The notes under the pieces are model-generated. The model saw only the letters and a list, made by a program, of their open reading frames with translations, was not told the DNA's origin and did not search any database. Source: a virus. Taken from it: DNA of 64,000 bases. This document shows, one piece after another, positions 1 to 64,000 of this stretch; within the stretch, counting starts at the first letter, position 1; each line of letters begins with the position of its first letter. The position numbers and the translations under genes are program-made. Where the stretch lies: positions 1 through 64,000 of IMG/VR virus record IMGVR_UViG_3300043411_001639; one strand, written 5' to 3'.

Positions 1-100
1 AGAGATTTTATTCTTTATTATAAAATTTACGTTTTAAGATCCGACAACTTAATTATATCATTAACTGTATTAAACCATGAATTAAAACTAAGTAATTGCT

Positions 101-307
101 GTGAACTATAAGTCTTGTTGGAAAACAGTTAAATATGATAGACTGAAACTCGGGGACGTTATTTATTTTACATTAGAGGGAGAGAAAAAAATAGCTATTG
201 TTTTAAACCCAAGACTTACTGAAGTGCAAGCTCTTGTTTTAACTTCAGATAATTCTGTTAGACTTTTAGCATTGCTAGAAAATGAAAGAAGATTAAGTTT
301 TGAATAA
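101..307 (+). CDS. small KOW/SH3-like paralogue (family A)
   Basis: W..V...LKLGDVI...AIVL pattern shared with >20 ORFs in the window. Confidence 0.6.
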   Translation: MNYKSCWKTVKYDRLKLGDVIYFTLEGEKKIAIVLNPRLTEVQALVLTSDNSVRLLALLENERRLSFE

Positions 308-482
308 CAGTTGGAAATTTGTTCCTTCTGTTTGGTTGAATGTTGGGGATATAATCAACTTTATGTTTAACAGGGAATGGTTTGTCGGAGTTGTTGTAGC
401 AAAAGATACTTGTATTATGATATTCTCTGTGAATCAAAAATAATAGATTATCCAGTTTGTGGCCTTGAAAAGAGATTGGTCA

Positions 483-686
483 ATGAATAGTCCTTATTGG
501 TTAACAGTAAAATCTGAAAACTTTGAAAAGGGAGATGTAATTAGATTATTAAGATCTGGTATATACCAAGTTGGTGTGATTTTGTCAATTGAAAGTTATT
601 ACGTCCCAATTGTTCAAGTTTTAACTGAGAATGATATTGTTAGTTTTCAATTGGGAGAATATGAAAGAAAATTAGTCAGTGAATAA
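483..686 (+). CDS. family A small protein
   Basis: ORF track 459..686, ATG at 483 preferred; YWLTV..FEKGDVI..VGVIL. Confidence 0.6.
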   Translation: MNSPYWLTVKSENFEKGDVIRLLRSGIYQVGVILSIESYYVPIVQVLTENDIVSFQLGEYERKLVSE

Positions 687-879
687 ACCTAATTGGTTAA
701 CAATAGACTCTAAAAATCTAAAACAAGGAAATATTATTATTGTTACTATTAGGGGGGTTAACTGTCTTGGTATAGTTTTAACTGATGCAACTCAACCGTT
801 TAAAACCATTCCATTGTTAGTTGATGGTCATGTTAAGATTATAAGTTTATTAAAAGGGGAAATAAGGTTGGAACAATGA
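679..879 (+). CDS. family A small protein
   Basis: NWLTI..LKQGNII..LGIVL. Confidence 0.6.
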   Translation: MNKPNWLTIDSKNLKQGNIIIVTIRGVNCLGIVLTDATQPFKTIPLLVDGHVKIISLLKGEIRLEQ

Positions 880-1346
880 ATAAAAACACTTTTGTACTAG
901 GATATACTGGAGTGGGGAAAACTACTCTTGGATTAAAGTTACCAGGGAATCATATAGCGGGTTCGGGTTGGTTAAGAAAATATTCACAACCAAATTTTTC
1001 TTCTAAGAAAGACAGAACAGAATTTCTAACTGATCTTACTTTAAAAGAACTGGTAAGAGAACCACTAATAGCATCTAACTGGATAATATCTCAATTAGAA
1101 ATTGGCAAGGATAATATCATAGATGGTGTAAGAAACCCAGCAGATTTTATTAACTTGTTTGACTCAACAAGAGATGAAGTTGTTTGGGTTATCAACAACA
1201 ACATCAAACCAATGAATTCATTTGAACAACAGGGTTTGGTAATAATAAGAGACTATCTGATGTTCTTGTTAGAACATGGAATCATTGAAGGAAGCCAAGT
1301 TAGAACAGTAGAAACAACACATCACCATGATAAAACTCAAACCTAA
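876..1346 (+). CDS. P-loop nucleotide/dephospho-CoA kinase-like protein
   Basis: N-terminal Walker A GYTGVGKTT and IIDGVRN motif typical of NMP/DPCK-type kinases. Confidence 0.65.
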   Translation: MNKNTFVLGYTGVGKTTLGLKLPGNHIAGSGWLRKYSQPNFSSKKDRTEFLTDLTLKELVREPLIASNWIISQLEIGKDNIIDGVRNPADFINLFDSTRDEVVWVINNNIKPMNSFEQQGLVIIRDYLMFLLEHGIIEGSQVRTVETTHHHDKTQT

Positions 1347-1809
1347 ACAAGAAATAATAGATTTATTAACGACAATAAGACCTGACACAGAAGAGAATGA
1401 ATTACTTTGTGAGGAAATAGGTGAAACTGAACATCCCTCTATGTTCTTTGAAGGGACTTATGAACATGGAACCTACAAACACATAGAAACAGGTAAAGTA
1501 TATAAAAATCATGAAATGTCAACCGCAGGACTTGACAGTGATAGTGAAAAATACAAAGAAAAATCTGATATTTGGAGTAAAGTAGACTACGTTCCATCGG
1601 ATGATGACCGTGAACATAGACGTGTTCAACTAGTTGAAGATTCAAATGACGGTGATGGACGTGAATGCAGAAGAATCTTCTATATTCCAGACTATGATCT
1701 ATATGTTAAAGCAGTCGGTACTTATTCAAGCTGGACAGCAGCTAGTTGGTATTTGTTTAAACTAGTAAAACCCAAAGAAGTCACTGTTACTGTGTATGAA
1801 GATCTCTAA
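1327..1809 (+). CDS. hypothetical protein, paralogue of 31318..31692
   Basis: shared MxLKxKQEIxDL N-terminus and GDG...F.I..Y..YV...GTYSSW C-terminus. Confidence 0.7.
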   Translation: MIKLKPKQEIIDLLTTIRPDTEENELLCEEIGETEHPSMFFEGTYEHGTYKHIETGKVYKNHEMSTAGLDSDSEKYKEKSDIWSKVDYVPSDDDREHRRVQLVEDSNDGDGRECRRIFYIPDYDLYVKAVGTYSSWTAASWYLFKLVKPKEVTVTVYEDL

Positions 1810-2011
1810 TTCTTGGGAGACAAAACAAGCTGGTTACTTAGTTCCAGGCAACATTGTTTGGATATCAAAATTTCATAGTTATGGATTGGTTTTAACCAAA
1901 CCCGAAAAAGATGAGTTTGGTCCTAGTGGTTGGTTGAACATTAAGTTTCTTGTACAAGATAAAGTTATAACTATAAATTGTTATCGTGATACTCGTATAG
2001 TCTATGCATAA
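1796..2011 (+). CDS. family A small protein
   Basis: LVPGNIVW..YGLVL. Confidence 0.6.
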   Translation: MKISNSWETKQAGYLVPGNIVWISKFHSYGLVLTKPEKDEFGPSGWLNIKFLVQDKVITINCYRDTRIVYA

Positions 2012-2282
2012 ACTAATATGGAACAAGATCAAACAGTGGTTTACTGGTATAGAATATATACAAACAGAGGCACCAACAATAGTATTTAAACAAGGTGATT
2101 ATCTTAAATTCAAACAGGGTTGGTTCCTAGTATTAGTTGTTGTATCAAATAATCAATGTACTTCACAACTTGTTTGTTTATTACCAACAGGTCAAACAGA
2201 AACTATCATGGTTGTAAATCTTAAAGAAGCTTATCATTCTTTTGGTGATAGTTTTTATTGTCTTAGCCACACCTGGATATGA
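2004..2282 (+). CDS. family A-like small protein
   Basis: FKQGDYL..LVLVV; coupled to neighbours. Confidence 0.5.
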   Translation: MHKLIWNKIKQWFTGIEYIQTEAPTIVFKQGDYLKFKQGWFLVLVVVSNNQCTSQLVCLLPTGQTETIMVVNLKEAYHSFGDSFYCLSHTWI

Positions 2283-2283
2283 A

Positions 2284-2517
2284 ATGAGAATTCAAACTAA
2301 ACTGGAAGATCTAAGACCAGGGCATATAATTGAATGGGCAAACGATGGTAAAGGGTCAATCATTTATGGTATAGTATTACAGATAAATGACTATGTTAAA
2401 CTATCTTTAAAAAATAAAAATGTTATTGTAGTTTTAGTTGAAGGTCAAGTTGAGACAAGTGGATGGTTTTCTAAAGATGAATCAGTATGTAGATTGGCAA
2501 TCACTGAAGAGAACTAA
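2284..2517 (+). CDS. family A small protein
   Basis: ORF track 2242..2517, ATG 2284 preferred; LRPGHII..YGIVL. Confidence 0.6.
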   Translation: MRIQTKLEDLRPGHIIEWANDGKGSIIYGIVLQINDYVKLSLKNKNVIVVLVEGQVETSGWFSKDESVCRLAITEEN

Positions 2518-2740
2518 AGTTCAAGATATAACTCCAGGTGATGTTGTTTGTTGGTTCATTGATGGAAATGCTCAACTGGCTGTTGTATTGAAAATAAATC
2601 ATGATTTGAAAGAATATGATTTATATGGATGTGGAACATCTTTGCCTATAACTACTTTATGCAACGGAACTGTTACAACATGTCCATGTATTTCTTTAAT
2701 TAGAGTAGTTGATAACCTTGATGTGTTGCAAAGCACGTAG
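2477..2740 (+). CDS. family A small protein
   Basis: ORF track 2438..2740, ATG 2477 preferred; ITPGDVV..LAVVL. Confidence 0.6.
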   Translation: MNQYVDWQSLKRTKVQDITPGDVVCWFIDGNAQLAVVLKINHDLKEYDLYGCGTSLPITTLCNGTVTTCPCISLIRVVDNLDVLQST

Positions 2741-2754
2741 AACCATGTTAGTGT
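2726..2754 (+). promoter_or_regulatory. phage early sigma70-type promoter (leaderless)
   Basis: TTGCAA-17-TAGTGT with extended TG; ATG at 2762. Confidence 0.8.
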
Positions 2755-2761
2755 TCTAGCT

Positions 2762-3109
2762 ATGCTAACAACAGAAGAACAGTTTGATCAACATCTTCAA
2801 CAATTTAGTTCAATGCCTGGAGCAAGGGTAGTTGTTTCCCATGTTTTTAGACATTATGATTTTCAAAGGAAACTTGTTGAAAACGGAGAACACTATTCAA
2901 CACAAATCTATCCTTGCAGTCCTTCAACTAAACATCCAGTTGGTGATGTAGCAGGTTTTCATTCCCCTGAACGTATGTTCAGATATCACTGTTCTACAAA
3001 CAAAAATCCTGGCATTCCATGCCAAGTAAGACTTGAAACCTACAACTCTGTAACGAGCAAGTGGGAACTAGTAAAGAAAGAAACATATGAACCAAAAACT
3101 AACGAGTGA
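2762..3109 (+). CDS. hypothetical protein
   Basis: ATG directly after promoter; 115 aa ORF. Confidence 0.7.
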   Translation: MLTTEEQFDQHLQQFSSMPGARVVVSHVFRHYDFQRKLVENGEHYSTQIYPCSPSTKHPVGDVAGFHSPERMFRYHCSTNKNPGIPCQVRLETYNSVTSKWELVKKETYEPKTNE

Positions 3110-3374
3110 TAAACAAGCACAACAACTTATAAAACAATTTGATACTATTAAAGTAAACCTAGTCCATGAAGAGGGAAATGAAGGTATTTGGGCAGTACCT
3201 TGCTCTGAAGAAGATAAAAAACTGTATGATAACGAAGCATCAATGCATGAAAAATTCAACTGTTATCTTCTAAATCAACCTCTTGGTTGGGGTGATAAGG
3301 AATGGGGAAGTAAAATAGTTGCTAGAACCAATGGGGACGAACGCCCTTATGCAAATCTTATTGACAATGTATAA
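3087..3374 (+). CDS. hypothetical protein
   Basis: 95 aa ORF coupled to neighbours. Confidence 0.65.
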   Translation: MNQKLTSDKQAQQLIKQFDTIKVNLVHEEGNEGIWAVPCSEEDKKLYDNEASMHEKFNCYLLNQPLGWGDKEWGSKIVARTNGDERPYANLIDNV

Positions 3375-4190
3375 ACTGTTCAGTGCTTCACTAGATCATA
3401 TCCAGTTCTCTGAGACTAACAGTCTTGAACTAGCAATGTATGAAGCTAGATGTTTTGCTGTTAATCTCAGAGTTAGAACTATTATCCTTACTCCTTCTGG
3501 AAGAACCGTTCAGTTTGACAAACAAGGAAAACTAGTATGACACACAAAGAAGCACTAGAGAAGATTCTTGAGTTTGAGAAGAATCCTATCAGACGTAACC
3601 AATATGCAGGAACTAGCTATAAAGCTCCTGATTGGATTCAAACAAAAGAAGAGATTTTTAAGATTGTTAAGGAAGCACTTAATGAAAACGGTTGAACAAC
3701 AAAGAACAGAACTAGTAGAACTGGAACAGAAAACCAAAGTTAAACTAGCTCAACTAGGTTTAGTTAAAAACTGGTTAGGTCTACTTGACCATAGTAAGAT
3801 CAGATATCCAGAACCAGACTTCACTAGGTTTATGGAAATAGGGGGTGTTAGGTTTTATCCTGTTCAGGGATATAACCAAAACAAACTTTATCTAGTATGG
3901 TATGTTGTTGGAGATCAAGTTGAATTCCACATTCCTTCTCTTTGGGAAGAACAAGGTGACAGCCATGATCAAGTTACCTTTGAAGAGTTTGCTCAGTTTC
4001 TAAAAAACAATCAAGAAAGGTATGTAAAAACAAAAGATGTCTGATACAACAATTAACCGTGGGATTGATGTGTTTGCTAACCTAGTATATTTCTGGATAG
4101 GACTAGAAGTGGTAGGAGTAGTTCTAGCAGTAGGATTTATGGTCTGGATAGTCAAAAAATGGATGTGATTCTATCTCAAAGGATTCTTGA

Positions 4191-4565
4191 ATGCTAGAAG
4201 CTCATAAACAAAAACTTGTAAAACAATATAATCAGATTCTAACTGAATTTGTAGCTATTGATAAAATCAACTCTTTCCTTGGAAATGGTAAACAACAACT
4301 TCCAGAACCTACTTCTTGGGTTGATCATACAGATAAACATGGTTTTCATGTTACTTTGTTCTGGAAAATCAAGGACTATACAAGACAAGATCTTGCTCTG
4401 ATGATTGAAGAACGAAACAATGAACTTGTTTGTACTTGTGTGATTCCTCAGTTGTTGTCTGAAGATCCGAAGTATGTTTCTTTAAGAACCTTCAAAGAAA
4501 CTCTGTTAAAACTAGATCCTCACCTTATTGATAGAAGTTCTTCTGATAGTGATAATGATTTTTGA
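4191..4565 (+). CDS. hypothetical protein
   Basis: 124 aa ORF; weak similarity to 3568..4044. Confidence 0.6.
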   Translation: MLEAHKQKLVKQYNQILTEFVAIDKINSFLGNGKQQLPEPTSWVDHTDKHGFHVTLFWKIKDYTRQDLALMIEERNNELVCTCVIPQLLSEDPKYVSLRTFKETLLKLDPHLIDRSSSDSDNDF

Positions 4566-4581
4566 AAGACGATAAACTATA

Positions 4582-5076
4582 ATGCAAACAGAAAAAATTA
4601 GATCAGATCATCCAACAAACAATCATATAAGACAAGTTCTAAGAGGAACTTCTGATGATGAATGGATTGAGAGGTATGGTTCAACCACCGTCAGAAAAGC
4701 TAAGAGATTGGGTGCTAAATATAGAAATCAATACCTAGTTGAAAGAGTAGCTTTTGAGTTTGGATATCATTGGAAAATGATACCCGCGTCAAGAGTAGTT
4801 TTTGGTGATGTTATGTCTGAAGGAGACTGTCATCAACTAACAGAAGCTATCTGGTTATCTGATTGTTATATTGCTAAAAACAATTTTACGGAAGATAAGT
4901 TTGAGTTTAAATATATCATCGTTACAAACTCAGATGATTCCATAACAGAAGGTGTGGGTCTAGTATGTAGGCAAGTAACAAACTGCTCTTGGATTCCAGA
5001 TGGACAAATATTATACTGGATTCAGGCGGAATATGATAAAAAACTTAAATGTTTTAAAGAAAATATCAACCCATGA
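4582..5076 (+). CDS. hypothetical protein
   Basis: 164 aa ORF, ATGA overlap with next gene. Confidence 0.7.
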   Translation: MQTEKIRSDHPTNNHIRQVLRGTSDDEWIERYGSTTVRKAKRLGAKYRNQYLVERVAFEFGYHWKMIPASRVVFGDVMSEGDCHQLTEAIWLSDCYIAKNNFTEDKFEFKYIIVTNSDDSITEGVGLVCRQVTNCSWIPDGQILYWIQAEYDKKLKCFKENINP

Positions 5077-5672
5077 CTATACCATCTATCTGTCATTTTA
5101 ATCTTCCAGTTCCTATCAAAACTTTAGTTGATACTGAGTTCTTAACAGGTCAACCAAGACCACAAGGAACAGAAAAATATTCTGAATGTTTACTCCTAGC
5201 TCTGTCCTGTTATACAGGTCACTATCCTACATTTAAAATCTTAGTTCTTTCAACGGGAGCAGTGTTTGAATATGTTGGTCTTGATGTTTTATATTGGAAA
5301 CATCCAATCACACAAACTCAACAGGTTGAACCAAGACTAAAACTTCAAGATATAAAACTACTATGTCCTATAGTATGCCCGTCAAACACACAGGTTGCCC
5401 TTGTAGAGCCACCGGAATATTTCAAGGACAAAACCTTCAAAGTATTTTTTATTCAAAAAGGAAAGAACTATGGTTCATTACAATCTCACAAACTACTCTT
5501 TACAGTTGACTGGATGGAAGACAATGAAAACCTGAACTTCATGAAACTAGAGAACGGACAGTTTGCGTTTGTTCCTAACCATAAACTAGTGATGTTGTTA
5601 TCAGGAGATAAACCTGTTAGTGAAGTTGTGTTGCCCTGTTATGTTAAAAACAGAAAGATCTATAAACCATGA
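5073..5672 (+). CDS. hypothetical protein
   Basis: 199 aa ORF, ATGA overlaps at both ends. Confidence 0.7.
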   Translation: MTIPSICHFNLPVPIKTLVDTEFLTGQPRPQGTEKYSECLLLALSCYTGHYPTFKILVLSTGAVFEYVGLDVLYWKHPITQTQQVEPRLKLQDIKLLCPIVCPSNTQVALVEPPEYFKDKTFKVFFIQKGKNYGSLQSHKLLFTVDWMEDNENLNFMKLENGQFAFVPNHKLVMLLSGDKPVSEVVLPCYVKNRKIYKP

Positions 5673-6004
5673 GTAGTAAGCAATTTGATTTTATTCGGTC
5701 GGAACTAAGTCTTGATCTGTTAACAAAAATAACAGCTAACCCTCCAAGTGATAGAATGATGGATACAGCATTAATTAACCTGATCAAAACTAGGTTGACA
5801 AACGTTCCTATTACTCTTAGAGAAGTATTTGTTTGGAATCTTTACAAAGAAATATTGGATAACATCGTAAGATATAGTTCTGCGGCTCCAGCCATTCAAA
5901 CACTTATGGATCTTGAATCCTTCAATGAACCTCCAGATAGTCCTGATGCATTTAGTATCAAAGCTGGAAACATGAATCAAGCACCATGGAGAATAAATTG
6001 TTAA
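5669..6004 (+). CDS. hypothetical protein
   Basis: 111 aa ORF. Confidence 0.65.
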   Translation: MSSKQFDFIRSELSLDLLTKITANPPSDRMMDTALINLIKTRLTNVPITLREVFVWNLYKEILDNIVRYSSAAPAIQTLMDLESFNEPPDSPDAFSIKAGNMNQAPWRINC

Positions 6005-6888
6005 AAGATTTATTTAGTATTTTAGGTGTATTGTCAGTTCTGATTTCACCAATATTGTTGATTAGTTTGATTGCTTCTTCTGAATTCAAGAAATAGTTAT
6101 GTTCGTGTAAAAAGATTAAATTAAATCCTAGAATAGTTTTTCCATCAGAAAGATCTTACCAAGAGTTTTTAATTTTTTGGTCTTGCAGAGGAGAAGAACT
6201 TTACAGAGAATGGTTAGATATTAATCTTATTGAACAAAAACATCCTGACTGTTTTATGTTTTGTGCTAAACCTACAAAAATAGGTGCCAAACATAGTTGG
6301 ATAAAAAACAACAAGTTTGTTAACTCAGAACTAGATGATAAAACTCTTGATCAACTTGAACCAGGAACAACTTATTTAGTAGGTTTGTTTGGGGTTAATG
6401 AACCTGTTGTTATGACCCTTGATAAAATCATACTAGGTCCAGCTTTGTCTGAGACAAAGTCAGTTACAACTTATGAATTTCTATCCGACAATGATACTGT
6501 TCGTGTTACTAGAGAAGACATAAAAACAATAGCTTTATATAATGAAAATAAGAATCCATAATGTGGAAATTTAAAAACTATACCTACTCAACAAGAATCA
6601 ATGCTCTGAAAGACTTTGGAGCATATGTGTTTGACCTATGTTTATCTCATGAAAACAACTACACTCATGAACAGAAACTATTTTATGCTCTGAATGTTAT
6701 AGAAAATAAAACTTCTAAACAATGGGAAGAACTATATACACTTGGTTTAACCATCTGGAAATCTGAGGATAGACCTGTATCAGAGATCAGAGTTGAAGAA
6801 ACAACACAAGCAGATAGTTTTATGTTTGATCATGAATCTCCTTGGGAAGATCCAGATAATCAAATACCAGAAATGTTAAGATACTACC

Positions 6889-7236
6889 ATGAATACCATA
6901 CTCAAAAACAACATAGTTGAAGGTTTGATATCGGTTATCATTTGGACAGTTGTTTTGTTTTTCACTGCTCCAATCTTGTTTGTTATGGCAGTTGCAGTGT
7001 TCATAGGATTGTTGTTTAGTTATTTAATAGTGGGAGACCTTAAAGGTTTAAACGGTTTTATCAAACAAACTAAGTTGTTTGCTTTGCCGGTTGTTGTAAG
7101 TTTTATTGTGGGATATGGAGTTGGTGATATAGTCTATGTTAGTTTTGATAATCCATCACTACTAACTTTATTAAAGATTTATGGGGTTGGCTGTATAGCT
7201 GGATCTATGTATTTCAATTTCTATAATAAGAAATAA
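6889..7236 (+). CDS. membrane protein
   Basis: 3-4 hydrophobic segments. Confidence 0.6.
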   Translation: MNTILKNNIVEGLISVIIWTVVLFFTAPILFVMAVAVFIGLLFSYLIVGDLKGLNGFIKQTKLFALPVVVSFIVGYGVGDIVYVSFDNPSLLTLLKIYGVGCIAGSMYFNFYNKK

Positions 7237-7573
7237 GAAACTATGACAACAACAGTCTATAAATTCAAGAACAAATTATATTCAACCTTTGATTTAGCTA
7301 TGCAGGATTTTATCACGTTTGTGATAGAAAACTGTATGGGATATGAAACAGAAAATGAACATTGTTTTGATGACCGAGATCCAAGGTTTGAACATGATGA
7401 GATGATGTTCTACGGAGCTTGGTATAGTGGGGATTGTCCGTTGCAACATCTCTACGAACTTGGTATGGTGCTTGTTAGGAAGTTTACGTACAACAACACC
7501 ATAAATAATAATCATTACTCTATCAGGGAAGTTAAACTAACAGACAATCCAACTGTTTGTCAGTTTAATTTAT

Positions 7574-7831
7574 ATGAAAAAGACAAGTATGCAGAGTATT
7601 TTAAAGCCAATAAATAATCTACCCAAACCAGGAATGTTGTTTGCTAACTCTTTGTTCGGAAGGTTATATCTGATTGTAGATGTACAGTATCGTAAACGTG
7701 GTTTGTTTGATGAACGAGGTTACTATGTTGTTTATGCGTTAGGTTTTAACAATAAAATAACAGGTTTTAATGTCTCAAAACAAGAAATCACCAATTTATT
7801 TAGTTTTTTAAACTGGAAGTTTGTACAATGA
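7574..7831 (+). CDS. family A small protein
   Basis: PKPGMLF..LYLIV. Confidence 0.55.
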   Translation: MKKTSMQSILKPINNLPKPGMLFANSLFGRLYLIVDVQYRKRGLFDERGYYVVYALGFNNKITGFNVSKQEITNLFSFLNWKFVQ

Positions 7832-8196
7832 AGCCTTTACAACATGCCAAGATAAGTGTTCATAACCACGGAGGAAATATCACTGACTACCTTGATATTC
7901 ATGTATGGTTTGATCAGACTAAATCACACCATGCTTCTATGAAACACAGAGCTATCTTACATAATAGTTTGGGTATCTTTCTATGTTCTCAGGTTTTTGG
8001 TGAAGTTAGAACTAACTCCTCTGGAAGAGAATACTCTGTTAGAGATATTGCAGAACAACATGTGCTAGATGATCTTGGCTCAATTCCCAGCTTTGATAAA
8101 GTAGTTGAACTGCTTGACACAGACAAAACCTTAGCTTTGTTTGGTGGCAAACCAGCTAAAAAACTTACAAGATTTGGTAATTATGTTGTGGATTGA
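7828..8196 (+). CDS. DUF6915-like His-rich phage protein
   Basis: recognised pattern P..HA..S....GG...DY..IH.WFD..K......HRA..H...GIF....FG....NS.G....VR.IAEQHV..DLG.IPS. Confidence 0.65.
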   Translation: MKPLQHAKISVHNHGGNITDYLDIHVWFDQTKSHHASMKHRAILHNSLGIFLCSQVFGEVRTNSSGREYSVRDIAEQHVLDDLGSIPSFDKVVELLDTDKTLALFGGKPAKKLTRFGNYVVD

Positions 8197-8386
8197 AACG
8201 GTTAAACCCGGAGATGTATTATTAAATAAACTTCATGGGATATTATTTATAATTCTCCAAATAAAATACGATGTTCATTTTGATGATGTATATATTTTGT
8301 GGTTAAACTCAGTTTATAAAATACGTGTTGCTAACCATCAAGATATGAGTCATTGGAAACATTGGAAACTCATAGATGCTGTTTAA
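8183..8386 (+). CDS. family A small protein
   Basis: VKPGDVLLN..LFIIL; ATG 8183 preferred over 8141. Confidence 0.55.
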   Translation: MLWIETVKPGDVLLNKLHGILFIILQIKYDVHFDDVYILWLNSVYKIRVANHQDMSHWKHWKLIDAV

Positions 8387-8573
8387 ACCTGGAACAGTGT
8401 ATCTTAATGAAACATTGAACAACATTAATCTGATTTTAAAAACAGAGATTGTTGATCTTGATCATTCACAGGTATGGATAATGAATCCCTTGGGGAAAAT
8501 CATAAAACTATCAGTTAAAAACTATATCTTAAAGGGTGACAACCAAGATTCTTGCACTTGGAAAATAATATGA
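8376..8573 (+). CDS. family A small protein
   Basis: FKPGTVYLN..NLIL. Confidence 0.55.
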   Translation: MLFKPGTVYLNETLNNINLILKTEIVDLDHSQVWIMNPLGKIIKLSVKNYILKGDNQDSCTWKII

Positions 8574-8800
8574 AACCTGGGACTTTGTACTATGAAAAAG
8601 AAATGAAATATTATGGTATTGTTCTTGAAATAAATATTGTAGAAAAAACAATAGTATCTGCAACAAACATAGTGATTTCAAAACATGAATATCGTGTAAT
8701 CTCTTTAACCGAACAGGGTTTAAAACTAAATAAATTCTGGACATTAGATGAACATGATAAAAATCTAAAAAGAGAGTTTTCCTGGAGAATCATTTGTTAA
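8570..8800 (+). CDS. family A small protein
   Basis: MKPGTLYY..YGIVL; ATG 8570. Confidence 0.55.
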   Translation: MKPGTLYYEKEMKYYGIVLEINIVEKTIVSATNIVISKHEYRVISLTEQGLKLNKFWTLDEHDKNLKREFSWRIIC

Positions 8801-8966
8801 AACCCGGTCTAATATTTATTCTGGATATAAAACAATGTCCCGAACACTATGAATTAAAGATTCTAAGATGTCAAGACAATGTTGTATCAGTTTTTACCCG
8901 TGAAATTTTAGACTATCAATTCAAAAATGTTGGGGTTTATGAAAACTATTGGGGTTGGAAACTTGT

Positions 8967-9140
8967 ATGTTAACTCTTAGACCTGGAACAATATACCTCA
9001 ACAAGTTACAAGGAAAGTTAAATCTAGTGTTATCAGTTAGATCTACTCCTAAAGGATATCACAGCCTGATGATATTAGGCTGTGAAGGTCAGGTATATGA
9101 TTGTAATGTTGAAGAATTAGAAAATCTTATAACTGGATAA
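8967..9140 (+). CDS. family A small protein
   Basis: LRPGTIYLN..NLVL; ATG 8967. Confidence 0.5.
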   Translation: MLTLRPGTIYLNKLQGKLNLVLSVRSTPKGYHSLMILGCEGQVYDCNVEELENLITG

Positions 9141-9146
9141 TATTAA

Positions 9147-9632
9147 ATGGCAGCAATTGAAAAAATAAAACAACTCTGTGTTCAAGAACAACAAAACCTG
9201 TTAACAGAATGGTCAGAGTTCTTAACAACTCTAGATCAAGAAGAAACTGAGTTTGTCAACAAGATGGTGGAGTGGAGATTAGATAAAAATCACACACTGC
9301 TGTACAGGATGTTTAATGAAAAGATTCAGTATGCCTCTTCCTACCAAACGTTCATAGAAAACCTGATGCACTTTATCAGATATGATATACATGATGATGG
9401 TGGATGTAAAATCAGATGGGTTAAGTACAAGTTCTATCTAAAAGAAACAGATCCTGATGATGAAACAGGTACAGACCTAGTTGATTGTGATCCAGACGAT
9501 GAACAGGGTTATCCTCTAGTTGTTGATCATGAAAACTATACCTCTCTGGAAGATCTATTAAAAGCTATGACCGTAGCAGAACAAAGAGATTTAAAACGTA
9601 CTAAAGAAATTGATGAATCACAATGGGAGTAA
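9147..9632 (+). CDS. hypothetical acidic protein
   Basis: 161 aa ORF. Confidence 0.7.
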   Translation: MAAIEKIKQLCVQEQQNLLTEWSEFLTTLDQEETEFVNKMVEWRLDKNHTLLYRMFNEKIQYASSYQTFIENLMHFIRYDIHDDGGCKIRWVKYKFYLKETDPDDETGTDLVDCDPDDEQGYPLVVDHENYTSLEDLLKAMTVAEQRDLKRTKEIDESQWE

Positions 9633-9829
9633 AGCCTGGGATGTTATTCCGTTCTTTTAACTGTAATAATGTTTATATAATTCTTGCTGTTCAATCACTG
9701 AAAACTCCAAACTTCTTCCGTATTTGGTTTGCTGATTCAAAAAATCAAGTAGATTCGTGGCCTGTATCAAATGAATATCTTTTGTCAAACAGATTTGAAA
9801 GTTGTATGGGTTGGCAACATGTCTTATAG
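9623..9829 (+). CDS. family A small protein
   Basis: VKPGMLF..VYIIL. Confidence 0.55.
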   Translation: MGVKPGMLFRSFNCNNVYIILAVQSLKTPNFFRIWFADSKNQVDSWPVSNEYLLSNRFESCMGWQHVL

Positions 9830-10711
9830 AACAACTTGGACACCTGAACAATTGACCCACGAACAAGAGAAAAACAGTGTTGGTTATTATTGCCGTATCC
9901 TTGGGCATGATATAAAACATGAGTGGATGTTAGAAGAGTATTCATCTACAACTACAAGGTATGAACTACGTGAGAGTTTAATCTTTGTCTGTGCAAGATG
10001 CAAGTCGGTTGTGGTAGACTCTGAGTTAGATGTAGCAGACAAGTTACTAGTAGACAACATAGTAGAAAAAAAACTGAAAGAACTGAGAGATAAACAATGA
10101 AACCTAATAAACTATTTGAGTTAAGATTAACAGAAACAATCAACAGGATTATAAATGAGATTGTCCATCCAATGTTTCAGAAATGGGATTGTCAATCTCC
10201 TGTTGTTATAGGATATCGTATTGATAGTTGGTTAGAAAAAGTAGCACTAGAACAAGTATTACAAGATCTAGCTGATAACTGGAAAGTTGAAGTGGAACCA
10301 ATAATAATTGCACAATATCCAGGTGTTGAAATAACGCTTACAGCATTACAGTTAGAAGAGTTCCCAGATGAAGCTTTCAAATATCTTAAAGATATAAAAC
10401 CATGAATACACCTCTTCAGTTAAAAACCTTAAAAATTAAAAAACAATTTGACATTTACTTTTCTAATATAACGGGACTAATAGAAAATTGGGATTTAACA
10501 ACTCCCATATATTATGTTTCAAGAGTATCACCTAAAGATGAGATTCTGCTCAGAGCTTTAGACAATGTGGTTACAAAACTAAAACTTAACTCTTGGAATG
10601 TTGATGTTATTATTGAAAATCTTAGAGAAGATTTCTGTGAATTAAAACTAAAAATAACTCCAAAACACCCTACTAACTCTGAAGACCCTTATGTTAATTT
10701 CAAACTAGGAG

Positions 10712-10740
10712 TTGCAACCACTACTGCAACCTGCTAGTGT
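10712..10740 (+). promoter_or_regulatory. phage early promoter
   Basis: TTGCAA-17-TAGTGT; followed by AGGAG and a small CxxC ORF at 10765. Confidence 0.8.
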
Positions 10741-11214
10741 CAGGTACGAACAGGAGACAGTTACATGAATAAAAACAAGTGTGTTGTCTGTGGTGGAATG
10801 ATTATCTGTCGTGTTGTATATTCAACAACCGTTAAAACCAACAGGTTCAAGTATTCCGTTAAACATTCCTGCACTCGCTGTGGAACTTTTCAATGAACAA
10901 TAGAAAATGTATTGTTTGCGGAAGTTCCGTTCATGTTGTAAAATTAATTCCAAAAACAACTCTGAAAACCACTAAGTTTAAATGGTATGTTCAGTGTAGA
11001 TGTAATTCAACAAGTTGCGGAGTTACGCAATGAACTGTCCTGAAAACTATGATCGGTTTAATCCTGACCTCTGTAAAATAGTTTATATCTATTGCTGGGA
11101 GTGTAAAGGTAGAGATTTTATATTTCTCAATACAACCACTATCATTGATTGTTTGCATTGTAAAGCAACAGGGTTTGAACCTATGGATGATGTTGATAAA
11201 AAACGTGAACACAC

Positions 11215-11242
11215 TTGCAATTCACTCTATCTGTGATATAAT
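11215..11242 (+). promoter_or_regulatory. sigma70 promoter for tRNA-Arg
   Basis: TTGCAA-16-TATAAT, 10 bp upstream of the tRNA. Confidence 0.6.
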
Positions 11243-11252
11243 TATTTGATAC

Positions 11253-11330
11253 GCCCCTATAGTCTAATCTGGATCAGGCACCTGCCTTCTAAGCAGTAAT
11301 ATGCAGGTTCAAATCCTGCTAGGGGTACCA
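11253..11330 (+). tRNA. tRNA-Arg(UCU)
   Basis: GCCCCTA/TAGGGGT acceptor, CT-TCT-AA loop, GCAGG-TTCAAAT-CCTGC T arm, encoded CCA. Confidence 0.93.
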
Positions 11331-11359
11331 CGTCTCTATTCTCTCTATTCTATCTACAA

Positions 11360-11587
11360 ATGAAAAATATTTTTAGTTCATTAAAAAGAACTTTAGTAAA
11401 AGATATCAAACCAGGAGACATAGTCGTAAGTCCCGGTTCTGGGACTAAAGAACTTTTAGTTGTTCTTGTTATAAAGTTATTAGACAACAATAAATCGTGT
11501 GCAATAATAACCTTTCTTAATTCAAAAAACAAAGTTATACAATCTAGTGGTTGGGTCGCGTTACATAAAATAGGAAACAAACAATGA
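11360..11587 (+). CDS. family A small protein
   Basis: IKPGDIVV..LLVVL. Confidence 0.55.
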   Translation: MKNIFSSLKRTLVKDIKPGDIVVSPGSGTKELLVVLVIKLLDNNKSCAIITFLNSKNKVIQSSGWVALHKIGNKQ

Positions 11588-11940
11588 ATAATAAAATTAA
11601 AGTTAGTTTTGCAGGCGCAGTGTTTGAACTAGAAACAGATAGTAGCTTTGTTGAAGTTCAAGGTGTTATGATTAGTTTCAGTCGGTTTAACAACAGTCAA
11701 CCAGTGGTTGTAGAACCAAAAAAATATAAAGTTACGTTTGATCATGGTTATGGTCTTTACAAAGATGGCTACTCAGTTAAGATTGCCAACATTAAAGCGG
11801 TTAGGACTCTAAAAGACTGCGGACTTAAGGAAGCAAAAGAACTAGTTGAAAGTTCCTATCCAGTTGTGTTTGCTACCAAACAACAGGTTGATACCATCAA
11901 AGATATTCCTGGTGTAACATACAACCTGGAACTTCAGTGA
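11584..11940 (+). CDS. protein with ribosomal bL12 (L7/L12) C-terminal domain
   Basis: KIANIKAVRTLKDCGLKEAKELVES matches the bL12 signature K(I/V)xVIKxVRxxTGLGLKEAKxLVE; N-terminus is not bL12-like. Confidence 0.7.
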   Translation: MNNKIKVSFAGAVFELETDSSFVEVQGVMISFSRFNNSQPVVVEPKKYKVTFDHGYGLYKDGYSVKIANIKAVRTLKDCGLKEAKELVESSYPVVFATKQQVDTIKDIPGVTYNLELQ

Positions 11941-12037
11941 TGATATTTGTTCTTTATGCACTGTTAGTGACAGTCTTTCTTGTTAAATTAACATATTACA
12001 TTATTCACTATAGAAAAATTATGAGAAGTGAAAACCA

Positions 12038-12502
12038 ATGAGTTATTGTTATTCAGACACTAGTTTTGATGAACAAGGAAAACCTGTTTCTTCAGCAGAA
12101 TTTCTTGAGTTTAGAAACAAAGAGTTTTCTGTTGAGACATATAAGCAATGGTTGTATCTTAGAGTAACTGAAACTAATGAAGGTGTAAAAAACAAGATCT
12201 TCGTAGAAGAATATCCAGATTATTACAAACATCCTGGCAACTCTTACAGAGAGTTCTATGGGTTCAAGATCTATGCTTATAAATCATCTAACTGTCTAGG
12301 ATTCTGTGCTGTTATCCAAAACCCTGACTTGAGTTGGTGGTTTACTTCTGGATATTATGATGGTGATGATTGCACCGATGAGCAGGATCTTCTTGAAGAA
12401 TTCTTGTACAAGTCCAAATTCTTTGAAGAACAAGTTAACATACCCAATTCAATCAAAACAACATTCAAACAACTAATAAAGGAACACATAGAAAGACCAT
12501 GA
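12038..12502 (+). CDS. hypothetical protein
   Basis: 154 aa ORF. Confidence 0.7.
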   Translation: MSYCYSDTSFDEQGKPVSSAEFLEFRNKEFSVETYKQWLYLRVTETNEGVKNKIFVEEYPDYYKHPGNSYREFYGFKIYAYKSSNCLGFCAVIQNPDLSWWFTSGYYDGDDCTDEQDLLEEFLYKSKFFEEQVNIPNSIKTTFKQLIKEHIERP

Positions 12503-13179
12503 CAGTATATTATCAACAACAACAAGCAAACAGATACCTAACAAAAATTGAACAACTCTTAGATCCTAATGCTGTTTTAGCTGGCGGGGCTCCTAGAGAT
12601 TGGTTCTTTAACCGAAACGCTAAAGATCTAGACATCTTTGTCTATCTTGGTGAACAGAACAAAAAACCTAGTTACTGGAAACAGAAACTAGAAGACGTTG
12701 GGTTTAAGGTTAGTGCCATAAAAAACAAATATGGTCCTAAAGACGGTATGTTTGCTCAGTGTTTTGAGTGGACAAAAAATATATTTGCAAGTTGTAAACT
12801 TACTAAGTCTACTAACCAAGAAGATTACATTCTATCAATGAATCCTTATCTTGAGTGTGTAGTTGATATTGAAGTTGAACCAGGAGAGAATCCTGTTCAG
12901 ATCATGATCATGAATCAACCTGTTGATCAGTGTACTTACACTAAATTTCCAGTATCAATCTCACAGATCTGGTACAAGAATGGAAAGTTTAATAAAACTC
13001 CTGATTTTCTTGTAGGAATCAAACACAACATCATCTATCCAACTGGAATTGATAACAGTATGGATGGTAAGTACACAAAGAAAGTACGTGAGAAGTTTCC
13101 TGAGTTTGAATATCTAGACTCAAAAGATAAAGTTATTCACTTTTTGTCTGATAAACTATCTTCTACTCCTTTTCGCTGA
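12499..13179 (+). CDS. CCA-adding/poly(A) polymerase-like nucleotidyltransferase (head domain)
   Basis: LAGGAPRD...KDLDIFV = class II NTase motif A (GGxxRD...DxD). Confidence 0.75.
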   Translation: MTVYYQQQQANRYLTKIEQLLDPNAVLAGGAPRDWFFNRNAKDLDIFVYLGEQNKKPSYWKQKLEDVGFKVSAIKNKYGPKDGMFAQCFEWTKNIFASCKLTKSTNQEDYILSMNPYLECVVDIEVEPGENPVQIMIMNQPVDQCTYTKFPVSISQIWYKNGKFNKTPDFLVGIKHNIIYPTGIDNSMDGKYTKKVREKFPEFEYLDSKDKVIHFLSDKLSSTPFR

Positions 13180-13186
13180 AAACTGA

Positions 13187-13205
13187 GAGTTAATTCAGTT
13201 AACTC
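13187..13205. promoter_or_regulatory. palindrome with TTCAG core (type A)
   Basis: GAGTTAA-TTCAG-TTAACTC immediately upstream of the ileS promoter -35. Confidence 0.6.
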
Positions 13206-13206
13206 G

Positions 13207-13235
13207 TTGCATCTTCCGTACAGTTCTGGTAGTGT
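13207..13235 (+). promoter_or_regulatory. phage early promoter (ileS)
   Basis: TTGCAT-17-TAGTGT; ATG at 13248. Confidence 0.8.
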
Positions 13236-13247
13236 TGCCAGACTGCC

Positions 13248-16214
13248 ATGAAAACCCTCAATCAAAAACTATTTGTTGAAACAGAACTAAAGTGGCTGAA
13301 GCATTGGGAAAAAACCGATGTATTCAAGAAAACACTAAGGGGCGAGAAAACCTATGTTTTCTATGATGGTCCTCCTTTTGCTACAGGTTTACCTCATTAT
13401 GGACACTTGTTAGCTTCTGTGGTAAAAGATGTTGTACCACGTTACTTTGCAATGAATGGTTTTTTGGTTGAAAGACAGTTTGGTTGGGATTGTCATGGTG
13501 TTCCAGTTGAGAATGAAGTACAGAACCAACTAGGTTTGTTTTCAAATAAACAAGTTGTTGACTATGGAGTTGACAAATTTAATGAAACATGCCGTTCTGT
13601 TGTAAGACGTTATACTCAAGAATGGAAAGAAACTGTCCATAGAGTAGGACGTTGGGTTGATATGGAAAAACCGTATCACACAATGGACTTTGATTTCATG
13701 AATTCAGTCTGGTGGGTTTGGAAAGCTCTCTATGATAAGAACCTAACCTATCAAGACTATAAAGTTGTACCATATTCTGTTGGACTAGGTTCAGGTCTAT
13801 CAAACTTTGAGGCTGGACAGAACTATAAAACAGTTCAAGATCTTAGTTTAACAGTTGAGTTTGAAACAGATAACGGATATACTTTACTAGCTTGGACAAC
13901 GACACCTTGGACACTTCCAATGAATGTTGGCCTTGCTGTAAATCCAGAACTAAACTATGTTGTAGTTGAACAAAACAACAAACAATATGTGGTAGCAGAG
14001 AATCAACTAACAAACCAGTTTGTTGCTGGAACATCAGTCAAACAAACTCTAAAAGGTACTGATTTAGTAGGACTAACCTACAAACCTCTGTTTGGTTTTT
14101 CCTGTAAAAATCCCGAAGTAGTAGCAGGATCATTTGTTACTGATAGTTCTGGTACTGGAGTTGTTCATTTAGCTCCTTGTTATGGAGAAGAAGATTTTAG
14201 TTGTGCCAAAGCTAATGATCTTCCTTTGTTTCATGGTGTAAATGATGAGGGAAAATACTATCCTGGATTTGGTGAATTGTCGGGCAAACTAGCCTTTGAT
14301 TCAAACAACCTAGTAGCAGAACTTCTAGGAGATAAAGTTTATAAACAGCAAGTTTATGAGCATGAGTATCCTTTCTGTTACAGAACAGATACTAGACTTA
14401 TGTACCGCGCTGTAAATAGCTGGTATGTAAAGGTAGAACAGAATAGGGGGCAACTTCTAAAAAACAACAAGTTAACAAACTGGAATCCTGAATCTCTCAG
14501 GGATGGAAGATTTGGAAACTGGCTAGAAAACTGTAGAGATTGGTCTGTTTCACGTAGTAGATTTTGGGGAACTCCTCTGCCTGTATGGTTAAACAAACAA
14601 GGAGAAGAAGTTTGTTTTGGTTCTGCTAAAGAACTAGAGGAAGCTACAGGAGTTGTTTTAACAGATCTTCACAGTCATTTCTTAAAAGACGTTGTGGTTA
14701 AATCTAAACAAGGTGGCGATGATCTTGTTTGGTGTGGTTTTGTGTTTGATTGTTGGTTTGAAAGTGGAGCTATGCCTTATGCTAAGGTTGGTTTCCCTTG
14801 GAAAACCCAAACACTTAACACTCCAGCAGATTTTGTTGCCGAAGGACTTGATCAAACAAGAGGTTGGTTTTATACCCTTAGTGTTCTTAGTACACTGTTG
14901 TTTGACCAACCACCGTTTAAAAACGTAAGTGTTAATGGACTTGTTCTTGCTGAAGATGGCAAGAAGATGTCAAAAAAACTAAAGAACTATCCAGATCCTT
15001 CAGAAGTTCTTGAAGCTTATGGTGCTGATGCTCTAAGACTTTATTTCATGAGCAAACCAGTTGTTTGTGGGACTGAAATGAAGTTTTCTAAGAAAGAAGT
15101 TGAAGAACAAGTTAAGAAAAACGTTCTTAGACTTTATAATGCCTATCACCTGTTTGTTACCTATGCAAATCTACATGATCTTAAACCAACTGGAACAGTT
15201 CAACCAACTAAGTTCTTAAACAAATACTTGGTTGAACTTACTAATAACCTTACCTTTAATCTTTCTCAAGCTGTTGAATCATATCACCTTGAAAAAGTAA
15301 CAGGGTTTGTTACTGAGTATGTAGAGAACCTAGTAAACAACCATGTCAGACTAGCTAAACCGTTACTAAAACAAGGTGATGTTGAAACATTAAACGTAGG
15401 TTATCAGTGTTTACTCCAACTAGCTGTTAGTTTAGCACCTTTTACACCTTTCATGGCAGAAGAGTTTTATCAATCACTTGAAGGTCCACTAGAGAGTGTT
15501 CACCTTGAGAGTTATCCTAAACCTGAAAACCTGTTTAGTGTTTATGAAAAACAAATGGTAAGACTAGTAGAGGTTCTGGAGTTAGGGAGAAACTACAGAG
15601 AAAAACACAAACTTAGTTTAAAACTACCTCTTAAAACAATGGTAGTTTATGAGAACAACCTTGATGTTCTTGATGAGTTAAGAGAACTGGAAGATTGTTT
15701 AAAACAAGAACTAAACTTTGAACAGGTGTTGTTTAGTTCTGATGTTGAGTCTGTGTTTGATTTTAAAGTCAAACCCAACTTTAGCCTTCTTGGAAGAAAA
15801 CTAGGGCCTGAGATGAAATCATTTGTTGTTTATTTGGCAACTCTTGATACTCAAACAACACTCAATCTTGTCAAGACAAGAACAGGATTACAGTTTAAAG
15901 GAGTTGAAGTAACGTTTGATGAACTGGTTGTTGAAAAATTATCAAAACTCCCAGATGTTCTTACAACACCAAAGTATTGTTTAAGGTTTGATCTAACAGT
16001 AGATGAAAAACAACTTGAACAAGAACGGGAAAGAGAACTGTTCAGAGAAGTACAGGAACTACGTAAACAACTAAAACTAACTCCGGGTGATAAAGTAGTT
16101 CTGTGTTCAACAGAAGTTCCATCAGAAAGCCTTAGAAACAAACTAATGACAGAAGCTTTTGTTGTTGGGTTCAACACTGGTTCAGAAACAATGATGTTGC
16201 AACCTGTCCCGTGA
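13248..16214 (+). CDS. ileS: isoleucyl-tRNA synthetase, type II (eukaryote/archaea-like)
   Basis: YDGPPFATGLPHYGH, GWDCHG, WTTTPWTLP (CP1 editing), DWSVSRSRFWGTPLP, EGLDQTRGWF, KMSKK; long type-II C-terminus without the Zn finger. Confidence 0.96.
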   Translation: MKTLNQKLFVETELKWLKHWEKTDVFKKTLRGEKTYVFYDGPPFATGLPHYGHLLASVVKDVVPRYFAMNGFLVERQFGWDCHGVPVENEVQNQLGLFSNKQVVDYGVDKFNETCRSVVRRYTQEWKETVHRVGRWVDMEKPYHTMDFDFMNSVWWVWKALYDKNLTYQDYKVVPYSVGLGSGLSNFEAGQNYKTVQDLSLTVEFETDNGYTLLAWTTTPWTLPMNVGLAVNPELNYVVVEQNNKQYVVAENQLTNQFVAGTSVKQTLKGTDLVGLTYKPLFGFSCKNPEVVAGSFVTDSSGTGVVHLAPCYGEEDFSCAKANDLPLFHGVNDEGKYYPGFGELSGKLAFDSNNLVAELLGDKVYKQQVYEHEYPFCYRTDTRLMYRAVNSWYVKVEQNRGQLLKNNKLTNWNPESLRDGRFGNWLENCRDWSVSRSRFWGTPLPVWLNKQGEEVCFGSAKELEEATGVVLTDLHSHFLKDVVVKSKQGGDDLVWCGFVFDCWFESGAMPYAKVGFPWKTQTLNTPADFVAEGLDQTRGWFYTLSVLSTLLFDQPPFKNVSVNGLVLAEDGKKMSKKLKNYPDPSEVLEAYGADALRLYFMSKPVVCGTEMKFSKKEVEEQVKKNVLRLYNAYHLFVTYANLHDLKPTGTVQPTKFLNKYLVELTNNLTFNLSQAVESYHLEKVTGFVTEYVENLVNNHVRLAKPLLKQGDVETLNVGYQCLLQLAVSLAPFTPFMAEEFYQSLEGPLESVHLESYPKPENLFSVYEKQMVRLVEVLELGRNYREKHKLSLKLPLKTMVVYENNLDVLDELRELEDCLKQELNFEQVLFSSDVESVFDFKVKPNFSLLGRKLGPEMKSFVVYLATLDTQTTLNLVKTRTGLQFKGVEVTFDELVVEKLSKLPDVLTTPKYCLRFDLTVDEKQLEQERERELFREVQELRKQLKLTPGDKVVLCSTEVPSESLRNKLMTEAFVVGFNTGSETMMLQPVP

Positions 16215-16225
16215 CGTGGTAGTGT
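16197..16225 (+). promoter_or_regulatory. phage early promoter
   Basis: TTGCAA-17-TAGTGT overlapping the ileS 3' end. Confidence 0.8.
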
Positions 16226-16266
16226 CAGGTTGTCAGTAGGGCAGAGTAACACGGGAGACACTAAAG

Positions 16267-16464
16267 ATGGCAACAATCAAGTTTTCAGAGGGTGGTTCAC
16301 TCAAGAAGGTAATTGTAACTCTCTGTTGTCCTGAATGTGACAACTCAGAGGAATATTACGTAACCGAACTGATGGATCTTGGTTATCCACGTTGCGTTGA
16401 CTGTGACAAGTTTAAGAATGTTCTAACAGAACTCGTAGCTGTGGAAGGATATGTAGATCCATGA
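16267..16464 (+). CDS. small Zn-ribbon protein
   Basis: CPEC...CVDC; GGGAG RBS. Confidence 0.6.
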   Translation: MATIKFSEGGSLKKVIVTLCCPECDNSEEYYVTELMDLGYPRCVDCDKFKNVLTELVAVEGYVDP

Positions 16465-16783
16465 TTTCAGACGTAGAAAAATGGATTGTTGTTTCAATCT
16501 TTCTAACTCTAGCAATGTTTGCAGTTGTTATTTTCCTGGTGTTCTGACATGAAAAAAAAAACATGTGATGCATGTGGCAAAGAAACCTCAACGTTTGTTA
16601 CAGCAGTAAAACTTGGAGAGGTTAAAGTCTTTTGTCAAGAATGTGTTGTAAACTATCTCCAAGTTTCTGTTGATAGAATTGTAAATCTCATGTGGTGGGC
16701 TAAAAACAACGGTCCAAATCCTGGTTGATTATCTATGTCTCAAGTTGGGCGGCAGTCCTCAAAAAACCTACTTTAAGGGTTTT

Positions 16784-16857
16784 GCGCGAGTCGGATAGGT
16801 TGTCCGGTTTGGCCTTATAAGCCAATAGGCTGAGTTCAATTCTCAGCTCGCGCACCA
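16784..16857 (+). tRNA. tRNA-Ile(UAU), atypical D arm
   Basis: GCGCGAG/CTCGCGC acceptor, TTGGC-CTTATAA-GCCAA anticodon arm, CTGAG-TTCAATT-CTCAG, encoded CCA. Confidence 0.88.
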
Positions 16858-17829
16858 ATAAAATGAAACCTGTAAAACTATTTGGAAATGTTTTTTTGGT
16901 TCAGTCACGCAGTTCTGATGAACTGTTTGATCTGGTTCTATGTAAAGAAAACAGGGAGCTTCCACTGGTTGAAGAAATTCCAGACCCATGTTCATATCAT
17001 GAAACTGATTCTCACGTTCTTGATGACAAATATCTTGATCTTGTTGAACATTGTTTGGATGTTTGTACTTATCAGCAAACAATTGCTCTGCTAGAAGAAA
17101 TAAAATCAGAACAAGTTGATCCAACTAAAATAGCTGCATTTTTAACCAATCAAATGCTTGCGTGGTTTGAATCTTAACAAAAAGGTAAAACAATGATGAT
17201 TCTTTCTGTTGAACAAGGGCAAGCTCTGGTAGATAAATATTTTGGAAAGTATAATGAATTAAGAAAACAGTGTACAGTTTATTACAGTCAAGGTAAACAA
17301 CCTCCTGAATCTCTTGACTTGAAAGAAATGGAACTTTCTTACATGTTGAGACACATCAAAGAACTCCTTGAAGCAGAAGGTTTTGATTGTGTGTTTGATA
17401 TGGAACAGCCATTTGCAAGTTCTAGTGGGATTGTTCGGGTAAAACAATGACACGAAATGATATCAAAGACTGGAAAAGTATTAAAAGATTTTTCTACCCA
17501 GGTTCAAATCAAAGAACTGCTCTGATCATGGGAAGTTTTATTCTAAGCCTCTACCTGATGATGATTCTAACAATGATACTCAACGGTAGGAAACCATTAT
17601 GACAACTGTTCTTGAACAACTAATCAAAGCAGGTGGAAACAGTTATGGAATTCGTACAATTGCTGGGTTTTTGCTAACAATTGAAGATTGCAATGAAATT
17701 GGCAATTATGATAATTCTCCTATCCTCCAGGCAATGGAAGTTATGAAAGTCATTAAGAAGGTTGATCATAAAGCTTCTGATGGAAGAACTAAACTATGGG
17801 AACTTCAACAACTTCTAAAGATGTTTGAC

Positions 17830-17913
17830 GCCAAACTAACTTAACAGAGAAAAGCGGCCCCGTTGAAGGGGTGATAATTCTAGACGTTCCAGGTGCAATT
17901 CCTGGGTTTGGCA
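17830..17913 (+). tRNA. degenerate tRNA (Ser-UGA-like), possible pseudogene
   Basis: GCCAAAC/GTTTGGC acceptor, CCAGG-TGCAATT-CCTGG T arm, 6-nt GTTGAA loop, long variable region. Confidence 0.5.
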
Positions 17914-18172
17914 CTATAAAAGAAAACAACAATGAAAAACAAGTTAAAGTTTGGTTGGAATGTTAGTTGGTTGTTTTTTTTAACGTGGTTGAATCTAAGC
18001 CTTAGAGTGGTGGTTTTACTACTTGTTCCTGTGTTGATCATGTTACCTTTTACGACCAGATATTTACCTGTTCTTTATGTTTGTTATTTGTTTTATACTT
18101 TTGTTTGTAATTTAGCAGCATTTTTGATTGAATGGGGCAGTGTTTTATATCTTTGTAGAATCAAATAATCAT

Positions 18173-18249
18173 TGCAATGGGCTGGTTAAGTCATCAGTAA
18201 TGGACAAGAAACCCTAAACAAACAGGTGCAATTCCTGTCATTGCAACCA
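18173..18249 (+). ncRNA. tRNA-like RNA without a recognisable anticodon arm
   Basis: perfect TGCAATG/CATTGCA acceptor, ACAGG-TGCAATT-CCTGT T arm, ACCA end. Confidence 0.6.
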
Positions 18250-18344
18250 ATGGGTGGAAACAATTGCTGCAACGGAGTAAATAGTGATCTAATATAATAG
18301 TTCATCATCAATGACCCAATAAGACAGACAGGAACAATTCCCAT
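18250..18344 (+). ncRNA. putative structured RNA between tRNA-like elements
   Basis: ATGGG/CCCAT and AATTG/CAATT closing stems with a one-sided bulge; same architecture as 45248..45314. Confidence 0.4.
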
Positions 18345-18349
18345 AACAA

Positions 18350-18379
18350 CCTGCTAAGAGTTAAAAGCCTTAGCAGGTA
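18350..18379. repeat. 10-bp perfect inverted repeat
   Basis: ACCTGCTAAG-N10-CTTAGCAGGT. Confidence 0.8.
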
Positions 18380-18386
18380 TCAGTCT

Positions 18387-18545
18387 GAGAGAAAGTTAAG
18401 CGGTAACTGTTTTCATACACAAGTTTGCAGATGACTACGGTGATGGGTATTTCCAACAACAAGATCAGGGACGGTCTTAAGCTAAACCAGCAATGGTACT
18501 TGTGTCACTGTAAACAACTAGGTTCAAATCCTAGTTCTCTCACCA
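18387..18545 (+). ncRNA. 159-nt tRNA-like RNA with a long helical insert in place of the anticodon arm
   Basis: GAGAGAA/TTCTCTC acceptor + ACCA, CTAGG-TTCAAAT-CCTAG, AGTT/AACT D-like stem, nested GTTTTCA/TGTAAAC, ACACAAGT/ACTTGTGT, TTGC/GCAA helices. Confidence 0.7.
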
Positions 18546-20137
18546 AAGGAATACTATGACTATAACACAGTTTATTACTGGAATAACAATAATTTTATTG
18601 GTATTTATCACTGTTTCTTATATGATAGAGCACTAACCATGTTTATTCCAGATAAAACTCTAAGGTATAGCGGGCTATCCTTAGCCTGTGTATTGCCCGA
18701 AAATATTCAGATGAGTAATCTCCTTGAGAAATATTCGGAGGGTGTTGTAGACGAACCTGGAGATCCTGAAGATGGTTATGGATCAAAGATGATCTGTTTC
18801 CGAAATGACAAAACAGGTCGTTGTTTAACGGTTTATGAGCGGCACGGCCGTCTTCGTATTGGGTGTAATCCCAAATATCTTTATGAAGCAACGGAACTAT
18901 TGGAACAATTAAAACAATTATGAAAACTATTGAAACAATGACGGTTGAAAACTGGAGTGACAACTACATGACTACAAGAGGTGAAATTCTTGCCGATAGT
19001 TTTGTAGGATTGCTTCTTAAACTAGGTGAAGAGGGTTGGTGGTTTAGTTGTTTTAATCCAAAAACAATCGTTGAGACACTTGTATTTCAAAGGGAAACAC
19101 CATGACAATTTCATTTCCAGGTATTGTTGAAACAAAGTATGTTAAGTATGAATCTAAACTAGCTGAACAAGGAACTTATCATTACATCAATGACAATGGT
19201 GTAAAAATCAATTTTGATACCTTTGAGGGAGTTGTTGAACATTTTGGTTCACAAGGTTGGTGGTACAGTGAACCAACTGGATATAATGTTTTTATATTCC
19301 AGCGTTTTGAACCAAAACTAGTTGATGTTCCGGCAACCATCTGAATAATAACAACCATGTATAACACAATCTTTCTAAGAGTTGGTTCTGCTAAACATCA
19401 AGCTAATGCTATTCTTCCTTATTGTAGTTTTAGTCGGAGTAACTTTTGAAGGTATTGTAGAAGTAGTAAAGATTTTTATAAAAGGATAATAAAAACAATG
19501 ATTAAAGATGTATTTAAAATTCTCGGTGTGGCTGTACTATTCCTTCTGTTTGTAGCCTTGTTTTTAGCTGTGTTCTTTGGAATACCTGCACTAGTTCAAT
19601 GGTGTATTAACAGTATTGCTCAGAACGCTCATTCAGACTTTAGAATGGATTATTGGCTAACTTTTGGTTGCTGGATTGTACTAGGTTTAATTGGTGGAAT
19701 GTTCCGCAATTCTAACAAATCAAGTTCAACATGACATATAAAACTCTTAAATTTATACGATTAACTATGTTTTTTGTTTTTGTAGGATTTATTCCAGGTA
19801 TTTTTTGTTGGTTTGTATTTGATTTACCACTGTTAAAAACCATGGTGCTTGGATTGTTTGTTTTAAATATGGTTTTATTAAAAACCTTTATTCTTTCATA
19901 TGTTGAAGATTATTGGTATAATAACAAAAAATGATCATTGTAATATATCTTTGTTTAGTGCTAGGTGTCTTGTTTATTATAGCAGTTTTAGCAATGTTGT
20001 TAGGTATTTTAGTTGATATCTGGATTCATAAATGACAACTACAATTATATATTTTATCTGTGTGTTTATAACTTGGTGTGTTATTGATATTCTATAAATC
20101 AGTTGCAACCATCTTCCAACTCTGCTAGAGTTCCCAT

Positions 20138-20959
20138 ATGCCAAAAAAATCTGAAATGGTTGAAGGCTATCTAAAACCAAAAAAAATCTTTCTTGAGGGG
20201 TATAAATCTCAAGTTGAATCTGGGTGTAGACTTCTTGATATTCCTACTCAATGTTTTTATGAAAGGGATATTCCAAGGCTGGTTAAGTCAGGCGAAATGA
20301 CACCCTTTACTCCAGTTAAAGGAACTGTAAAAACTGTTAGAACCTACTTTCACCACGTAGGAATCAAACAACCTAAGAACGTTGATATTCCTGAAGAACT
20401 CCGTACCATGAAGTTTTGTGGACGTAAGTTCTATGACGGAATGACTCTTGGTAAAATCAGGAGAATGCCAGAGAAGGAACGTTCTAAGCTATTCATCAAA
20501 GCAAGAGATATTCAAAAAGCTTGGAGTGGATCAAATGCTGCTGATGATCTTTTACAAAACACAGGACTGTTTCCTGATAGCACTCCTGTGTTTTGTTGTG
20601 ACTACAAAGAGAATCTTAACGAAAACTATTATTGTCATGTTAGAGAAGGAAAAATTATAGACAATGTTGATCAGAAAATTGAAAAATTTATTGAACAAGC
20701 AATTAAAACTTGGACAAAGAATGTTCATTCAGCATATCGTATTGATATCGGCGAAATAAACGATAAACTAGTAATCACAGAACTAAATGAAGTTTGGTCA
20801 AGTGGAAGATCTGTTTTCTCTAAAATAGAACAGAACTGGGATCACTTTGATTATTATAATCCAAAAAGACAAGAACTAGAAAAAAACTGGCGTAACAAAA
20901 CAAACACCGAAGCTGTTCTTCTGCTTTTGGCACGTTGGAAAGATTTTAAGCTAGTATGA
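20138..20959 (+). CDS. ATP-grasp domain protein (R2K/DUF4343-like)
   Basis: G(T/S)V..V, LFIK...K.WSG, AYRIDIG....LVITELNE..SSG ATP-grasp motifs. Confidence 0.65.
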   Translation: MPKKSEMVEGYLKPKKIFLEGYKSQVESGCRLLDIPTQCFYERDIPRLVKSGEMTPFTPVKGTVKTVRTYFHHVGIKQPKNVDIPEELRTMKFCGRKFYDGMTLGKIRRMPEKERSKLFIKARDIQKAWSGSNAADDLLQNTGLFPDSTPVFCCDYKENLNENYYCHVREGKIIDNVDQKIEKFIEQAIKTWTKNVHSAYRIDIGEINDKLVITELNEVWSSGRSVFSKIEQNWDHFDYYNPKRQELEKNWRNKTNTEAVLLLLARWKDFKLV

Positions 20960-21432
20960 GTGAACTGTTACAACACACTGTCTGTTACACAAAACATTCT
21001 TTTTCTAATTTTGAACCCAAAGATCCTGTTCTTGAGATGATTTATAAACTGTGTCCATTGTTTGGATTAACATTTGAACAAACAGATGGAACAGGAATTT
21101 GTTCTGTTATAGGATATCACAACAGCACAGCTTTAGCCTGCCCAATTATCCAGATTAAGACAAACCAGATATGTTTTACATTTGGGTATAACTTTGATCA
21201 TTGGACTGTATCTTATCAAGGTCCAAAGTTTAATCCAGAACCCATGAGTTGTTTAACCTACAATGGTTTGGAGCATACAGGACATCCTGATATCAGTTAT
21301 ATAATGCCAAAAGAGTTAGTGTTTAAGAATATCAGTAAAACTAACACTTCTAAGTTTACTGTTGAGATAGGTAATAAATTCAACTTATACATGTTCGTCT
21401 GGTTGTTAACAAAACAACTGAAATTACACTAA
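20956..21432 (+). CDS. hypothetical protein
   Basis: 158 aa ORF, ATGA overlap. Confidence 0.65.
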   Translation: MSELLQHTVCYTKHSFSNFEPKDPVLEMIYKLCPLFGLTFEQTDGTGICSVIGYHNSTALACPIIQIKTNQICFTFGYNFDHWTVSYQGPKFNPEPMSCLTYNGLEHTGHPDISYIMPKELVFKNISKTNTSKFTVEIGNKFNLYMFVWLLTKQLKLH

Positions 21433-21437
21433 ATCAG

Positions 21438-21466
21438 TTGCATCTACCTCTGGAACCTGCTAAGGT
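21438..21466 (+). promoter_or_regulatory. phage early promoter (leaderless, mnmA)
   Basis: TTGCAT-17-TAAGGT; ATG 6 nt later. Confidence 0.85.
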
Positions 21467-21472
21467 TCATCT

Positions 21473-22552
21473 ATGTCTACCAACAAGAAGATTCTCGTGG
21501 GAATGTCTGGTGGTGTGGATTCTGCTGTTGTTGCGGCTATTCTTGCAAAACAGGGGAATGAAGTCATCGCCTATACTCTGAAACTTCTTGAATCTTTTTC
21601 TGTTGATGAAGAAGGTGAAGAGGATAACACCAAGGGATGTTGTTCTTTTGAAGACATCAAAGATGCTACTCGTGTCTGTGACAAGATTGGTGGAATCAAC
21701 CACGTTGTTCAGAACTGGAAGAACCAGTTTTATCAGACTGTTATCAAGCCTTATATTGATGGTGCTCGTGAAGGTGTAACTACCAATCCTTGCATCACCT
21801 GTAATTCTTCTATTAAAATCCCTGTTTTGATGGCTGTTGCTGCAAAACTTGGATGTTCAAAAGTAGCAACAGGGCATTATGCCCGTGTTTCCAGTGATGG
21901 AAAACATATCATGCGTGCTGCTAATCTCAAAAAAGATCAATCTTATTTTCTCTGGGATCTTACTCCCGATATCATCTCACGTCTTGAGTTTCCTCTTGGT
22001 GAAGTTTCAGACAAAGAAGATACTCGGGAAATGGCTCGTGAGTTTAATCTTCATATTTCTGAGAAGAAAGATTCAACCAATCTCTGTTTTCTAAAGGGAG
22101 GAACAAAGGAAGAGTTCCTTTCTAAGAATGGCGTAGTATCTGAACCTGGGAACTTCGTTGACACCAACGGAACTATTCTAGGAAAGCACCAGGGATATAC
22201 AAAATATGTTCCTGGGCAACGTACAGGTTTGAACTCTAGCAACGGTGCAAGGTTTGTTCTTAACGTAGTTGCAGATACTAATACTGTTGTAGTAGGCGAC
22301 AAGTCTACTGATGGAATTTCAACCGTAACTATTAACAAAGCTAAGTGGGTTGATGGAACTAAGCCTTCACTTGATGCTCTTGAAGGTGTTTGCAGGTATC
22401 ATTCTGCACCTGTTGGAATCAAGTCTATCACTGAAAACTCTGATAACACTTGGACAGTTGAGTTTAATACTCCTGTGTTTGGTATCACCAAAGGTCAACA
22501 TCTTGTGTTTTATCAGAATGACTGCGTGATGGGTGGTGGAGTGTTTGTTTAA
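21473..22552 (+). CDS. mnmA: tRNA U34 2-thiouridylase
   Basis: PP-loop SGGVDS, NPCITCN, ATGHYAR, KDQSYFL, FPLG, KKDSTNLCF, GQR.GL, GQ..VFY...GGG. Confidence 0.95.
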   Translation: MSTNKKILVGMSGGVDSAVVAAILAKQGNEVIAYTLKLLESFSVDEEGEEDNTKGCCSFEDIKDATRVCDKIGGINHVVQNWKNQFYQTVIKPYIDGAREGVTTNPCITCNSSIKIPVLMAVAAKLGCSKVATGHYARVSSDGKHIMRAANLKKDQSYFLWDLTPDIISRLEFPLGEVSDKEDTREMAREFNLHISEKKDSTNLCFLKGGTKEEFLSKNGVVSEPGNFVDTNGTILGKHQGYTKYVPGQRTGLNSSNGARFVLNVVADTNTVVVGDKSTDGISTVTINKAKWVDGTKPSLDALEGVCRYHSAPVGIKSITENSDNTWTVEFNTPVFGITKGQHLVFYQNDCVMGGGVFV

Positions 22553-23107
22553 TAATATAAATGTAGCCCATCTAGTTCCAGGTAATTTAATTCTTTATTG
22601 TGAAGTAATACATGTTGTTTTAACTCAACCAACCCGAGGATTGGGTGATTATACCAGTTATTGGTTTTTTCAAACATTGAACTCAAAATAACTCCCACAT
22701 GATAATATTAGGCAGCTATTTTAAAGTTCTATGTTAAGAACTGTATTAGCTAAAAATTTAAAACCCGGAATGATTATCAAGTGTGGGTTTATGGTATTAA
22801 CAATCAACAAAGGTATTACTGTCTGGTTTTTAATGGAATATGAGATTCAGAAAAAATATATCCTTAAGTGGGAAGTACGCCAAACAATCTAACAAAAAAG
22901 AAAAACAACGACAATGACATTCTACATCCTAGTGCTAAACGGTCTGTTTTATGTTGAAAATCCACAGGAAAGAATTTCTTTCTATGCTCTGGACTATGAA
23001 GATGCCTATGACCGTATTGAGTTTGAACTAGAAGAAATGGTTGACAGTGGTTATATTCCAGTTGAAACCAGTGTTCAGGTAGTTGAAATGTTCCTTCCTT
23101 TCCCACT

Positions 23108-23320
23108 ATGACTAGAGCTATCTTAGCAAGAGATCTAAAATCAGGAGATATTATTAAATGGAACAATTCCTTGATGTTGGTTTTAACTGAAGAAATGGGA
23201 AACAATCAAACCATAGTATTTCGGTTGTTATCTGGTACTAAGATTAAAACTCAAACATTCTGGAAGGATGTAGATCTAGTAAATGTCTATGATCCAGCAC
23301 TGGTTGATCTATGGCAGTAA
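23108..23320 (+). CDS. family A small protein
   Basis: LKSGDII..MLVL. Confidence 0.55.
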   Translation: MTRAILARDLKSGDIIKWNNSLMLVLTEEMGNNQTIVFRLLSGTKIKTQTFWKDVDLVNVYDPALVDLWQ

Positions 23321-23514
23321 AAACTATTCACCCATCACACCTAAAACCTGGAATGGTAGTTGTATCAAACAACATTTTGCTTATTTTATTGGTATTAATT
23401 CCTAGAGATATTCATTTTAAGGAATATTTTATTGGTTTTAGATGCTTAACATTAAAAGGTGTTGTAGGTTGGGTATGGGATTTAGAAGAAGATCTAGTAC
23501 AGATACAAGTATGA
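23311..23514 (+). CDS. family A small protein
   Basis: LKPGMVV..LLVL. Confidence 0.55.
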   Translation: MAVKTIHPSHLKPGMVVVSNNILLILLVLIPRDIHFKEYFIGFRCLTLKGVVGWVWDLEEDLVQIQV

Positions 23515-23529
23515 ATTACAACAAATCAG

Positions 23530-23558
23530 TTGCATCTCCCCTCGGAACCTGCTAAGGT
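23530..23558 (+). promoter_or_regulatory. phage early promoter
   Basis: TTGCAT-17-TAAGGT. Confidence 0.85.
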
Positions 23559-23590
23559 TGGATCGTAGACCACCACCAAACGGAGTTGTT

Positions 23591-24019
23591 ATGGGGACTG
23601 GTAAGCGGTTTTTGGATCTTGCTATCAGAAAGTGTAGAGAGCACAAGTTTGATTCCGCGATGGAATTTACTCTGTGTGCTATTCTCGTGAAGAGTGGACG
23701 TGTTCTGTCCATTGGTTTTAACCGTTCGGGTTATTCAGCAATGATGACAAAGCACAAACACCACGATGGTGTTTGTTCCGTACACGCCGAAGTTGACGCT
23801 TTACTTCAGGCAAGAATGTGTGGTGTTACTGACGCAACCATCTATGTTGCCCGTGTTCGTAAAAAGGGTGATCTTGGATTGGCAAAGCCCTGTCCTATGT
23901 GTCAGTCAATTCTCCATGAACAGGGTATCAAGACTGCTTTCTTTACCTTGATTGGTTCAGATAATGCGTTTGGTACCCTTAACCTTCGTATTCCTCCAAC
24001 CTTCAAGAGAATGGGATAA
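23591..24019 (+). CDS. cytidine/deoxycytidylate deaminase-family protein
   Basis: HAE...PCPMC Zn motif; start moved to ATG 23591 (GGAG RBS, downstream of the promoter). Confidence 0.85.
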   Translation: MGTGKRFLDLAIRKCREHKFDSAMEFTLCAILVKSGRVLSIGFNRSGYSAMMTKHKHHDGVCSVHAEVDALLQARMCGVTDATIYVARVRKKGDLGLAKPCPMCQSILHEQGIKTAFFTLIGSDNAFGTLNLRIPPTFKRMG

Positions 24020-24324
24020 CAGTGAAATATATCATCAAAGATCTCTATAAGCGTTTTCTTCTACTGTTTGTTTTAACAGTTCGTTCTGAACAAAGGAATG
24101 AAGTAGAGTTCAAGCATTTTCTTTGTCTCTACTTTTTAACAGTGAGCCATCATACAAAATTCTTCTCTGTTACCTGGAGAACAGGTCCAGATAATCTTCA
24201 TGATGGTTTTGGAACAAGTTTTGGTAGGTTTTTTGATAACGCTTTTACTTTAAGTGGTATTGGTGTGAGCAAACAACAAGATACACAAGGATGTTTGACT
24301 CCTATAACGGTTGTTTCATAGGTT

Positions 24325-24361
24325 AGTGTAATCCTATTCATATAGGAAGAGGAGAGGGGTA
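24325..24361 (+). repeat. dispersed repeat, copy 1 (hairpin + purine tract)
   Basis: AGTGTAATCCTATTCA..TAGGA.GAGGAG.GGGGTA; second copy at 39760..39796. Confidence 0.7.
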
Positions 24362-24362
24362 T

Positions 24363-24866
24363 ATGTCTTCAGATCTGTATATTGATGGTTTTGTTAGTTC
24401 AGATAGAACTTATGATGAAGATAATATTGAAACCAAATGGATTGGTCATCTAGGAACTTGTACTTACTTTGGTTTTCACCTAACAGATAGAATCAATGAT
24501 TATCGTCATAGGAACTGTCTGAGATATTCAGAAGTAAAGTTTTTGACTGATGAACAAACAAGTGAAATCTATTCCGATTATTATAATCAACTACGTAGGT
24601 TTCAAGAAAAATTAGGCAATGATCATTGTAGTTGTAATCAACCAATGTCTGATGAAGATGTTGAAGCACTTGTTTCTATCTTTGATGGTCTGGATAAACA
24701 CTGGCAACATCTAAACAGTTTAACAGATAAAGAGTTTGATGCTCTTGGTTATGCATATGTAAGACCAACTCCTGAGAAAGTTAGGGAGGATATCTTTTCT
24801 GGTGAAGAGATCAGGGATAGTTTGGTTGATATGATTGGCTTTTACTGGAATACAAGGTGTGACTGA
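24363..24866 (+). CDS. hypothetical protein
   Basis: 167 aa ORF with strong GAGGAG RBS. Confidence 0.75.
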   Translation: MSSDLYIDGFVSSDRTYDEDNIETKWIGHLGTCTYFGFHLTDRINDYRHRNCLRYSEVKFLTDEQTSEIYSDYYNQLRRFQEKLGNDHCSCNQPMSDEDVEALVSIFDGLDKHWQHLNSLTDKEFDALGYAYVRPTPEKVREDIFSGEEIRDSLVDMIGFYWNTRCD

Positions 24867-25272
24867 CATGAATCAAAGATATTTCAACGGTACATTCATC
24901 TGTTACAGGGTTCCTAACCCACAGAATCCCAACAAAACAAACACAGTGTTTTATTTCTGTTGCATTGATGGTATTCCAGCTAATGTATCAGAAGAGGTTT
25001 GGGAGAACTGTAATCCTGAACATCAATGTCTTAGAGTAACCATCTCTCCTACCAAGGGATTTATTAGAGAATGGTTTAATGGTGCTAATGAGGCTGTGAT
25101 CAATACTCCAGCTAATCATTTTCAAACAACAAACATCTGGGGATAGGATAGTTATGAATACTACCAGAGTGCAACCCAATTACAATCCCAACACAGATCC
25201 AATTGAACTTGCTGTTATGGGTTTTGTGTGTTTGTTTGCGTTGTTCTCTCTGTTCTTTGTAATGATTGAACA

Positions 25273-25301
25273 GTGCAACTAGTCTAGGACTGTGTTAGAG
25301 T
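25273..25301 (+). promoter_or_regulatory. phage early promoter (variant)
   Basis: GTGCAA-17-TAGAGT. Confidence 0.65.
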
Positions 25302-25311
25302 AGGGTATCAA

Positions 25312-26007
25312 ATGCACGGTAAATACTCAACTCTTGTACTTCAATCAAAAAACATAAAAACTGGTCTTGTATCTGCTACCTATTCCTCTATTGATGCAAC
25401 CTGTCCTAAGTCTTGTCCCTTCATGGGAGAAGGTTGTTATGCGCAGATAGGAATGGTAGGAATTCACACTGTCAGATTTAATAAAAAATACCATAGAGCT
25501 CGCTCTGTTGTTACCCCCGAAGACGTAGCAAGGGAGGAAGCAGTTTTAATTAAAAAGGCAATCTGTGAATCTAAAAACAACCTTCCTCTCCGTCTTCATG
25601 TGGCAGGAGATAGCAGGACAAACAAAGCTGCTAAACTACTAAGCAACTCAGTTAAACACTGGAATCAACCTGTTTGGTGTTATACTCACGCTTGGAGGAA
25701 TGTTCATAGAGAGTCATGGGGAACAAAGGTTAGTATCCTAGCTTCCTGTGAATCTATAACAGATGCTAAGATAGCAATGAACAAGGGATATGCGGTTGCA
25801 ATAGTAACTCCTCCACATCCTTCTCCTAAAGCTTATATGCAAGATGGGGTTAAAGTTATCCCCTGTCCAGCACAAACCCATGACAATGTTACTTGTGTTA
25901 CCTGTAAACTATGTTGGAATGATCAGAAACTCCTGAAACAAAACGCTGTTATAGCTTTTGAAGCTCATGGAGTTATGAAACGTAGAGTATTGAATGTACT
26001 ACAATGA
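25312..26007 (+). CDS. Gp88-like Cys-rich (putative Fe-S) phage protein
   Basis: TCP.SC.....CYA, RLHVAGD, W.YTH, ASCES, CPAQ....TCVTCKLC. Confidence 0.65.
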   Translation: MHGKYSTLVLQSKNIKTGLVSATYSSIDATCPKSCPFMGEGCYAQIGMVGIHTVRFNKKYHRARSVVTPEDVAREEAVLIKKAICESKNNLPLRLHVAGDSRTNKAAKLLSNSVKHWNQPVWCYTHAWRNVHRESWGTKVSILASCESITDAKIAMNKGYAVAIVTPPHPSPKAYMQDGVKVIPCPAQTHDNVTCVTCKLCWNDQKLLKQNAVIAFEAHGVMKRRVLNVLQ

Positions 26008-26219
26008 AAATAAGAAAACAGATCCAAGAGATAAAACCTGGAGACTTGGTTTATTCTATCTTTGATAAAAGTTACTTAGTGTTAGACAATAAATTTATTG
26101 GATTGTCTTGTTTTAACAACGAAATTTTTAAAATGATCTGTCTTTCTGCTAAAGGAAATATTGTGGACATACAAGCTAACGCAGATAAATGTTATACTCT
26201 TTTAAATGATAGAAGTTAA
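26004..26219 (+). CDS. family A small protein
   Basis: IKPGDLV..YLVL. Confidence 0.55.
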   Translation: MKIRKQIQEIKPGDLVYSIFDKSYLVLDNKFIGLSCFNNEIFKMICLSAKGNIVDIQANADKCYTLLNDRS

Positions 26220-26427
26220 AAAGATATCCGAGTTAATACCTGGAGATTTAGTGTTTATATATAACAAATTTCTTTGTATTCTATTATCAAAAAAAACTAA
26301 CACTGTGAAAAGTCTTACTATTCCTAGCTATGAAACTACAGGTTATGAACTAACATGTTTATGGCCCACAACTTTAGTTAAAACAACTTTTCATTCTGGG
26401 AATAAAGATATTCAGGTTTTAAAATGA
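26206..26427 (+). CDS. family A small protein
   Basis: LIPGDLVF; close paralogue of 26424..26633. Confidence 0.6.
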   Translation: MIEVKKISELIPGDLVFIYNKFLCILLSKKTNTVKSLTIPSYETTGYELTCLWPTTLVKTTFHSGNKDIQVLK

Positions 26428-26633
26428 TTTCCTATAAACCAACAGCTAAAACAGTTCCAGGTGATTTAATATTTGTTAAAAATAGATTTTGTGGAATGCT
26501 GATGTCAAAAACATCAGAAATAAGTCAAGTTTGGGGACAAGTAGAAACAATCTTTAAACTAACCTGTTTACATCCTGTAACTGGAATTACTGTCGTTAGT
26601 TATGCTTTTTATTCAATTCAGGTATTAAAATGA
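26424..26633 (+). CDS. family A small protein
   Basis: TVPGDLIF; ends IQVLK like its upstream paralogue. Confidence 0.6.
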   Translation: MISYKPTAKTVPGDLIFVKNRFCGMLMSKTSEISQVWGQVETIFKLTCLHPVTGITVVSYAFYSIQVLK

Positions 26634-26914
26634 AAACAACTCTAGAACCCGTATATCAATGTGAAACTTGTAACAACAGATCACTGGACAAACATCAGAT
26701 TGAACAGTGTGAAGCTAAAGGAAACCTCTTTGTTGGAAGAAAAGTAATGTTAAAAGAGTACCTAACCACCTGTAATATTATCAGTCACAGCACTGAGTTT
26801 ATGAACGGACACAAACCTTCAGAAATAACAGTACAATTCCCTTGGCAAGTATTACCAACTAAGATCTATCCAAACACTACCTGGGAATTTGTTAGTTACG
26901 CTGGAACATGGTAA
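26630..26914 (+). CDS. CxxC..CE family protein
   Basis: YQCETC...QCE; paralogues at 27376 and 38394. Confidence 0.6.
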   Translation: MKTTLEPVYQCETCNNRSLDKHQIEQCEAKGNLFVGRKVMLKEYLTTCNIISHSTEFMNGHKPSEITVQFPWQVLPTKIYPNTTWEFVSYAGTW

Positions 26915-26920
26915 TGATAG

Positions 26921-27004
26921 GAAGCATTATAACCAATCTTGGTACAGCAACAACGAGTAACCGAAGCATTATAACCAATCTTGGTACAGCAACAACGAGT
27001 AACC
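26921..27004 (+). repeat. exact 42-bp in-frame tandem duplication
   Basis: GAAGCATTATAACCAATCTTGGTACAGCAACAACGAGTAACC x2 inside ORF 26908..27153. Confidence 0.95.
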
Positions 27005-27375
27005 AACTTGGTATAATTTTAGACAGGACTTTTGTAAGAACAAATGTTTACCAAGTTGATGTTTATCAGAATATTGTCCTTCTATCAAGTGGTAAAATAG
27101 TTAAATTAACTTTTGTTGATGCTGCGTTGGATGTTTTAACTGAAAGATATTAATGGTTGGAATAATCATAACCAATTTTAGTGATGGATTAAGAGACAAT
27201 CTAGTTGGTATAGTTCTAAGTCAAACTTTTGTTGGGAAAGGTCGGATGTCAAATCAAGATATCTGGCGTATTGTTGTTCTTTTATCTGATGGTAAATTGT
27301 TTGAACAAGTGTTCACTGAACATTTGTTAATGATGTATAACGTTCTAAAATCCAAAGAAACGGAATAATAAACCA

Positions 27376-27729
27376 ATGCCCTATCAAGTCTGGAAATGTA
27401 GTATTTGTGACAAAGAGTGTGAAACAAAAAAAGAAGCTGTTAAGTGTGAAAAACAGAAGGTAGATCCACCACAACACAAGGTAGGAGATGTTGTTTTGGT
27501 TAAAACTGAGTACGAAAAAGAACCACATGGTATTATCCAAGAAACTGTTGAGAGAACAGTTATAGGAGTTGAGTTAGGTTGTTCCCCATATGCTCCTAAT
27601 GGTGGTATGCATGACTGGTATGTTATTCTTAATGAAGAGATATCAGAGCTTCTAACAGATAATGAAGGCAATGAATACCTTGATACTACAGATCAGATCT
27701 TAGAACACCGTGCAACTAAAAAACCATGA
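27376..27729 (+). CDS. CxxC..CE family protein
   Basis: WKCSIC...EAVKCE...KVGDVV. Confidence 0.65.
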   Translation: MPYQVWKCSICDKECETKKEAVKCEKQKVDPPQHKVGDVVLVKTEYEKEPHGIIQETVERTVIGVELGCSPYAPNGGMHDWYVILNEEISELLTDNEGNEYLDTTDQILEHRATKKP

Positions 27730-27946
27730 AGTTCCTCTATACTAATCCAAGAGACATAAACCTTGGTGATATAGTAATAAATATTCAACAAAGTAAAATC
27801 TGGATAATTCTTAACAAACAGCCTACAAAACATGAAAACCTACATATGTTTTCATACATGAGTTTTGATGGCAAGGTTAAAGTTGATATTTTTGGACAAG
27901 AGATTAAAGTATTAAACAATGGCAACAGTTAAATGATTATATCATG

Positions 27947-27975
27947 TTGCAACCTCCCCTCTAACGTGCTAAGGT
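27947..27975 (+). promoter_or_regulatory. phage early promoter (leaderless)
   Basis: TTGCAA-17-TAAGGT; ATG 27982. Confidence 0.85.
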
Positions 27976-28588
27976 AAAACTATGATCAAATATCATTCTC
28001 ATCCTGTGTTTGTATCATTGCTTGATGCTATTGCATATCATCAAATCAGAACGGAGAAATCTGCTGATTGCCTGTTTAATTCAAAGTGGCTCTATGACAT
28101 TTTGATGAACATGTGTGAAACAGAAACAGAAGAAGAGATGATGGAACAGAGAAAAGAATCATTCATGTTTGCTGTTCAAAAAACACAGGAGATTGAAGGT
28201 GTTACCTTTTCTCAGATTGAAGTTAACAATAAACTATACTGGACGTGGAACTATAATGGCTAACAATGACTTGTTAAAGTTTGTAAGAAACATATCCGAT
28301 ACTTTTAAATCAGATCCTAGTGATGAAAATGAAACCTACTGTGACTGTGTTGTTAGAACAGTCCAAGATTTAGTTAAAACTGGATCTATTATCATATCTA
28401 ATCAACCTGGATATGACAAAGCAGTTAAATCTTATTGGAGTTCTGGCAAACCTGCCACTTATGATAGTTCCTATGAAGGCAAAGCAGCATATATGAGAGA
28501 TGTTGTTGCTTACGCAGAAACAGGTAATGATCAAGAACTAATTCTTGAAGCTGTGATTGATGAACTAGATCTATTGCTACAAAACCCG

Positions 28589-28617
28589 TTGCAACACCCG
28601 CTGGAACCTGCTAAGGT
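28589..28617 (+). promoter_or_regulatory. phage early promoter
   Basis: TTGCAA-17-TAAGGT. Confidence 0.8.
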
Positions 28618-30129
28618 TGGGTTGCAAGTCAGTCAACGATCTAACAAGGGAATCTAAATGATTTTCAACATCGCTCTTCATCAAATGGTTGGCAAGAACA
28701 ACCCAAACAAGGTTCTTGAATACAAGAAGGCTCTGAAAGCAGCTTTTCTAGATGATGATATTCCTAATGCTCTTTCAGAGCAGATCTTTAAGCAGGCTTA
28801 TGATGGTGCGGACGGCGTTTATATAAATCTTGAGGAGAATTATGAGAAGCTGGCAACCCTTGTCAATTCTGCTTTTGCTTATGGTTGCCAGCATGTAGTT
28901 CAGAAATTTTAACATGACAATCACAACCAGACATATCAACGATCTTCTTTCTGAGTTCAATGTCTACGTGATGCCTGATGGAACAATTCTAACAACAGAA
29001 GACTCTGATATTCCAGGGGCTTTTGAAGCTCTGGATACTCTGAGAATGGGGATTAAGACAGTGTTTCAGGAAGTGAAAGGTCAGATTCTTACAGAACTTT
29101 CACTTATGGGACAATTCCGTATGATTACTTCAATGTCCATTCATCTAATTCATGGTGATGGTTTCTATCATCATTTCTAAGGAAAAATATCAATGATCAT
29201 CGTAAAAAACTTGGTAATGGATAGTCCTCGTGTTGATGCTGTTGATGAGAAGACAGGGGAAACTCTGTTTACTATCAAGATCTCCAAGGAAGGTTTGTTT
29301 CTGTGTGTTGGTTCTATTAGTGAGGTATGTATCAACGATCAGATTCCAAACTTTAGCTTTGATCTTCTGGTAGCTATCATGCAACTTATCGTGAACTGGT
29401 ATCAAGTTCCTGAGTCTGTTAAAGTAAATCCTAGCAACAAGGTAATGTCGTGAATAACAATAAAACGAGTTTTCCAACTAATACATTACTTCCACATTCA
29501 AACAACCTTGGTATTCCAATTGTTGAAGGAGTACGTATGTTTTATGATTCCAGTATTTGAATCTAAAAAAGAATCACAAGAATTTTTTGATCAATCTGCA
29601 AAACTTTACATCAAACAACATGAATAACACAAAAACAACTACATCAGAACGTCTCAAATGTCTGTTCCTCATCAAAGGGAACAAAGCCTATGTCAACCTA
29701 GCATTCTATGCTCTTGACTATCTGAAATATCATAGTTTTCTAAGAGCATGGATGAACAGAAAGGGAATGATGGTTGAGTTTGAACTAACCACCTCTCCAG
29801 AGAAAGTAGAAAACGTTCTTCTTGCTATTGGAATGCAACGTGGATTGTTTAACGAAGAGAACCAACAGTTTCTTGCAACATATCAAGCTGCTCCAATGCA
29901 GTATGAATCAAAACTGGACTGACATCATGTTAAAAGAAGTATCAAACTGGTTTAAGATCCTAAAGGCAATCAACCAAGGATTGATCATTGATACTAAACA
30001 CTTCTCTATAGCAGACAGACGCGGTTGTTTGGTTGATTCAACAGGTAAAAACTGGTGGATCTATAACATGAGAGATGATGTCTCAGTTGATAACATCATC
30101 AATTCTATCAAGAAATAAATAAAAATCTG

Positions 30130-30158
30130 TTGCATCTCCGCTCGGAACCTGCTAGTGT
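30130..30158 (+). promoter_or_regulatory. phage early promoter
   Basis: TTGCAT-17-TAGTGT. Confidence 0.85.
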
Positions 30159-30430
30159 CGGGTTGAGGGCTGAACATGGATAACAATAAAATCCGAGATT
30201 TCAACAAACTCAAAATCATCCACGAAATTACAACTCTCCTGCTTTCTTCAAAACGGAAGAAGTTTTTCTATTATTATCCCACGGTTTTTTCTGGGAGTCG
30301 CCATTTTGTGGAAGAATTTCTTCATGAAATCGGATTTCAAATTGATGAAGATCGTAGTGGTGTGAAAAAGACAGGCCCCGATACTTTTCAATCGTTTTTT
30401 GTTTTTAAGCGTCTATAACAAACAAACCAG

Positions 30431-30459
30431 TTGCAACCCACCTCTGAACGTGGTAGAGT
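30431..30459 (+). promoter_or_regulatory. phage early promoter
   Basis: TTGCAA-17-TAGAGT; ATG 30469. Confidence 0.85.
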
Positions 30460-30468
30460 CAACCCATC

Positions 30469-31146
30469 ATGGAAGAAAACAACACCATCAGGGTTGCACA
30501 CTTTAGTGACCTTCACGGCATGTGGAGGTTCATTGAACAAAAACTCCCTTATCTGGAAGATCAGAACGGGGAAGTAGAACTTCTCATCAACACAGGTGAT
30601 TTTCTTCCTAACATCGGTCGTCCTGTTAATCCTGAGCAGGAGATGGAGTTTCAGGCAAACTGGTTCAAGCAGAACAAAGATGGCATGTTTGCTGCTTTTG
30701 GTAACAGACCTATTGTTACCGTAGATGGAAATCATGATTTTCTTTGCCTTGGTGATCTTCTCAAGGAGAATGATTATCAGGGTGAAGTTCTTATCATTCG
30801 TCCTGGTGAGATTGTTAGCTACAAAAACAAAACCTTTGCCGGATTCAGTGAAATTCCCTATATCATGGGGGAATGGAACAGAGAAGTTCAGGGAGAAGAA
30901 CTAAAGCGCCTGAGCCATTTAACGCTTCAGCAGGGCGCGGAAATATTGCTAACTCATGTTCCGCCCGCTGGAATTCTTAGCGGCCCTTATGGGGCTAATG
31001 AGCTGACTAACGCTTTGTTCTATACTGAGCATAATACCAAGGTTCATATGTTTGGTCATGTCCATCCCGCGGGTGGAATGAAAATTATTGAATGCGGTAT
31101 GTTTTTTAGTAACGCTGCTTGTAGCATTAGTATCATTGAGATCTAA
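30469..31146 (+). CDS. calcineurin-like metallophosphoesterase
   Basis: SDLHG, TGD, GNHD, THVPP, GHVH motifs. Confidence 0.9.
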   Translation: MEENNTIRVAHFSDLHGMWRFIEQKLPYLEDQNGEVELLINTGDFLPNIGRPVNPEQEMEFQANWFKQNKDGMFAAFGNRPIVTVDGNHDFLCLGDLLKENDYQGEVLIIRPGEIVSYKNKTFAGFSEIPYIMGEWNREVQGEELKRLSHLTLQQGAEILLTHVPPAGILSGPYGANELTNALFYTEHNTKVHMFGHVHPAGGMKIIECGMFFSNAACSISIIEI

Positions 31147-31317
31147 AACAATGCAAACAAAACAACAACTTGAAATAAAATTTGATTCTGATTATTCAAA
31201 ACTTGGTATTTATTTTGAGGGAGAATACATTGCTTATATCCCTCAAAATCTAGACTGTTTTGAACTGTTGTATATCATGATTGTTATTTTGAACAAGTTA
31301 ATTTTAACAAAACATAT

Positions 31318-31692
31318 ATGAGACTTAAAACAAAACAAGAAATAACCGACTTAATAAACAGTGGTCTTGAATCAGAAGAAATAGGAAACCTGTATTACAG
31401 TGAAGATCATCTGGGACATCACATATTCTTTGATTATGATGAGTTCAGTGCTCAACAACCAAACCACTTTGAATCAAAAGCTATTTTAGAACAGAACTTA
31501 GAACAAGTATATGATCAAGAAGGTGGTGATGGACAGTTAATCACCAGAACTTTCTGGATTAAACCTTATCAGATGTATGTTACTGTTGAAGGAACTTATT
31601 CTAGTTGGGAAGGTCATGATTTTTATGATTGTTATATCTCTGAACCTTTCTGTTTTCAAGAAGTAAGATATAAAAAGAAAACTGAACAATGA
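31318..31692 (+). CDS. hypothetical protein, paralogue of 1327..1809
   Basis: GGDG..RTFWI..Y.MYV.VEGTYSSW. Confidence 0.7.
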   Translation: MRLKTKQEITDLINSGLESEEIGNLYYSEDHLGHHIFFDYDEFSAQQPNHFESKAILEQNLEQVYDQEGGDGQLITRTFWIKPYQMYVTVEGTYSSWEGHDFYDCYISEPFCFQEVRYKKKTEQ

Positions 31693-31722
31693 CAAACACC
31701 GTACATAATATTGAAATTCCTG

Positions 31723-31751
31723 TTGCAACTCTCCTCCGACTGTGGTAGTGT
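31723..31751 (+). promoter_or_regulatory. phage early promoter
   Basis: TTGCAA-17-TAGTGT; ATG 31780. Confidence 0.8.
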
Positions 31752-32664
31752 TGGATTTAGAAGAGAGGGATCAACGACCATGAGTAGTTCATTTTTGGAT
31801 CAAATCCGTTGGCAGATGAAAGATCCTGATGTTTCTGGGATCACTCCTGAAAAGATTCAACAACTGGAGGATCTGAACAACAGAACCAATAATGGTCGTG
31901 GTAGTTCTGTTTGTAGGAGTGTTCTTGCATTCCTCAAGAGGAATCAACTGGAACTTGGAGCAAGGTACTGGTCAAATGAATACGGGACAGTTCATCAATA
32001 TCCAGAACTTATGAACTTCATGAATGATCTGTTCCAAACCAACTACTACAAGAAAATGTTCAATGACCCTTCTGTATAAAAACAAACCAGTAGAGATTCT
32101 ATCTCCAAGACCAATGGGTAGTTTCTATGATTACAACGTCCGTATCATTAAAACTGGTACAGTTGTTGCAGTGAGAAAACATGAGTTACTCCAAAAAGAC
32201 TAGTAAGTTCAACAAGAAACTAGCTGGAAAAACAGTCAGGGTTTAAGAAAAAGAATCTGGACAACTATTCCTGATTAAAATCATCAGTGTAAAACGTGGT
32301 TGTAGTCCAGGTAATATTATCTGGCCTGAATTTGCACAAGTGTTTACAGTTAAAAGAGATGGTAAGATGGCTAAACAGCCATACAACCAAATCAGAACAG
32401 TAGTTAAACAGAATTGGTATGTAAACTATACTGATGAAAACAATGAAATCTGCGAACAGTTCCTAGAAGAATCTACTCTAAAGAAATTCATCAAACAAAA
32501 ACCATGAACCACACACTAGAACATTATCTAGCACTATCTGAACAAGAACTTGAAACTCTCAGAGGTTTGTTTAAACGTCTACCTGCTTTCAGTGAAAGTA
32601 ATCCCTGTACAAAACTGGAAGAAGAATTATTAACTCTGATCTTTGAACACAGAACAAACGAACA

Positions 32665-33147
32665 ATGACTAATAAAAAACGCTGGAATCCTGGCAACATG
32701 TTTGGTGATATGGACTCTGATCTAACCAAACAACCACACTATAACCTTGCTGTTGATATTGGACAGTTTGTTGTTGAACTAAGTTCTAAACTAAAAAAAC
32801 TGGATATTTGGGAAAAACACCTAAAGTTTCTTGAAGAAACAAAATCAGTAGACAACTGGAGTTTTGCTTATGCAGAGGCAGTGTTGAGAAGCCGACAAAA
32901 TTCATTGAAAACAATTCAGTTTTATACTGATATGCCTATTCTTCTTGAATTTGCACCTAACCTGTTTGTGAAGTATGGTGTTGAAATTCTGTCTGTTCAC
33001 AAACATCCCAATGCTCCAATTGATTATCTATCAGATGGAACGTGTACAGGAAACACTAAACCTGAAAACTATAAACTAGCCCGTAAACATGAAGTTGAAA
33101 CCAGAAACTGGTGGAAATGTAATAACAAGAAAGAAATGTTAAACTAA
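32665..33147 (+). CDS. hypothetical protein
   Basis: 160 aa ORF. Confidence 0.7.
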   Translation: MTNKKRWNPGNMFGDMDSDLTKQPHYNLAVDIGQFVVELSSKLKKLDIWEKHLKFLEETKSVDNWSFAYAEAVLRSRQNSLKTIQFYTDMPILLEFAPNLFVKYGVEILSVHKHPNAPIDYLSDGTCTGNTKPENYKLARKHEVETRNWWKCNNKKEMLN

Positions 33148-33257
33148 AATGCATCCTAGAATTAAATTTTTAATGATTTTACTAACTGCATTATTTATAG
33201 CAGTCCCCTTTACTGTTATGTATTATAACCGTCATAACTCTGTTAAAAACAACACAG

Positions 33258-33286
33258 TTGCAACCCACTACTGTCCGTGCTAATGT
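33258..33286 (+). promoter_or_regulatory. phage early promoter
   Basis: TTGCAA-17-TAATGT. Confidence 0.8.
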
Positions 33287-33510
33287 CGGACCATAGATCA
33301 ACAAATGAGAAACCCAACAAATGAAAAATTCCAGATAGGACAAAAGTATTCATTTCAAGACTGTCCCACAATTGTTTATCAAATTCTTAAAGTTGAAGAA
33401 AATGATAAAATCATTAAAATGATGAGAATTACTAACGGCGGCGGCATTTTTGCTGATCATCCTTGGTATGTTCCGTTTTCTGATATGGATCTTTTTGTTA
33501 GGGTGGATCA

Positions 33511-33939
33511 ATGACTCCTATCATCGTTGATAGTTTTGGTATGTTCCTTTCTGCCATTCAACGGGGAGAATCCTTTGTTGATTCTCCTGAAACTTTCTAC
33601 TGGTTCGGGTGCCCCCTGAACGATTTTGCTGTTGAAAAAACCTGCAAAAACAGAAACATAACCCCAGAAACCTTCAACAAAGTAATGGATATTCTCCTTC
33701 CTGCTTTTCAGGATGGACGTGTTTGGTTCAGTGAATACACTGATGAAAGTAAGTTCCAACTTCAACGGGAATATTTCCAAGATTTCCTTGACACGGTCTC
33801 ATCTCGTACTGGAAACTCTCGGATTGTTTTTGAGCGTTTTGCCAACAAATATTGGGAAGCACACCTCATTGTTCCTGTAATGTGTGAACTTCTAAAAGAA
33901 AACGGTTGGCAGGTTTCCTATCCATTCAGGAGATACTAA
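33511..33939 (+). CDS. hypothetical protein
   Basis: 142 aa ORF. Confidence 0.7.
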   Translation: MTPIIVDSFGMFLSAIQRGESFVDSPETFYWFGCPLNDFAVEKTCKNRNITPETFNKVMDILLPAFQDGRVWFSEYTDESKFQLQREYFQDFLDTVSSRTGNSRIVFERFANKYWEAHLIVPVMCELLKENGWQVSYPFRRY

Positions 33940-33943
33940 ACCA

Positions 33944-34642
33944 ATGAGTGATTATTATCAAGGTGAACACGGCAAACAACGTTGGTTAAGCAAAAGTATT
34001 GAACAACGTGCCCGATTTTTAACTGCTCTTTATCATAAACCTGATAGTTGGGTTCATAAAGCCACTGGTCAAATTTTCTTTGTAGAAAAAATAGAACTAC
34101 ACTATGTCTCTCTGTCTAATGAAAGAAAAGGGGTTGTTTGTGATACCTGGAAAACCAGTGGTCATAGTTTTGAAGAGTTTACCGATCAACCTGAATGGTA
34201 TCTTTCAGATGTTTGCTTGGTTCCAGTGGATGATGAAACCATTCAGTATTCACTCCAATATGAAGTGATGGAAAAAAGATTTAGAACTGAAAAAAACACT
34301 GAATATTTCTTCAAGGGTGAACAAGGTAAGAAACGTTGGTTAACTCATAGTCCACAACAACGAAGTTTGATTATACAAATTTTCAACCGTTCAGAAACGG
34401 TTAAATACCGCACTAAAACAGGTGAAATCCTTGACCTTGAATCTGTTGAACTAAACTATCTGTCTCTAACAGAAATAGGACATGATAATCCCTATTGGAT
34501 CAGTAAAGAACTGTTTAAATACATGCCTGATAATACTGAGACTGAATGGTACCTGCACGACATCTATCTAATTCCAGTTGGATCAAATAAAATCAAACAT
34601 TCAATTCACTTTGGAGAAGTAACGGAGATGTTTAATCAATGA
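33944..34642 (+). CDS. hypothetical protein with an internal two-domain duplication
   Basis: two repeats of Y..GE.GK.RWL...(I/V)EL.Y.SL...EWYL.D..L.PV...I..S. Confidence 0.75.
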   Translation: MSDYYQGEHGKQRWLSKSIEQRARFLTALYHKPDSWVHKATGQIFFVEKIELHYVSLSNERKGVVCDTWKTSGHSFEEFTDQPEWYLSDVCLVPVDDETIQYSLQYEVMEKRFRTEKNTEYFFKGEQGKKRWLTHSPQQRSLIIQIFNRSETVKYRTKTGEILDLESVELNYLSLTEIGHDNPYWISKELFKYMPDNTETEWYLHDIYLIPVGSNKIKHSIHFGEVTEMFNQ

Positions 34643-35521
34643 CAGACATTCAACTTTCCAGTGGTAAACGTGGTGATAAACACATCAAAAACAGAGGTAA
34701 AGCTCAGATTGAATACATGACCTGGGCTCTTGAACAAAAACCTGGAATTCAATATGAGGGTTGTGATGGGAAAGTCCACACTCTCAAACAAGTTCTAGTT
34801 AGCTACGGGGTGTTTGATAAAAAAGCTAAGAATTCAGGAGATTGGGATACTTCTGATACTAAACCAACAGATCCAACTGTTAGCTGGTTTATCTATGACA
34901 TTACTTTTGTATCAACAGATGGCATCAGTTGTTTTAGTTCTGGAGGTTGTTTTCAGCCACTAGGAACAGATTGGTAAAATCATGCCTGACAGAGAAGATT
35001 TCATTGTTAGTTTCTTAAATCTATGTACCTTCCTCGGTTATTTCTTTGTCATGGTAGGACATGGAGTTCTTTGGTGTATTTTAACTGGTAACAACTATGT
35101 TGGAACATCAATAGGTGTGGTTTATTTCTTCTGGTTTGGATATCAACTTTTAAAAGATTAACACAAAACGACGAGTAAAACAATGACAACTAAAATCTAT
35201 TCCCCAGAAGATTTCAAACGTGATAACCACGAAGCAAAAGTAAAAGCTGAAGGTGCAAAACTAAAAGCTCAAAAAGAATTCCAGGCTAAAGTTGAAAAAC
35301 TTGTTGAAGAGTTTAATGTTCAGGCAAAAGATATTGCAGAAGATCCATTTCATGTTCAGCATAAAACCTTTCCTGTTATAACTGATACAAAAGAACTAGC
35401 TGTTGAACTAGCATCACGTCTTAGTTCTGTTGGATGGAAAACAACAAAGCCAGTTTTGTTTGATGATCTAGCAATGAGTCACTGTAAACATCAGTTCTGG
35501 GTATCAAAACCCTAAAACCAG

Positions 35522-35550
35522 TTGCATCTCGCTCCGTAACCTGGTAGTGT
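35522..35550 (+). promoter_or_regulatory. phage early promoter
   Basis: TTGCAT-17-TAGTGT. Confidence 0.85.
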
Positions 35551-36216
35551 CGGGTTGTCAGTCGGGCACCACAACCAACAGAACCAGGAGTACCATTTAG
35601 TTATGGCCCTGGTTGTTCTGTGGTAATCTACAAACAAAAAATCTCCAACTTCATCATCAAAAAGGACTGAAACACCATGACAATCGGCATTCCTCAGATC
35701 GGTGACAGTGTTCCTTGGAATGAGATTCCTGAGTTCTACAACGATTCTTATCATCGTGAATTTCCTCCTCCTGATGGGATTGTTACTGATGTGTTTCTTG
35801 ATAGCAACTACTGCATTGTTCAGTGTGATGGTTATTTTATCCATTTTGATCTTGATGGTAGTTCCTGGGATTCAACTGGACAGTGGAAGCGTGATTTTCA
35901 GTGGGGTTATCAGCGTGAACAGGTAAATCAAGAACAGGATGAAGTTCTTGATGGTTTTGCTGAGATGGGTTGATTTTCAAGTTGTTTTGTTTGTACATTT
36001 GCAGTAAAAAAACCATGAGTGAACCTAAATATAAAATCGGTGACAACGTAGTTCATCAAACCAAGATTTCTCTTGGTCCAATAGGAGATCCTTTTTCTGG
36101 TAAAGTAACAGGTGTAAACTTCTATTCTGGCTGTTGGAGGTATACAATTCTAGCAGCTAACAACAAAAGCCTTGTAGGCGCTGAAGAATTCTATATCACT
36201 AAACAATAGGACAATC

Positions 36217-36669
36217 ATGGAACGTCTAACCAAGACAGGTTTTCCAGTTTCAACTAGTACATTCTGTTTCTGTCAGATCTGTGGTAAAGGAGCTATCACA
36301 GATATCTGCCACTATACAATGTGGCAAGAGATGGATGATAAAGATGTTCCTGAACCTGGAAACTTCATAGTTGTTTGTAAAGATCCAGCATGTAACAAAG
36401 TAGTTGATGATCATCCAAGAGGTTATCAAGAAGTCCCTTGGAGCTTGGGTGGTCCTGGTGCCTTCATGCTGACTTGTGGTGATTGTGAATACCGCCAAGG
36501 TTTTTCCTGTACAAATCCAGGGCTGACTGCTAACGGTGGTTCAGGACTTGAAGTTGGTTTTAGAAACATGTTCGTGGATAACATGATTTATTGTTTCAAT
36601 GATGGTAGAGGTTGTAGAAAACCATTTGGGGACCGACCAGTTATTAGTTGTGTAGGAAACCCAAAATGA
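36217..36669 (+). CDS. Cys-rich hypothetical protein
   Basis: multiple CxxC pairs; AGGA RBS. Confidence 0.7.
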   Translation: MERLTKTGFPVSTSTFCFCQICGKGAITDICHYTMWQEMDDKDVPEPGNFIVVCKDPACNKVVDDHPRGYQEVPWSLGGPGAFMLTCGDCEYRQGFSCTNPGLTANGGSGLEVGFRNMFVDNMIYCFNDGRGCRKPFGDRPVISCVGNPK

Positions 36670-37558
36670 TGATAGCAAATGTTAGTAGCATTGAGTTGTT
36701 TACTAGAATTCTAGATGGTGGTTTTACAATCAAATGTAATTGTGGTCATATTCACAGGGTCGTTGAACCTTTTCCGAAAACCAGAAAGCATAACAACCAT
36801 GTTTAAAGTTGAAGTAGGTTTAGTTGGTATTGTTTACTCAGGGCCTTCTAACACTGAAGCTGAAACAACCTATGAAGAATACTGTGAACAGTCTCATAGT
36901 CTGGTTGGTAATGCTGCAAACCAACCTGTAACCATGTGGTTTATGAACGAAGTAGTTCACTCATATCAACCTGACTCAGATGATTTTGGAATTAGTGATT
37001 GCAATGACTAGAAACTATGCAGTAGTTTTGAAATTCTTTGATGGTTATATCCAGGTAATAGTTCGGGCCAAAAGTTTAGTAGAAGCAGAAACCAAAGTAT
37101 TAGCAATCAAGCCTGGAAAACTACTCAAACTCTGGTTTGAACAAAACCCACCTAGTGTTGTAATGATTAGTACAGCAGATGAGGAACCTGTAACAAAACT
37201 ATGAAAATCAATGCTAACACCAACTGTTTTGATGAACTAGAAGAAGCTATTACTCATCAATATGTTCTTCGTACTTCTGGATATGACTACAGTGAACGTG
37301 TAGTTCCAGAAAGAACAGATCTAGGAAATAGATTGGTTGATGCTGGAGTTTGGGATGGTGATAAACGAGATGATGAACGTTCAAAACTAGAGCTTGAAAG
37401 ACAGAGTGAGCCTTATGAAGAACAATCTAACCATGAAGTTAAAGTTCTAACAACTTTCAATGTTTCAGGGCATCTTTATGCTAATATCTCAATCCCTGAG
37501 ATTCCAGGTTCAGATTATTGGATTAGTATCTAACCAAAGTTGTTTCAGACAAACTCTG

Positions 37559-37587
37559 TTGCATCTCCCCTCTCAACCTGCTAAGGT
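37559..37587 (+). promoter_or_regulatory. phage early promoter (leaderless)
   Basis: TTGCAT-17-TAAGGT; ATG 37594; preceded by TTGT-TTCAG-ACAA at 37540. Confidence 0.85.
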
Positions 37588-38393
37588 ACATCTATGAGTG
37601 CGAGATACTACTGTCCTCAAGCGTGTGATTCCCGTAAAGGGTGGGTTGATCTTCCCTCTTTGGCTTCAACCAAAGAAAAAGAAGCAGAAAAGAACGTCAT
37701 GGAATGGCGGGAACAATCCCCCTCAAACAACACCCTCCAAACCCGTGTTATTCGTAAACCTCATGGATGGGAGCCCTGAACATCATGGAATTCAACAAAT
37801 CAAGCCTGATTCATCGTCTCAAGCATATTCTCCAGATGAAGGGACAGATCGGACATGATCTGAAAGCTGGAGATGTTCACTACGAATCCATGTACGAGAT
37901 CTTCGTAAAAGAAGGTGGAAGGGAATACAGGTTCATCGGAACTCTGGGTTTTGGAGGTAAGATCTATTACTCCATTTCCAAGGGATTTTGGGTGGATTGT
38001 TATCCCGAAGATCTGACAGATGAACGGGCAGAGACAATCAAAGAGATCAACAGGTCACTGGACATTCTCGCGAACAAATCCGACAAGTTCGGTTTCCTTC
38101 AACACTGAAAGCAATCATTACCATGCAAAACTCTGAAGAACTCATCAAATATACCTTGGGTCTGATGAATCAGAACATCAAGGTAGTAAACGAAAACAAG
38201 ATTGCTGCCTATGAGCACATGGAAATGATGGAAGAAAAGTTTTCTTTCGTATTGTCTGAGGGTTATTCTGATGAAGAAACTGCCAGAGCTGAAAATGATA
38301 GGATTGAAGCACTTAAATCCTATAAAGATCTCTGTGATGAAGAAACTGCCTGTCTAACAGATCGTAATGCTTTTCTAAAAGAAACAGCATAAC

Positions 38394-38750
38394 ATGCCTA
38401 TCAAAAAAGAAACATATCTCTGTTGTTCCTGTATGACTGAATATCCAACAGAACAAGAAGCTAGTAAGTGTGAAACACAACTGCCAGGAACACGTAGAGC
38501 TACGAGAATCTACAATCCTGATGAAATTTTAACAGTTAAATCATGGACACCTTGTGAAACCTTTGAACTGGTTACTGTTAAAGTAATCCGAACAGAAATT
38601 GGTCCTGCAAGCAGTGGCACTAGAGGTTTGCATGAAAACTACGTCATAGTTGATAAATGGATTGATATCCTAGATTACTATGACCACGCTAGAGACTGTT
38701 GGGAAACTGAACATACAACTAGAATTCCAGCTTCAAAAATTGATGATTGA
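38394..38750 (+). CDS. CxxC..CE family protein
   Basis: YLCCSC...EASKCE. Confidence 0.65.
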   Translation: MPIKKETYLCCSCMTEYPTEQEASKCETQLPGTRRATRIYNPDEILTVKSWTPCETFELVTVKVIRTEIGPASSGTRGLHENYVIVDKWIDILDYYDHARDCWETEHTTRIPASKIDD

Positions 38751-39054
38751 ATAATCATATGAGTTATCAACGTTTGATTTCTACAATTTCAGATCTATCA
38801 GTTCCACTTAAACCAGCACCATTCACACAACGGGTTGTTGCTTGGTTCTTTTCAACCTATGCTAACAAATGGAAATGGCATAGACAGAAACAAGGTGGAA
38901 GATGGGCAAGAATCTTTAAGAGAGAATTTTTAAATAAACCCTATCAACTAAAAGGCTGGGAACAGGTTCCCAAATGCATATTTCTGTTATATCCAGAAGG
39001 AACATTTAGTTATATAACTGGGGAATGCACTAAAGAACAATGTAACTGTGAAGT

Positions 39055-39705
39055 TTATGGTTCTTGATGATCTGGTGTATGATCCCAAACACTGTCTTTG
39101 AATTTAATGTTCTTGTTATACCAGATATTCATCTCTCCAAGATCTTCTTGGAATCCCTCAAAAGTTAAATAATCTAAAGCAGTCTGAGTGTCAATTTGTT
39201 TGACTACTTTGACTGTTTCTGGATCTAACAATGGTTCACCGTCTGAACCAACATCATACGTAATAAAAACAAACTCACCATCTGAGTTTTCTTGTAAACT
39301 CTCCACAGGCAGTAGTTCTCCCGTGACTATATATACCTCATCGTTAGCTATGGGTTTGATAAAAAGCTCCCAAAGCATGTGCTGAAAGTATTCCCTGCTC
39401 CCACCTGTTGAATATCTAGCACGGCTATGGTTAGGTGCTTGTATCTCATAATACTTCCCATATTTCTTAACAAAATAAACAGATAGACCGTTTTCTTTTG
39501 TTTTACCCCACATCATATCATTTCTAAATTCCGAGTCTAACCCTACCCTGCTCCTAGTAGTCTCATCGTATCTCCCAAATCTAATAAATAAGTGTGCTTT
39601 ATTATCAAGCATCTCAGAGTTCCTGACTCTAGGGAGTGACTTGATGTAGTTGGAGTATTCCTCATGATCTTGTTCAAACAACCAGTTAGCTAATACCAAA
39701 CTCAT
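39055..39705 (-). CDS. putative virion-internal protein (capsid-targeting-like N-terminus)
   Basis: the only long minus-strand ORF in the early region; starts MSLVLANWLFE; upstream TAATTA. Confidence 0.65.
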   Translation of the reverse strand: MSLVLANWLFEQDHEEYSNYIKSLPRVRNSEMLDNKAHLFIRFGRYDETTRSRVGLDSEFRNDMMWGKTKENGLSVYFVKKYGKYYEIQAPNHSRARYSTGGSREYFQHMLWELFIKPIANDEVYIVTGELLPVESLQENSDGEFVFITYDVGSDGEPLLDPETVKVVKQIDTQTALDYLTFEGFQEDLGEMNIWYNKNIKFKDSVWDHTPDHQEP

Positions 39706-39759
39706 ATCTTGTTAATTACTTCCTTGTTCTAAGTAGTTCCAGCAACTTACTAGTTAGTC

Positions 39760-39796
39760 AGTGTAATCCTATTCAAGTAGGAGAGGAGGAGGGGTA
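39760..39796 (+). repeat. dispersed repeat, copy 2
   Basis: AGTGTAATCCTATTCAAGTAGGAGAGGAGGAGGGGTA, matches 24325..24361. Confidence 0.7.
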
Positions 39797-39852
39797 GGTT
39801 CTTATCAACGAATAAATAACTGGATCATACTCAACTTGTTCAGACAAACTAG

Positions 39853-39881
39853 TTGCATCCTGCCCTGTAACCTGCTAGAGT
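39853..39881 (+). promoter_or_regulatory. phage early promoter
   Basis: TTGCAT-17-TAGAGT. Confidence 0.85.
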
Positions 39882-39905
39882 CATGGGTAGAGAAGGAACA
39901 GAACA

Positions 39906-40124
39906 ATGCAGCACGTACTTTTTTCATTCAGTGAAAAAACTGACAATGAAACCCATTTCATCCATGAATGGGAGAACTGGAATGGAACTGTTCCTGTGAT
40001 CGGAGACATTGTTGTTGTGAAGGTAAATAAATATTATAGACGAGGTGAGCCATTTCAAGAAACTTACTTGGTGGTTGGGAGAACCATTCTCTCTGAAACC
40101 ATTACTGTGTGCTACGTAGAATAA
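39906..40124 (+). CDS. small protein, family B
   Basis: H.I.EW...P.IGD.VV...Y.V.GR; paralogues 40235 and 40459. Confidence 0.7.
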   Translation: MQHVLFSFSEKTDNETHFIHEWENWNGTVPVIGDIVVVKVNKYYRRGEPFQETYLVVGRTILSETITVCYVE

Positions 40125-40179
40125 AAGGAGTTAATTCAGCTTGTTTCAGACAAGTCTGATTTATTTCAGACAAACTCTG

Positions 40180-40208
40180 TTGCAACACCCGCTGGAACCT
40201 GCTAGAGT
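40180..40208 (+). promoter_or_regulatory. phage early promoter
   Basis: TTGCAA-17-TAGAGT; three TTCAG-core elements upstream. Confidence 0.85.
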
Positions 40209-40234
40209 CATGTGTAGAGAAGGAGAACTGAGAA

Positions 40235-40462
40235 ATGAAGACCGATCTGCTTTTCTGGTTCAAAGACTCAATCAGTAACACAACCCACTCTATTACAGAA
40301 TGGGAAGATCCTCAGTTTATTCCTAACGTCGGGGATACTGTTGTTCTTGAAGTATTTGAACTTAATTCTTCTATCTGGAAGCCTTCTTTTCGCCGTACAT
40401 ATGTTGTTACTGGTAGACTCATCAATTCAAATGGTTGTGGCGTTGAAATCTTCGTAGAGTGA
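40235..40462 (+). CDS. small protein, family B
   Basis: HSITEW..P.VGDTVV..YVVTGR. Confidence 0.7.
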   Translation: MKTDLLFWFKDSISNTTHSITEWEDPQFIPNVGDTVVLEVFELNSSIWKPSFRRTYVVTGRLINSNGCGVEIFVE

Positions 40463-40707
40463 TAAAGAAAGAACAAGTTCCCATGAACGTCATGTTTGGT
40501 TTCAGTGATCCTCACAAACAAGAAAACTATTCAATCAAAGACTGGAAAGGATACAACAGTCCTTTTCTTCCTGGTGTTGGAGACCGTGTTTGGATTGCAG
40601 TCTATAAAGGGGAAGAAGTGAGCGACAAAAGAAAATACTGCAAAGTAGTTGAACGTTCTTTCTATCCAGACGGTGATGTTTTTATGGAAGTTCTCTGGGG
40701 AGACTGA
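40459..40707 (+). CDS. small protein, family B
   Basis: SIKDW..PGVGDRV..KVVER. Confidence 0.65.
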   Translation: MIKKEQVPMNVMFGFSDPHKQENYSIKDWKGYNSPFLPGVGDRVWIAVYKGEEVSDKRKYCKVVERSFYPDGDVFMEVLWGD

Positions 40708-40730
40708 CAACAACAAAGGAAACAATCTCA

Positions 40731-41090
40731 ATGAGCTACATTCTCTGGATTGATGATCTTCGTGATCCCAACAACCATCACTACGCAAGAAAAGTCAATA
40801 TGTATGCTCATAGGAAAAATCTTCCTGTGGTTTGGGTGAAAACCTCTCAGGAAGCAATCCAGTATGTTCAGAACAACGGTCTTCCTTTTCTTATGTCACT
40901 TGACCATGATCTGGGAATTCTGCTCAATGGTGTGGAGGATACCACCATGTATTTTCTCAAGTGGCTTGCTTATGAATATACGAATCTTACATCTGATAAT
41001 TTTCCTATCTGGATGATCCATTCAGATAATGGTCCTGGTAGACTTAACATGGATAGTTTTCTTGCATCACTGAAGAAGTCAATGGAATAG
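40731..41090 (+). CDS. cyclic-phosphate-processing receiver-domain protein
   Basis: LWIDDLRDP...SLDHDLG...IHSDN.PG..NM pattern. Confidence 0.75.
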   Translation: MSYILWIDDLRDPNNHHYARKVNMYAHRKNLPVVWVKTSQEAIQYVQNNGLPFLMSLDHDLGILLNGVEDTTMYFLKWLAYEYTNLTSDNFPIWMIHSDNGPGRLNMDSFLASLKKSME

Positions 41091-41908
41091 AAATGACAAC
41101 CATAAAAACAATCGTTGTTATGATCGTAGATGACAAAGAAGTAGCCTCATGCTGGCATCTAAACAAAACCTCTGAAGGAAAATATGAAATCCTTGGAGGA
41201 AAAGGAGAACTTGAGAATTACCTAATTGAATCTCTCAACAATCCAGACTATCAACTTCCTTCTTTTGAGGATAAGTGACCATCAGGTTTTCTTAGTCCTA
41301 AACCATCTTCGTTACTAGGAACACCTAGAACAAGAAACCTTTATATTCAATGTTCTAGTCCAATGGACAAGCAGAATTCAACTACAACGGTTTGATAAAA
41401 ACTAAAGTTAAAACTCATGAAACTCAAATATTTTACTAGCTTTGGTGATATTAAACATCTGTTTGAATATAACTTCAACACTGTTGCAACAATCTGGTAT
41501 TCTGATTCTCAAACAAAGGTAAATGTTCTAGTAAAAAAACTAGGTGATAGGTTTGATGAGATAATTTATGATAAACAGTGGATGAATAATCTAGCAAACA
41601 TGTTAGTAGTTGAACATGTTGAGGTTAGTGATCAACCAAATTATTTATTGTTTAAATTTGATAAACTGGAGTAATAAAATGGAAATGTTTCCTTTTGATG
41701 ATACTCTCTGGCTTCCAGTAGTTTCAAAAATCTCTGATGTTGGGATTTTAAAACCACCAAAGTTTGATGAAGAAAACAATATGTGGGTGTGTACATTTAC
41801 ACATAATGAAACAAAAGAAACCAAGAAAACTTGGGGCGATGATGCTCCAACTTGTATAATCAGATTGTTTAAATTTCTATTCCCAGGCATTAAACCCTGG
41901 TAAAACAG

Positions 41909-41937
41909 TTGCAACCTGCTCTGGTACCTGCTAGAGT
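41909..41937 (+). promoter_or_regulatory. phage early promoter
   Basis: TTGCAA-17-TAGAGT. Confidence 0.85.
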
Positions 41938-41959
41938 TGGAACTAGGGAGTACATCACC

Positions 41960-42304
41960 ATGTCTGTTCATCCTAAACACGCTTTGGAACGTGCTTCTGA
42001 AAGATATGGAATAGTTCTCAACAACCAGGATATTATCAACATGGAAAGGTTGATCATGGAGGGGAAAGACAAACCTTACTGGTTTATTCGGGATGGAATC
42101 AAAACCAGATTTCTTCCTCCTATTCATGATTTTCTCCGACGTGGTGATAAAAGTACCAACCAGCGGATTGCTGGTGAAGTGTATTACCGTGGTAAGTGGT
42201 TTATCTATATCTTTCGTACTTCTGTGAATGAGATTGTTACTCTAATGCATCCTAAAACCAAGTTCAACTCTGAGGGTTGTACTATCACCAAAAACCTGCA
42301 CTAA
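41960..42304 (+). CDS. putative BECR-fold (HAxxR) RNase-like protein
   Basis: KHALERASERY N-terminal helix and C-terminal IVT strand; start ATG 41960 after GGGAG. Confidence 0.45.
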   Translation: MSVHPKHALERASERYGIVLNNQDIINMERLIMEGKDKPYWFIRDGIKTRFLPPIHDFLRRGDKSTNQRIAGEVYYRGKWFIYIFRTSVNEIVTLMHPKTKFNSEGCTITKNLH

Positions 42305-43314
42305 CATAAAAAAGAACACACAAATAATTGCTTAGTATAGTGTTTCAAGGTTTTTGTAAACAGGTTACTACTCACATCAAGATTGGAAACTATTGATCAT
42401 GTTTATGGCAGGGGTGAGAAATGCAGGAAAACTTCAATCAACTTCAATCAGAGTGTTTGATGTAGTTGAGCAAGCTATTGAATATGGCAAAGATAAACCC
42501 TCATTCATGTATCAAGGGTTTATCTGGGAATTGTTTACAAACAGAAAACCCAAACTAATCTATTCCTTCTACAAAAAGAAATTCATGAAAAAGAATCATG
42601 TATAAAATTATCAGGTTTTATTCAAATCCTTCAATCCCTAATAGAACAGTTCAAACTGGCCTAACTCTAGAACAAGCACAACGCCATTGTTCCGATCCCA
42701 ATTCCAGTTATAAAACCTGTACTACTAAAACAGGAAGAGCAAGAACAAAAGCTAATGGACCTTGGTTTGATGGATATACAAGACAATGACATATTGTTAT
42801 GAATTTGAAAATCAATGTGATGGAGTTGAAAACATCTGGATAACCACTGAGAGCTTCTGGAATACTCACGGATATTTCTCCGATCAGGAAAGAGGTAAGG
42901 AATTTCCTCTGGCAATACAACACCTCCTAGTGAATATTAGTGAGGCATGTTTTGAACTACGAAAACCGTATACCAAACAAGAGTTTATTAACCTAGCCAA
43001 CCTCTTAGGATGGAAACATGTTGGTGTTTGAACTAGAACTATTCCAGCATGTAAACAACCAACAGAAGTTCTCCGTTGAACTATGGGGAGATGATGTTCT
43101 TGATAAAGCTAAGTTTTGGTATGATACCATGAAACTAAATGGTCCTGTATATGTTACAGTTAAATCAGACTGTAACTGTATAACCAAAACACCTATTCAA
43201 CTAAAAATACTTCCAGGTAATGTTTGGTGTACTAGACGTCAGTTGCATACCTGGACTGTATCAGTCTAATCAACTTTGTTTCAGACAACCCAACGATTAG
43301 CTGAACTAATCTCG

Positions 43315-43343
43315 TTGCAACCCTCTGTGAGTCGTGGTAGTGT
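43315..43343 (+). promoter_or_regulatory. phage early promoter
   Basis: TTGCAA-17-TAGTGT; both palindrome types upstream (43276, 43295). Confidence 0.85.
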
Positions 43344-43383
43344 CAGGTTGTCAGTCGGGCAGAGCAACAGAGGAACTAATTCA

Positions 43384-43800
43384 ATGATCACTCCTGCACA
43401 GCAAAAGCGTATTGATGAGAAGCTCGCGCGTCAGGAACGAATCCGTAAGGAAGAGGAGAATCAGAGAATCGCAAAAGAAAAGCGGATGTCTGAAGAAACT
43501 CAACGTCTTCAGGCAATCGTAAGGTTTACCGAAAAATGCAATGGTATGGGAGATTTCAAGTTCTCCCATCACAGCATTCAGCGCGTGATGGAATTTAATG
43601 ATTTTGGGAATGGTTACGGAGAGTTTTATTTTTCATGCGATGATAAACCTGTTGTTGGGTTTTCTGATATCAAGCGTATTTCTGAGTTCCTTGGAACTGA
43701 AAACATCAGCATCAAGACCAACTGCGTACTGATTTCTCTGGATGATGACGATTCTTATAAGAAGGTATATACCCTTTGTGTTGAAGTGGGCTGGATCTAA
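43384..43800 (+). CDS. family C protein (coiled-coil + alpha/beta domain)
   Basis: G.F.F.CD..P...F.D...IS..LGT..I.I; paralogues 47205 and 47942; start ATG 43384. Confidence 0.7.
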   Translation: MITPAQQKRIDEKLARQERIRKEEENQRIAKEKRMSEETQRLQAIVRFTEKCNGMGDFKFSHHSIQRVMEFNDFGNGYGEFYFSCDDKPVVGFSDIKRISEFLGTENISIKTNCVLISLDDDDSYKKVYTLCVEVGWI

Positions 43801-43808
43801 CAAACCAG

Positions 43809-43837
43809 TTGCAACGTGTCGGAGAGTCTGCTAGAGT
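43809..43837 (+). promoter_or_regulatory. phage early promoter
   Basis: TTGCAA-17-TAGAGT; drives a small ORF starting at 43893. Confidence 0.85.
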
Positions 43838-44059
43838 CAGGGTGTAGCAGGGCAGTGAGAGATAAGACACCAACCAACAAGAGGAAAACATCATGGAAAC
43901 CACCACCATCCGTTTCAAGTTCAAGCACCAGAACAACGTTCGTATCGTGGAAACCTCTTCTGTCAATGGTTTCAAGGGGTGTCTGGAACTCGCAATTGGT
44001 GAACTCGGCTGGAGCAATCCTTCAATCGTGTGGTTCGTGGAGAAGAACTAAAACCAGAG

Positions 44060-44088
44060 TTGCAACCCTTCGGCGAGTGTGCTAGAGT
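44060..44088 (+). promoter_or_regulatory. phage early promoter
   Basis: TTGCAA-17-TAGAGT; ATG 44127. Confidence 0.85.
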
Positions 44089-44405
44089 CTGAGTGTAGCA
44101 AGGCAACCAACCTGGAGACAAGAATCATGCAGGTAAACATCAAGCACGGTTACTGGACTTATCAGGGTTCTGTCAGTGATATTGGTGAAGTAACCAACGT
44201 CAAGGTGTTCAACGGTCGTGAACCTTATGTTTCTTCTGAAGAGGAGCTCACCGAAATTCAGGATCTTCTCTTCTCTGCTTCTAAGGGATCACGGTTTGCG
44301 GGAATGACCGTAACCCTGACCTAGAGAGGAAACAACACCATGAAGATGGCAACTGGTCCTCCCTGAACTAACAAGAACTCAAGGCTGATAGATATATAAA
44401 CACAA

Positions 44406-44490
44406 GCTGGGATGGTGGAACGGTAGACACCGGGGCCTTAAAAGCCCTTGCTCTGAAAAGAGCGTGCGAGTTCAAGTCTCGCTCTCAGCA
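44406..44490 (+). tRNA. tRNA-Leu(UAA)
   Basis: GCTGGGA/TCTCAGC, GGGGC-CTTAAAA-GCCCT, long variable arm, GCGAG-TTCAAGT-CTCGC; no encoded CCA. Confidence 0.93.
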
Positions 44491-44726
44491 CTATATTCAA
44501 AACCCGAACGAACAAGGAGAAAAACAATGAGTCATCCGCGCGAAAACGTCATGGTCGTCACAGTTCTGGTTTTCTGCAATCCCGCAGACAAGTCTCAAAC
44601 CTCCGAACACGCGGTTTACGGGGATAGAGCCTACGAACGGGTAAAGAAGGAAATGGCAGATCTGGGTTGGGAAATCAAGGAAGAATTCGGTCGCGCAGTA
44701 GAATTCCGGTAATAGTTTGATCATAT

Positions 44727-44798
44727 GCAGGGAACCCTCTGGTTGGGGGAGCGACTCTTATAAAGTCGTCATGGTGGGTTCAATTCCCACTCCCTGTA
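44727..44798 (+). tRNA. tRNA-Ile(UAU), atypical D arm
   Basis: GCAGGGA/TCCCTGT, CGACT-CTTATAA-AGTCG, GTGGG-TTCAATT-CCCAC; no encoded CCA. Confidence 0.85.
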
Positions 44799-44805
44799 CT
44801 AATAA

Positions 44806-44842
44806 ACCCTAAGTCGGTGGTTCAAATCCACCCTGGCGGACT
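44806..44842 (+). pseudogene. 3'-half tRNA remnant
   Basis: isolated T arm GGTGG-TTCAAAT-CCACC with no 5' half. Confidence 0.5.
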
Positions 44843-44858
44843 AAACAAAAGAATAGAG

Positions 44859-44887
44859 TTGCAACCTGTCTCGTGACCTGCTAGAGT
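44859..44887 (+). promoter_or_regulatory. phage early promoter
   Basis: TTGCAA-17-TAGAGT. Confidence 0.85.
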
Positions 44888-45109
44888 CTGAGTGTAGCAA
44901 GGGAGACAGACAAGATGACAAAAGAAAAGGAACTGGAAGTAGAGTGTACTTCATGTGGGTGTGAGCTTCTCATCACTCCAAGTCTTCAACCTGGAACTAC
45001 AAAGAAGGGACACTGTTGGTTTTTTGGTGAATATGACCCTGTTCTGATTCCTCTCGGTTCATATCTCTGTGACTTCTGCGAAGATCACTTTCATAGAGAT
45101 TAGATAGAC

Positions 45110-45243
45110 TTGTGACAGTGCGGACCCAATGATCTTGGATAAGACGCTCCTTAACCGGAAGTTTCTTTAGGTGATCTAGCATCATCCCTCAACTAAGTCA
45201 AACTAGCTGCGACTGAGGTTGAGTGTTAAGAAACATGTCACAA
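45110..45243 (+). ncRNA. putative multi-stem ncRNA
   Basis: nested TTGTGACA/TGTCACAA, GTTTCTT/AAGAAAC, CTCAAC/GTTGAG, AGTC/GACT. Confidence 0.5.
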
Positions 45244-45247
45244 AACC

Positions 45248-45314
45248 TCAATGGCGAGAGGGATACTTAAAAGTTGTGTGGTTTTAGCCCATCTAACCCA
45301 CCAACTGCCATTGA
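45248..45314 (+). ncRNA. putative bulged-stem ncRNA directly 5' of tRNA-Arg
   Basis: TCAATGGC/GCCATTGA, 16-nt one-sided bulge, AGTTG/CAACT. Confidence 0.5.
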
Positions 45315-45319
45315 ACAAT

Positions 45320-45393
45320 GCTCCCGTAGCCTAGTGGATTCAGGCGCCTGTCTTCTAAACAGGTCTACGTAGGTTCAATTCCTACCGGGAGTG
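45320..45393 (+). tRNA. tRNA-Arg(UCU)
   Basis: GCTCCCG/CGGGAGT, CCTGT-CTTCTAA-ACAGG, GTAGG-TTCAATT-CCTAC. Confidence 0.93.
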
Positions 45394-45431
45394 CTAACTG
45401 CTAATCCTCATAAACAACAGGAGTCTGTTCA

Positions 45432-45893
45432 ATGAATTACGCCCACGCTGTTCTGTCAATGGATCAATTCATGGCAACTGAGAACTTCCTTTCTCTCCCT
45501 GCTGAGAAGCGGATGAAGATTCTCCAGAAGCGTAATGTCTATCAGGTAAAGGCTGAAAAGGTTGCTTTCCTTCATGCTCAGGAAAAGGCACGATATGAAG
45601 CAAACAAGATCAGAGCTCTGAACATCGTAAACATCCTCAAGATGAGGGAAGGTCTTCAGGATAAACTTCGGGCTACACTTAACAAGTGTGTTCGGGTAAA
45701 CTTCTGGAACTCACCCGAAGACGCAGAACAGAACGGTCATTCTGGGGTTGTTGAGATTGACGCTCCAATGTTGTTTAAGAGTGATTTCACTACCCTGAAT
45801 GATGTCTTTGAAGATTATGATTTTGTTACTGCGGGGAATGATAGTTTTGTTGTTGAGTTCAAGAACAGTCAGATCTTTGATTGGGAGCTGTGA
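45432..45893 (+). CDS. hypothetical protein (N-terminus like family C)
   Basis: AGGAG RBS; F..TE.F..LP helix shared with 47205 and 47942. Confidence 0.7.
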   Translation: MNYAHAVLSMDQFMATENFLSLPAEKRMKILQKRNVYQVKAEKVAFLHAQEKARYEANKIRALNIVNILKMREGLQDKLRATLNKCVRVNFWNSPEDAEQNGHSGVVEIDAPMLFKSDFTTLNDVFEDYDFVTAGNDSFVVEFKNSQIFDWEL

Positions 45894-46916
45894 AACATGA
45901 AACCCACTACCTGTTATCCCGACTATGGTTGTTTCTGCACTGGATTGTGTGATTCAGCAGAAACCCTAACTCCTGATTGCCTTGACTGTCAAGGAGAAAA
46001 GAAAATCAACAATACTTGGTGTCGTAGTTGTGATGCAGCAGGTTATTATTGGATAGAACAATGGTTCCCCTGTGGAACAAACAACAAACAGTGCAATGAT
46101 TAATAATAACAAGATTAGCTACTTTAAACAACTTGACGCATTCAGTCCGTTTACTAGTGAAGACAATGTTCCATTACTTTCTCTAGAAGAAAGAATTTTT
46201 CTTGATAAAAAACACTATCAAGTGGTTGATATCAATGAGTATGATGATTGTGTGATCTATACTGTAAAGCTCATTAAATGTACTGGAAAACCATGACCAA
46301 ACAAGAATATATCTATGTGCTCGTAGTGTTGTTTCTAACACTGGTTACTTGTGTAACAGTTAGTATTACTGGAGTTGATGGTCTTCCAGTTCAAGTTCTA
46401 ACTGTTCTTGTTTTTATAGCTCTGTTCAATGGTCAATACCTGATTAGTTTGGTTTTGAAGTATCTAAAACTATGGAAACATACGACCCAAGAGAACGTGC
46501 TAGAGAAAAACAAAGATCAAGAGATCAAGACGCTGAAGATCTAAGAACTGGAAAGAAAACTAGAGAACAGCTAACCAAAGAAAACTCACCGTTCTCAGGT
46601 TTAGTTCTAAAGGTTGATTTCACTAAAACAGGACTACCAGGATATAGGAAAACAAAATGATCAAAGATCTTCTCCCAGGTTATTCATTTCCAAGAATGTC
46701 TTGTTACAAGTTTGTTGAGGAAAACGCAAAACAAGGTTCAATCATTTTCACCTGTTTTAATGAAACAGGTAGAGTTGAGATTAGTTTATCAGACCTAAAA
46801 CGTCTAGCGGAACATATCAACGCTGAACATCTTGCTGTTTCAAGAATTCACCTTGAAGACAACTACCATGGTGAATGGCAGATTGTAGTTAAATACCGTC
46901 TTTACTAACAAACCTG

Positions 46917-46945
46917 TTGCAACCTACTCCGCAACCTGTTAGTGT
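46917..46945 (+). promoter_or_regulatory. phage early promoter
   Basis: TTGCAA-17-TAGTGT; ATG 46975. Confidence 0.85.
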
Positions 46946-47204
46946 CGGGTTGTCAGTCAACCAGGAGTTATTCAATGACAAACAGAAACTCTGATAAGTC
47001 CTCTGAAACCGCAAGTCTGATCAAAAACATTCTTCAGGCGTTTAAAGATCAGGGTCTTGACGAGGGTACTTTGGGGAATTTTGAGGTGTTTCTGGAGTAT
47101 TCAAATCTGGAAGATCCCAGCATTCCTCCCACTGGTCTTTCTATGACCATGATGGGAAAGTATATTCAGGGAAGTCTGTTTGCTCTCAATCTCGTTCAAA
47201 ACTG

Positions 47205-47705
47205 GTGGTAATCATGGCTCAATCTCTGAAAGAACTTCTGGCATTCTCTGAAACTGCGGAGTACCTCACCCTTCCCAACAAGAACCAAGGTGCTATTCTT
47301 TCAAAGATCACACGTCTTCAAACACAAGAAGCTCATAATCTGCGTGAACAAGAAAAAGAGAAGGCAAGGATTCTTCGCCAAAAAGCAGAAGATGATGTTT
47401 TTAATGCTCTGAGAACCAAGAGCATTCAAGAAATCTCTTCTGTGATGAAAGGATTTATTCCGATCTATTCCTTCCATAATCCCGTTCCGTTTACTGTTAA
47501 TTTTCTTAGAGGTAACAACGGAAACGTTACATTTAACTGTGATAGCGAGCCTCATTTCTCATACAAAGATCTTCGGGAACTTTCAAAGAGACTCGGGACT
47601 GATACCATTACCTTCTCTAGTAAAAAACACACCACCAGATATGATCTGGACTATGACAACAACTGGACGTTTACTATCTGTTTCCCTTGGAACAAGGGAG
47701 TGTAA
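47205..47705 (+). CDS. family C protein
   Basis: GNVTFNCDSEPHFSYKDLRELSKRLGTDTI. Confidence 0.7.
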   Translation: MVIMAQSLKELLAFSETAEYLTLPNKNQGAILSKITRLQTQEAHNLREQEKEKARILRQKAEDDVFNALRTKSIQEISSVMKGFIPIYSFHNPVPFTVNFLRGNNGNVTFNCDSEPHFSYKDLRELSKRLGTDTITFSSKKHTTRYDLDYDNNWTFTICFPWNKGV

Positions 47706-47941
47706 AATAACTAAACATGGCTAAAATAGTACAAGAAGAAAGAAACCCTGTTATCCGTTGTTGTCAAGCTGTTGGACATAGAGTTAGAGGTTGTTTCTGT
47801 TTGTTTGAAGTTGAACCAGGAGATATTAAAACATCAACTGATAGTGATGGAGACACAACCCATTATTGTTATTGTCCAAACTGCAAAACAACTCTGTATC
47901 CAGCTTGGCAACTTCCAAACATCGGTTAAACCAAAGAAACA

Positions 47942-48514
47942 ATGATCATGGCTAACGAAGCTTTTCTGATCAAAAGAATCTCAGAACTTGAAGAGTTTAC
48001 ACAGACTACTAAGTTTAAGGATAATCCTCAAGAGTTCAAAGATAAAATCTTTGGTGCTCTAGAAACAATGAAACAGAAACTGATTAAAGAAAAAGCTCTA
48101 GCTCCCGTACGTGCTCTCCGCCGTGCTGAACAGGAGAGGATTGATAAAATCCGTTCTGAACAGTTAGAAAAACAAGACAAAGAGCGTCAACAGCTTGAAC
48201 TGTCATACAAAGCTAATTTGATCAATGTAAAAAAAGACGTTGAACGTCGTATGGAAGGATTCACATTCCAAGGGATGGAATCCATGAAAATCGTACCAGA
48301 AAGCTACACAACACAGTATGTCGGGAATATTGTGTTTAACTGTTATTCTGAACCTGATTTTAACTTTGAAGTTCTTAGTGAGATTTCTAAGAGACTTGAA
48401 ACCCGCAAACTGAACATCAACAACTCTTTTGTTTCAAACCCTGGTTGTGATAGTTGCCATCATGGACGTGAATGGGAATTCTCTGTTTCATTTAGCTGTG
48501 AACATCAACTATGA
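47942..48514 (+). CDS. family C protein
   Basis: GNIVFNCYSEPDFNFEVLSEISKRLETRKL. Confidence 0.7.
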   Translation: MIMANEAFLIKRISELEEFTQTTKFKDNPQEFKDKIFGALETMKQKLIKEKALAPVRALRRAEQERIDKIRSEQLEKQDKERQQLELSYKANLINVKKDVERRMEGFTFQGMESMKIVPESYTTQYVGNIVFNCYSEPDFNFEVLSEISKRLETRKLNINNSFVSNPGCDSCHHGREWEFSVSFSCEHQL

Positions 48515-48772
48515 AACTAACTCTAAAAGAAATAACAGATCAGTGTTATGTTGAAACTACTAGGATTTTTAGAGTTCAGTGGTTAAAAGATTCAGCTCTT
48601 GATCTTAAAGAAGTTGTTGATTTTGCTAAGAATATAGCAATTCCAAAACAGTTTAAACTAGAAAACTGGACTGATTGTACATTTGTTCGTGGGGCCGATT
48701 CTCAAGATATTGAAGTGTTTTATATAACTTATACTTTTAAATGAACAACTCAGTTGTTTCAGACAATTTCTG

Positions 48773-48801
48773 TTGCAACCACTGCCCGAACCTGCTAAGG
48801 T
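48773..48801 (+). promoter_or_regulatory. phage early promoter (leaderless)
   Basis: TTGCAA-17-TAAGGT; ATG 48808; TTGT-TTCAG-ACAA at 48754. Confidence 0.85.
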
Positions 48802-50302
48802 AGGACTATGAAGCTGACCAAGACTGAATCGGCAATCATCATGGCACTGAAAGGTATGCTAGAACCTTTCGTGGGAAAGTCAGGTGTGCTTTACTATCTC
48901 CGACAGATCGTTTGTTGTGTGGAAAACAACGATCGTCATGGGATGAAGTGCAGTGTTGGATACTTGTCCAACATAGACGATGAACGTAAAAATCCCGCAA
49001 ACAACTGGAAGGAAGACTATGAAGCCTGATCCAAACAAATATCTCGGTCCTGTTGTTGACTTTCAGGTCAACACCAAAAAACAACTTTCCAACACTGAAA
49101 AGATGGTTCTCAGTGCTGCTATTGGGGCATTGACAGGTGCTCGTTACTATGCGGGTGAATCCCGTGTTCTTTCTTTCACTCAAGAGCTTCTCTGTAACAT
49201 TCGTGACTCCGATGTTGAAGGTGCAAAGCATCACTTCAACAAACTGATTTCTCTTCTCTAGAAGGAATCAAGCCATGATCGTAGAACACGGCAAAGAAAA
49301 CGGTTATCCTCAGATCACTGTTTTCAAGTATGATGTGGACGGGAACAAAGTTCCTGTTCTTACGGTCTATGAATTCGGAAACGGGATGAGGTTCAATCAT
49401 TCTGGAGGAACTGGTAACAACTTCTATCATCCTCGTTCTGTTTGGCCCTGTGATTGGGCGCATCTTTTCCGTTGCCGCTATCCCGGTTGTGAAGTTGAAA
49501 CAAAGGAATAAATAATGCTCGTACCTACTCCTGAAATGCTTAAACAAGCTCTGGAAATCATCAACAAGTTTTCGCCAATTCCAGAGGGCGATGTTGTTAA
49601 CAACCTTCCTGAAGGAAAGATTAACTTCAGCAACGGTGGTCGTTTGCTTTATAGTAACGCTCACGGTTTCAGGTTTGATTTTGTTCCTTTTGATCTGGTA
49701 GAAGGCAAAGGTTTCGTTCGTTATTTTCCAGATGAACAAACTAACTTCTACTGTGATGTTGTTTATATGATCAACAACAGGTTTCTCAACAAACAACTCT
49801 CCTGGTAATAAAACAATGACTGAACCTAAAACTCTTCAAGAAGTTGAACAAGAACTAGCAGAGATCTATGAAAGAACGTTCGGGATTTACAGGGATCTGA
49901 TGAAACACTCAGAAACTAAACTCCCTGACGCTAAACCTTTCATCGCAATGCGTCAAGCTATCTCTGCAATTCAAATGGAAACAATCAGACTCAGGAACGG
50001 GAAGTAGAAACAATGGTGGTTAACCGCACACAAGAACTTACTGATTACTTGGATCAACACGTAGTTGAGATGGTTTATCCGCCTGGATTCAAGTCAAGAG
50101 GTAGGATCTTCATTATGGCTTATAATGAGTGTTTCCCTGATGTTTCAAGATCTTGGCTAGAAACTTATATCAGGGCCACTTATCTTCCTGAGAAATATGG
50201 AATCAACGAAGAGAAAGTTGATACAATCTATGGATCTATGACAGCAACAGAAGTTGTAACTTGGTTCAAAGTTTACTGAAAACACAAGAAAGATAAAACA
50301 TC

Positions 50303-50680
50303 ATGTACGGGATTAAGAACAACAACGGTAAAACCATTCGTGGTATGTGGACAAATCTTTTGGATGCACGCGCCAGGGCTTGTCAACTTAGCCATTTAGA
50401 CAACTATATCTGGAAAGTAGTTAGTGGGGATCAAGTTCTGTGTTTGTTCCAGAATGGAAAAGAGATTATCCAAGATCTGTCTAAAGAAGAACGTGAACTA
50501 GCAACTGCTATTCATGGAAAACTCTGCCGCTACAACCATGAAGATCAGTGTGATTGGTTTTATGGTGATAGATGGGATCAAGAGTTTACTGCAAAACATG
50601 AGTATCTAAAGAAAGCTCGTGCTATGCTTGATAACGGTATTGAGCTTAATCAAGCAATGAAAGTTATCACCAACCTGTAA
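50303..50680 (+). CDS. hypothetical protein
   Basis: 125 aa; N-terminal domain paralogous to the ORF ending at 51084. Confidence 0.65.
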   Translation: MYGIKNNNGKTIRGMWTNLLDARARACQLSHLDNYIWKVVSGDQVLCLFQNGKEIIQDLSKEERELATAIHGKLCRYNHEDQCDWFYGDRWDQEFTAKHEYLKKARAMLDNGIELNQAMKVITNL

Positions 50681-51115
50681 CAACATCATGACAACTATAT
50701 CTCAGTTAAATCAAATCAGAAAACAACTTGACATTACTTGGGGAGATATCTCAAACAGTTTTAGGATATTAACCAACAGAACAGACCTGAATGAAATCTT
50801 TGTTGAGAATGTTTGTAGAAGGGTTGAAGATCCAATGAACTTTGAAGTAACTTGGAAACAATTCCTTAAAACAATGATCCATGCCTCTGAAAACAACTGG
50901 AGAAAATAAAACAATGTTCAAGATTGTAAACAGTGAAGGCGAAACCCTCAAAGGTCGTTGGAAATACTTGCTCAAAGCAAAAGAAAGAGCACTAAAAGAA
51001 AGTAACGAACACGGTTTTATTGTATTCGCAGTGATGGAACATGACACGGTAATTTATCGTTTTTGTTGCGGCAAACGAATCTAATAGTTCCAGTTTTCTT
51101 AACTTAGTCTCATAT

Positions 51116-51189
51116 CTCGTCATCTCCTAACTGGATAAGGAAGCAGTCTTCTAAACTGCGATATGGGGGTTCAAATCCCTCTGACGAGG
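51116..51189 (+). tRNA. tRNA-Arg(UCU)
   Basis: CTCGTCA/TGACGAG, GCAGT-CTTCTAA-ACTGC, GGGGG-TTCAAAT-CCCTC. Confidence 0.92.
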
Positions 51190-51209
51190 CTCAAGGAACA
51201 AATAATAAA

Positions 51210-51545
51210 ATGAGTAAACCATTGGTCTTTGTTGAATACTACATGGAGTTTGGTGATGGTGATGCTACAACAACAGGCTTTGTTGTTCTTCTAAAAACTA
51301 CCTGGGAGGAACAGAAACAGAAGTTCAACCAATATCTTGAAGACAAAGGTATTGAGTCTGTAACTGTTGAACATGATAACATGGAAGAAGAAGTAAACCT
51401 TGAGATGTATGAAGAGAAACCTTGTTCTCAAAAAGAACTTGAGACTCTAACCAAGTTCTTTGGTGACTGTCCTGAATATCGTAAACAAGAAGGTTATCTC
51501 TATTATCATGGACAGTTTCAACCACTAGAAGAACTGATGTCCTAA
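51210..51545 (+). CDS. hypothetical acidic protein
   Basis: 111 aa ORF. Confidence 0.65.
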   Translation: MSKPLVFVEYYMEFGDGDATTTGFVVLLKTTWEEQKQKFNQYLEDKGIESVTVEHDNMEEEVNLEMYEEKPCSQKELETLTKFFGDCPEYRKQEGYLYYHGQFQPLEELMS

Positions 51546-51755
51546 TGACAAAACAAGAAATTGAACAACAACTCAATAGAATCTATGAAGAAACAAAGAA
51601 TCTTAACTGGAGCTTAAAAGCATTAAACATAGATTCCAGCGAAGAACTTCACAAGATAAGAAACAATATTACTATCATTAAGTTCCAACTTGGAAAACAC
51701 AACTAATCCTGGTTATTAAACTACCGGAACAAACTCCACCTACTCTATCCAGCTA

Positions 51756-51929
51756 AAAGTCATGCCAAATCTACTATAGACTAGGGAGGGTTAAAGTCAT
51801 GCCAAACTACCCATATCCCCTACCCAAAAGTCATGCCAAACCAGAGTTGTTAGAAACCACCAGAAGTCATACCACGCACACCCGCACGAGACACAACAAC
51901 TGTTTTAGATAAACTCATGACATGCCAAA
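51756..51929 (-). repeat. array of 14-bp direct repeats carrying a sigma54 -24-like element
   Basis: AAAGTCATGCCAAA at 51756, 51793, 51827; degenerate copies at 51863 and 51916; minus strand reads TTTGGCATG. Confidence 0.85.
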
Positions 51930-52012
51930 CAAACCTTACCAGCGCCTCTACACTGCCCGCGGATATTCAAACCAACCATTTCCATCAACTGAATATAAAT
52001 CCAGCAAACCAG

Positions 52013-52041
52013 TTGCAACCACTGCCCGAACCTGCTAGAGT
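52013..52041 (+). promoter_or_regulatory. phage early promoter
   Basis: TTGCAA-17-TAGAGT; spacer identical to that of 48773. Confidence 0.85.
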
Positions 52042-52070
52042 AGGATCATCAAACGGGAAAGGAACTGACG

Positions 52071-52322
52071 ATGAGTGTCCTGAGAATCAAAGGTGTCAAG
52101 TTCGTAAACCGTCAACACCTGAAAGATCAGAAACAGATCCTCCTTCCCAATGAATACTATGAGAAACTGATCGGTGTTATCAACACACCAACCAAAGTAA
52201 CTCTGGCTTTCAAGTGTGGAAGACGCTGGAAGATGTACAGAGGATTCATCTACTCACAGACAGAAAGTAACTTCCGTTCAGAGTCTCAAACTCGCTGGTC
52301 TTGGCTCACTGTTGAAAAGTAA
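52071..52322 (+). CDS. hypothetical basic protein
   Basis: ATG after promoter and AAGGA RBS. Confidence 0.65.
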   Translation: MSVLRIKGVKFVNRQHLKDQKQILLPNEYYEKLIGVINTPTKVTLAFKCGRRWKMYRGFIYSQTESNFRSESQTRWSWLTVEK

Positions 52323-52549
52323 CATCAACTGACTCTCTCATAAAAGAAAAACAAAACAATGCATAACAAACTTGACCCCCGTGATCCCCGTTTCATTGAG
52401 TTTTACCTTTCTGGAGGAGATGTTCCGAAAGAGGTAAACGACAAAAACCCCAGTACTTCTCTTAGTTCAGAGGAGTCTGAGGTGCTTCTTAACCAGGGTT
52501 TCTATAAGCCTGTTGCTACAAAAGAAGGCGTTGGATTCAAGAACAACTG

Positions 52550-52729
52550 ATTGACACTCATAGTCTGAACAGTTAGGTGAACCCTTCAACAACCCAACGG
52601 AGCGTTTTCCTAACTGTTCAGGCAATGAACTACTGTCCGCGCTTCATTCATAGAGCGCCCGTCGTTGATTGCCTGAAACCCTCTCAAACCGGAATAACCT
52701 GGAATCTTTGGAAAACCCTAGAGGCAAAA
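52550..52729 (-). ncRNA. putative antisense-oriented structured RNA
   Basis: downstream of the only minus-strand promoter; hairpins CTGAACAGTTAGG/CCTAACTGTTCAG (52565-52621) and TTCAGGCAAT/ATTGCCTGAA (52617-52677). Confidence 0.55.
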
Positions 52730-52735
52730 CAGTTG

Positions 52736-52764
52736 ACACTAGCAGCTCTCACAGAGGGTTGCAA
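52736..52764 (-). promoter_or_regulatory. phage early promoter, minus strand
   Basis: reverse complement reads TTGCAA-CCCTCTGTGAGAGCTGC-TAGTGT. Confidence 0.85.
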
Positions 52765-52780
52765 CAGAGAAGTTTCATCT

Positions 52781-52796
52781 AGCAACCTCCGTGCCA
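52781..52796 (-). promoter_or_regulatory. sigma54 (RpoN) -24/-12 box
   Basis: minus strand TGGCACGGAGGTTGCT, perfect TGGCACG-N4-TTGC. Confidence 0.75.
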
Positions 52797-52802
52797 AAAC
52801 TG

Positions 52803-52821
52803 AGATTAGCTGAACTAATCT
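52803..52821. promoter_or_regulatory. palindrome with CTGAA core (type A) at the divergence centre
   Basis: AGATTAG-CTGAA-CTAATCT. Confidence 0.7.
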
Positions 52822-52826
52822 AGCTG

Positions 52827-52855
52827 TTGCAACCTCTCTTGGAACCTGCTAGTGT
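52827..52855 (+). promoter_or_regulatory. phage early promoter
   Basis: TTGCAA-17-TAGTGT. Confidence 0.85.
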
Positions 52856-52906
52856 CGGGTTGTCAGGTGAGGGATAGCAGGGCAGAACGAACGAAGGAAA
52901 AAAACC

Positions 52907-53050
52907 ATGATGGAACTCTCGCTCAACTTCTCCGTTTCTCTGGAAACCATCACGGGCTTCACGCCGGTTTTCGTGAGCATCATGGCCGCGTGTTTCGTCA
53001 TGGGAGCGTCTCTCCGGTTCCTGGTGTGCAAGGTCCGCGCCAACTTCTAG
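52907..53050 (+). CDS. small membrane peptide (47 aa)
   Basis: MMELSLNFSVSLETITGFTPVFVSIMAACFVMGASLRFLVCKVRANF; own promoter, AAGGA RBS; not in ORF track. Confidence 0.6.
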   Translation: MMELSLNFSVSLETITGFTPVFVSIMAACFVMGASLRFLVCKVRANF

Positions 53051-53070
53051 AAGTTAGCTGAACTAACTTC
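53050..53070. promoter_or_regulatory. palindrome with CTGAA core (type A)
   Basis: GAAGTTAG-CTGAA-CTAACTTC. Confidence 0.7.
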
Positions 53071-53075
53071 GGGTG

Positions 53076-53104
53076 TTGCAACCTCTGAGAGAACCTGCTA
53101 GGGT
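53076..53104 (+). promoter_or_regulatory. phage early promoter (leaderless)
   Basis: TTGCAA-17-TAGGGT; ATG 53111. Confidence 0.85.
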
Positions 53105-53110
53105 AAGAGC

Positions 53111-53221
53111 ATGAAAAAGGCGAACAAGGGCAAGCGGTGGAACAAGCGGGAAAAACGCCGCAACGAATCGCTGGACGGTCGCAAGCAACGGCGCAAGTTT
53201 CTCGCGAGTCTCACTGACTGA
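53111..53221 (+). CDS. 36-aa highly basic peptide
   Basis: MKKANKGKRWNKRENARNESLDGRKQRRKFLASLTD; leaderless start; not in ORF track. Confidence 0.6.
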   Translation: MKKANKGKRWNKREKRRNESLDGRKQRRKFLASLTD

Positions 53222-53222
53222 C

Positions 53223-53238
53223 TGGCATAGAGGTTGCA
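53223..53238 (+). promoter_or_regulatory. sigma54 -24/-12 box
   Basis: TGGCATAGAGGTTGCA. Confidence 0.7.
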
Positions 53239-53253
53239 ACGGAAAACCAACTG

Positions 53254-53282
53254 TTGCAACCTCCCCGAAAGGGTGCTAAGGT
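53254..53282 (+). promoter_or_regulatory. phage early promoter (tRNA pair)
   Basis: TTGCAA-17-TAAGGT. Confidence 0.85.
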
Positions 53283-53309
53283 AGAAGAGTAGGTAACAGA
53301 AGGAAGAAA

Positions 53310-53392
53310 GCTCTAGTGGCGGAATGGTAGACGCGGGGGTTTCAAAAACCTCTTCCCGCAAGGGAGTGAGAGTTCAAGTCTCTCTTGGAGCA
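53310..53392 (+). tRNA. tRNA-Leu(CAA)
   Basis: GCTCTAG/TTGGAGC, GGGGT-TTCAAAA-ACCTC, TCCC-GCAA-GGGA variable arm, GAGAG-TTCAAGT-CTCTC. Confidence 0.92.
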
Positions 53393-53435
53393 CAAAAGCC
53401 ACAAACGGCGCGGCAGTGTCGTTGGCTTGTCTCTT

Positions 53436-53508
53436 GCAACGGTAGCTCAACTGGCAGAGCATTCGGCTTTTAACCGAAGGGTTGAGGGTTCAAGTCCCTC
53501 CCGTCGCA
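53436..53508 (+). tRNA. tRNA-Lys(UUU)
   Basis: GCAACGG/CCGTCGC (one mismatch), GCTC/GAGC D stem, TTCGG-CTTTTAA-CCGAA, GAGGG-TTCAAGT-CCCTC. Confidence 0.9.
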
Positions 53509-53515
53509 CCGTGGT

Positions 53516-53531
53516 CGGCACCAGTCTTGCA
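53516..53531 (+). promoter_or_regulatory. sigma54 -24/-12 box
   Basis: CGGCACCAGTCTTGCA (GG-N10-GC spacing kept). Confidence 0.6.
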
Positions 53532-53546
53532 AACAAAAAAAGGCTG

Positions 53547-53575
53547 TTGCAACCAACCCCGCAACCTGCTAGTCT
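53547..53575 (+). promoter_or_regulatory. phage early promoter
   Basis: TTGCAA-17-TAGTCT. Confidence 0.8.
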
Positions 53576-53610
53576 AAGAATGTAGCAGGAAACAACCAAC
53601 GGAGTCAAGA

Positions 53611-54003
53611 ATGGCAAAGCGCACGACGGAAGAAACCATCGCTCACACCGTCAAGGTCAAGGGTATCGTCGCCGACCGCTCCGGCATCAACAACACGCGT
53701 GGCGCGCGTGCGATCATCGCGTCGGAAGTCTTCGGCGTCTCGCAGACACTCCGCAACCACGGCGCCGCCGCCGTCTTCGCGCTCCGCAACGGGGATAACG
53801 TCGTGGTGCTGTCCCGCGTCGCCCGCAAGGGCCGCCCGCGCTGGAGGCAAGTCGGGCACGGATCTTCCACGGTCATCACGTTCGCCCGCGTGCTCTCCGG
53901 TGGCAAGGTTTCCAAGGTCGTCAAGGCGTCCACGCTTGCGGAGCTCTGCAACAAGGGTGCCCGCTACATCGGGACGCGCGCCAACCTCTACGGCAACGGC
54001 TAG
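53611..54003 (+). CDS. GC-rich basic hypothetical protein
   Basis: GGAG RBS, G/C-ending codons in this frame, own promoter. Confidence 0.8.
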   Translation: MAKRTTEETIAHTVKVKGIVADRSGINNTRGARAIIASEVFGVSQTLRNHGAAAVFALRNGDNVVVLSRVARKGRPRWRQVGHGSSTVITFARVLSGGKVSKVVKASTLAELCNKGARYIGTRANLYGNG

Positions 54004-54010
54004 AACCCGC

Positions 54011-54026
54011 TGGCACGAAGGTTGCA
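54011..54026 (+). promoter_or_regulatory. sigma54 -24/-12 box
   Basis: TGGCACGAAGGTTGCA, perfect consensus. Confidence 0.75.
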
Positions 54027-54051
54027 AGGGCAAGGCAAAGAAAACCCGCTG

Positions 54052-54080
54052 TTGCAACCTGTTTCGGAACCTGCTAGAGT
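54052..54080 (+). promoter_or_regulatory. tandem early promoter 1 of 3
   Basis: TTGCAA-17-TAGAGT. Confidence 0.85.
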
Positions 54081-54136
54081 CTGAATGTAAGGTGAGAGGT
54101 AGGGAAGACAGAGAACCGGAAGGAAAAAGAATCCGG

Positions 54137-54165
54137 TTGCAACCCTCCCCGAAACCTGCTAGAGT
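54137..54165 (+). promoter_or_regulatory. tandem early promoter 2 of 3
   Basis: TTGCAA-17-TAGAGT. Confidence 0.85.
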
Positions 54166-54214
54166 CAGAGAGTGAGAAAAGGAACGGGGCCAGAAACTAG
54201 ACGAAACAATCTGG

Positions 54215-54243
54215 TTGCAACCCTCCGAAGAGTCTGGTAAGGT
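54215..54243 (+). promoter_or_regulatory. tandem early promoter 3 of 3
   Basis: TTGCAA-17-TAAGGT. Confidence 0.85.
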
Positions 54244-54314
54244 AAGAGTCAGAAAGGGAGTCAGGGTGGCAATGTCGCCTAGCCCACTCCCAAACCAGGA
54301 AAGAAAAAAGAATA

Positions 54315-55034
54315 ATGAACTCCATCAACGCCACCTCGCCCGTCGTTTCCTCGGATTCCATCGTCGCCGACCCCAACGCCTCGCAGGAGAACACCATGCA
54401 CACCCCCGACAACTCCGCCGACGCTTCGCCCCTGTCCATGCGCCCCGCGGATCGCGCCGCCCGCGGCGAGTCCCTCACGCCCGACGAGGAGGGCGCGCTC
54501 GCGGCCAGCGACGCGGCGGAGTTCCTCGCCTACCTCCGCGCACAGCGCGCGTACCTCGCCTCCGCGCTCGCGGCGGCGAAGGCCCCCAAGGTTCCGGGGA
54601 AGCGCGGGCCGCAGGGTCCCCAGCGCGGGAAGGTGGTCACGCTGGCCGACGGCCGGATGATGATCGTCGGCGCGGGTCTCGGCAAGCGGGCCGCGTTCAA
54701 TTCCGCGAAGGGTGCGCTCGGGGCGCGCGCGGAGCTCCTCCCCGGCGACGCGCTGAACATCGCCCTCGTGACGTTCGGGGCGGACGGGAGCGGCGTCCTC
54801 TACACCGTCAACGGTGTCGCGGGCGAGACGCCCCGCGGGAAGGGTTCGCCCGGTGTGTCGCTCTCTTGCACGCGGGCGGACAACGGCGAAGAGGTCGTGT
54901 TGTTTCCGACGATGGATTCCATCGTGGACGCGGTGTGCATCACGGGTTCCGCGGCGCTCCTCGCGGTGCTTCCGGTGCTTCAAGCGCAGAAGGTGCGCGC
55001 CGCGCGCGCAGCGAAGACGCCCGCCACGGTCTGA
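54315..55034 (+). CDS. very GC-rich Ala-rich hypothetical protein
   Basis: third codon positions almost all G/C in this frame; behind three promoters; possible internal start at MHTPD (AGGAG RBS). Confidence 0.8.
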   Translation: MNSINATSPVVSSDSIVADPNASQENTMHTPDNSADASPLSMRPADRAARGESLTPDEEGALAASDAAEFLAYLRAQRAYLASALAAAKAPKVPGKRGPQGPQRGKVVTLADGRMMIVGAGLGKRAAFNSAKGALGARAELLPGDALNIALVTFGADGSGVLYTVNGVAGETPRGKGSPGVSLSCTRADNGEEVVLFPTMDSIVDAVCITGSAALLAVLPVLQAQKVRAARAAKTPATV

Positions 55035-55062
55035 CGCCTCACCCGCCAGAATCCCACCTAAA

Positions 55063-55119
55063 GAAACCCCCCGCGACGACCCTAGAGAATAGGGAACCGT
55101 CCGGGGGTTTCCCCGTTTT
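55063..55119 (+). terminator. terminator-like hairpin
   Basis: GAAACCCCC/GGGGGTTTC stem with inner CCCTA/TAGGG, followed by GTTTT. Confidence 0.55.
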
Positions 55120-55184
55120 ACAACTTTGACCCCCTCTAGCCCCTGTACCCCCCCACCTCTACCTACCCGGACCCAGGAGGTGGT

Positions 55185-55200
55185 TGGCATGGAGGGTGCA
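55185..55200 (+). promoter_or_regulatory. sigma54-like box (one mismatch)
   Basis: TGGCATGGAGGGTGCA. Confidence 0.45.
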
Positions 55201-55225
55201 TGACCCACGAGATTCTAAACCAGAT

Positions 55226-55247
55226 AAAATTTTTCTGGGAATTTTTC
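55226..55247 (+). repeat. 22-bp direct repeat, copy 1 (phased T-tracts)
   Basis: AAAATTTTTCTGGGAATTTTTC, followed by TATTTA. Confidence 0.85.
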
Positions 55248-55264
55248 TATTTATGGGGACCTTT

Positions 55265-55903
55265 ATGTTATATTTTTCTAAATGGTTGTTTGAAAACGAC
55301 AATATAATTGATGATTTAAATACAGTGTTTTCAATTCAAGAAACTATAAAAACTGTTGAACAACATGGTTTAGAGCAGCTTGGTTTAGGAAACAACGAAG
55401 GAACAACAAGAATTGTTTTTAAACATCCAAATAACAAACAAGTGATTAAAATACCAAGACAAACAACATATCTCAAATATAATTTTAATGAGATTAAATC
55501 ATTTGCTTGTCTTGGAAAAGAATATGCTGCTGAGATAACAGAGTTTCATCCTAAAGGTTATTGGTTGATAATGGAACTTGTTAAACCATTTAAAGATCAT
55601 CAAGAGTTTAATCAGAAACTCCAACAAGTTTTAAACTTACCAGATACTATCAATGACGAACGTTTTTTATATAAAGCAGTGGTTCAGTTTAAAGAACAAG
55701 AAAGATTAAAACTTTCAACTAAACTATGTCATTCAAGTGAATGGTTTAGAAAACTTACAACCAAACTTTCCAGTTGTGAAGTAGGAGGACAAGATTTAAA
55801 CTGGTTTAACTTTGGATTAAGAGAATCAACAGGTGAATTGGTTATGTTAGACTATGCTGATTTATTAACAAATCCGGCTGTTCAACAACCTTGTTCCATT
55901 TAA
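55265..55903 (+). CDS. minimal protein kinase-like paralogue 1
   Basis: EGTTRIVF, VIK, NE, WLIME, DLNWFN, LDY; start ATG 55265 (MLYFSKWLFE) preferred to 55184. Confidence 0.8.
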   Translation: MLYFSKWLFENDNIIDDLNTVFSIQETIKTVEQHGLEQLGLGNNEGTTRIVFKHPNNKQVIKIPRQTTYLKYNFNEIKSFACLGKEYAAEITEFHPKGYWLIMELVKPFKDHQEFNQKLQQVLNLPDTINDERFLYKAVVQFKEQERLKLSTKLCHSSEWFRKLTTKLSSCEVGGQDLNWFNFGLRESTGELVMLDYADLLTNPAVQQPCSI

Positions 55904-55944
55904 AACTAAAAAAGGTTCATAAAATAGGGCGGGTAATGCCTCTG

Positions 55945-55966
55945 AAAATTTTTCTGGGAATTTTTC
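55945..55966 (+). repeat. 22-bp direct repeat, copy 2
   Basis: identical to 55226..55247, followed by ATATTTA. Confidence 0.85.
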
Positions 55967-55984
55967 ATATTTACCTCTAGTCTG

Positions 55985-56491
55985 ATGATAACATTACAAG
56001 AGTTTATATTTCTTCAAGAGGGAGACTTAAAACTAGTATCTCTTCATGGATGTGGGGAAGATAGTTTTGATATTGAACTTGATAATGATGAGGTTATAGA
56101 TTGCAATGATATAGCATCTAGTGTTGAGGAATTGTTTTACGATTCAAAGATTAGAATCATGAGGAATGAGAATCCTTATAATGCTATAATTGATTCTGGT
56201 ACTGGAAGGGTGATAGGGGCTAGTGTTATATCTTATGAACTACCAGAGGATTATGATGAATTTGAGCATGGTAATGGGGTTGTAACATTTAGTGTTGTGG
56301 TTGATCCAGAGTTTAGGGGACAGAGATTAGCTGAGAAGTTAATAAGGGATATAGTGAATAATCATAGGAGACAAGTTATCAAGGCTCAGGTTATTAATCC
56401 TATTATGGAGAAGATACTTATTAACTTAGGATTTGTTAAGGTTAGTGAATCAGGTTCTAGAGAAGGATTGGTTTATCAGTTAAAGAGATGA
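55985..56491 (+). CDS. GNAT-family acetyltransferase
   Basis: SVVVDPEFRGQRLAEKLI (motif A), N...LGF; N-terminus MITLQEFIFLQE. Confidence 0.85.
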   Translation: MITLQEFIFLQEGDLKLVSLHGCGEDSFDIELDNDEVIDCNDIASSVEELFYDSKIRIMRNENPYNAIIDSGTGRVIGASVISYELPEDYDEFEHGNGVVTFSVVVDPEFRGQRLAEKLIRDIVNNHRRQVIKAQVINPIMEKILINLGFVKVSESGSREGLVYQLKR

Positions 56492-57204
56492 ATAGTTTAT
56501 TTATGTTTGATCGGTTTTTGTTTGAGACTACTATTAATATCAATCCAGATAAAGTTATTTATGATCTTAAACAGGCAACAAGTTTTGGTGAGATTCAAGA
56601 GATAGGATATAAACTTAAACAGATAGGTGATGGTACTACTAGGAACGTGTATGACTTAGGAAGGAACCTTGTTCTCAAACTAGCAAAGTATCCTAATAAT
56701 AGTATCAGTAATTTAAAAGAGGTAGATTCATATCAGTGTTTAGGAAAAGAATACGCAGCACAGATAGTTGATTTTGATACAGAGAACTATTACTGGTTGG
56801 TTATGGAGAGGGTTAAAACTATAACAGCTAGAGAATTTCAGTCAAAGTTAACAGAGCTTATAGGATTTCCATTAACTCCAGAAGATATAGCATCTAGGTT
56901 TAAGACTGTTATTAGTAAAGAAGTTTATGTGGTGGGCGGTTATTATTATCTTCCACAGGTGTTACAACCTGGAAGATATCATTCCGGTACAGAGAGAGGA
57001 AGAGGATTAAGACAGTTACATGGTTTGTTATGCGGTCATAGTTCTTGGTTTAAGGAATTCAATAATAGATTAGTTAAGTGCAGAATTATGGCTGGTGATC
57101 TTGGATTTGGTAACTTTGGATTAAGACTGTCAACGGATGAGTTGGTGTTACTTGATTATGGGTTTGAGATGATTGAAGGGGATCAGATTGAATGTCATTC
57201 TTGA
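56488..57204 (+). CDS. minimal protein kinase-like paralogue 2
   Basis: IGDGTTRNVY, VLK, KE, WLVME, DLGFGN, LDYG. Confidence 0.85.
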   Translation: MNSLFMFDRFLFETTININPDKVIYDLKQATSFGEIQEIGYKLKQIGDGTTRNVYDLGRNLVLKLAKYPNNSISNLKEVDSYQCLGKEYAAQIVDFDTENYYWLVMERVKTITAREFQSKLTELIGFPLTPEDIASRFKTVISKEVYVVGGYYYLPQVLQPGRYHSGTERGRGLRQLHGLLCGHSSWFKEFNNRLVKCRIMAGDLGFGNFGLRLSTDELVLLDYGFEMIEGDQIECHS

Positions 57205-57869
57205 TGAAGATATTGTTTTTTGAGGATAGGAACAGTGATGTTTTTGATGGTATTACTGAGTTTAGTTCTATTAAGAAGACATTGTTAGTTAACAAGTTTA
57301 AGTTGATAGGTCATGGTACTACTAGGGATGTTTATTCTGTTCCAGGTGATGATAGTATTGTTTTAAAGGTTCCAAGGTATCCAGATGCATTTGAGGTTAA
57401 CTTCAGTGAGTTTAAGAATTTTGGTTGTTTGGGGGAGGAGTATGCAGCTCGTGTAATAGATTGTGATACAGTTAACGGTTTATGGTTATTGATGGAGCGT
57501 GTTATAACATTTAATCATTCTGATAAATTTGATATTGAGGTTAGTAAAAGGTTAGGGTTTGAGTTTAGTAAAGGTGGAATGATTAAGAAGTTTGGATTAT
57601 CTCCTGATAGTATTGCGAGGTTTCCTTTATTATCTTCGGCATTTGCTCCTGGTGATTATGACAAGGGTATTAATTTAAAGGAATTACTTTGTAAGAACAG
57701 TAAATGGTTTAGGGAATTGAACAACAGGTTAATTGATTGTGATGTTTACGCGGAGGATCTTGATTTTAAAAACTTTGGATTAAGAAGAGATACTGGAGAG
57801 TTAATATTACTTGATTATGGATTTAGTGCTAGTAAAGATAGTACATTAGGGGTACAGTCAAAATGCTGA
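57204..57869 (+). CDS. minimal protein kinase-like paralogue 3
   Basis: IGHGTTRDVY, VLK, SE, WLLME, DLDFKN, LDYG; TGATG-coupled start 57204. Confidence 0.85.
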   Translation: MKILFFEDRNSDVFDGITEFSSIKKTLLVNKFKLIGHGTTRDVYSVPGDDSIVLKVPRYPDAFEVNFSEFKNFGCLGEEYAARVIDCDTVNGLWLLMERVITFNHSDKFDIEVSKRLGFEFSKGGMIKKFGLSPDSIARFPLLSSAFAPGDYDKGINLKELLCKNSKWFRELNNRLIDCDVYAEDLDFKNFGLRRDTGELILLDYGFSASKDSTLGVQSKC

Positions 57870-57939
57870 TGAATCTGAATGAGTTTATATTTTTAAAGGA
57901 ACTAAAGAGTTACTTGGTTAGACCTAAAAACTATCAGTA

Positions 57940-58362
57940 TTAAGAGTTGATGAATTGATTTAATTTATTATTAAACTCAGTATCTTCTGGAAGTTTTGTT
58001 ACTATGATTTCTGTTGGATTGGGTTTGAATCTCTTCTCACCTTTGTTTACTAGTTGGTTATAAGCTAGGAACTCAGTGCTGCTTAGAGCTGTTAAAATAG
58101 TTTCCAGTGCTGTTTTAAGATAGACTAGTACCTTTGGATTTTTATAATCTAGCAAAGAAAGATCTAGTGTTAGAGCGGACATTAATCTAAAGTTAAAGTT
58201 GATAGGATTGATATTTTCTTCTATTAGTATCAGGTTTTGACTGTTTAAATCTTTGATGTTGTTAGGGAAGTTCCTGTTTAAGAAACCTACCAAACCAAGA
58301 ACTAGGAATAGTCTTAGTTTTAGTGACAGCACTGACAGTTTGTTTTTTATTGAAGTTATCAT
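57940..58362 (-). CDS. hypothetical protein with N-terminal hydrophobic segment
   Basis: 140 aa ORF, divergent from the amidase. Confidence 0.5.
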   Translation of the reverse strand: MITSIKNKLSVLSLKLRLFLVLGLVGFLNRNFPNNIKDLNSQNLILIEENINPINFNFRLMSALTLDLSLLDYKNPKVLVYLKTALETILTALSSTEFLAYNQLVNKGEKRFKPNPTEIIVTKLPEDTEFNNKLNQFINS

Positions 58363-58373
58363 ATCTATAGTAT

Positions 58374-59183
58374 ATGAGTATTATAGCTGGTAACACAAAA
58401 CATGAAATTCCTGGTCTGAAAACAATCTGTTGGGAAGACAGTGCTACAGATCAGATTAAATATATCACAGATAAATCTGATAGAAAACAATGGATCAGAG
58501 GTATTGTATGTCATACTAACAAAGGGAAGACAGGAGTTGTTTTACCTGGAGTTGGTAGTGATAGCGGTCAAGCTGTTAAACTTGCTAGATATCAGACAAA
58601 CACAGACAGACAAGTAAGCTGGGATTTTACAGAAGAACAGGATGGTGTTTGGTATATTCAGAACGATGTATTAAAACACTATAGTTGGCAAGCTGGAATG
58701 GTTAACGGGGTTACTTGTGGATTTGAGATGGTACAAGGAGAAGATGGATCTGTCTACGAGATACAGATAAAGAATGCTGTATTGTTTATAGATTTTCTTA
58801 CTGCACGTCTTGGGATACAGAGACAGATACCATGGGACAAGAAAAAGGATAAACCTGCTAGTAAACCTATAAAGAGAATCAGTGAAGACAACGGAGTTGA
58901 TGTTGTGGGTATTTATGGACATAGAAACCAAACAGACAACAGAGGTTTTGGTGATCCAGGTGATCATATATTTTATGCTCTAAGAGATGCAGGTTATGAA
59001 CTGTTTGACTATGACAACCAAGAAGATCTTAATACCTGGAAAACAAGACAGACAGAGGTTCTTAGTTTAACTTCTGGAGTTGATGGTGTTTGCGGTCCTA
59101 AGACTGTTGAACTGTTAAAACAACATGGTTATAAACACGGTATGTGGGTTTCAAGACCTATGGATAGTTTGATACAGTTATAA
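58374..59183 (+). CDS. N-acetylmuramoyl-L-alanine amidase (Amidase_2) with C-terminal peptidoglycan-binding motif
   Basis: GIVCHT, GFE, YGHR...DPG; VDGVCGPKT. Confidence 0.8.
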   Translation: MSIIAGNTKHEIPGLKTICWEDSATDQIKYITDKSDRKQWIRGIVCHTNKGKTGVVLPGVGSDSGQAVKLARYQTNTDRQVSWDFTEEQDGVWYIQNDVLKHYSWQAGMVNGVTCGFEMVQGEDGSVYEIQIKNAVLFIDFLTARLGIQRQIPWDKKKDKPASKPIKRISEDNGVDVVGIYGHRNQTDNRGFGDPGDHIFYALRDAGYELFDYDNQEDLNTWKTRQTEVLSLTSGVDGVCGPKTVELLKQHGYKHGMWVSRPMDSLIQL

Positions 59184-59204
59184 CAACTAGGGTAAACTAT
59201 AATC

Positions 59205-59456
59205 ATGATACCCAACACTAAGATAAGAAGAGAGTTCCAGAGAGTTAGTACAGATCCTCTGTTGTTCCAAGAAGTTATAAACCACCTGATAGTTTGGAAG
59301 GATTTAGCTACTGGTTTAACAGAAGAAAAACTTGATAAATCTATTAGGAGAAAAATCTACAAACCAGGATCTGATATTGAGAGAACGATGAATGGTGAAG
59401 AATACTGGACAGATCCAGTTACAGGAATTGAGCATAGATTGGTAGCGGTGAATTAA
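59205..59456 (+). CDS. hypothetical protein
   Basis: 83 aa ORF between the hydrolases. Confidence 0.55.
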   Translation: MIPNTKIRREFQRVSTDPLLFQEVINHLIVWKDLATGLTEEKLDKSIRRKIYKPGSDIERTMNGEEYWTDPVTGIEHRLVAVN

Positions 59457-59458
59457 TA

Positions 59459-60229
59459 ATGATGACTCAAGATGAACAAAAACTATTATCAACCTATGCA
59501 GTGCCTAGTTGGTTAGATCCTCTAACAGAGATCAAACAACCTGATCAACCTGAATGGTTTAGTGAGTTAACCAAGGAAAGAAAGGCAGTTGAGTTTATTC
59601 ATTTGTCTTTGTTTTGTTTATATCCATTAGTTAGCCACAATATTGAAAGAGCATTCCAGGTTTGTTCTAATTCAATCTCTGAAACTGGATGGGGTAAAAC
59701 CTGGAGAGGTTGGAATTTTGGTGGTTGGAAAGTAAGACAATCTTGGGTTGAACAACACAGACAAGATCATCAGGGTAAAAACCCTAGTTGGTTTAGAGCT
59801 TTAGGACACGTTAAAAGTGGTGATGCTCCTGTTGTGTTTTATAGAGGGTTTAACTCTCCAGAAGAGTTCTATCAAGAGTGGGTTGACAAATTTATTCCAA
59901 GAATATCTCCTATAGATCATAGATACCATAAAACAGGTAAACAGTTCTGGTCTACAGAAGATGAACAATGGTTTCTTGAGTTATGTTTAGCTGGATATAA
60001 AGGTGAAGTAACTCAGGCAAAACCTGAAAAATCTTATGGTGATTTTAAACAAATAGTTAAAAGAGCAAAAACTCTGTTTGTACAAGATGTTTTAAACTTA
60101 GAAACTGATGGCAGTTGGGGTAAGATATCCAAACAAACAAGCAAAGAAGCTAATCTTGTTGATTTATTGCAAGGACACTGGTTGAGTGTTAATGAATTTA
60201 AACTGTTAGTTGATGAACTGAACAGCTAG
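59459..60229 (+). CDS. glucosaminidase/GH73-like peptidoglycan hydrolase
   Basis: SETGWG...NFGGWK...YR.F.S.EE...AGY; C-terminal DG.WG motif. Confidence 0.7.
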   Translation: MMTQDEQKLLSTYAVPSWLDPLTEIKQPDQPEWFSELTKERKAVEFIHLSLFCLYPLVSHNIERAFQVCSNSISETGWGKTWRGWNFGGWKVRQSWVEQHRQDHQGKNPSWFRALGHVKSGDAPVVFYRGFNSPEEFYQEWVDKFIPRISPIDHRYHKTGKQFWSTEDEQWFLELCLAGYKGEVTQAKPEKSYGDFKQIVKRAKTLFVQDVLNLETDGSWGKISKQTSKEANLVDLLQGHWLSVNEFKLLVDELNS

Positions 60230-60510
60230 GCTAGGAGAATTTTTTTCTTAGGAATGTTTTGTTCTGATATTTGAACAGGTACTTTTGATCTATGTTTACC
60301 CACTACAGCAACTAAATCTCTCATGAATTCATTGTTCTCTAGTTCTAGAGACAAGCAATAAATCAAATAAACCATCTGTCTTTGTGACACACCAAAGTTT
60401 TTAATTTCTTTTATTATTTCCCTAACAACTTGTCTTTTCTCTGCTGATAGTTCCATTTCAATGTTAGGTTTTATGATATTGTTATCATCTTCGTTGTTGT
60501 TATCAATCAT
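60226..60510 (-). CDS. hypothetical protein
   Basis: part of a minus-strand operon. Confidence 0.7.
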   Translation of the reverse strand: MIDNNNEDDNNIIKPNIEMELSAEKRQVVREIIKEIKNFGVSQRQMVYLIYCLSLELENNEFMRDLVAVVGKHRSKVPVQISEQNIPKKKILLA

Positions 60511-60512
60511 TA

Positions 60513-60959
60513 TCAGTCTTCCTCTATGGTTGTTGTTCTAACTTGGAACAACTCTTTTCCAGCTATTAACAAGTATTTTACTAGTGTTTTCCCATCAAAC
60601 TGTTCTTTCTTAAGAACTATTAATTTGCCCCATAGTTCATGTTCAAAGATATATTTTGCTTCTTGCCATTCTACCAATGAAACTTTGTTGTTTTCTAGAA
60701 GCTTTCTTACTTGTTCTGGAAGTTCTAGTTTCATCTCTTCAATATTTGGGAGCATAGGAAAATCTTGTGTATCTTTTCCTATTTTTACAGATTGAAATAT
60801 TTCTATTATTTTATGAATGTTGCCACAGTTAGGACATTGAACATAGGAAGGAACCACTTCTCCCTTATTATCTATTAGAGATAATACTATAAATTTAAAC
60901 AGGTCTTGGTGTTGAGGGAGTATACAAACACACCCAACAGAATGTTTGATGAAATCCAT
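60513..60959 (-). CDS. Zn-ribbon hypothetical protein
   Basis: CVC...CPNCGNIH. Confidence 0.7.
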   Translation of the reverse strand: MDFIKHSVGCVCILPQHQDLFKFIVLSLIDNKGEVVPSYVQCPNCGNIHKIIEIFQSVKIGKDTQDFPMLPNIEEMKLELPEQVRKLLENNKVSLVEWQEAKYIFEHELWGKLIVLKKEQFDGKTLVKYLLIAGKELFQVRTTTIEED

Positions 60960-60964
60960 AACAA

Positions 60965-61279
60965 TTATTTGGTGGGTTTGGTAGTTTTAGCAGAAGGTAG
61001 TTCTTCTTGTAGTTCTTTAACGAAAGAAACAATAGTTTTGTCAATGTTTTTTTGGAAAGCATCTAGATTGTTAACTAACATAGTTTTATTTGAAGTTTTT
61101 ACCATTTCAAGAACATCAGAAATCAAGTTTCTTTGAGCTGGATCTGTATATTTTCTCTCTGTGATGGTTTTAATGTTTACAAAATCAAACGTACCTTCTG
61201 TTATTTGGTTTGTTAGTTTAAAGATCTCTGCTTCAATTTTTGATTTTAGTTGTTGTTTTTGTTGTTCTAGGGTTGACAT
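60965..61279 (-). CDS. hypothetical protein
   Basis: 104 aa helical ORF in operon. Confidence 0.7.
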   Translation of the reverse strand: MSTLEQQKQQLKSKIEAEIFKLTNQITEGTFDFVNIKTITERKYTDPAQRNLISDVLEMVKTSNKTMLVNNLDAFQKNIDKTIVSFVKELQEELPSAKTTKPTK

Positions 61280-61287
61280 AGTTTATA

Positions 61288-61812
61288 TTATCTTGTGTGT
61301 TTGTCAGCAATTGTAAAGGCTGCAATGCTATCAGGCTTTAATTTACAGTCAAAACCTGAACTTACAACATAGGATTTTAGGTTGTCTGAAAATCCAGAAG
61401 TAAATTGTTTTGCTTCTTTTGGTGAAGCATCAATATGAATCTCTGATTTAAGTCCTATTTGGTCTTGTATTTGAGTTGCTAGATCAATACTGATAGTAGC
61501 TTCTTCAAACATTCTTGCTTGTTGATTACCTCTATATTGTTCCCTTGGTTTCCAGTTGACAGAGTAGAAATAGTTTCCTCCTTTACCTACCGTATACAAA
61601 CAAACAACAGAAATAAACCTGAACCTTAATCCCATGATGTTACTATCTGTACCAACATAAAGTTTTAAGTCTTCTTCATGTTTTAGTTTTGTTTGAGTTT
61701 TCAACCATTCAAACAGTTGAGTTTTGGTTATAGTTTCACTATCAGGATTTAACCAGATACTCAAACTTTCTATTGGAGGCTCTATGATTACTGGTTTTTT
61801 AGTGTTCTTCAT
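61288..61812 (-). CDS. RNase H-like YkuK/DUF458-family protein
   Basis: YVGTDS, RMFEEA..S, EIHID, KPDS.AA..IAD. Confidence 0.8.
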   Translation of the reverse strand: MKNTKKPVIIEPPIESLSIWLNPDSETITKTQLFEWLKTQTKLKHEEDLKLYVGTDSNIMGLRFRFISVVCLYTVGKGGNYFYSVNWKPREQYRGNQQARMFEEATISIDLATQIQDQIGLKSEIHIDASPKEAKQFTSGFSDNLKSYVVSSGFDCKLKPDSIAAFTIADKHTR

Positions 61813-62476
61813 TGGTTTTACTGCTATCTGTTTTTAAATTTACGTAGGTATTTGGATTTTGTCTTGTTCTAACTAAAAAATTACTTTTGATATATTGACA
61901 GTAATAATCTTTGCACATGTTTGGACGTTGTGAATAAATTGTACATACTCCTGATTTAACATTCAAGAATTTACAAACAAACCTCTGTCCATATACTTGT
62001 ATACGTAACATTGGATAAGATTTTTCATTTCTAAACACTGGATGATCATTGAACCATGTTTCACCTAGTAACTTACCTTCTTCATAATCTATTACTATAT
62101 CTTCTCTTGACAAGAACATTTTCTTGGTTGTTTTAAACCATTGTCTTATGTCTTCAATCCATTGTTCGTCTACTTTACCTAAAACGTGTTCAAGATCATT
62201 TGGATCTAGCATACAACAAGCACATTTTAATCCTTCATAACCACAACAGTTTTCTAAACATGTTTTCTTTGCTACCTCATCAGTAAATCTTTGTTTGTGA
62301 GGATTGTTTTCCCATTGAGTTGCATCATTAATATAAAGAACAGGTAGGTGATATTTGTTTAATACTTTTTGTGGTTGTTCAACTTCATTAACAACTTCTA
62401 CAGGTTGTGATTCAGGAATTTTCCTAATTATCCTGTCTGTTGAGATTAACAATTTTCTTTTTTGAACATCAGGCAT
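61799..62476 (-). CDS. YkgJ-family Cys-cluster (Zn/Fe-chelating) protein
   Basis: C...CC......CC and CKFL....CTIYSQRPNMCKDY.C. Confidence 0.75.
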   Translation of the reverse strand: MPDVQKRKLLISTDRIIRKIPESQPVEVVNEVEQPQKVLNKYHLPVLYINDATQWENNPHKQRFTDEVAKKTCLENCCGYEGLKCACCMLDPNDLEHVLGKVDEQWIEDIRQWFKTTKKMFLSREDIVIDYEEGKLLGETWFNDHPVFRNEKSYPMLRIQVYGQRFVCKFLNVKSGVCTIYSQRPNMCKDYYCQYIKSNFLVRTRQNPNTYVNLKTDSSKTNEEH

Positions 62477-62498
62477 TTCTCACCACGATACTTATAGC

Positions 62499-63854
62499 AT
62501 GAATAACATGCAACTACAAGAAGAGATAAATTTAAACAGACTAAAACAAGAAACAGAGTTCAACAAAGTTTTCATAGAAAACAACTTGTTCTTTCTTGAT
62601 AATATTGAGGAACTCCAACAGAGTTTAACAGAACAGATAGAAACTGCTGAACAAGCTCTTGAATTTTATAATCTTCCAAAGATAAAAAATCATACTCAGA
62701 AACTTTGGGAACAACTAGCTGAATCTATTGCTCAAGGAGAACAAGAAAAAACCATAGGTTCTATCTGTGAGATATTTAATACTTATGCTTGTATAGCAGA
62801 TGAATTAGATGAAGAAAGAAAACTAGTTCTTGAAAGTAAAAACAACTGGTTTAAATTCAGCCTAAAACCTGAACTAGTACAAGAGTTAACTTCTACACTA
62901 GATTCCAGCCAGAAGCAACAACTGTCAGAACAACTAGAATCAGTTAAGCATCCAGTTTTAATGGAACAACTAGAGTTCTTACAAGAAAAAGTAACCACTG
63001 AAAACATTCAAGAACTACAACAAGCTGTTGCAGCATTAACCAAACTTGTTAAGAGTTTTCCTAAACTTGGTGAAATTAACAAACTTGTTCAGAAAACAAA
63101 TGTTGAGGTTGTTAACATGATCAGAAATAAAGGGTTTTTAAGCTCATTTAATCTTTCTGCTACAAGACTTGCTGGGAAAATAACATTTGTTTATGATGGT
63201 TTATATGAATTTTTTGTTCAAGATTTACCTTTAATACTAAATCTTCCTGATATGGAAGCAACAAAATTAAATCCAGATCAAGATTTATTAACATCTCTAG
63301 GCCAGAATTCAAAAAAAGTTGAAGAGATGATAAAAGGAAGAATTGAACCAACAACCCTATCAAAACTTCTACAATTTGTTGGTTCAGGTGGGACTAAACC
63401 TTCAATTGGATCAATGATTAATTTAAATCAATTTGCTAGAGAGATGCTAGAACTCACATACACTGAGATAGAGAGTTTAACAAAATATGGTCAAGCATTA
63501 CCAAAACCCCTAGCTGCTCCTAAACCAGAACAACCAAAGCCTGGAGAAACTCAACAACCTAGTGGTCAAGAACAACCCCTACCAACTATTCCTCCAGAAT
63601 GGAGTAATCAACCCACAACACCTGATAAACTTGAGACCATTAAAAAAGCTACCAAAGAAGATTCTGGACAGATGATCATTAATTTTAGAGATAATAAGGG
63701 TCAACCTCTTCCAGATAATGAAATGGTTAAATTATTAAAACTTCCCAAAGAACAACTGGTACAAATTCTTGATAAACTAGCAGAGAAGAACAATACACCA
63801 ACCCCCCCATCTTCACCACCTACCCCTAATGCTCCTGGTTCAACAGGAAACTAA
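62499..63854 (+). CDS. probable late/virion protein (helical, Pro-rich C-terminus)
   Basis: 451 aa; many L-x-E sites; upstream TACTTA. Confidence 0.6.
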   Translation: MNNMQLQEEINLNRLKQETEFNKVFIENNLFFLDNIEELQQSLTEQIETAEQALEFYNLPKIKNHTQKLWEQLAESIAQGEQEKTIGSICEIFNTYACIADELDEERKLVLESKNNWFKFSLKPELVQELTSTLDSSQKQQLSEQLESVKHPVLMEQLEFLQEKVTTENIQELQQAVAALTKLVKSFPKLGEINKLVQKTNVEVVNMIRNKGFLSSFNLSATRLAGKITFVYDGLYEFFVQDLPLILNLPDMEATKLNPDQDLLTSLGQNSKKVEEMIKGRIEPTTLSKLLQFVGSGGTKPSIGSMINLNQFAREMLELTYTEIESLTKYGQALPKPLAAPKPEQPKPGETQQPSGQEQPLPTIPPEWSNQPTTPDKLETIKKATKEDSGQMIINFRDNKGQPLPDNEMVKLLKLPKEQLVQILDKLAEKNNTPTPPSSPPTPNAPGSTGN

Positions 63855-64000
63855 ATATTTTCTAAAACTATAGCTCCACCAGTCTGATCAATCAACAATT
63901 TTTTAAGTTTCTCTCCAAACAACCAACCCAACTTTAAACTAACAACGGGAACTATCTTCTTGATAGATTTCAAGTATCCTGGTTTCACAACTCCATAGTG

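Follow-up and report, generated by a model that had tools for sequence, protein, structure and literature searches.

Gene content of the locus

We analysed a window of 64,000 nucleotides, which covers the opening 64 kb of a fragment of 157 kb from a large, AT-rich uncultured myovirus. The fragment represents about 43% of the phage genome. The window contains a translation island with genes for tRNAs, an isoleucyl-tRNA synthetase (IleRS), a small nucleotidyltransferase (NTase) and the tRNA-modifying enzyme MnmA (Table 1). The initial annotation had placed in this region a complete ileS for a type-II enzyme, a tRNA-Ile(UAU) gene 570 bp downstream of it, a second tRNA-Ile(UAU) gene at 44727 and mnmA at 21473, and all of these were confirmed, although the second tRNA is oddly built.

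Table 1. Features of the translation island and related tRNA genes in the window
Feature	Position	Strand	Evidence
tRNA-Arg(UCU), CCA encoded; 5' edge of the translation island	11253..11330	+	ARAGORN; Rfam tRNA 58 bits; 3' end ACCA
118-aa protein, partial match to ribosomal L7/L12 C-terminal domain	11584..11940	+	PF00542
154-aa protein, overlaps start of NTase gene	12038..12502	+	no Pfam, PHROG or NCBIfam match
Truncated class-II-type nucleotidyltransferase, 226 aa, head and neck only	12499..13179	+	PHROG 10174/1614; AlphaFold2 model
ileS, type-2 (eukaryote-like) IleRS, 988 aa, no isoleucine	13248..16214	+	TIGR00392; PDB matches; Q936/R939/L944
tRNA-Ile(UAU) type A; A73, C4-G69, A37, A38, encoded CCA	16784..16857	+	ARAGORN; Rfam
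R2K-clade ATP-grasp protein	20138..20959	+	PF18299, E 1.1e-7
MnmA, tRNA 2-thiouridine(34) synthase, CxxC (B. subtilis-like) type	21473..22552	+	NF001138; alignment to 2der and 9hln
tRNA-Ile(UAU) type B; atypical D arm, G1-U72, without CCA	44727..44799	+	ARAGORN; below Rfam tRNA threshold
Remnant tRNA 3' half (T arm and 3' acceptor strand), directly 3' of type B	44800..44845	+	read from sequence
tRNA-Lys(UUU)	53436..53510	+	ARAGORN; Rfam 68.2 bits

The upstream position of tRNA-Arg(UCU) is conserved in L013, where the 154-aa protein also has an equivalent position. In the 118-aa protein, the PF00542 match (E 1.7e-7) covers residues 64-95 only, and TIGR00855 gives 22.5 bits, far under its cut-off. 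A homologue of the R2K type (R2K_3/R2K_2) is found two genes after IleRS in L005. The gap of 68 nt before ileS contains a promoter-like TTGCAT-17-TAGTGT; a small ORF, terminator, leader peptide or attenuator sensor was not found in it.

The phage IleRS is a type 2 enzyme

The ileS product scores 763.6 bits against TIGR00392 (cut-off 621.4) and matches the Pfam families tRNA-synt_1, Anticodon_1 and DUF5915 (PF19302, E 3.8e-15). Both motifs of the class I core, HYGH and KMSKK, are present, and the CP1 editing domain contains the Thr-rich WTTTPWTLP and GTGVVHLAP, which are invariant within the clade. More than 300 columns are invariant across the 11 clade members. Judged by these motifs, the phage IleRS is catalytically intact. 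Its C-terminal domains are of the eukaryotic kind (DUF5915) and replace the bacterial zinc-binding domain. In the PDB, it matches eukaryotic cytoplasmic IleRS (723 bits) and bacterial IleRS2 best, with type 1 enzymes about 450 bits lower, and the best solved sequence relatives are the yeast (8wnd) and human IleRS. These matches place the phage IleRS in type 2.

In yeast IleRS, Q996, R999 and L1004 recognise the carbonyl of G34, I34, U34 and pseudouridine-34 and reject C34 (PMC11685878). Phage Q936, R939 and L944 align with these residues, and R939 and Q936 are invariant in the 11 clade members. The phage IleRS thus probably recognises U34 through R939. For the type-1 IleRS of E. coli, charging of a UAU variant is 360-fold poorer than that of the lysidine-bearing tRNA (PMC3575796). 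From the conserved R939 and these published yeast and E. coli kinetics, we infer that the phage IleRS charges UAU tRNAs and that the host enzyme charges them poorly. The phage IleRS should also charge the host tRNA-Ile(GAU), which argues against the "semi-orthogonal" pair described initially.

Two tRNA-Ile(UAU) genes and their turnover

The type A tRNA-Ile(UAU), 570 bp past the ileS stop, scores 44.1 bits in the Rfam tRNA model against a threshold of 29. The fold of type B is kept in a diverged copy in the near-identical phage L014 (L014:3632-3707), with acceptor, D and anticodon stems that differ by compensatory changes. Because of this covariation, type B is considered a real tRNA despite its sub-threshold Rfam score. 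The isoleucine identity marks A73, A37 and A38, together with the anticodon UAU, identify both genes as tRNA-Ile. In the equivalent layout of L014, the remnant adjoining type B corresponds to the type A tRNA.

The IleRS of L014 is 99% identical to that studied here. A UAU tRNA is still found behind its ileS, although another UAU tRNA has taken the place of the first two thirds of the former gene. The tRNA site thus shows turnover of cassettes, and parts of earlier tRNA genes remain. Other relatives differ. L005 (58% IleRS identity) has no tRNA within 3.8 kb after ileS, and L286 and L287 have an Ile-poor IleRS without a nearby tRNA. In L007 (52% identity), a TilS-N protein and a tRNA(CAU) lie near an equally Ile-poor IleRS, and the Ile-free enzyme is therefore not confined to the UAU route. 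At more distant viral IleRS loci, no UAU tRNA was found within 10 kb. Therefore, adjacency of ileS and tRNA-Ile(UAU) is shown for the close lineage only: within the stretches covered, the co-occurrence proposed as a check in the initial annotation is seen in L014 but not in L005, L007 or the more distant loci.

IleRS contains no isoleucine

None of the 988 residues of the phage IleRS is isoleucine, where about 63 would be expected (P about 3e-29); this had not been mentioned in the initial annotation. Mean isoleucine content in the genome is 6.4%, the next lowest ORF after ileS has 0.9%, and the other phage ORFs, including those near ileS, are mostly normal. The closest relatives of the enzyme (50-58% identity) contain 0-5 isoleucines each. 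In 108 homologues at greater distance, most of them cellular and, where named, bacterial, the share is 3.1-7.1%. At the 33 columns where isoleucine is conserved in these 108 homologues, the phage IleRS has V, L, M or others. A single split in the IleRS tree separates the Ile-poor sequences from the others, and they make up 2 of the 150 best representatives of 50%-identity clusters. Lack or near-lack of the cognate amino acid is a clade-wide trait of these phage IleRS, held over about 50% sequence divergence. Other synthetases on relatives' contigs show the same kind of depletion: a MetRS-like protein has one Met and a class I fragment has no Val. A publication on synthetases free of their own amino acid was not found in the literature.

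Judged by its composition, an IleRS without isoleucine could be translated while charged tRNA-Ile is scarce or absent. Its gene has no Ile codon but uses AGA, UUA and AAA freely. This suggests protection against isoleucine shortage only, not against a general lack of the phage tRNAs.

Demand for AUA decoding

AUA accounts for 36% of the Ile codons on the contig (23 AUA per 1000 codons), and two codon-usage classes are seen along it. A 40-kb gene block at 16-56 kb avoids AUA, AGA and UUA and would be readable with the host tRNA pool. This avoidance is indirect support for the GC-rich host supposed in the initial annotation. In most of the phage genome outside this block, the AUA share of Ile codons is 34-45%. 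Neither TilS nor tRNA-Ile(CAU) was found on the 157-kb contig; because this is only about 43% of the genome, they, or more synthetases, could be encoded elsewhere.

The nucleotidyltransferase and MnmA

The NTase, which the initial annotation had called a class II enzyme that could add CCA, has no Pfam or NCBIfam match above threshold; PF01743 aligns to positions 3-25 only, with 12.9 bits against a required 23. Its AlphaFold2 model (pLDDT 81.5) resembles class II tRNA nucleotidyltransferases and poly(A) polymerase (Z 12.2 to 3aql, 11.2 to 1miv), with matches covering the first ~180-220 residues of templates that are 344-517 residues long. In its head and neck fold and in motif A, it agrees with 1miv, 3aql and the stand-alone head-domain protein 2la3. 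Motif A (AGGAPRDW...DLD) is invariant in 14 family members, and elsewhere only Q6, A10, A41 and Q134 are invariant or nearly so. Unlike class II CCA-adding enzymes and poly(A) polymerase I, the 14 members compared have neither motif B (RRD) nor motif D (EDxxR), and the tRNA-holding body and tail domains are absent from the NTase. Cultured phages with a member of the family number 120; of 76 viral loci, only 12 show a tRNA at a distance of 5 kb or less. As modelled, the small NTase is a common phage enzyme with a head and neck fold. Thus, the class II relationship holds for fold and motif A, and the CCA-adding role is not supported. The count of six phage tRNAs without a full CCA holds once the Lys tRNA, with its terminal CC, is included, but the two tRNAs nearest the NTase both encode CCA.

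MnmA scores 329 bits against NF001138 (cut-off 284) and contains three Pfam domains. Alignment to 2der and 9hln revealed the PP-loop SGGVDS and the catalytic cysteines in NPCITCN and NLCF, so the enzyme is intact. Its gene lies 5 kb from the ileS side of the island, within a different codon-usage block. The known MnmA substrates, tRNAs for Lys, Glu and Gln, all have U35, whereas the UAU anticodon has A35. The proposed action of MnmA on the UAU tRNAs is therefore unsupported, and tRNA-Lys(UUU) is most likely its substrate among the phage-encoded tRNAs.

A proposed route of isoleucine supply

We consider it probable that, as part of the broader translation island, the locus holds a phage kit for isoleucine supply, consisting of the Ile-free IleRS and the AUA-reading tRNA-Ile(UAU). 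The phage would make a type-2 IleRS that, from its composition, could be built at scarce or absent charged tRNA-Ile. By analogy with the yeast structure, this IleRS would then charge the phage tRNA-Ile(UAU), reading U34 via R939, and it would charge the host tRNA-Ile(GAU) as well. Charged UAU tRNA would open translation of the AUA-rich majority of the genome, and the 16-56 kb block would be read using the host tRNA pool. Lysidine synthetase would not be needed on the UAU route. The most likely targets of U34 thiolation by MnmA would be tRNA-Lys(UUU) and the Glu and Gln tRNAs of the host. AUA reading without TilS had been suggested in the initial annotation; the pairing of the two genes, R939, the AUA share and the lack of TilS on the contig all agree with it, and the charging step is deduced from the conserved residues.

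A more far-reaching form of this proposal is tentative. It may be that a deep clade of large-phage IleRS purged isoleucine entirely so that the enzyme can be synthesized after charging has collapsed, and that it is coupled here to plain UAU tRNAs, charged well by a U34-accepting enzyme alone, as a self-starting, TilS-independent decoding system. If true, infection passes through a near-absence of charged tRNA-Ile, caused by phage shut-off or host defence.

It is less likely that the Ile-free enzyme serves to harden isoleucine charging as a whole, without a particular link to U34, in a phage that is AT-rich and needs much isoleucine, with the UAU tRNAs being codon-usage tRNAs that the host charges sufficiently and that lie at an insertion hot spot. 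The Ile-poor IleRS of L007, L005, L286 and L287, the cassette turnover behind ileS, and the further phage tRNAs (three Arg(UCU), Leu(UAA) and Lys(UUU)), which match plain codon-usage supply, are consistent with this. In addition, IleRS2 is present in about half of bacteria (PMC13752280), and such a host might charge UAU tRNAs itself. However, the anticodon UAU survived replacement of the tRNA gene behind ileS in L014, and UAU is handled poorly by type-1 IleRS. T4-like phages normally use CAU and host TilS (PMC1524935); UAU is unusual, and here it occurs with a U34-compatible enzyme.

It is improbable that the kit is a replacement part, restarting isoleucine decoding for phage genes only after host IleRS or tRNA-Ile has been inactivated by an abortive-infection toxin or by phage shut-off. 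The total purge of isoleucine, kept over deep divergence, suggests that even one Ile codon is costly and that charged tRNA-Ile falls to near zero. The phage tRNA sequences differ from anything in cultured phages, and redirection of host translation is proposed in the huge-phage literature (PMC7162821). Against this, a candidate nuclease or IleRS inhibitor was not found on the contig, a UAU tRNA alone without superwobble would miss the 64% of Ile codons that are AUU or AUC, and isoleucine content is normal in most other phage ORFs, including the neighbours of ileS. Finally, an AUA module of four parts, with CCA added to the phage tRNAs by the NTase and the UAU tRNAs thiolated at U34 by MnmA to prevent misreading of AUG, is highly improbable: the class II head and neck fold of an NTase directly before ileS (as in L013), the six tRNAs without full CCA and the intact MnmA fit it, but the reduced NTase family, widespread in cultured phages and seldom near tRNAs, the CCA already encoded in the nearest tRNAs, the U35 of MnmA substrates and the distant mnmA argue against it.

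Comparison with known systems and significance

TilS-independent decoding of AUA has been described in Mycoplasma mobile, with tRNA-Ile(UAU) and an adapted IleRS, and in Bifidobacterium and Neorickettsia, with eukaryote-type IleRS (Taniguchi et al. 2013, PMC3575796). As in these bacteria, tRNA-Ile(UAU) would replace the lysidine route in the phage together with a U34-accepting IleRS, which is of the eukaryote type as in Bifidobacterium and Neorickettsia. Unlike theirs, the phage pair is virus-borne and lies within 570 bp, it adds to the host set, and its enzyme is isoleucine-free. Like T4-type phages, the AT-rich phage supplies its own AUA reader and Arg(UCU) and Leu(UAA) tRNAs; however, the T4-type tRNA-Ile(CAU) depends on lysidine made by host TilS (Nolan et al. 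2006, PMC1524935) and on host IleRS, whereas this phage has UAU and its own synthetase. The phage IleRS shares domain layout and conserved wobble residues with yeast cytoplasmic IleRS (Chen et al. 2024, PMC11685878; PDB 8wnd), but it is slightly shorter at the C terminus and has no isoleucine, which makes up about 1 in 16 residues in homologues. The phage resembles the huge phages of Al-Shayeb et al. 2020 (PMC7162821) in being a large uncultured myovirus that carries, besides tRNAs and a synthetase, an L7/L12-like protein and an enzyme of tRNA modification. Charging of phage-specific tRNA variants by phage synthetases was already proposed there, and the passages searched describe neither pairing of IleRS with tRNA-Ile(UAU) nor a synthetase free of its cognate amino acid.

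Phage synthetases and tRNAs are known, and their purpose is still debated; this locus gives two concrete points. First, a U34-compatible IleRS and an unmodified-type tRNA-Ile(UAU) would be a virus-packaged form of the rare lysidine-free AUA reading. Second, a synthetase of 988 residues without its own amino acid, a trait conserved over about 50% divergence, is direct sequence evidence for a need to make the enzyme while its product is absent. Amino-acid biosynthetic enzymes, reportedly since the work of Alves and Savageau in 2005, are depleted in their own amino acid and so can be made during its shortage. Here, the biased protein is a synthetase rather than a biosynthetic enzyme, and the depletion, which is complete, persists across a deep viral clade. 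The Ile-free IleRS would be a useful part for cell-free or genetic-code engineering, for example for freeing the AUA codon, and it bears on the fate of host translation during infection.

An isoleucyl-tRNA synthetase without isoleucine

The initial annotation proposed a four-part module for AUA decoding, composed of isoleucyl-tRNA synthetase (IleRS), tRNA-Ile(UAU), MnmA and a CCA-type nucleotidyltransferase (NTase). We confirmed the observation on which it was based, and its interpretation was partly supported: IleRS and the UAU tRNA hold as a core, and NTase and MnmA are doubtful as parts of the AUA route. The ileS gene is complete, as its product scored 763.6 bits with TIGR00392 (cut-off 621.4). 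Pfam detected the catalytic core, the anticodon-binding domain and DUF5915, and HYGH, KMSKK and the editing motifs are all in the sequence. Among solved relatives, eukaryotic cytoplasmic IleRS matched best (723 bits), followed by bacterial IleRS2, and type 1 IleRS scored about 270 bits. As eukaryotic IleRS and IleRS2 score far above type 1, the phage IleRS is type 2. More than 300 alignment columns are invariant in the IleRS clade and the motifs are kept, so that purifying selection acts on the phage IleRS as an enzyme. Two small zinc-ribbon ORFs 3' of ileS were considered as conserved partners and rejected, because they are kept only in a near-identical phage (L014). No leader peptide or attenuator sensor was found 5' of ileS; the 68-nt gap there holds only a promoter-like TTGCAT-17-TAGTGT.

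The phage IleRS has no isoleucine in its 988 residues, and no ATA, ATT or ATC codon is present in ileS. Given the genome mean of 6.4% Ile, the probability of an Ile-free IleRS is about 3e-29; among the other ORFs of 100 aa or longer, the minimum is 0.9%, and the flanking NTase gene has 15 Ile codons. Ile counts in the closest relatives (50-58% identity, plus near-identical copies), which are 823-1034 residues long, are 0, 0, 5, 1, 0, 2, 0, 0, 2, 0 and 1, so that the lack of Ile is not peculiar to one sequence. Two other sequences have 39 (P0014) and 53 (P0016), and 108 more distant homologues, of which those named are bacterial, have 3.1-7.1% Ile (median 5.4%). Of 40 distant homologues, at least 70% share Ile at each of 33 columns of the alignment; there the phage IleRS has V (18), L (5), M (2) or others, and the residual Ile of clade members are scattered over different columns. 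A single split of the tree has all eight Ile-poor sequences on one side. When 1.84 billion proteins clustered at 50% identity were searched, the best 150 representatives included only two Ile-poor sequences.

Neighbour genes on the contigs of the relatives encode 7-11% Ile. These contigs also encode other synthetases poor in their cognate amino acid, namely a MetRS-like protein (463 aa) with the start Met alone, a class I synthetase fragment (496 aa) without Val and a TrpRS/TyrRS-like protein (332 aa) without Trp. LysRS of the relative L005 was rejected as a lysine-free synthetase; it has 28 Lys and is an exception to this pattern. On a bacterial control contig, IleRS has 53 Ile and LeuRS has 64 Leu. 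On one relative's contig (L287), IleRS is divided into two ORFs of 837 aa and 180 aa. Another IleRS (P0007; 53% identical, one Ile) is encoded on an 859-kb JGI contig, where most neighbouring genes are ORFans and Collar, He_PIG and ART-PolyVal domains occur; this contig may represent an unusually large phage or another kind of giant element.

The simplest reading of these sequences would be that an Ile-free IleRS must be translatable in the absence of charged tRNA-Ile. Compared with the cognate bias of biosynthetic enzymes, the phage IleRS shows an extreme form. We found no paper on phage synthetases that lack their cognate amino acid, and the Ile-free synthetase clade is the surprising element of the locus.

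Coordinates of the features discussed (window positions unless the locus of a viral relative is named)
Feature	Position	Strand	Remark
L7/L12-like protein gene	11584-11940	+	118 aa
NTase gene	12499-13179		226 aa
ileS	13248-16214	+	988 aa
Two small CxxC...CxxC zinc-ribbon ORFs	16267-16464, 16552-16728	+	between ileS and type A tRNA
tRNA-Ile(UAU), type A	16784-16857		CCA encoded
tRNA-like element	18387-18545	+	159 nt, between ileS and mnmA
R2K-clade ATP-grasp gene	20138-20959	+	near ileS
R2K-clade ATP-grasp gene of relative	L005:3716-4492		near ileS
mnmA	21473-22552
tRNA-Ile(UAU), type B	44727-44799		no CCA
Type B gene, then 3' half of another tRNA	44727-44845
tRNA-Lys(UUU)	53436
16-56 kb block	16001-56000
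Higher-GC segment	52000-56000		4 kb
Type B with leader and type A remnant	L014:3590-3760
tRNA(CAU) and TilS N-domain protein	L007:16855-17678
Met-, Val- and Trp-poor synthetases	L287:4331-7547 and L286:20635-21633

Pairing of IleRS with tRNA-Ile(UAU)

Both tRNA-Ile(UAU) genes that had been annotated are real. Type A is located 570 bp 3' of the ileS stop codon and scored 44.1 bits with the Rfam tRNA model. Type B is atypical and falls below the Rfam threshold, yet its copy in L014 keeps the cloverleaf. In that diverged copy, substitutions in the stems of the acceptor, D and anticodon arms occur in pairs, indicating that type B is a true tRNA. An exact-pattern scan of viral contigs for type B gave zero matches.

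For type 1 IleRS of E. coli, charging of a tRNA-Ile2 variant with UAU is 360-fold poorer than charging of the lysidine form (PMC3575796). Bacteria that lack TilS and use tRNA-Ile(UAU) have an altered wobble-contacting Trp (Mycoplasma mobile) or a eukaryote-type IleRS (Bifidobacterium and Neorickettsia) (PMC3575796). In the yeast IleRS-tRNA structure, R999, Q996 and the L1004 backbone read a carbonyl common to G34, I34, U34 and pseudouridine-34, and C34 is rejected (PMC11685878). R939, Q936 and L944 of the phage IleRS align with yeast R999, Q996 and L1004, and R939 and Q936 are invariant across the clade. Moreover, both UAU tRNAs have A73, A37 and A38. These features make the pairing mechanistically plausible, and we infer that the phage IleRS may well charge tRNA-Ile(UAU). 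The pair had been called semi-orthogonal, but 'orthogonal' is too strong, because the same reader residue predicts that the phage IleRS should charge host tRNA-Ile(GAU) too. On the contig, which is an estimated 43% complete, no TilS was found, and no CCA-enzyme head domain scored above threshold.

Gene order in viral relatives

L013 encodes IleRS 98% identical and NTase 83% identical to those of the phage, and keeps the order tRNA-Arg(UCU), L12-like ORF, 154-aa ORF, NTase and IleRS; its contig stops at the ileS stop codon. In L014 (IleRS 99%), the tRNA-Ile(UAU) 3' of ileS is type B in place of type A. Type B with a leader of about 40 nt overwrote the 5' two thirds of type A (the first ~44 nt), and a 27-nt 3' remnant stays. 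In the window, the 3' half of some other tRNA comes after type B itself. These remnants indicate that tRNA genes turn over at these sites; nonetheless, the anticodon 3' of ileS is still UAU. This arrangement suggests that the tRNA genes may be replaced in a targeted manner.

More diverged loci differ. The 7 kb of L005 (IleRS 58%) contain IleRS, one small ORF, an R2K ATP-grasp, a 227-aa ORF and LysRS, and no tRNA. L007 (IleRS 52%, 2 Ile) has a tRNA(CAU) of ambiguous identity 4 kb 3' of ileS, directly before a gene for a TilS N-domain protein, which is followed by IF3. This tRNA is 84 nt in length and has U73 as well as a long variable arm, and the protein has the N-domain only (227 aa; TIGR02432, 126.7 bits vs 93.6). 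The two together are a possible phage-borne lysidine route. AUA avoidance in this TilS gene was rejected as a signal (p 0.13). Two sub-lineages thus have different AUA solutions near an Ile-poor IleRS; the lack of Ile predates the choice of UAU and does not depend on it. TilS was not found in four other viral records with IleRS, which are fragments (11-36% complete).

IleRS relatives in IMG/VR are mostly from giant-virus MAGs (31-45% identity), and these distant viral loci have no tRNA-Ile(UAU) within 10 kb. Among the matches listed from metagenomes and GTDB, identity is at most 46%. Among the loci compared, adjacency of ileS and tRNA-Ile(UAU) was seen in the window and in L014.

The R2K-clade ATP-grasp (RimK-like amidoligase) is encoded near ileS in both the window and L005, and is a possible candidate for a peptide-tagging enzyme acting on a translation component. 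The 118-aa protein encoded 5' of NTase, also kept in L013, matches the ribosomal L7/L12 C-terminal domain over about 30 residues alone; huge phages are reported to carry L7/L12-like genes.

Nucleotidyltransferase and MnmA

NTase had been described as a class II, CCA-type enzyme; the fold was seen correctly and the CCA-adding role is doubtful. NTase had no Pfam or NCBIfam match above threshold and matched two PHROG 'nucleotidyltransferase' families. Its AlphaFold2 model, built from 14 homologues (mean pLDDT 81.5), is predicted to resemble poly(A) polymerase of E. coli (3aql, Z 12.2) and class II tRNA nucleotidyltransferases (1miv, Z 11.2) over about 155 residues, and the modelled match is restricted to the head and neck of class II enzymes. 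AGGAPRDW...D.D (motif A) is the sole invariant motif of the family. The RRD and EDxxR motifs for CTP/ATP choice are absent, as are the tRNA-holding body and tail. The family is a common one: it was found in 120 cultured phages, whose hosts include Vibrio, Escherichia, Klebsiella and Campylobacter, and a tRNA lies within 5 kb at only 12 of 76 IMG/VR loci. The two tRNAs nearest to NTase already have encoded CCA. It is unlikely that NTase adds CCA to tRNAs.

The mnmA gene is intact, as annotated, and encodes a CxxC-type MnmA with the PP-loop and both catalytic cysteines. Its natural substrate in the phage is most likely tRNA-Lys(UUU). Known MnmA substrates all share U34-U35, which argues against the proposed thiolation of the UAU tRNAs. 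None of the 21 Ile codons of mnmA is AUA, and its codons are shifted to AAG and CAG; avoidance of AAA, CAA and AUA specific to mnmA was rejected, because the bias is common to the whole 16-56 kb block. Annotated mnmA is rare in cultured phages (e.g., Microcystis phage MaAM05 and Escherichia phage vB_EcoM-689R6).

Between ileS and mnmA, we observed a tRNA-like element whose acceptor stem is perfectly paired over 7 bp and carries ACCA; its T arm is canonical, and it has a D-like hairpin. A long multi-helix insert takes the place of the anticodon arm (MFE -44 kcal/mol, z -2.8). Neither ARAGORN (with introns; tmRNA mode) nor Rfam called this element.

The virus and its demand for AUA decoding

The contig is 156,732 bp with 35% GC and an estimated completeness of 43%; the window is its first 64 kb. 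Outside the window lie genes for the portal protein, tail sheath, baseplate wedge protein, primase and an SbcC-like protein, indicating that the virus is a large myovirus. The portal shares 36-40% identity with those of Microcystis phages, Flavobacterium phages and one uncultured 484-kb phage; with the best identity at this level, host assignment via the portal was rejected. In cultured phages, we found no near-identical or related DNA to the region or to either UAU tRNA.

All eight tRNA genes of the contig are inside the window: three Arg(UCU), two Ile(UAU), Leu(UAA), Leu(CAA) and Lys(UUU). Across ORFs of 100 aa or longer, AUA accounts for 36% of Ile codons and occurs 23 times per 1000 codons, AGA accounts for 69% of Arg codons, AAA for 78% of Lys codons and UUA for 27% of Leu codons, which matches the phage tRNA set. 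This usage is uneven along the contig. The 16-56 kb block consists of small ORFs with most of the tRNA genes and has a higher GC3 (0.28-0.43), and the flanking and structural regions use AUA, AGA and UUA heavily. The shares in the block and in the rest of the contig are 10-23% and 34-45% (short end bin 26%) for AUA of Ile, 20-49% and 60-88% for AGA of Arg, and 7-20% and 22-36% for UUA of Leu. These two codon classes indicate that one gene class is readable with a decoder-poor tRNA pool and the remaining genes are not. They are the only pointer, and an indirect one, to a host that disfavours AUA, AGA and UUA. The block could be recently acquired DNA, and the codon split could be temporal, between early and late genes. 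The 4-kb segment adjoining tRNA-Leu(CAA) and tRNA-Lys(UUU) has a GC of about 0.52 (genome 0.35) and contains overlapping ORFs on both strands.

In summary, the core of the locus would be a phage isoleucine-supply kit, in which an Ile-free, U34-compatible type 2 IleRS beside a plain tRNA-Ile(UAU) would serve AUA-rich genes. NTase and MnmA are neighbours in the same translation island, and their membership in the AUA route is putative. The locus extends two known things, the translation gene sets of huge phages and TilS-independent AUA decoding.

Follow-up and report, generated by a model that had tools for sequence, protein, structure and literature searches.

Bacterial-type translation is commonly viewed as using standard-core tRNAs only. 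The tRNA-Ile gene of phage T4, whose CAT anticodon requires the host lysidine synthetase, supplies AUA decoding on a T4-type phage, as the two tRNA-Ile(UAU) genes studied here would, but it has U8-A9 and a D loop of the 8-nt class and is not compact. A different layout, known to work, is that of tRNAPyl and mt-tRNASer(UCN): in both, one base connects the acceptor and D stems, the D loop is small, the anticodon stem has 6 bp, and the variable loop has 3 nt (PMC7609411). The phage genes still encode cloverleaves, but their core largely follows this pyrrolysine and mitochondrial layout, and does so for an ordinary sense codon.

The resemblance to tRNAPyl of Methanosarcina barkeri and Desulfitobacterium hafniense covers the order 7 / 1 / 4-5 bp / 5 nt (D loop) / 1, which in tRNAPyl continues with an anticodon stem of 6 bp and a variable loop of 3 nt, and in the phage tRNAs with a sixth anticodon layer of U.U or G.U and a variable loop of 3 to 4 nt; the D. 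hafniense molecule lacks U8, as does one of the phage tRNAs (PMC7609411). However, tRNAPyl is without G18G19 and the consensus of the T loop, decodes UAG, and is the partner of PylRS, whereas GG and TTCAATT are retained in the phage tRNAs, which decode a sense codon. Mammalian (type I) mt-tRNASer(UCN) likewise joins the acceptor and D stems through one base and combines a small D loop with a 6-bp anticodon stem and a very short variable loop; it also retains G18G19, the T-loop motifs, and the L shape (PMC7609411). It differs in being a serine tRNA of an organelle, unrelated in sequence to these isoleucine tRNAs of a bacterial phage, which have variable loops of 3 to 4 nt and, in one gene, U.U as the sixth anticodon layer. 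In both cases the likeness is one of architecture and not of a homologous family.

Long D stems with very small D loops also occur in tRNASec and in allo-tRNAs, including allo-tRNA(UAU); UAU is frequent among allo-tRNA anticodons (Mukai et al., PMC5389517). These have an 8/4, 9/3, or 8/5 acceptor/T branch and a long variable arm, whereas the tRNAs described here have a 7/5 branch and a variable loop of 3 to 4 nt. Both features speak against a tRNASec or allo-tRNA identity, as does a score of 30.7 bits with the Rfam tRNA-Sec model (cut-off, 47). In tRNAIle2(UAU) of Mycoplasma mobile and other bacteria without tilS, compared here by description only, the same anticodon decodes AUA without lysidine and the IleRS accepts U34; the peculiarity is described as lying in the synthetase and the ribosome, not in the core (PMC3575796). 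A literature search found no paper describing compact-core phage Ile(UAU) tRNAs.

Core layout of the two tRNA-Ile(UAU) genes

The source is an AT-rich T4-like phage with a record of 156.7 kb, and all eight of its tRNAs fall within the window, the 64,000-nucleotide stretch of DNA analyzed here. ARAGORN detects both tRNA-Ile(tat) genes, at 16784-16857 (tRNA1, with CCA encoded) and at 44727-44799 (tRNA2). Under the Rfam tRNA model (RF00005) they score 44.1 and 32.3 bits, respectively, which are the two lowest values among the eight phage tRNAs and exceed the gathering threshold of 29 bits. Because compact tRNAs score near or below detection thresholds, viral tRNA censuses would under-count them.

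The spacing between the acceptor and anticodon stems, read directly, is 18 nt in both genes (T-C-GGAT-AGGTT-GTCC-GGT in tRNA1 and A-C-CCTC-TGGTT-GGGG-GAG in tRNA2), and a D hairpin with the 5-nt loop (A/U)GGUU is common to them. This bears out the initial annotation, which had described a 4-bp D stem, a 5-nt loop, and a 3-nt linker. It was also right that the stems are unrelated, as the acceptor, anticodon, and T stems differ at nearly every pair, and that the Arg, Leu, and Lys tRNAs are canonical: in the Infernal alignment these have U8, a 3- to 4-bp D stem, an 8- to 10-nt loop, and one base at position 26. The earlier count of 2 / 4 bp / 5 / 4 bp / 3 nevertheless reads better as a 1-nt connector and a 5-bp D helix closing a 5-nt loop, followed by one free base, an anticodon helix of six layers, and a variable loop of 3 to 4 nt. 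In both genes C9 pairs with the first linker G, which gives the 5-bp D helix and the 1-nt connector, and the last linker base opposes the first base after the anticodon stem.

On this reading, tRNA1 (16784-16857, + strand; supported by ARAGORN, the Rfam alignment, the sequence, its fold, and the family alignment) consists of an acceptor stem (16784-16790/16847-16853), the connector T16791, a D helix (16792-16796/16802-16806, with pairs C-G, G-C, G-C, A-U, and U.G) closing the loop AGGTT (16797-16801), the free base G16807, an anticodon helix (16808-16813/16821-16826) with U.U as its top layer, the anticodon TAT (16816-16818), the 3-nt variable loop AGG (16827-16829), a T arm (16830-16846), A73 (16854), and CCA (16855-16857). 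For tRNA2 (44727-44798, + strand; ARAGORN, Rfam, sequence, and fold), the corresponding elements are the acceptor stem (44727-44733/44791-44797, with G1.U72), the connector A44734, the D helix (44735-44739/44745-44749) closing TGGTT (44740-44744), the free base A44750, an anticodon helix (44751-44756/44764-44769) topped by G.U, the anticodon TAT (44759-44761), the 4-nt variable loop CATG (44770-44773), the T arm (44774-44790), and A73 (44798); CCA is not encoded.

Neither gene has the canonical core (U8 and N9, a 3- to 4-bp D stem, a 7- to 11-nt loop containing A14 and A21, and a single nucleotide, 26, leading into a 5-bp anticodon stem), which is present in all six of the other phage tRNAs. 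Against this core, tRNA2 carries A8 and U14, and tRNA1 forms none of the four D pairs in the canonical register; its Infernal alignment finds the same D stem with two D-loop deletions and a 2-nt insertion after position 26. The 7-bp acceptor, the 5-bp T stem, the 7-nt T loop, and G18G19 for the elbow are present in both.

All four helices are intact, and the folds are far more stable than those of shuffled sequences (z of -4.3 for tRNA1 and -3.5 for tRNA2). The minimum-energy fold of tRNA2 is exactly 7/1/5/5/5/1/6/7/6/4/5/7/5/7. That of tRNA1 makes the D helix too long, at 7 bp closing a GGU triloop, and the sixth anticodon layer of this gene is only U.U; therefore, its exact layout is assigned by analogy with the family. 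ARAGORN places the D arm of tRNA2 in a slipped 3-bp register, but alignment with a sibling tRNA (tRNA3, below) favors the 5-bp register. A 2-nt connector could still be read, since a standard outer D pair is found in six of the nine relatives.

Compact relatives, distribution, and gene turnover

The family alignment comprises nine distinct phage or metagenome tRNAs of compact layout, which were chosen for having the hairpin, so that independent evidence comes only from how varied the pair types are. Both-side changes occur at 5 of 5 D-helix pairs and 6 of 6 anticodon-helix pairs, and overall 15 of 16 pairs change on both sides. Standard pairs fill 95% of the alignment cells, compared with 60% after shuffling and 42 to 56% in slid registers, although for the D helix this percentage is partly built in by the choice of sequences. 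The four loop-proximal D pairs are standard in all nine, with three or four pair types each, and the 26-44 layer is a standard pair in eight of nine, versus 14 of 68 canonical viral Ile(UAU) tRNAs. The compact core recurs with compensatory changes across many uncultured phages, and random D-arm decay was seen in no homologue.

The surroundings of the genes bear traces of replacement. A third compact Ile(UAU) tRNA (tRNA3), identical throughout, is found in seven sibling contigs, each from a different sample, beside an IleRS gene at least 90% identical to that in the window; the D helices of tRNA2 and tRNA3 differ by a U-A to C-G swap. In these contigs the 3' stump of tRNA1 directly follows tRNA3, so the siblings destroyed tRNA1, which as such is dispensable. 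The metagenome contig L137 has a copy of tRNA2 with one base changed (C-G to U.G) and the same downstream flank. In the window, 12 nt downstream of tRNA2, lies the 3' stump of an older tRNA (44811-44840, + strand), identified from its sequence and by comparison with two canonical viral Ile(UAU) tRNAs (L071 and L078). It comprises the anticodon-stem end AAGTCG, the T arm GGTGG-TTCAAAT-CCACC, the 3' acceptor strand CTGGCGG, and A73, without a 5' half; it resembles the 3' half of those tRNAs, which have the same anticodon stem, and it is retained in L137 with one change. A canonical-type stump behind tRNA2 and a tRNA1 stump behind tRNA3 together indicate repeated replacement. Because both-side changes are found in nine tRNAs and tRNA1 was overwritten by a third compact version, we conclude that the fold is under selection, as the initial annotation had proposed for the shape.

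Compact cores are rare. Among 82 distinct viral Ile(UAU) tRNAs, picked without regard to the D arm, 68 have a strictly canonical parse, and a D helix whose loop is 5 nt or shorter is present in no more than 3; it is therefore unlikely that tRNA1 and tRNA2 share the layout by chance. A pattern search of 185,579 species genomes gave 79 matches, one of which passes the tRNA test, and the class is nearly confined to viral and metagenome DNA. In the pattern set, the length of the D region runs continuously from 16 to 22 nt.

At a distance of 570 nt upstream of tRNA1, the phage encodes its own isoleucyl-tRNA synthetase (988 aa; 13248-16214, + strand), with Pfam domains tRNA-synt_1, Anticodon_1, and, at the C terminus, DUF5915. 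Its nearest relatives outside the phage clade are 45 to 58% identical, and the named ones are mostly of Bdellovibrionota type. The initial annotation was thus sustained in part: selection agrees with the pair changes, but its proposal that the shape is a recognition feature for the phage IleRS is not supported by the distribution. Of 24 virus records carrying odd-D Ile(UAU) tRNAs, many of them fragments, 23 lack IleRS, and the one that encodes it is a giant-virus bin. The IleRS-free records include four complete phage genomes that pass the tRNA test; only one of these four (L036) has exactly the layout seen in the window.

Explanations for the compact core

We think it somewhat better than an even bet that both genes are working AUA-reading elongator tRNAs built on a compact core, and that this core is a heritable, fold-selected design and not a device specific to IleRS. 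In such a design (a 7-bp acceptor, one connector, a 5-bp D helix, a 5-nt loop retaining G18-G19 and U20-U21, a single free base, an anticodon helix of six layers in which 26 faces 44, a 3- to 4-nt variable loop, a normal T arm, and A73), Watson-Crick pairs in the longer D and anticodon helices would substitute for the tertiary contacts U8-A14, 15-48, and 26.44, and the D-loop GG should still be able to dock on the T loop. The L shape required by EF-Tu and the ribosome would be kept for these two reasons, and folding would depend less on core tertiary contacts and possibly less on modifications. A minority of tRNAs in uncultured phages appears to share the design, in our sample chiefly Ile(UAU) but Arg as well, with purifying selection on the fold maintaining it. 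It would serve the heavy use of AUA by the phage, which has a G+C content of 35%; in 75 long ORFs, isoleucine is encoded by ATA in 38% of cases and arginine by AGA in 69%, and all eight tRNAs read A-ending or AT-rich codons. The enzyme that charges tRNA1 and tRNA2 is probably the eukaryote-type IleRS encoded by the phage itself. If active, the two tRNAs would reveal what can be tolerated by EF-Tu, RNase P, the bacterial ribosome, and an IleRS, and would offer natural starting points for orthogonal tRNA design.

The benefit, in this reading of a selected elongator, would be self-contained folding, but the trait could also be neutral and merely tolerated. A core that arose once or a few times and was inherited, with the two genes as old paralogues or members of the same pool, would account for common loops and layout on diverged stems, for the occurrence in phages of both compact and canonical Ile(UAU) tRNAs, for which no correlate is evident, and for the continuous D-region lengths. 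Such neutrality, which differs from the selected design on benefit only and not on function, seems to us quite unlikely, as repeated swaps to a compact tRNA at two loci hint at more than drift. That the odd D arms reflect erosion of pseudogenes, or are gene-finder artefacts, is very improbable: the low Rfam scores, G1.U72 and the missing CCA in tRNA2, and the loss of tRNA1 in siblings would fit, but the stable folds, the compensatory changes over nine relatives, and the single pair-preserving difference of tRNA2 in L137 contradict it. AUA is heavily used, and the siblings replaced tRNA1 by another compact Ile(UAU) tRNA, so the function was not lost.

Two further explanations turn on recognition by other molecules. 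The compact core may be co-adapted with the phage IleRS, which would then be the enzyme that charges these tRNAs, with host synthetases ignoring them or mischarging them less often. The proximity of IleRS to tRNA1 and the persistence of a compact Ile(UAU) tRNA at this spot in all seven siblings, despite overwriting, are in its favor. E. coli IleRS charges UAU tRNAs poorly, and bacteria with tRNA-Ile(UAU) but no tilS use a eukaryote-type IleRS (PMC3575796); D-arm shape is an identity element elsewhere, for example, for SelA and PSTK on tRNASec (PMC7609411). We consider this explanation rather unlikely, in view of the odd-D records without IleRS, the mostly canonical parse of viral Ile(UAU) tRNAs, a tRNA-Arg(CCG) of the same compact layout in another phage contig, and four sibling contigs (L405 to L408) with an IleRS at least 90% identical and no Ile tRNA within 10 kb.

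Alternatively, the altered core could let the AUA decoder escape a host tRNA-cleaving or -modifying defence that reads the elbow or D arm. Phage tRNAs are known to escape tRNA nucleases, the class is nearly limited to viral and metagenome DNA, and the stumps behind tRNA2 and tRNA3 speak of repeated replacement, but no defence system or nuclease is known to target tRNA-Ile. No defence or counter-defence gene in the window is linked to the Ile(UAU) tRNAs. The canonical core is retained in the other six tRNAs of the phage, among them Lys(UUU), classically a target of nucleases. Published escapes from tRNA nucleases lie mainly in the anticodon stem-loop, to which the proven escape changes map, and D-loop contacts have been modelled for AriB (PMC12409363). 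Evasion of this kind is unlikely. A broader version, in which some uncultured phages swapped canonical tRNAs for a separate compact-core design that works on bacterial ribosomes, because it escapes recognition by a host enzyme (a defence nuclease directed at tRNA, a tRNA-modifying enzyme, or the IleRS of the host), leaving stumps at both loci as scars and, here, an orthogonal AUA pair with the eukaryote-type IleRS, is doubtful.

Isoleucine identity and promoter-like sites

The anticodon loop CTTATAA of both tRNAs, an isoleucine-type mark, contains A35, U36, A37 (the t6A site), and A38. The discriminator A73 (A16854 and A44798), also found in every family member, is a listed tRNA-Ile determinant; the minor ones in E. 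coli are C4-G69, the 12-23 pair, C29-G41, and, in the D loop, G16, D20, and D21 (PMC9976931). By these rules, which are those for a bacterial-type IleRS, the phage enzyme being of the other type, both tRNAs carry GGUU in the D loop, where the E. coli determinants lie, with U20 and U21 but without G16; pair 4-69 is C-G in tRNA1 and G-C in tRNA2, and pair 29-41 is G-C and A-U, respectively.

A motif match to a sigma-70-type site (TTGCAA, 17 nt, TAGTGT; 16197-16225, + strand) is a putative promoter that could drive two small ORFs and tRNA1. The motif occurs exactly twice at zero mismatches, the second copy lying at 44859-44887, just past the stump behind tRNA2, and a looser form has 21 matches, all on the + strand, versus 4 expected.

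Core layout of the two isoleucine tRNAs

We conclude that both tRNA-Ile(UAU) genes of this phage are real. Under the Rfam tRNA model, tRNA1 (16784-16857, plus strand) and tRNA2 (44727-44798, plus strand) score 44.1 and 32.3 bits, the lowest two of the eight tRNAs, and both are over the cut-off. The initial annotation had described a shared noncanonical D arm on unrelated stems, and direct reading of the sequence bears out both points. The interval between acceptor and anticodon stems is 18 nt in each gene (T C GGAT AGGTT GTCC GGT in tRNA1; A C CCTC TGGTT GGGG GAG in tRNA2), and the two differ at nearly all acceptor, anticodon, and T-stem pairs. They have in common the anticodon loop CTTATAA, the T loop TTCAATT, and A73. 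The remaining six tRNAs, for Arg, Leu, and Lys, align canonically to the Rfam model, as had been claimed.

The D arm had been drawn as a 4-bp stem with a 5-nt loop, followed by three linker nucleotides. The bases are the same in our reading, but the layout is better described by a 5-bp D helix and a six-layer anticodon helix. In each gene, the first "linker" G is a possible partner for C9, and the last linker base lies opposite the base that directly follows the anticodon stem. The minimum-energy fold of tRNA2 RNA has exactly this compact core (7-bp acceptor/1/5-bp D helix/5-nt loop/1/6-bp anticodon helix/7/4-nt variable loop/5-7-5 T arm). The scheme also accommodates tRNA1, whose top layer is U.U and whose variable loop is 3 nt, although the D helix in the computed fold of tRNA1 runs longer than the scheme has it. 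Infernal independently found the same D stem in tRNA1; its alignment deletes two D-loop positions and inserts 2 nt after position 26. Two other registers were rejected: the canonical one for tRNA1, in which 0 of 4 pairs form, and the slipped 3-bp D register drawn by ARAGORN for tRNA2, because tRNA3, a third compact tRNA-Ile(UAU) from sibling phages, lines up with it one-to-one along the 3' strand, in favor of the 5-bp register.

The layout itself has precedents. According to a review, tRNAPyl and mammalian mt-tRNASer(UCN) have one connector base, a small D loop, a 6-bp anticodon stem, and a 3-nt variable loop (PMC7609411), a layout that tRNA1 and tRNA2 resemble, with a sixth anticodon layer of U.U in tRNA1 and G.U in tRNA2 and variable loops of 3 and 4 nt, respectively; G18G19 and the T-loop motif are also retained in mt-tRNASer(UCN) (PMC7609411), as they are in the phage tRNAs. 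What appears to be new is its presence in phage Ile(UAU) tRNAs, of which our literature search found no description; phages are not mentioned in the review of noncanonical tRNAs (PMC7609411). Membership in the tRNASec/allo-tRNA group was rejected, given the 7/5 branch and short variable loop. The 8/4 and 9/3 tRNAs of Mukai et al., some with UAU anticodons, have long variable arms and represent a different design (PMC5389517), and tRNA-Ile of phage T4 differs in having a CAU anticodon and a standard core.

Conservation and frequency of the compact core

Pattern scans of IMG/VR and JGI metagenomes yielded at least six further compact members (contigs L123, L175, L096, L036, L086, and L194), and we aligned nine distinct sequences. 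Standard pairs fill 95% of cells, versus 60% in shuffles and 42 to 56% in slid registers; as the nine were picked for having the hairpin, the weight rests on the variety of pair types and not on the percentage paired. Both-sided changes occur at 5/5 D-helix pairs and 6/6 anticodon-helix pairs, and bases 26 and 44 form a standard pair in 8 of the 9 sequences. BLAST of tRNA1, tRNA2, and three other compact members against 50,697 cultured-phage records gave no meaningful match, and a 2-kb flank found nothing. Among the matches listed in scans for the same anticodon arm, there were only canonical-core tRNAs and no orthologues.

The proposition of a compact majority among viral Ile(UAU) tRNAs (42/63) was rejected. 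The pattern behind it (GGTT, 12 nt, CTTATAA) favors odd D arms because canonical tRNAs have 11 nt between these elements, and an unbiased pattern, using the anticodon and T loops only, reversed the picture. It recovered at least 82 distinct viral Ile(UAU) tRNAs; among the matches listed, 68/82 parse as strictly canonical, and a D helix with a loop of ≤5 nt is present in at most 3/82. The biased pattern, applied to one genome each for 185,579 bacterial and archaeal species, gave 79 matches, of which 1 passes a simple tRNA test. By these counts, the compact core is a minority design, found in the sequences surveyed almost only in viral and metagenomic DNA. It occurs in 2/2 Ile tRNA genes of this phage.

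Some contigs carry other unusual tRNAs. L096 (metagenome contig Ga0209874_1011515), which holds a compact Ile(UAU) tRNA, also encodes a tRNA-Ser(UGA) that, as drawn by ARAGORN, is 8/4 in the terms of Mukai et al. (8-bp acceptor, 4-bp T stem), an Asp(GUC) tRNA whose 6-bp D stem is capped by a tetraloop, and an Arg(UCU) tRNA with a reduced D arm. A giant-virus bin (L051 and L401; GVMAG-M-3300024302-11) holds two tandem 69-nt Ile(UAU) tRNA copies with only 16 nt between acceptor and anticodon stems; this bin encodes an IleRS 36% identical to that of the phage.

Probable decoding role and competing explanations

The 156.7-kb source record (35% G+C), of which the window is the first 64 kb, contains eight tRNA genes by ARAGORN, all on the plus strand and inside the window: three Arg(UCU), two Ile(UAU), Leu(UAA), Leu(CAA), and Lys(UUU). 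Across 75 long open reading frames (ORFs), isoleucine is encoded by ATA in 38% of cases and arginine by AGA in 69%; the tRNA set thus fits the AT-rich codon use of the phage, and two AUA decoders are plausible. We consider it on balance probable that tRNA1 and tRNA2 function in AUA decoding, with Watson-Crick pairs of the longer D and anticodon helices standing in for the usual tertiary contacts of the core. The D-loop GG would still dock on the T loop, and selection on the fold would maintain the inherited compact design. A purely neutral trait seems to us decidedly improbable. Decay of the D arms, which the initial annotation had raised for homologues, is highly improbable: nothing in the pattern of the nine sequences resembles it, and all D- and anticodon-helix pairs show both-sided changes.

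The phage isoleucyl-tRNA synthetase (IleRS; 13248-16214, plus strand; 988 amino acids [aa], DUF5915 at the C terminus) stops 570 nt upstream of tRNA1, and the shape had been proposed as a recognition feature for it. An IleRS-specific role is nevertheless unlikely. Only 1 of 24 virus records with odd-D-arm Ile(UAU) tRNAs has an IleRS, and that one is a giant-virus bin; those without it include complete phage genomes, among them L036, which has the window's own layout, although many of the 24 records are fragments, so this result is suggestive and not final. The same layout also occurs in a tRNA-Arg(CCG) of L086 (7/1/5/5/5/1/6/7/6/3) and, as read from this gene, is not confined to isoleucine. 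Among other contigs with an odd Ile(UAU) tRNA, there are tRNAs for Val, Asp, and Thr that have extended 6-bp D stems with tetraloops. UAU tRNAs are poorly charged by Escherichia coli IleRS, and tilS-less bacteria using Ile(UAU) have an altered or eukaryote-type IleRS (PMC3575796). A phage IleRS would make sense for the anticodon, as a matter of U34 and not of the D arm. Without modification, U34 would be expected to read AUG in error as well (PMC3575796). An MnmA-type tRNA thiolase gene lies 4.6 kb downstream of the first Ile tRNA gene. We know of no defense that targets tRNA-Ile, and evasion of one as the role of the compact core is quite unlikely. Published escapes from tRNA nucleases lie mainly in the anticodon stem-loop, with modeled D-loop contacts for AriB (PMC12409363).

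Apparent replacement at the tRNA loci and neighboring genes

The IleRS, used as an IMG/VR anchor, recovered only giant-virus loci at 31 to 34% identity; close siblings were reached instead via its protein cluster. Seven contigs, one from each of seven samples (L084, L402, L403, and L409 to L412), have the identical tRNA3, an Ile(UAU) tRNA with CCA, at the tRNA1 position. A 39-nt spacer and tRNA3 stand in place of the first 43 nt of tRNA1 (window 16774-17190 versus L084 3600-3745, and likewise in the other six). The 3' remainder of tRNA1 comes directly after tRNA3, beginning at the variable loop and running through most of the 3' acceptor strand. CCAAT is common to the junctions, and the 104-aa ORF at 16863-17177 of the window is absent from all seven. 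The D arm of tRNA3 reads AA CCTTC TGGTT GGAGG AG, with U-A inside the D helix where tRNA2 has C-G. It has the T arm of tRNA2 and an acceptor stem much like that in tRNA1; relative to tRNA2, compensated changes occur at three acceptor pairs and all five anticodon-stem pairs. From this comparison, the spot beside the IleRS gene is a putative hot spot of cassette-like tRNA replacement.

Contig L137 has a copy of tRNA2 that differs by one C-to-T change, which turns a C-G pair into U.G, and the contig's similarity to the window begins exactly at the tRNA2 5' end. A 3' half tRNA without a 5' half (anticodon-stem end, T arm, 3' acceptor strand, and A73) lies at 44811-44840, 12 nt after tRNA2, and also in L137, on the reverse strand just downstream of the tRNA2 copy. 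Canonical viral Ile(UAU) tRNAs that share its anticodon stem (contigs L071 and L078) have a similar 3' half; hence, the compact tRNA2 seems to have overwritten a canonical gene at this locus.

Four further siblings (L405 to L408), with IleRS at least 90% identical, have very different neighbors and no Ile tRNA within 10 kb. They encode an ADP-ribosylglycohydrolase and a phage IF3 (IF3_N and IF3_C; L405 21237-21740). Judging from these contigs, the translation-gene region is highly mosaic in this phage group. In L082, which carries an IleRS relative (58% identity), ARAGORN found no tRNA anywhere along the contig, although only ~3.8 kb of it lie past the gene. It also encodes a class II synthetase (tRNA-synt_2 with an anticodon-binding OB fold) and has a very GC-rich stretch of ~190 nt (3530-3720) inside AT-rich DNA, which could be an assembly chimera.

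A motif beginning TTGCAACC, with a TAGnGT box 17 nt downstream, occurs at 16197-16225 and 44859-44887 of the window, and ~19 looser copies, all on the plus strand, occur elsewhere (e.g., 46919, 52829, 53549, 54054, and 54139). The loose pattern has 21 matches, versus 4 expected, and the motif looks like an early sigma-70-type promoter of the phage.

Follow-up and report, generated by a model that had tools for sequence, protein, structure and literature searches.

Which kind of RNA, if any, is encoded by a stretch of phage DNA that starts and ends as a tRNA gene does, down to the CCA, and that holds a large branched domain at the place of the anticodon arm? This question is raised by a 159-nt element in a 64-kb stretch of DNA, referred to below as the window, which forms the first part of a 156.7-kb IMG/VR record.

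Genomic setting and anatomy of the element

The record is 43% complete as estimated by CheckV, which implies a genome of roughly 360 kb. It codes for a gp23-type major capsid protein, two tail-sheath-like proteins, a Prim-Pol and an SbcCD-like fusion, and its small genes lie on one strand and are packed tightly; from this gene content we identify the source as a huge T4-like myophage. Relatives of its IleRS in IMG/VR are found on GVMAG contigs, and a giant-virus origin was therefore considered; it was dropped on account of the gp23 capsid, the sheath proteins and the phage-type gene packing, and for the same reasons we dropped the reading of the element as a tRNA with a eukaryotic-type intron. 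DNA of the locus was present in metagenomes of freshwater and of wastewater, from 11 studies in all. The element sits within a translation island, of the large kind that is known from huge phages and the logic of which is still debated; it is made up of the genes for IleRS, tRNA-Ile(UAU), an R2K ATP-grasp protein and MnmA (Table 1). The tRNA-Arg and tRNA-Ile genes on the upstream side encode their CCA, and six distant tRNA genes at 44-54 kb do not. The phage tRNA-Ile genes have a D stem of 4 bp with a 5-nt loop. A protein adjoining IleRS, which had been described as a CCA-type nucleotidyltransferase, gave no Pfam match.

Table 1. Coordinates of the element, its parts, its surroundings and its copies. 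Positions are those of the window unless a contig or the element is named.
Feature	Position	Strand	Remarks
tRNA-Arg	11253		encodes CCA
IleRS, 988 aa	13248-16214		2 kb upstream of the element
tRNA-Ile(UAU)	16784		encodes CCA
Two neighbouring tRNA-like elements	17830-17913, 18173-18249		within 600 nt of the element; anticodon arms broken
Upstream hairpin CCTGCTAAG...CTTAGCAGG	18350-18377	+	left edge of the cassette, outside the RNA; element starts 9 nt downstream
T at -1 of the element	18386	+	
Whole tRNA-like element, 159 nt	18387-18545	+	
Acceptor stem, 5' strand GAGAGAA	18387-18393	+	paired with 18535-18541 (7 Watson-Crick bp); unchanged across the three variants
D-like hairpin (A8-U22, 5 bp), 5-nt loop AGCGG	18394-18408	+	RNAalifold consensus
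TTCATAC, anticodon-loop-like, with CAU	18412-18418	+	unpaired in the MFE fold
Long arm, 5' strand (element positions 37-54)	18423-18440	+	pairs with 18500-18515
Fast-evolving patch (element positions 45-74)	18431-18460	+	contains hairpin 18444-18455
Invariant hairpin AAGATC-AGGGAC-GGTCTT	18461-18478	+	
Invariant hairpin ACCA-GCAA-TGGT	18486-18497	+	
Long arm, 3' strand (element positions 114-129)	18500-18515	+	
Nested helices of the long arm	element positions 37-44/122-129, 46-49/118-121, 51-54/114-117		enclose 59 nt
T arm CTAGG-TTCAAAT-CCTAG	18518-18534	+	G53-C61 equivalent present
Acceptor stem, 3' strand TTCTCTC	18535-18541	+	
Discriminator A	18542	+	
Encoded CCA	18543-18545	+	
Shine-Dalgarno AAGGAA	18546-18551	+	starts 1 nt after CCA
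Hydrophobic ORF of 26 codons, ATG at 18556	18556-18636	+	inserted together with the element (window, L116)
R2K ATP-grasp protein	20138		
MnmA	21473		
Identical copy	L110:8174-8332		in four runs: L110/L178, L179, L180, L181
Variant L108	L108:9666-9824		159 nt; 5 substitutions, all in loops or unpaired
Variant L116 = L119	L116:6005-6158; L119:5284-5437	L119: -	154 nt; 4 substitutions outside the patch, positions 45-74 rewritten

The two ends of the element have the make-up of a tRNA: a 7-bp acceptor stem, a discriminator base, CCA, and a 5-bp T stem with a loop of the T54/pseudo-U55/C56/A58 type. The perfect acceptor stem with ACCA and the canonical T arm that had been noticed in the preliminary description are thus both confirmed, and the two stems together give a stack of 12 bp. 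The third acceptor pair is G18389-C18539 and not G-U, in agreement with the earlier remark that the alanine determinant G3-U70 is absent. The D-like hairpin was also recovered; its GG is kept in L116, where the loop reads AGTGG, and by analogy with tRNA could contact the T loop at the elbow. In these respects (acceptor, discriminator, CCA, a T arm with G53-C61, and GG in a D-like loop) the element resembles a canonical tRNA (RF00005), from which it differs in lacking an anticodon arm, in having A instead of U at position 8 and in a linker of 1 nt instead of 2 between the acceptor stem and the D-like hairpin. The place of the anticodon arm is taken by a branched arm of roughly 93 nt with two invariant hairpins and a fast-evolving one. 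As described before, three nested helices enclose a stretch of about 60 nt that includes the AAGATC/GGTCTT hairpin. The long arm also has an alternative 8-bp pairing, between ACACAAGT (18417-18424, element positions 31-38) and ACTTGTGT (18498-18505, positions 112-119); this alternative fold, through ACACAAGU/ACUUGUGU, is the MFE structure in L116, and it and the fold of the nested helices exclude each other.

The MFE of the element is -44 kcal/mol (z = -2.8), and none of 200 shuffled sequences was as stable. For the top half, we searched for a Watson-Crick acceptor stem of 7 bp and T stem of 5 bp with a TTCRANN loop and NCCA, over a span of 60-260 nt. On both strands of the 156.7-kb record this pattern matched the tRNA-Ile gene at 16784 and the element only, and in 200 first-order Markov genomes there were no matches with CCA and 0.035 per genome without it, indicating that the top-half motif of the element is far beyond chance. 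The sole ORF that spans the element (18425-18559, TTG start, 44 aa) is disrupted in L116 by gaps that sum to 5 nt, and we conclude from this that the element is not protein-coding. It is a real, non-coding, tRNA-like structure.

Comparison with known RNA families and tRNA models

No Rfam family matched the element at the gathering threshold, and cmscan at E<=10 returned nothing relevant among the tRNA, tmRNA, Y-RNA-like and intron models. A strong match to a covariance model of Rfam had been named beforehand as a result that could refute the novelty of this RNA; there was none, and the element belongs to no curated family. Model RF00005 scored 44-68 bits for the 7 other tRNAs of the window and had no match at 18387-18545. 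ARAGORN was equally blind to the element in its default, intron (-i), tmRNA (-m) and -ps90 modes, and standard tRNA finders and Rfam miss such anticodon-less tRNA-like RNAs entirely.

A manual scan of the sequence after the D-like hairpin found no anticodon arm (a stem-loop of 5+7+5); the best candidate, at positions 21-37 with TTCATAC as its loop, has two of its five pairs mismatched. We then removed, in silico, every interval with its 5' side at positions 20-74 and its 3' side at positions 80-132. None of the roughly 1,500 constructs was accepted as a tRNA by ARAGORN at the default threshold, and relaxed thresholds gave conflicting calls (Thr, Asp, Val and others). As a recognisable tRNA was thus not regained by any deletion, the element cannot be assigned to a parent tRNA. 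With -i at 80%, ARAGORN proposed a tRNA-Asp(GTC) with an 82-nt insert, in which the acceptor stem is shifted and mismatched and the 5' exon ends in C and not in U. The intron-containing tRNA of the preliminary description was accordingly not supported by these tools, as there was no -i call at the default setting, no tRNA from the deletion scan and no group I or group II signal in the intron models of Rfam. To our knowledge, 82-100 nt is too short for any self-splicing intron, and an insert of this length together with the missing Rfam signal excludes a self-splicing intron for practical purposes. A MITE-like insertion was rejected: the 8-bp inverted repeat ACACAAGT/ACTTGTGT has no target-site duplication, and its removal restores no tRNA.

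A search of the 156-kb record for possible partner genes gave no match for SmpB (PF01668), TROVE/Ro60 (PF05731), a CCA-adding-type nucleotidyltransferase (PF01743) or RtcB; as this is 43% of the genome, their absence is weak evidence. What stands of the tRNA mimic proposed earlier is a complete top half with CCA on a body that is not that of a tRNA and that matches nothing in Rfam, and what is not supported are its versions as an intron-containing tRNA (above) and as a miniature tmRNA (below).

Variants, cassette borders and divergence

Copies of the element came to light only when the search was extended outward from near-identical copies of the IleRS and ORF94 proteins. Its known distribution is confined to very close strains, in which it occurs in three sequence variants. 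No homologue came from a blastn search of 50,697 phage records with the locus as query or from exact-pattern scans of IMG/VR, which gave one chance match inside a coding region. BLAST of the element against 50 capsid-bearing related IMG/VR records returned chance matches of 14-27 nt only, the best of them being the T arm of a tRNA-Tyr, and a covariance model of the element (R1) found no homologue in the 31 largest of these records. A pattern scan of JGI metagenomes led back to contigs that were already known (L116/L118 and L119).

The element is missing from many strains that are just as close (L100, L101, L104, L106 and L182-L188). In L106, L182, L187 and L188 there is almost nothing between the conserved upstream hairpin and the beginning of the following gene, and the element and the 26-codon ORF are missing together. 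In L106 this hairpin carries a compensatory change from G-C to A-T and is directly followed by a T-run, as in a terminator. On the other side, homology of L108 stops right after ACCAA, and the upstream homology of one metatranscriptome contig ends at 18364. From these comparisons the element is a strain-variable cassette whose borders are at most a few nt away from the predicted ends of the RNA, and a variable unit that coincides so closely with the predicted RNA is what would be expected of an RNA gene module.

Across the three variants, RNAalifold keeps the acceptor stem, the D-like hairpin, the long helix, both inner hairpins and the T arm, and 99.3% of the pair cells in the model-fitted alignment are standard. 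The T loop of L108 reads TTCAACT, and in the T arm of L116 the change A147G results in a U-G pair. Pairing is kept by 6 of the 7 stem substitutions; of the 16 pairs in the long arm, 13 are invariant, 2 have a one-sided change that keeps the pair and 1 has a broken cell. Since transitions keep pairing about half of the time, this record gives only weak support to the fold. The covariation that had been suggested as a check did not turn up, with 0 double compensatory changes, and as the comparison comprises only three near-identical variants, this result weighs little either way. In a by-eye reading of the alignment, the patch forms a 4-bp hairpin at the same place in each variant (UGGG-UAUU-UCCA in the window, with AUGU as the loop in L108, and GUGA-GAAA-UCAU in L116); the stored alignment places gaps in this hairpin, and it was therefore kept out of the covariation count.

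Identity to L116 is 93% at element positions 1-44, drops to 27% in the patch (positions 45-74) and rises to 98.8% at positions 75-159; it is 100% over the next 93 nt, which comprise the spacer and the 26-codon ORF, and 91.5% in the downstream gene ORF94. Third codon positions of IleRS are 16% diverged between the window and L116. Of the 129 element positions outside the patch, the window and L108 differ at 1, and the window and L116 at 4; four of the five differences from L108 fall within the patch. Over the 178 positions made up of the element's 3' half and the adjoining 93 nt on its downstream side, there is 1 difference from L116. Because those 93 nt are identical in L116, recent recombination contributes to the low divergence, and purifying selection would not be its only cause. 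The locus is a recombination mosaic, in which low divergence may reflect recent exchange rather than selection, and for this reason we do not claim selection on the element as proven.

Both neighbouring tRNA-like elements are in decay: in L116 and L119 they have lost their acceptor pairing or are fused to each other through a shared T arm, and a contig of run X18 shows the same T-arm joint. Two decaying tRNA-like neighbours raise the prior that the element is a pseudogene as well. L116 and L119 nevertheless keep the element intact beside these broken or chimeric neighbours, which favours function over decay, and the re-formation of the patch hairpin at the same place in all variants also favours function.

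Possible roles and likeness to known RNAs

The likeliest reading, which we hold with moderate confidence, is that the element encodes a small phage RNA that resembles a tRNA but does not decode, an analogue of RNAC of phage T4. Near the element no promoter or terminator of its own was found, as motif counts match those of shuffled sequences, and we infer from the missing promoter that the element is co-transcribed with its neighbours in a polycistronic transcript. Bacterial RNase P and the 3' trimming enzymes read U-1, G+1, the acceptor/T stack, the elbow and the RCCA end. With U at -1 and its RCCA end, the transcript would be cut at G+1 by host RNase P, and its 3' end would be trimmed to CCA, as for the adjacent phage tRNAs that encode CCA. 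The product would be a stable, L-shaped RNA unable to decode, of which the tRNA-shaped half would open access to proteins that read the acceptor, the T arm, the elbow or CCA, and the long arm would carry the specific function. Its most likely use would be to bind or titrate a tRNA-binding factor, either a host defence or toxin protein or a phage translation factor. With no anticodon arm, the predicted RNA is unlikely to be a decoy for anticodon nucleases; on this model, it may instead bind, or act as a decoy for, factors that recognise the acceptor, the elbow or CCA. As antisense targets, complementary 10-12-mers occur in the 156-kb record at chance level.

Four metatranscriptome runs (Logan contigs) gave very little over the element. 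X15 yielded two contigs of read length at a depth of 2, and X16 yielded one 223-nt contig at a depth of 9.5 that covers 18364-18502 and runs upstream into unrelated sequence. Contigs from RNA libraries cross the 5' end of the element and none is bounded by the predicted RNA ends, which contigs as such cannot show; DNA carry-over is possible for all of them, and we count them neither for nor against expression.

Several other readings of the element have to be weighed. It could be a decayed tRNA gene, i.e., an ancestral phage tRNA whose anticodon region suffered an interruption or remodelling and which is now a drifting pseudogene, its top half surviving through the youth of the lineage or through recombinational exchange. 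The two tRNA-like neighbours with broken anticodon arms, which decay in L116 and L119, are what this reading would lead one to expect, as are the dispensability of an element missing from many close strains and the zero compensatory changes among the variants, and mosaic ancestry could account for the low divergence. We regard decay as fairly unlikely all the same, given that no copy shows damage to the acceptor stem, the T arm, CCA or either inner hairpin, that most stem substitutions keep pairing and that the inserted body itself folds into conserved hairpins. Another reading starts from the Shine-Dalgarno sequence and the ATG directly 3' of the CCA, and from the presence of element and ORF together in the window and L116 and their joint absence in L106 and L182. 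The tRNA-like fold would here be a cis-acting processing signal that lets RNase P and 3' trimming free the mRNA of the 26-codon ORF, and the excised RNA itself would have no role. In plant mitochondria, tRNA-like t-elements, which can direct RNase P and 3' processing, set the ends of mRNAs (PMC1920247), and like the element they have a non-decoding tRNA-like fold directly beside an ORF; the element differs from them in its kingdom, in the lack of homology, in its large extra domain and in the missing ORF after the L108 copy. L108 has the element without the adjoining ORF, and a role at an mRNA 5' end therefore cannot be the whole story. Moreover, the top half would suffice for this task, leaving the arm of ~93 nt and its invariant hairpins superfluous, and we think the processing signal improbable. 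Under the favoured reading as a gene for a tRNA-like small RNA, processing of the element could also set the 5' end of the ORF mRNA where the small ORF adjoins.

The element might instead decode. TTCATAC would then serve as the anticodon loop, the anticodon being CAU in the window but UAU in L116, either of which can stand for AUA (Ile), and the 91-nt domain at positions 38-128 would be a giant variable arm or a removed intervening sequence. This loop is single-stranded in the MFE fold and has U33-like and purine-37-like positions, and its sole change, from C28 to T in L116, turns CAT into TAT and so yields the anticodon of the phage tRNA-Ile. IleRS lies 2 kb upstream, the long helix begins exactly at the place of a class II variable arm and stops 2-3 nt short of the T stem, and the phage tRNA-Ile genes likewise have the short D stem and 5-nt loop given above. 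The stem that would carry the loop (21-25/33-37), however, has two central mismatches and leaves no nucleotide for position 26; ARAGORN at its default rejects all constructs without the long arm and makes no CAT call even at 90%, and RF00005 has no match at E<=10. By our own estimate a UU-NNN-R pattern arises in a 10-nt linker by chance with a probability of ~0.3, and we know of no tRNA with a variable arm of more than about 25 nt. A decoding tRNA is on balance hardly probable. It would be quite unlikely, too, that the element is a tRNA scaffold of a new kind, be it an AUA-Ile tRNA(CAU/UAU) with a 91-nt variable arm that works with the phage IleRS, or a chargeable or CCA-bearing mimic; as such a mimic, it would use the fast-evolving hairpin 18444-18455 as a specificity module and would belong to a wider class in huge phages. 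The miniature tmRNA of the preliminary description, a tRNA-like domain and P2-like helix around a short tag frame that rescues stalled ribosomes, has a probability that we put close to nil. Its order of acceptor, D region, long helix and T arm is that of the tRNA-like domain and P2 of tmRNA, in which a long helix leading to a larger domain also replaces the anticodon arm while acceptor and T arms are kept, and a 17-codon frame that starts with GCA and ends with TAA is present at 18427-18480. Related huge phages are reported to have tmRNAs (PMC7162821). Against this, the third acceptor pair is G-C and the G3-U70 determinant is thus missing, ARAGORN -m and the tmRNA models of Rfam were negative, and SmpB was not found in the 156 kb (43% of the genome). 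The tag frame is destroyed in L116 by substitutions, by the gaps summing to 5 nt and by an early TGA. The tag also has no hydrophobic degron end of the usual kind, there are no pseudoknots, and the element is under half the usual length of a tmRNA.

Among known tRNA mimics, the Y-RNA-like YrlA RNAs, whose tRNA-mimicking module is bound to Ro60/Rsr, were reportedly found by Chen et al. in 2014 to imitate the T arm, D arm and acceptor region of tRNA and to occur in some phages. In YrlA the RNA ends form a Ro-binding stem and the tRNA-like part is internal, whereas in the element the ends pair as an acceptor stem that leaves CCA free. That tRNA clusters of phages contain tRNA-like RNAs of obscure role, such as RNAC and RNAD of T4, has been known for 50 years. 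T4 RNAC (species 1 RNA, rnaC; NC_000866 70908-71046) has 139 nt, compared with 159 nt in the element, and is likewise a non-decoding small RNA that adjoins the tRNA genes of a T4-like myophage. It has a T arm (CCGGG-TTCGAAT-CCCGG) near its 3' end, paired ends and a long irregular arm with extra hairpins, as the element does. The two differ in the number and order of their arms, and the acceptor-like stem of RNAC is imperfect and its CCA not encoded, whereas the element has a perfect stem and encodes CCA. Also, RNAC has been detected experimentally, whereas the element is known here from sequence alone. Model R1 scored 21.7 bits on the 3' 95 nt of rnaC, which is the level of tRNA-Leu and tRNA-Ser (T4 tRNA-Leu: 23.4 bits), and with this model we found no homology between the element and rnaC beyond the generic top half. 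No Rfam family covers rnaC. On these comparisons, RNAC is best regarded as an analogue of the element and not as a relative. The biological role of T4 RNAC is still unknown (PMC3014915, PMC9697503).

A tRNA top half that ends in CCA and bears a foreign arm amounts to a natural 'tRNA scaffold', here near a phage IleRS and variable between strains. If it is expressed, the element would offer a second, tractable case in which to study the binding partners of such mimics, the candidates being processing enzymes, the CCA-adding enzyme, synthetases, EF-Tu and tRNA-targeting defence toxins; if it is merely a decaying tRNA, it is ordinary. Anticodon-less tRNA-like RNAs may be a wider, uncatalogued feature of huge phages, and the class may extend beyond this element, since a motif scan of four large related records gave three candidate tRNA-like RNAs, all missed by ARAGORN, in the 309-kb record G045 (L122:6719-6826, L135:8124-8219(-) and L136:9228-9324(-)). 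These candidates adjoin the tRNA genes of G045, and one of them has an acceptor of the G3-U70 type.

Mosaic between IleRS and the R2K gene

When the window was compared with loci L100-L117 and L178-L188, the stretch from IleRS to the R2K ATP-grasp gene (16200-20000) proved to be a hyperplastic mosaic, and nearly every close strain holds its own assortment of RNA elements and small ORFs there. At one of these loci, L104, we observed an ADP-ribosylglycohydrolase gene downstream of IleRS, and neither the R2K nor the MnmA gene was seen there.

The 159-nt tRNA-like element is bordered on its 3' side by a 26-codon hydrophobic ORF, which is 100% identical between the window and L116. Both the ORF and the element are missing from L106, L182, L187 and L188; at L108 the element is present and the ORF does not adjoin it. 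The good Shine-Dalgarno sequence of this ORF starts 1 nt past the CCA of the element. Directly upstream of the element is a perfect 9-bp hairpin. Since the L106 copy of this hairpin carries a compensatory change (G-C to A-T) and is immediately followed at its 3' side by a T-run, the hairpin looks, from its sequence, like an intrinsic terminator, with a T-run that in the window would have been displaced by the inserted cassette.

Further upstream, the window holds two more tRNA-like elements, both without an anticodon arm and with the unusual T loop TGCAATT. The L116 copy of the first has a normal T loop (TTCAAAC) and has lost the 3' strand of its acceptor; at L119 and in the metatranscriptome run X18, the two elements are fused via the T arm that they share, with position 17912 joined to 18246. 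Going by these sequences, both look like decaying or recombining pseudo-tRNAs.

Features in the window and in the related 309-kb phage record G045
Feature	Location	Strand	Remarks
226-aa ORF	window 12499-13176		immediately upstream of IleRS
tRNA-like element	window 17830-17913		first neighbour
tRNA-like element	window 18173-18249		second neighbour
Hairpin	window 18350-18377
26-codon ORF	window 18556-18636		MTITQFITGITIILLVFITVSYMIEH; Shine-Dalgarno 18546-18551
GC-rich island and high-skew block	window 52001-60000
tRNA, anticodon TTA	L097:462-537	-	G045; ARAGORN call; reads UAA stop
tRNA-like element	L122:6719-6826	+	G045; G3-U70-type acceptor GGGGCGC/GCGCTCC
tRNA-like element	L135:8124-8219	-	G045
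tRNA-like element	L136:9228-9324	-	G045; adjoins tRNA-Gln genes

tRNA-like elements and a predicted UAA-reading tRNA in G045

The three tRNA-like elements of G045 are 96-108 nt long and combine perfect acceptor and T arms with non-canonical bodies; none was called by ARAGORN. The anticodon-TTA tRNA that ARAGORN called in this phage, within a 12-tRNA array, may act as a suppressor, or it may point to recoding of stop codons in this relative.

Relatives of the phage IleRS and base composition

Outside the close strains, the nearest relative of the phage IleRS (13248-16214) shares 58% identity with it and is encoded on a Logan contig of 7 kb (L098), where genes for a class II synthetase (tRNA-synt_2) and an R2K ATP-grasp protein are present as well. 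Named relatives of cellular origin are about 45% identical and mostly labeled Bdellovibrionota, and relatives in IMG/VR, at 31-34% identity, lie on giant-virus MAG contigs. No Pfam family matched the 226-aa ORF at E<=0.01. A search for the CCA-adding-type nucleotidyltransferase family PF01743 across the 156.7-kb record was likewise negative.

Base composition also varies along the window: GC content is 0.52 at 52-56 kb, compared to about 0.35 elsewhere, and the 4-kb block that follows this GC-rich island (56-60 kb) displays a very high GC skew of 0.33.

Follow-up and report, generated by a model that had tools for sequence, protein, structure and literature searches.

Intergenic slots within a GC-rich island of a large, uncultured T4-like (jumbo) phage carry a short box that matches the sigma-54 (-24/-12) consensus, exactly in two of its copies, and that is confined to positions just upstream of co-oriented promoters at a frequency exceeding chance. 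We directly observe the motif, its position, its enrichment, its conservation and the mobility of the cassettes that bear it. We propose that the boxes are candidate docking sites for host RNA polymerase with sigma-54, a reading to which the sequence lends a little less than an even chance.

Boxes and promoters of the GC-rich island

The window analyzed here is the first 64 kb of a 156,732-bp (156.7-kb) record from an AT-rich T4-like virus, and this record contains only about 43% of the genome. The region between 52.7 and 55.2 kb is a hyperplastic, GC-rich gene-shuffling island inside the AT-rich genome. It forms the downstream end of a 52-kb early region of uniform orientation, shortly before a strong terminator-like hairpin. 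The GC3 of the island's genes is 0.83-0.90, and family searches with its ORFs returned no family hits (ORFans). The island and its borders contain the following features.

52736-52764, minus strand: leftward early-type promoter (-35 at 52764-52759, -10 at 52741-52736), the partner of box A and the sole one on this strand; no ORF after it
52796-52782, minus strand: box A, TGGCACGGAGGTTGC, a perfect sigma-54 consensus; the minus-strand -35 follows after 17 bp
52803-52821, no strand: dyad AGATTAG-CTGAA-CTAATCT, a stem-loop of the PeSL (promoter-early stem-loop) type, directly upstream of the -35 of the promoter at 52827
52827-52855, plus strand: early promoter TTGCAACC..CCTGCTAGTGT, leading to a 47-aa hydrophobic ORF (52907-53050)
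53047-53104, plus strand: dyad (TTAGCTGAACTAA at 53054) and early promoter (53076-53104), leading to a 36-aa basic ORF (53111-53221)
53223-53237, plus strand: box B, TGGCATAGAGGTTGC, beginning 2 nt past the stop of the 36-aa ORF; the -35 at 53254 follows after 16 bp
53254-53282, plus strand: early promoter, leading to tRNA-Leu(CAA) (53310-53393) and tRNA-Lys(UUU) (53436-53510)
53516-53530, plus strand: box C, CGGCACCAGTCTTGC, beginning 6 nt past tRNA-Lys; the -35 at 53547 follows after 16 bp
53547-53575, plus strand: early promoter, leading to a 130-aa GC-rich ORFan (53611-54003)
54011-54025, plus strand: box D, TGGCACGAAGGTTGC, a perfect consensus, beginning 8 nt past the stop of the 130-aa ORF; the -35 at 54052 follows after 26 bp
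54052-54243, plus strand: three tandem early promoters (54052, 54137, 54215), leading to a 239-aa ORFan (54315-55034; GC3 0.90)
55063-55120, plus strand: strong stem-loop (fold z -3.9), then CCCCGUUUU; likely, from its fold, the terminator that closes the early region and the island
55185-55199, plus strand: promoter-less box copy TGGCATGGAGGGTGC at the GC-rich/AT-rich junction, 13/15 identical to box A, with GTGC for TTGC

The early promoter motif TTGCAA-17-TAnnnT has 28 plus-strand matches and one minus-strand match in the record, and 26 of the plus-strand matches fall within 2.7-54.2 kb. The majority of these promoters match a longer consensus, GTTGCAACC..ACCTGCTAGAGTC, with A-rich tracts upstream, and the promoters associated with boxes are of the sigma-70 type (TTGCAACC-N-TGCTAGAGT). 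As we read the island, a cassette begins at the upstream unit's stop codon and continues through a short upstream element, an A-rich tract, a very strong sigma-70-type early promoter and a leader to a small gene or tRNA pair; in four cassettes and one truncated copy, the upstream element is a 16-nt TGGCAY-N5-TTGCW box. Behind the boxes stand a leftward transcript that has no ORF, the tRNA-Leu/tRNA-Lys pair and two ORFans rich in GC.

Boxes A, B and D fully match TGGCAY-N5-TTGC, and box C is one base off. The perfect TGGCACG-N4-TTGC (11/11 specified bases) is found in the 156,732-bp record only at boxes A and D, while box B reaches the full weighted core score against the sigma-54 consensus. 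All boxes keep GG-N10-GC, and the positions that vary between them are the N positions of that consensus. Boxes A-D are intergenic and co-oriented with the downstream promoter, and boxes B-D begin 2-8 nt after the preceding gene or tRNA.

The sequence-only reading had located boxes at 52781-52796 (minus), 53223, 53516 and 54011 (plus), each with a co-oriented promoter just downstream, and we find all four in place; its gaps of about 15-16 and 25 bp equal our measured distances from TTGC to the -35 (17, 16, 16 and 26 bp) once the W base is counted. Its statement that the early promoters further left lack such boxes also holds, as none of about 20 that were checked has a same-strand upstream score above 9/14. 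Its weaker box at 55185 is a copy of the same family, since its identity to box A is too high for chance, but it lacks the TTGC and no promoter lies behind it. Boxes A, B, D and the 55185 copy share the N positions RRAGG, and they are consequently paralogues rather than independent samples.

Enrichment and conservation of the boxes

We then compare the frequency of the boxes to chance. The motif TGGCA-N6-TTGC occurs four times in the whole record, with three of these inside 1.3 kb, whereas dinucleotide shuffles of the island average 0.025, with three reached in none of the 5000. A direct estimate that keeps the island's real counts (TGGCA 8, TTGC 54) expects about 0.07 occurrences. Therefore, the excess survives the abundance of the TTGCA -35 motif, which answers one of the doubts attached to the boxes when they were proposed.

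A relative that is about 88% identical (L009) retains 44/48 of the window's box positions and 59/60 positions in promoter hexamers, compared to 278/348 other intergenic positions. Box B is identical in this relative, and box D with its spacer is 100% conserved in both L008 and L009, even as the bases around it and the promoter spacer have changed. The homologue of box C in L009 (C', TGGCATCAACCTTGC) retains the GGCA..CTTGCAA core amid replaced flanks and has 10 extra bp before the -35; because the difference in gap is exactly 10 bp, the helical phase is preserved. Boxes C and C' have the same core as boxes A, B and D with different N positions, indicating that the motif emerged, or was retained, on two or more occasions. 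Across the window and L009, the gaps between box and -35 cluster at 16-17 and 26-27 bp. Helical phasing with a sigma-70 promoter is expected of a factor that touches the sigma-70 polymerase and is needless for an independent promoter, which weighs against sigma-54 as the reader.

The cassettes are mobile, as natural variants differ by insertions and deletions of whole cassettes. L009 differs from the window by a 63-bp insertion and a 10-bp indel. One variant is without a 201-bp cassette, lacking the 53047-53104 unit together with box B (joint 53050>53252) but not the tRNA promoter. Another has a 20-bp deletion at 52800 that removes the palindrome at 52803-52821. In more distant kin (capsid identity 50-64%), we found neither this promoter type nor intergenic boxes.

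This last deletion bears on the suggestion that cassette orientation flips at the palindrome. The palindrome is real; however, its TTAGCTGAACTAA dyad has three exact copies (43297, 52806 and 53054) and the variant exists without it, so that it is dispensable and not a unique pivot. In other cassettes, the slot upstream of the promoter is taken by two further dyad families, TTAGCTGAACTAA and TTGTTTCAGACAA.

Candidate readers of the boxes

We now consider what could read the boxes. Sigma-54 holoenzyme forms a stable closed complex that fires only via an AAA+ activator, and a box could therefore supply a second, signal-dependent promoter. Because each box is co-oriented with its sigma-70 promoter and ends 16-26 bp before the -35, the sigma-54 polymerase would read into the same gene from a start some 40 or 50 bp ahead of the predicted sigma-70 start. 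While silent, the complex would occupy the UP-element zone of the adjacent sigma-70 promoter, damping or insulating it. We infer both the identity of this reader and its action once bound, and the earlier interpretation of the boxes as sigma-54 sites is, on the motif evidence, partly supported.

A high-GC host is suggested by the tRNA set and by the GC3 of genes in the island. Every bacterial clade among those whose MnmA homologues come closest has rpoN, which is a weak hint of an rpoN+ host at MnmA identities of 35-41%. A TAGRRT-style -10, as found here, is also typical of Actinobacteria, which are not known to carry sigma-54. Within the 156.7 kb, about 43% of the genome, we found no sigma-54 gene, no bEBP domain (PF00158, PF14532) and no convincing AAA+ ATPase, and there is no shared enhancer-like motif upstream of the boxes.

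The same absence of enhancer site and activator gene from the 156.7 kb would be expected if the box were the operator of another DNA-binding protein, of phage or host, that recognizes the direct repeat TKGCA-N6-TTGCA and acts on the sigma-70 polymerase as an activator or repressor, with the likeness to sigma-54 a coincidence. The quantized spacing to the -35, one helical turn apart, would place the box center near -58 or -68, where upstream activators sit, and the dyad families that fill the same slot elsewhere suggest a general regulator slot. However, the sigma-54 match is perfect at every informative position, and the variation between boxes falls precisely on the N positions of that consensus. 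We know of no regulator family with the box consensus, no candidate regulator gene was identified, and the island ORFs have no family hits. We regard an operator of this kind as rather unlikely.

A third reading begins from the right half of the box, which is an inverted copy of the -35 block, so that box and -35 can pair as a stem-loop typical of PeSLs. The box would then be a mere 5' arm, with the -35 block as the 3' arm, and TGGCAY would have been inherited by the copying of one ancestral element; the RNA or DNA hairpin might serve as an attenuator or processing site for upstream read-through, or as a recombination hotspot. Stems between box and -35 fold in all box cassettes, but their statistics are strong only for box B (13-bp stem, z -5.7) and box A (z -2.6); boxes C, D and C' have z-scores from -1.3 to -1.9, no better than many shuffles. 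The TTGCWA half of the box equals the palindromic -35 core of the phage itself, and the opposite strand of boxes B and D contains a near full-strength -35 block with no -10. PeSL stem-loops can overlap the -35 and terminate transcription (PMC2839356), and both the whole-cassette indels and the obvious paralogy of boxes A, B, D and 55185 are consistent with copying. In opposition, TGGCAY does not vary, although the promoter spacers with which it is predicted to pair differ among cassettes, and the outer pairs are weak; consequently, hairpin pairing alone does not explain the box. The origin or retention of the motif at least twice also argues against a single copied arm, as does the absence of U-tracts 3' of the stems. 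Overall, we consider it unlikely that the box is a hairpin arm and nothing else.

The sequence-only reading had also linked the boxes to the earliest promoters and to a grip on entering DNA, in which sigma-54 polymerase sites would hold or pull in the end that enters first. Phage T7 pulls in its DNA via host polymerase at tandem early promoters, and three tandem strong promoters are present at 54052-54243. However, the island ends the co-oriented early region rather than beginning it, no physical genome end is evident there, the 156.7-kb record has no end repeats, and a closed complex that does not translocate would not pull DNA. The placement among the earliest promoters is therefore unsupported, and a grip is highly improbable.

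Returning to sigma-54 as the reader, a more specific version is that the boxes are the 'middle' promoter class in one group of T4-like jumbo phages without MotA/AsiA. Host sigma-54 polymerase would be preloaded as a closed complex beside each early promoter, and fired either by a phage Htm-type, enhancer-independent AAA+ factor encoded in the remaining genome or by a stress activator of the host that infection sets off. In this case, selected units, among them the tRNAs and the GC-rich takeover genes, would stay active once recognition of the sigma-70 -35 has been turned off and, as the box doubles as a stem-loop arm, the switch would travel with the mobile cassette. We consider this version quite improbable.

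If host sigma-54 polymerase does read the boxes, then T4-like phages would couple part of their early program to an enhancer-dependent host machine that is able to wait silently on DNA. This control layer has not been described for T4-like phages, could explain gene timing in MotA-less relatives, and would be mobile, as accessory genes are shuffled by the recombination cassettes on which it rides. Should the reader not be sigma-54, PeSL-type cassettes still occur far outside the coliphages and still carry interchangeable upstream elements under selection.

Comparison with known systems

The boxes share with bacterial sigma-54 promoters the exact -24/-12 consensus, the GG-N10-GC and the co-orientation with a downstream gene; they differ from bacterial enhancer-dependent promoters in that we found neither an enhancer site nor an IHF-like site nor an activator. 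As related in PMC4591121, sigma-54 holoenzyme sits inactive on promoters and acts as a repressor where its site overlaps another promoter (citing Zafar 2014), and tandem or overlapping sigma-54/sigma-70 pairs exist in bacteria, as at glmY (citing Reichenbach 2009). The boxes resemble such pairs in lying close enough to a sigma-70 promoter for a bound closed complex to compete. In contrast to the perfect overlap of the glmY type (same DNA, shared start), box and sigma-70 promoter are adjacent with separate starts, and the setting is a lytic phage cassette.

The sequence-only reading knew of no comparable phage architecture, but two relevant systems are published. The first is Pseudomonas aeruginosa phage YuA, whose development depends on host sigma-54 and which has sigma-70-like and sigma-54-like promoters (Ceyssens 2008, as cited in PMC5053324 and bioRxiv 10.1101/2023.10.13.562163). 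In both YuA and our record, sigma-54 promoter sequences of the host type are found beside sigma-70-type ones; YuA has no sigma-54 of its own, nor was one found in the 156.7 kb here. YuA is an unrelated siphovirus with an experimentally established dependence, whereas the boxes are known by sequence, lie on repeated mobile cassettes and are in helical phase with sigma-70 promoters.

A possible activator is suggested by Htm (Gp204) of Mosigvirus AV110, a T4-like phage. This early protein resembles bEBPs in structure but has no GAFTGA loop or DNA-binding domain, and its sigma-54 link is a hypothesis (bioRxiv 10.64898/2026.10.06.757011). With Htm in mind, T4-like phages might supply an AAA+ factor of their own that is directed at sigma-54, although no such gene was found in the 156.7 kb here.

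The second published system is the PeSL cassette of the T4-type phages phi1 and RB49 (Arbiol et al. 2010, PMC2839356), which the island's units look like. In both, a very strong early promoter of the sigma-70 type recurs, preceded at its -35 by an A-rich tract and accompanied by a stem-loop inside or beside it; in both, the cassettes precede small ORFans in a hyperplastic region, and relatives differ by insertions, deletions and replacements bounded by cassettes. Unlike the PeSL regions, the island is GC-rich in an AT-rich genome, carries tRNAs and has stems without U-tracts, and a subset of its stem-loops has a 5' arm that doubles as a full sigma-54 -24/-12 consensus.

Boxes and early promoters of the GC-rich island

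The virus record, whose first 64 kb form the window, is linear (156,732 bp; CheckV completeness 43%) and AT-rich; it has a GC content of 32–39% across the genome, with the exception of an island at 52–55.2 kb (~52–57%), whose genes have a GC3 of 0.73–0.90 vs 0.18–0.31 elsewhere in the genome. The genome encodes a T4-type major head protein, portal and tail sheath, and its nearest capsid proteins are those of Flavobacterium phage immuto, Microcystis phage Mel-JY01 and uncultured huge phages. It carries eight tRNAs, reading the codons AGA, AUA, UUA, UUG and AAA, and an Rfam search returned the two tRNAs of the island and nothing else.

Features of the island
52796–52782, minus strand: box A
52803–52821: palindrome
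52907–53050: island gene, hydrophobic 47-aa peptide
53111–53221: island gene, highly basic 36-aa peptide
53223–53237, plus strand: box B
53436–53510: tRNA-Lys(UUU)
53516–53530, plus strand: box C
53611–54003: island gene, first of two ORFans (130 aa)
54011–54025, plus strand: box D
54315–55034: island gene, second ORFan (239 aa)
55063–55120: strong stem-loop with U-run (z −3.9), closing the island
55185–55199: promoter-less box copy

The sequence-only reading had described boxes A–D as sigma-54-like motifs upstream of early promoters, and all four are present where it placed them. Perfect TGGCACG-N4-TTGC occurs in A and D, the sole two copies in the record, and a weighted core score with a maximum of 14 gives 14 for A, B and D only and 13 for C. 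The shorter TGGCA-N6-TTGC has four matches in 313 kb (both strands), three of which fall inside 1.3 kb; dinucleotide shuffles of the island (n = 5000) contain a mean of 0.025 matches, and none reaches three. The earlier reading had named the loss of this enrichment, once the TTGCA −35 motif is allowed for, as an outcome that would count against it. Because only ~0.07 matches are expected from the island's actual counts of TGGCA (8) and TTGC (54), the excess persists and the reading is not refuted on this point.

Every box starts 2–8 nt past the preceding gene or tRNA and lies 17, 16, 16 or 26 bp (A–D, respectively) upstream of its co-oriented −35 hexamer, and nothing similar is found upstream of any promoter left of 52.7 kb, as had been noticed before. 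The copy at 55185 is identical to box A at 13/15 positions with GTGC in place of TTGC, has no promoter, and sits exactly at the GC/AT junction, where it looks like a truncated cassette; directly past it, at ~55200, GC content falls abruptly from ~57% to 33%, as if recombination within a cassette had left a scar there. A separate site, TGGCTTGTCTCTTGCA (53423–53438), has the GG-N10-GC layout (score 13/14) and extends over the start of tRNA-Lys; L009, a short metagenome contig from a relative, has the same sequence. A promoter role is improbable, because transcription from this site would be predicted to begin inside the tRNA.

The ordinary early promoter, TTGCAA-17-TAnnnT, has 28 plus-strand copies in the record, 26 of them at 2.7–54.2 kb, and a single minus-strand copy at 52764. 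A longer consensus, GTTGCAACC..(A)ACCTGCTAGAGTC, together with a conserved leader, fits most copies. Between the window and L009, 59/60 promoter hexamer positions are identical while the spacers have diverged, and the copies therefore behave like real promoters. The motif ends after 54243, the strong stem-loop with a U-run follows at 55063–55120, and a simple promoter and terminator scan yielded nothing further. The initial transcribed bases, in the ~25 nt past each −10, are conserved among promoters as ..CRGGTTGTCAGT.GGGCAGAG or ..CTGAGTGTAGCAAGG, with examples of the shared 5′ leader at 16226–16250, 43344–43368, 44089–44105, 44888–44904 and 52856–52890. The minus-strand promoter (52764–52736) is the only leftward early-type one and has no ORF behind it (52555–52764). 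It heads to a 13-bp inverted repeat, CTGAACAGTTAGG...CCTAACTGTTCAG, at 52567–52625, and is a candidate source of a 100–170-nt non-coding or antisense RNA that would run counter to all other early transcription; the fold of this RNA exceeds shuffles only modestly (z −1.6).

Stem-loops, natural variants and the nature of the motif

The promoter-early stem-loop cassettes (PeSLs) of T4-type phages are built around a strong sigma-70-like early promoter, which has an A/T-rich tract and a stem-loop lying inside it or next to it. They are found in front of ORFans in hyperplastic regions, where modular shuffling proceeds through them (Arbiol et al. 2010, PMC2839356). The island matches this pattern in its small ORFans, its indels bounded by cassettes, and its short dyads immediately upstream of −35 hexamers. 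Family searches with the small island ORFs gave no match, and the predicted structures are of low confidence (pLDDT 54 for the 239-aa ORF and 33 for the 130-aa ORF). The dyad TTAGCTGAACTAA has three exact copies (43297, 52806 and 53054), one of which is the palindrome singled out by the sequence-only reading, and TTGTTTCAGACAA has five (37540, 40141, 40161, 43276 and 48754), with one more inside an insertion in L009. Both families lie directly upstream of early promoters and have a common asymmetric core, TTCAG/CTGAA; they may represent stem-loops of the PeSL type or, alternatively, operators for a single protein.

A metagenome scan found only two short relatives, L008 and L009, covering DNA upstream of the 239-aa ORF. 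That ORF has six close homologues (74–95% identity) and is under purifying selection, because the variant differences listed fall for the most part on every third base. Both relatives carry boxes B and D without change; at D the identity extends over the 26-nt spacer that follows the box, in contrast to the 8 nt preceding it and the promoter spacer, which have changed. Past tRNA-Lys, L009 has a 63-bp insertion and the remaining sequence has diverged, and its counterpart of box C, C′ (TGGCATCAACCTTGC), keeps the core GGCA..CTTGCAA exactly 10 bp farther from the −35. Box positions of B, C and D are identical at 44/48, vs 278/348 for other intergenic positions, which in this one comparison of the window with L009 is suggestive of box conservation above the intergenic background. 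The tRNA-Lys acceptor stem has an A3–C70 mismatch in the window and an A–U pair in L009 (283–357).

We weighed what kind of element the box is. Since GTTGCAAC is itself palindromic, boxes A, B and D have a right half (AGGTTGCWA) that repeats the −35 block (TTGCAACCT) in inverted orientation. On folding, the box pairs with the −35 in every cassette, with a 13-bp stem for B (z −5.7), z −2.6 for A, and weak values for the others, as would be expected if the box were a hairpin arm only. We nevertheless consider this explanation unlikely: the left half, TGGCAY, is constant although the bases it is predicted to pair with, at the start of each promoter spacer, vary by cassette, and C and C′ have the bipartite core in common with A, B and D without sharing their N positions. 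The bipartite motif thus looks like a protein recognition site. Decayed inverted promoters were also considered and ruled out; the opposite strand of B and D scores as a −35 block, and its −10 scores far under those of real promoters.

A candidate reader of the box and its weak points

Apart from sigma-54 holoenzyme, no reader is known for GG-N10-GC in this consensus. We tentatively read the box as a PeSL-type cassette's docking site for sigma-54, which is quite possible if short of probable. A sigma-54 start would lie ~40 or 50 bp from the sigma-70 start. On geometric grounds, a closed complex on a box of the 16–17-bp class would occupy the sigma-70 promoter's UP-element zone, and one on a box of the 26-bp class would stand one helical turn further off. 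Sigma-54 holoenzyme is described as binding DNA stably without transcription and as repressing when its site overlaps another promoter (PMC4591121). The quantised box-to-−35 spacing suits an unknown activator equally, and a site for another regulator is a somewhat unlikely alternative; a grip on entering DNA, also proposed earlier, is very improbable. The earlier observation is confirmed, and its interpretation, that the phage uses host sigma-54, is partly supported.

Several results weigh against sigma-54 docking. The record, at 43% of the genome, has no phage sigma-54, bEBP or convincing AAA+ domain; AsiA and MotA domains were not found in it, in searches that had no positive control, and no enhancer-like k-mer is common to the regions upstream of the boxes. 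Wastewater, freshwater and one marine-labelled metagenome yielded variant contigs, which are mosaic; among the differences listed, one contig is without 52800–52819 (the palindrome) and one joins 53050 to 53252, so that the entire cassette including box B is gone, which we count as a weak point. We count the distant kin likewise: ten capsid-similar records (50–64% identity) contain only scattered, coding-looking TGGCA-N6-TTGC and no intergenic boxes, and the promoter type is absent in 5/5 checked, fragments that may lack the early region. 

In wider searches for relatives, GenBank phages gave tRNA matches only at the DNA level, whether near or distant similarity was sought. IMG/VR scans with the promoter, the box plus CTGTTGCAAC, or the box plus promoter gave no matches or only coding or chance ones, and protein scans of IMG/VR returned no relatives for the 239-aa ORF, an alignment of it, or the neighbouring kinase.

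A high-GC host is indicated by the island GC3 (0.83–0.90 vs 0.18–0.31 elsewhere) and by the set of tRNAs. Shine-Dalgarno-like motifs are enriched ~3-fold. The closest bacterial MnmA homologues are from Acidobacteriota and Gemmatimonadota, at 35–41% identity, too weak to name the host; rpoN is present in 5/5 genomes of these clades, which does not name it either. The TAGRRT style of the phage's −10 elements is found in Actinobacteria also, a phylum not known to have sigma-54.

Comparison with known systems

Phage use of host sigma-54 is rare, with Pseudomonas phage YuA as a published case (PMC5053324; bioRxiv 10.1101/2023.10.13.562163); an early protein of a T4-like Mosigvirus is similar to bEBPs (bioRxiv 10.64898/2026.10.06.757011). 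The earlier statement that no comparable phage architecture is known is not supported, since PeSLs and phage use of sigma-54 are each published. No publication was found on PeSL-type cassettes that incorporate a sigma-54-type box phased with the sigma-70 promoter.
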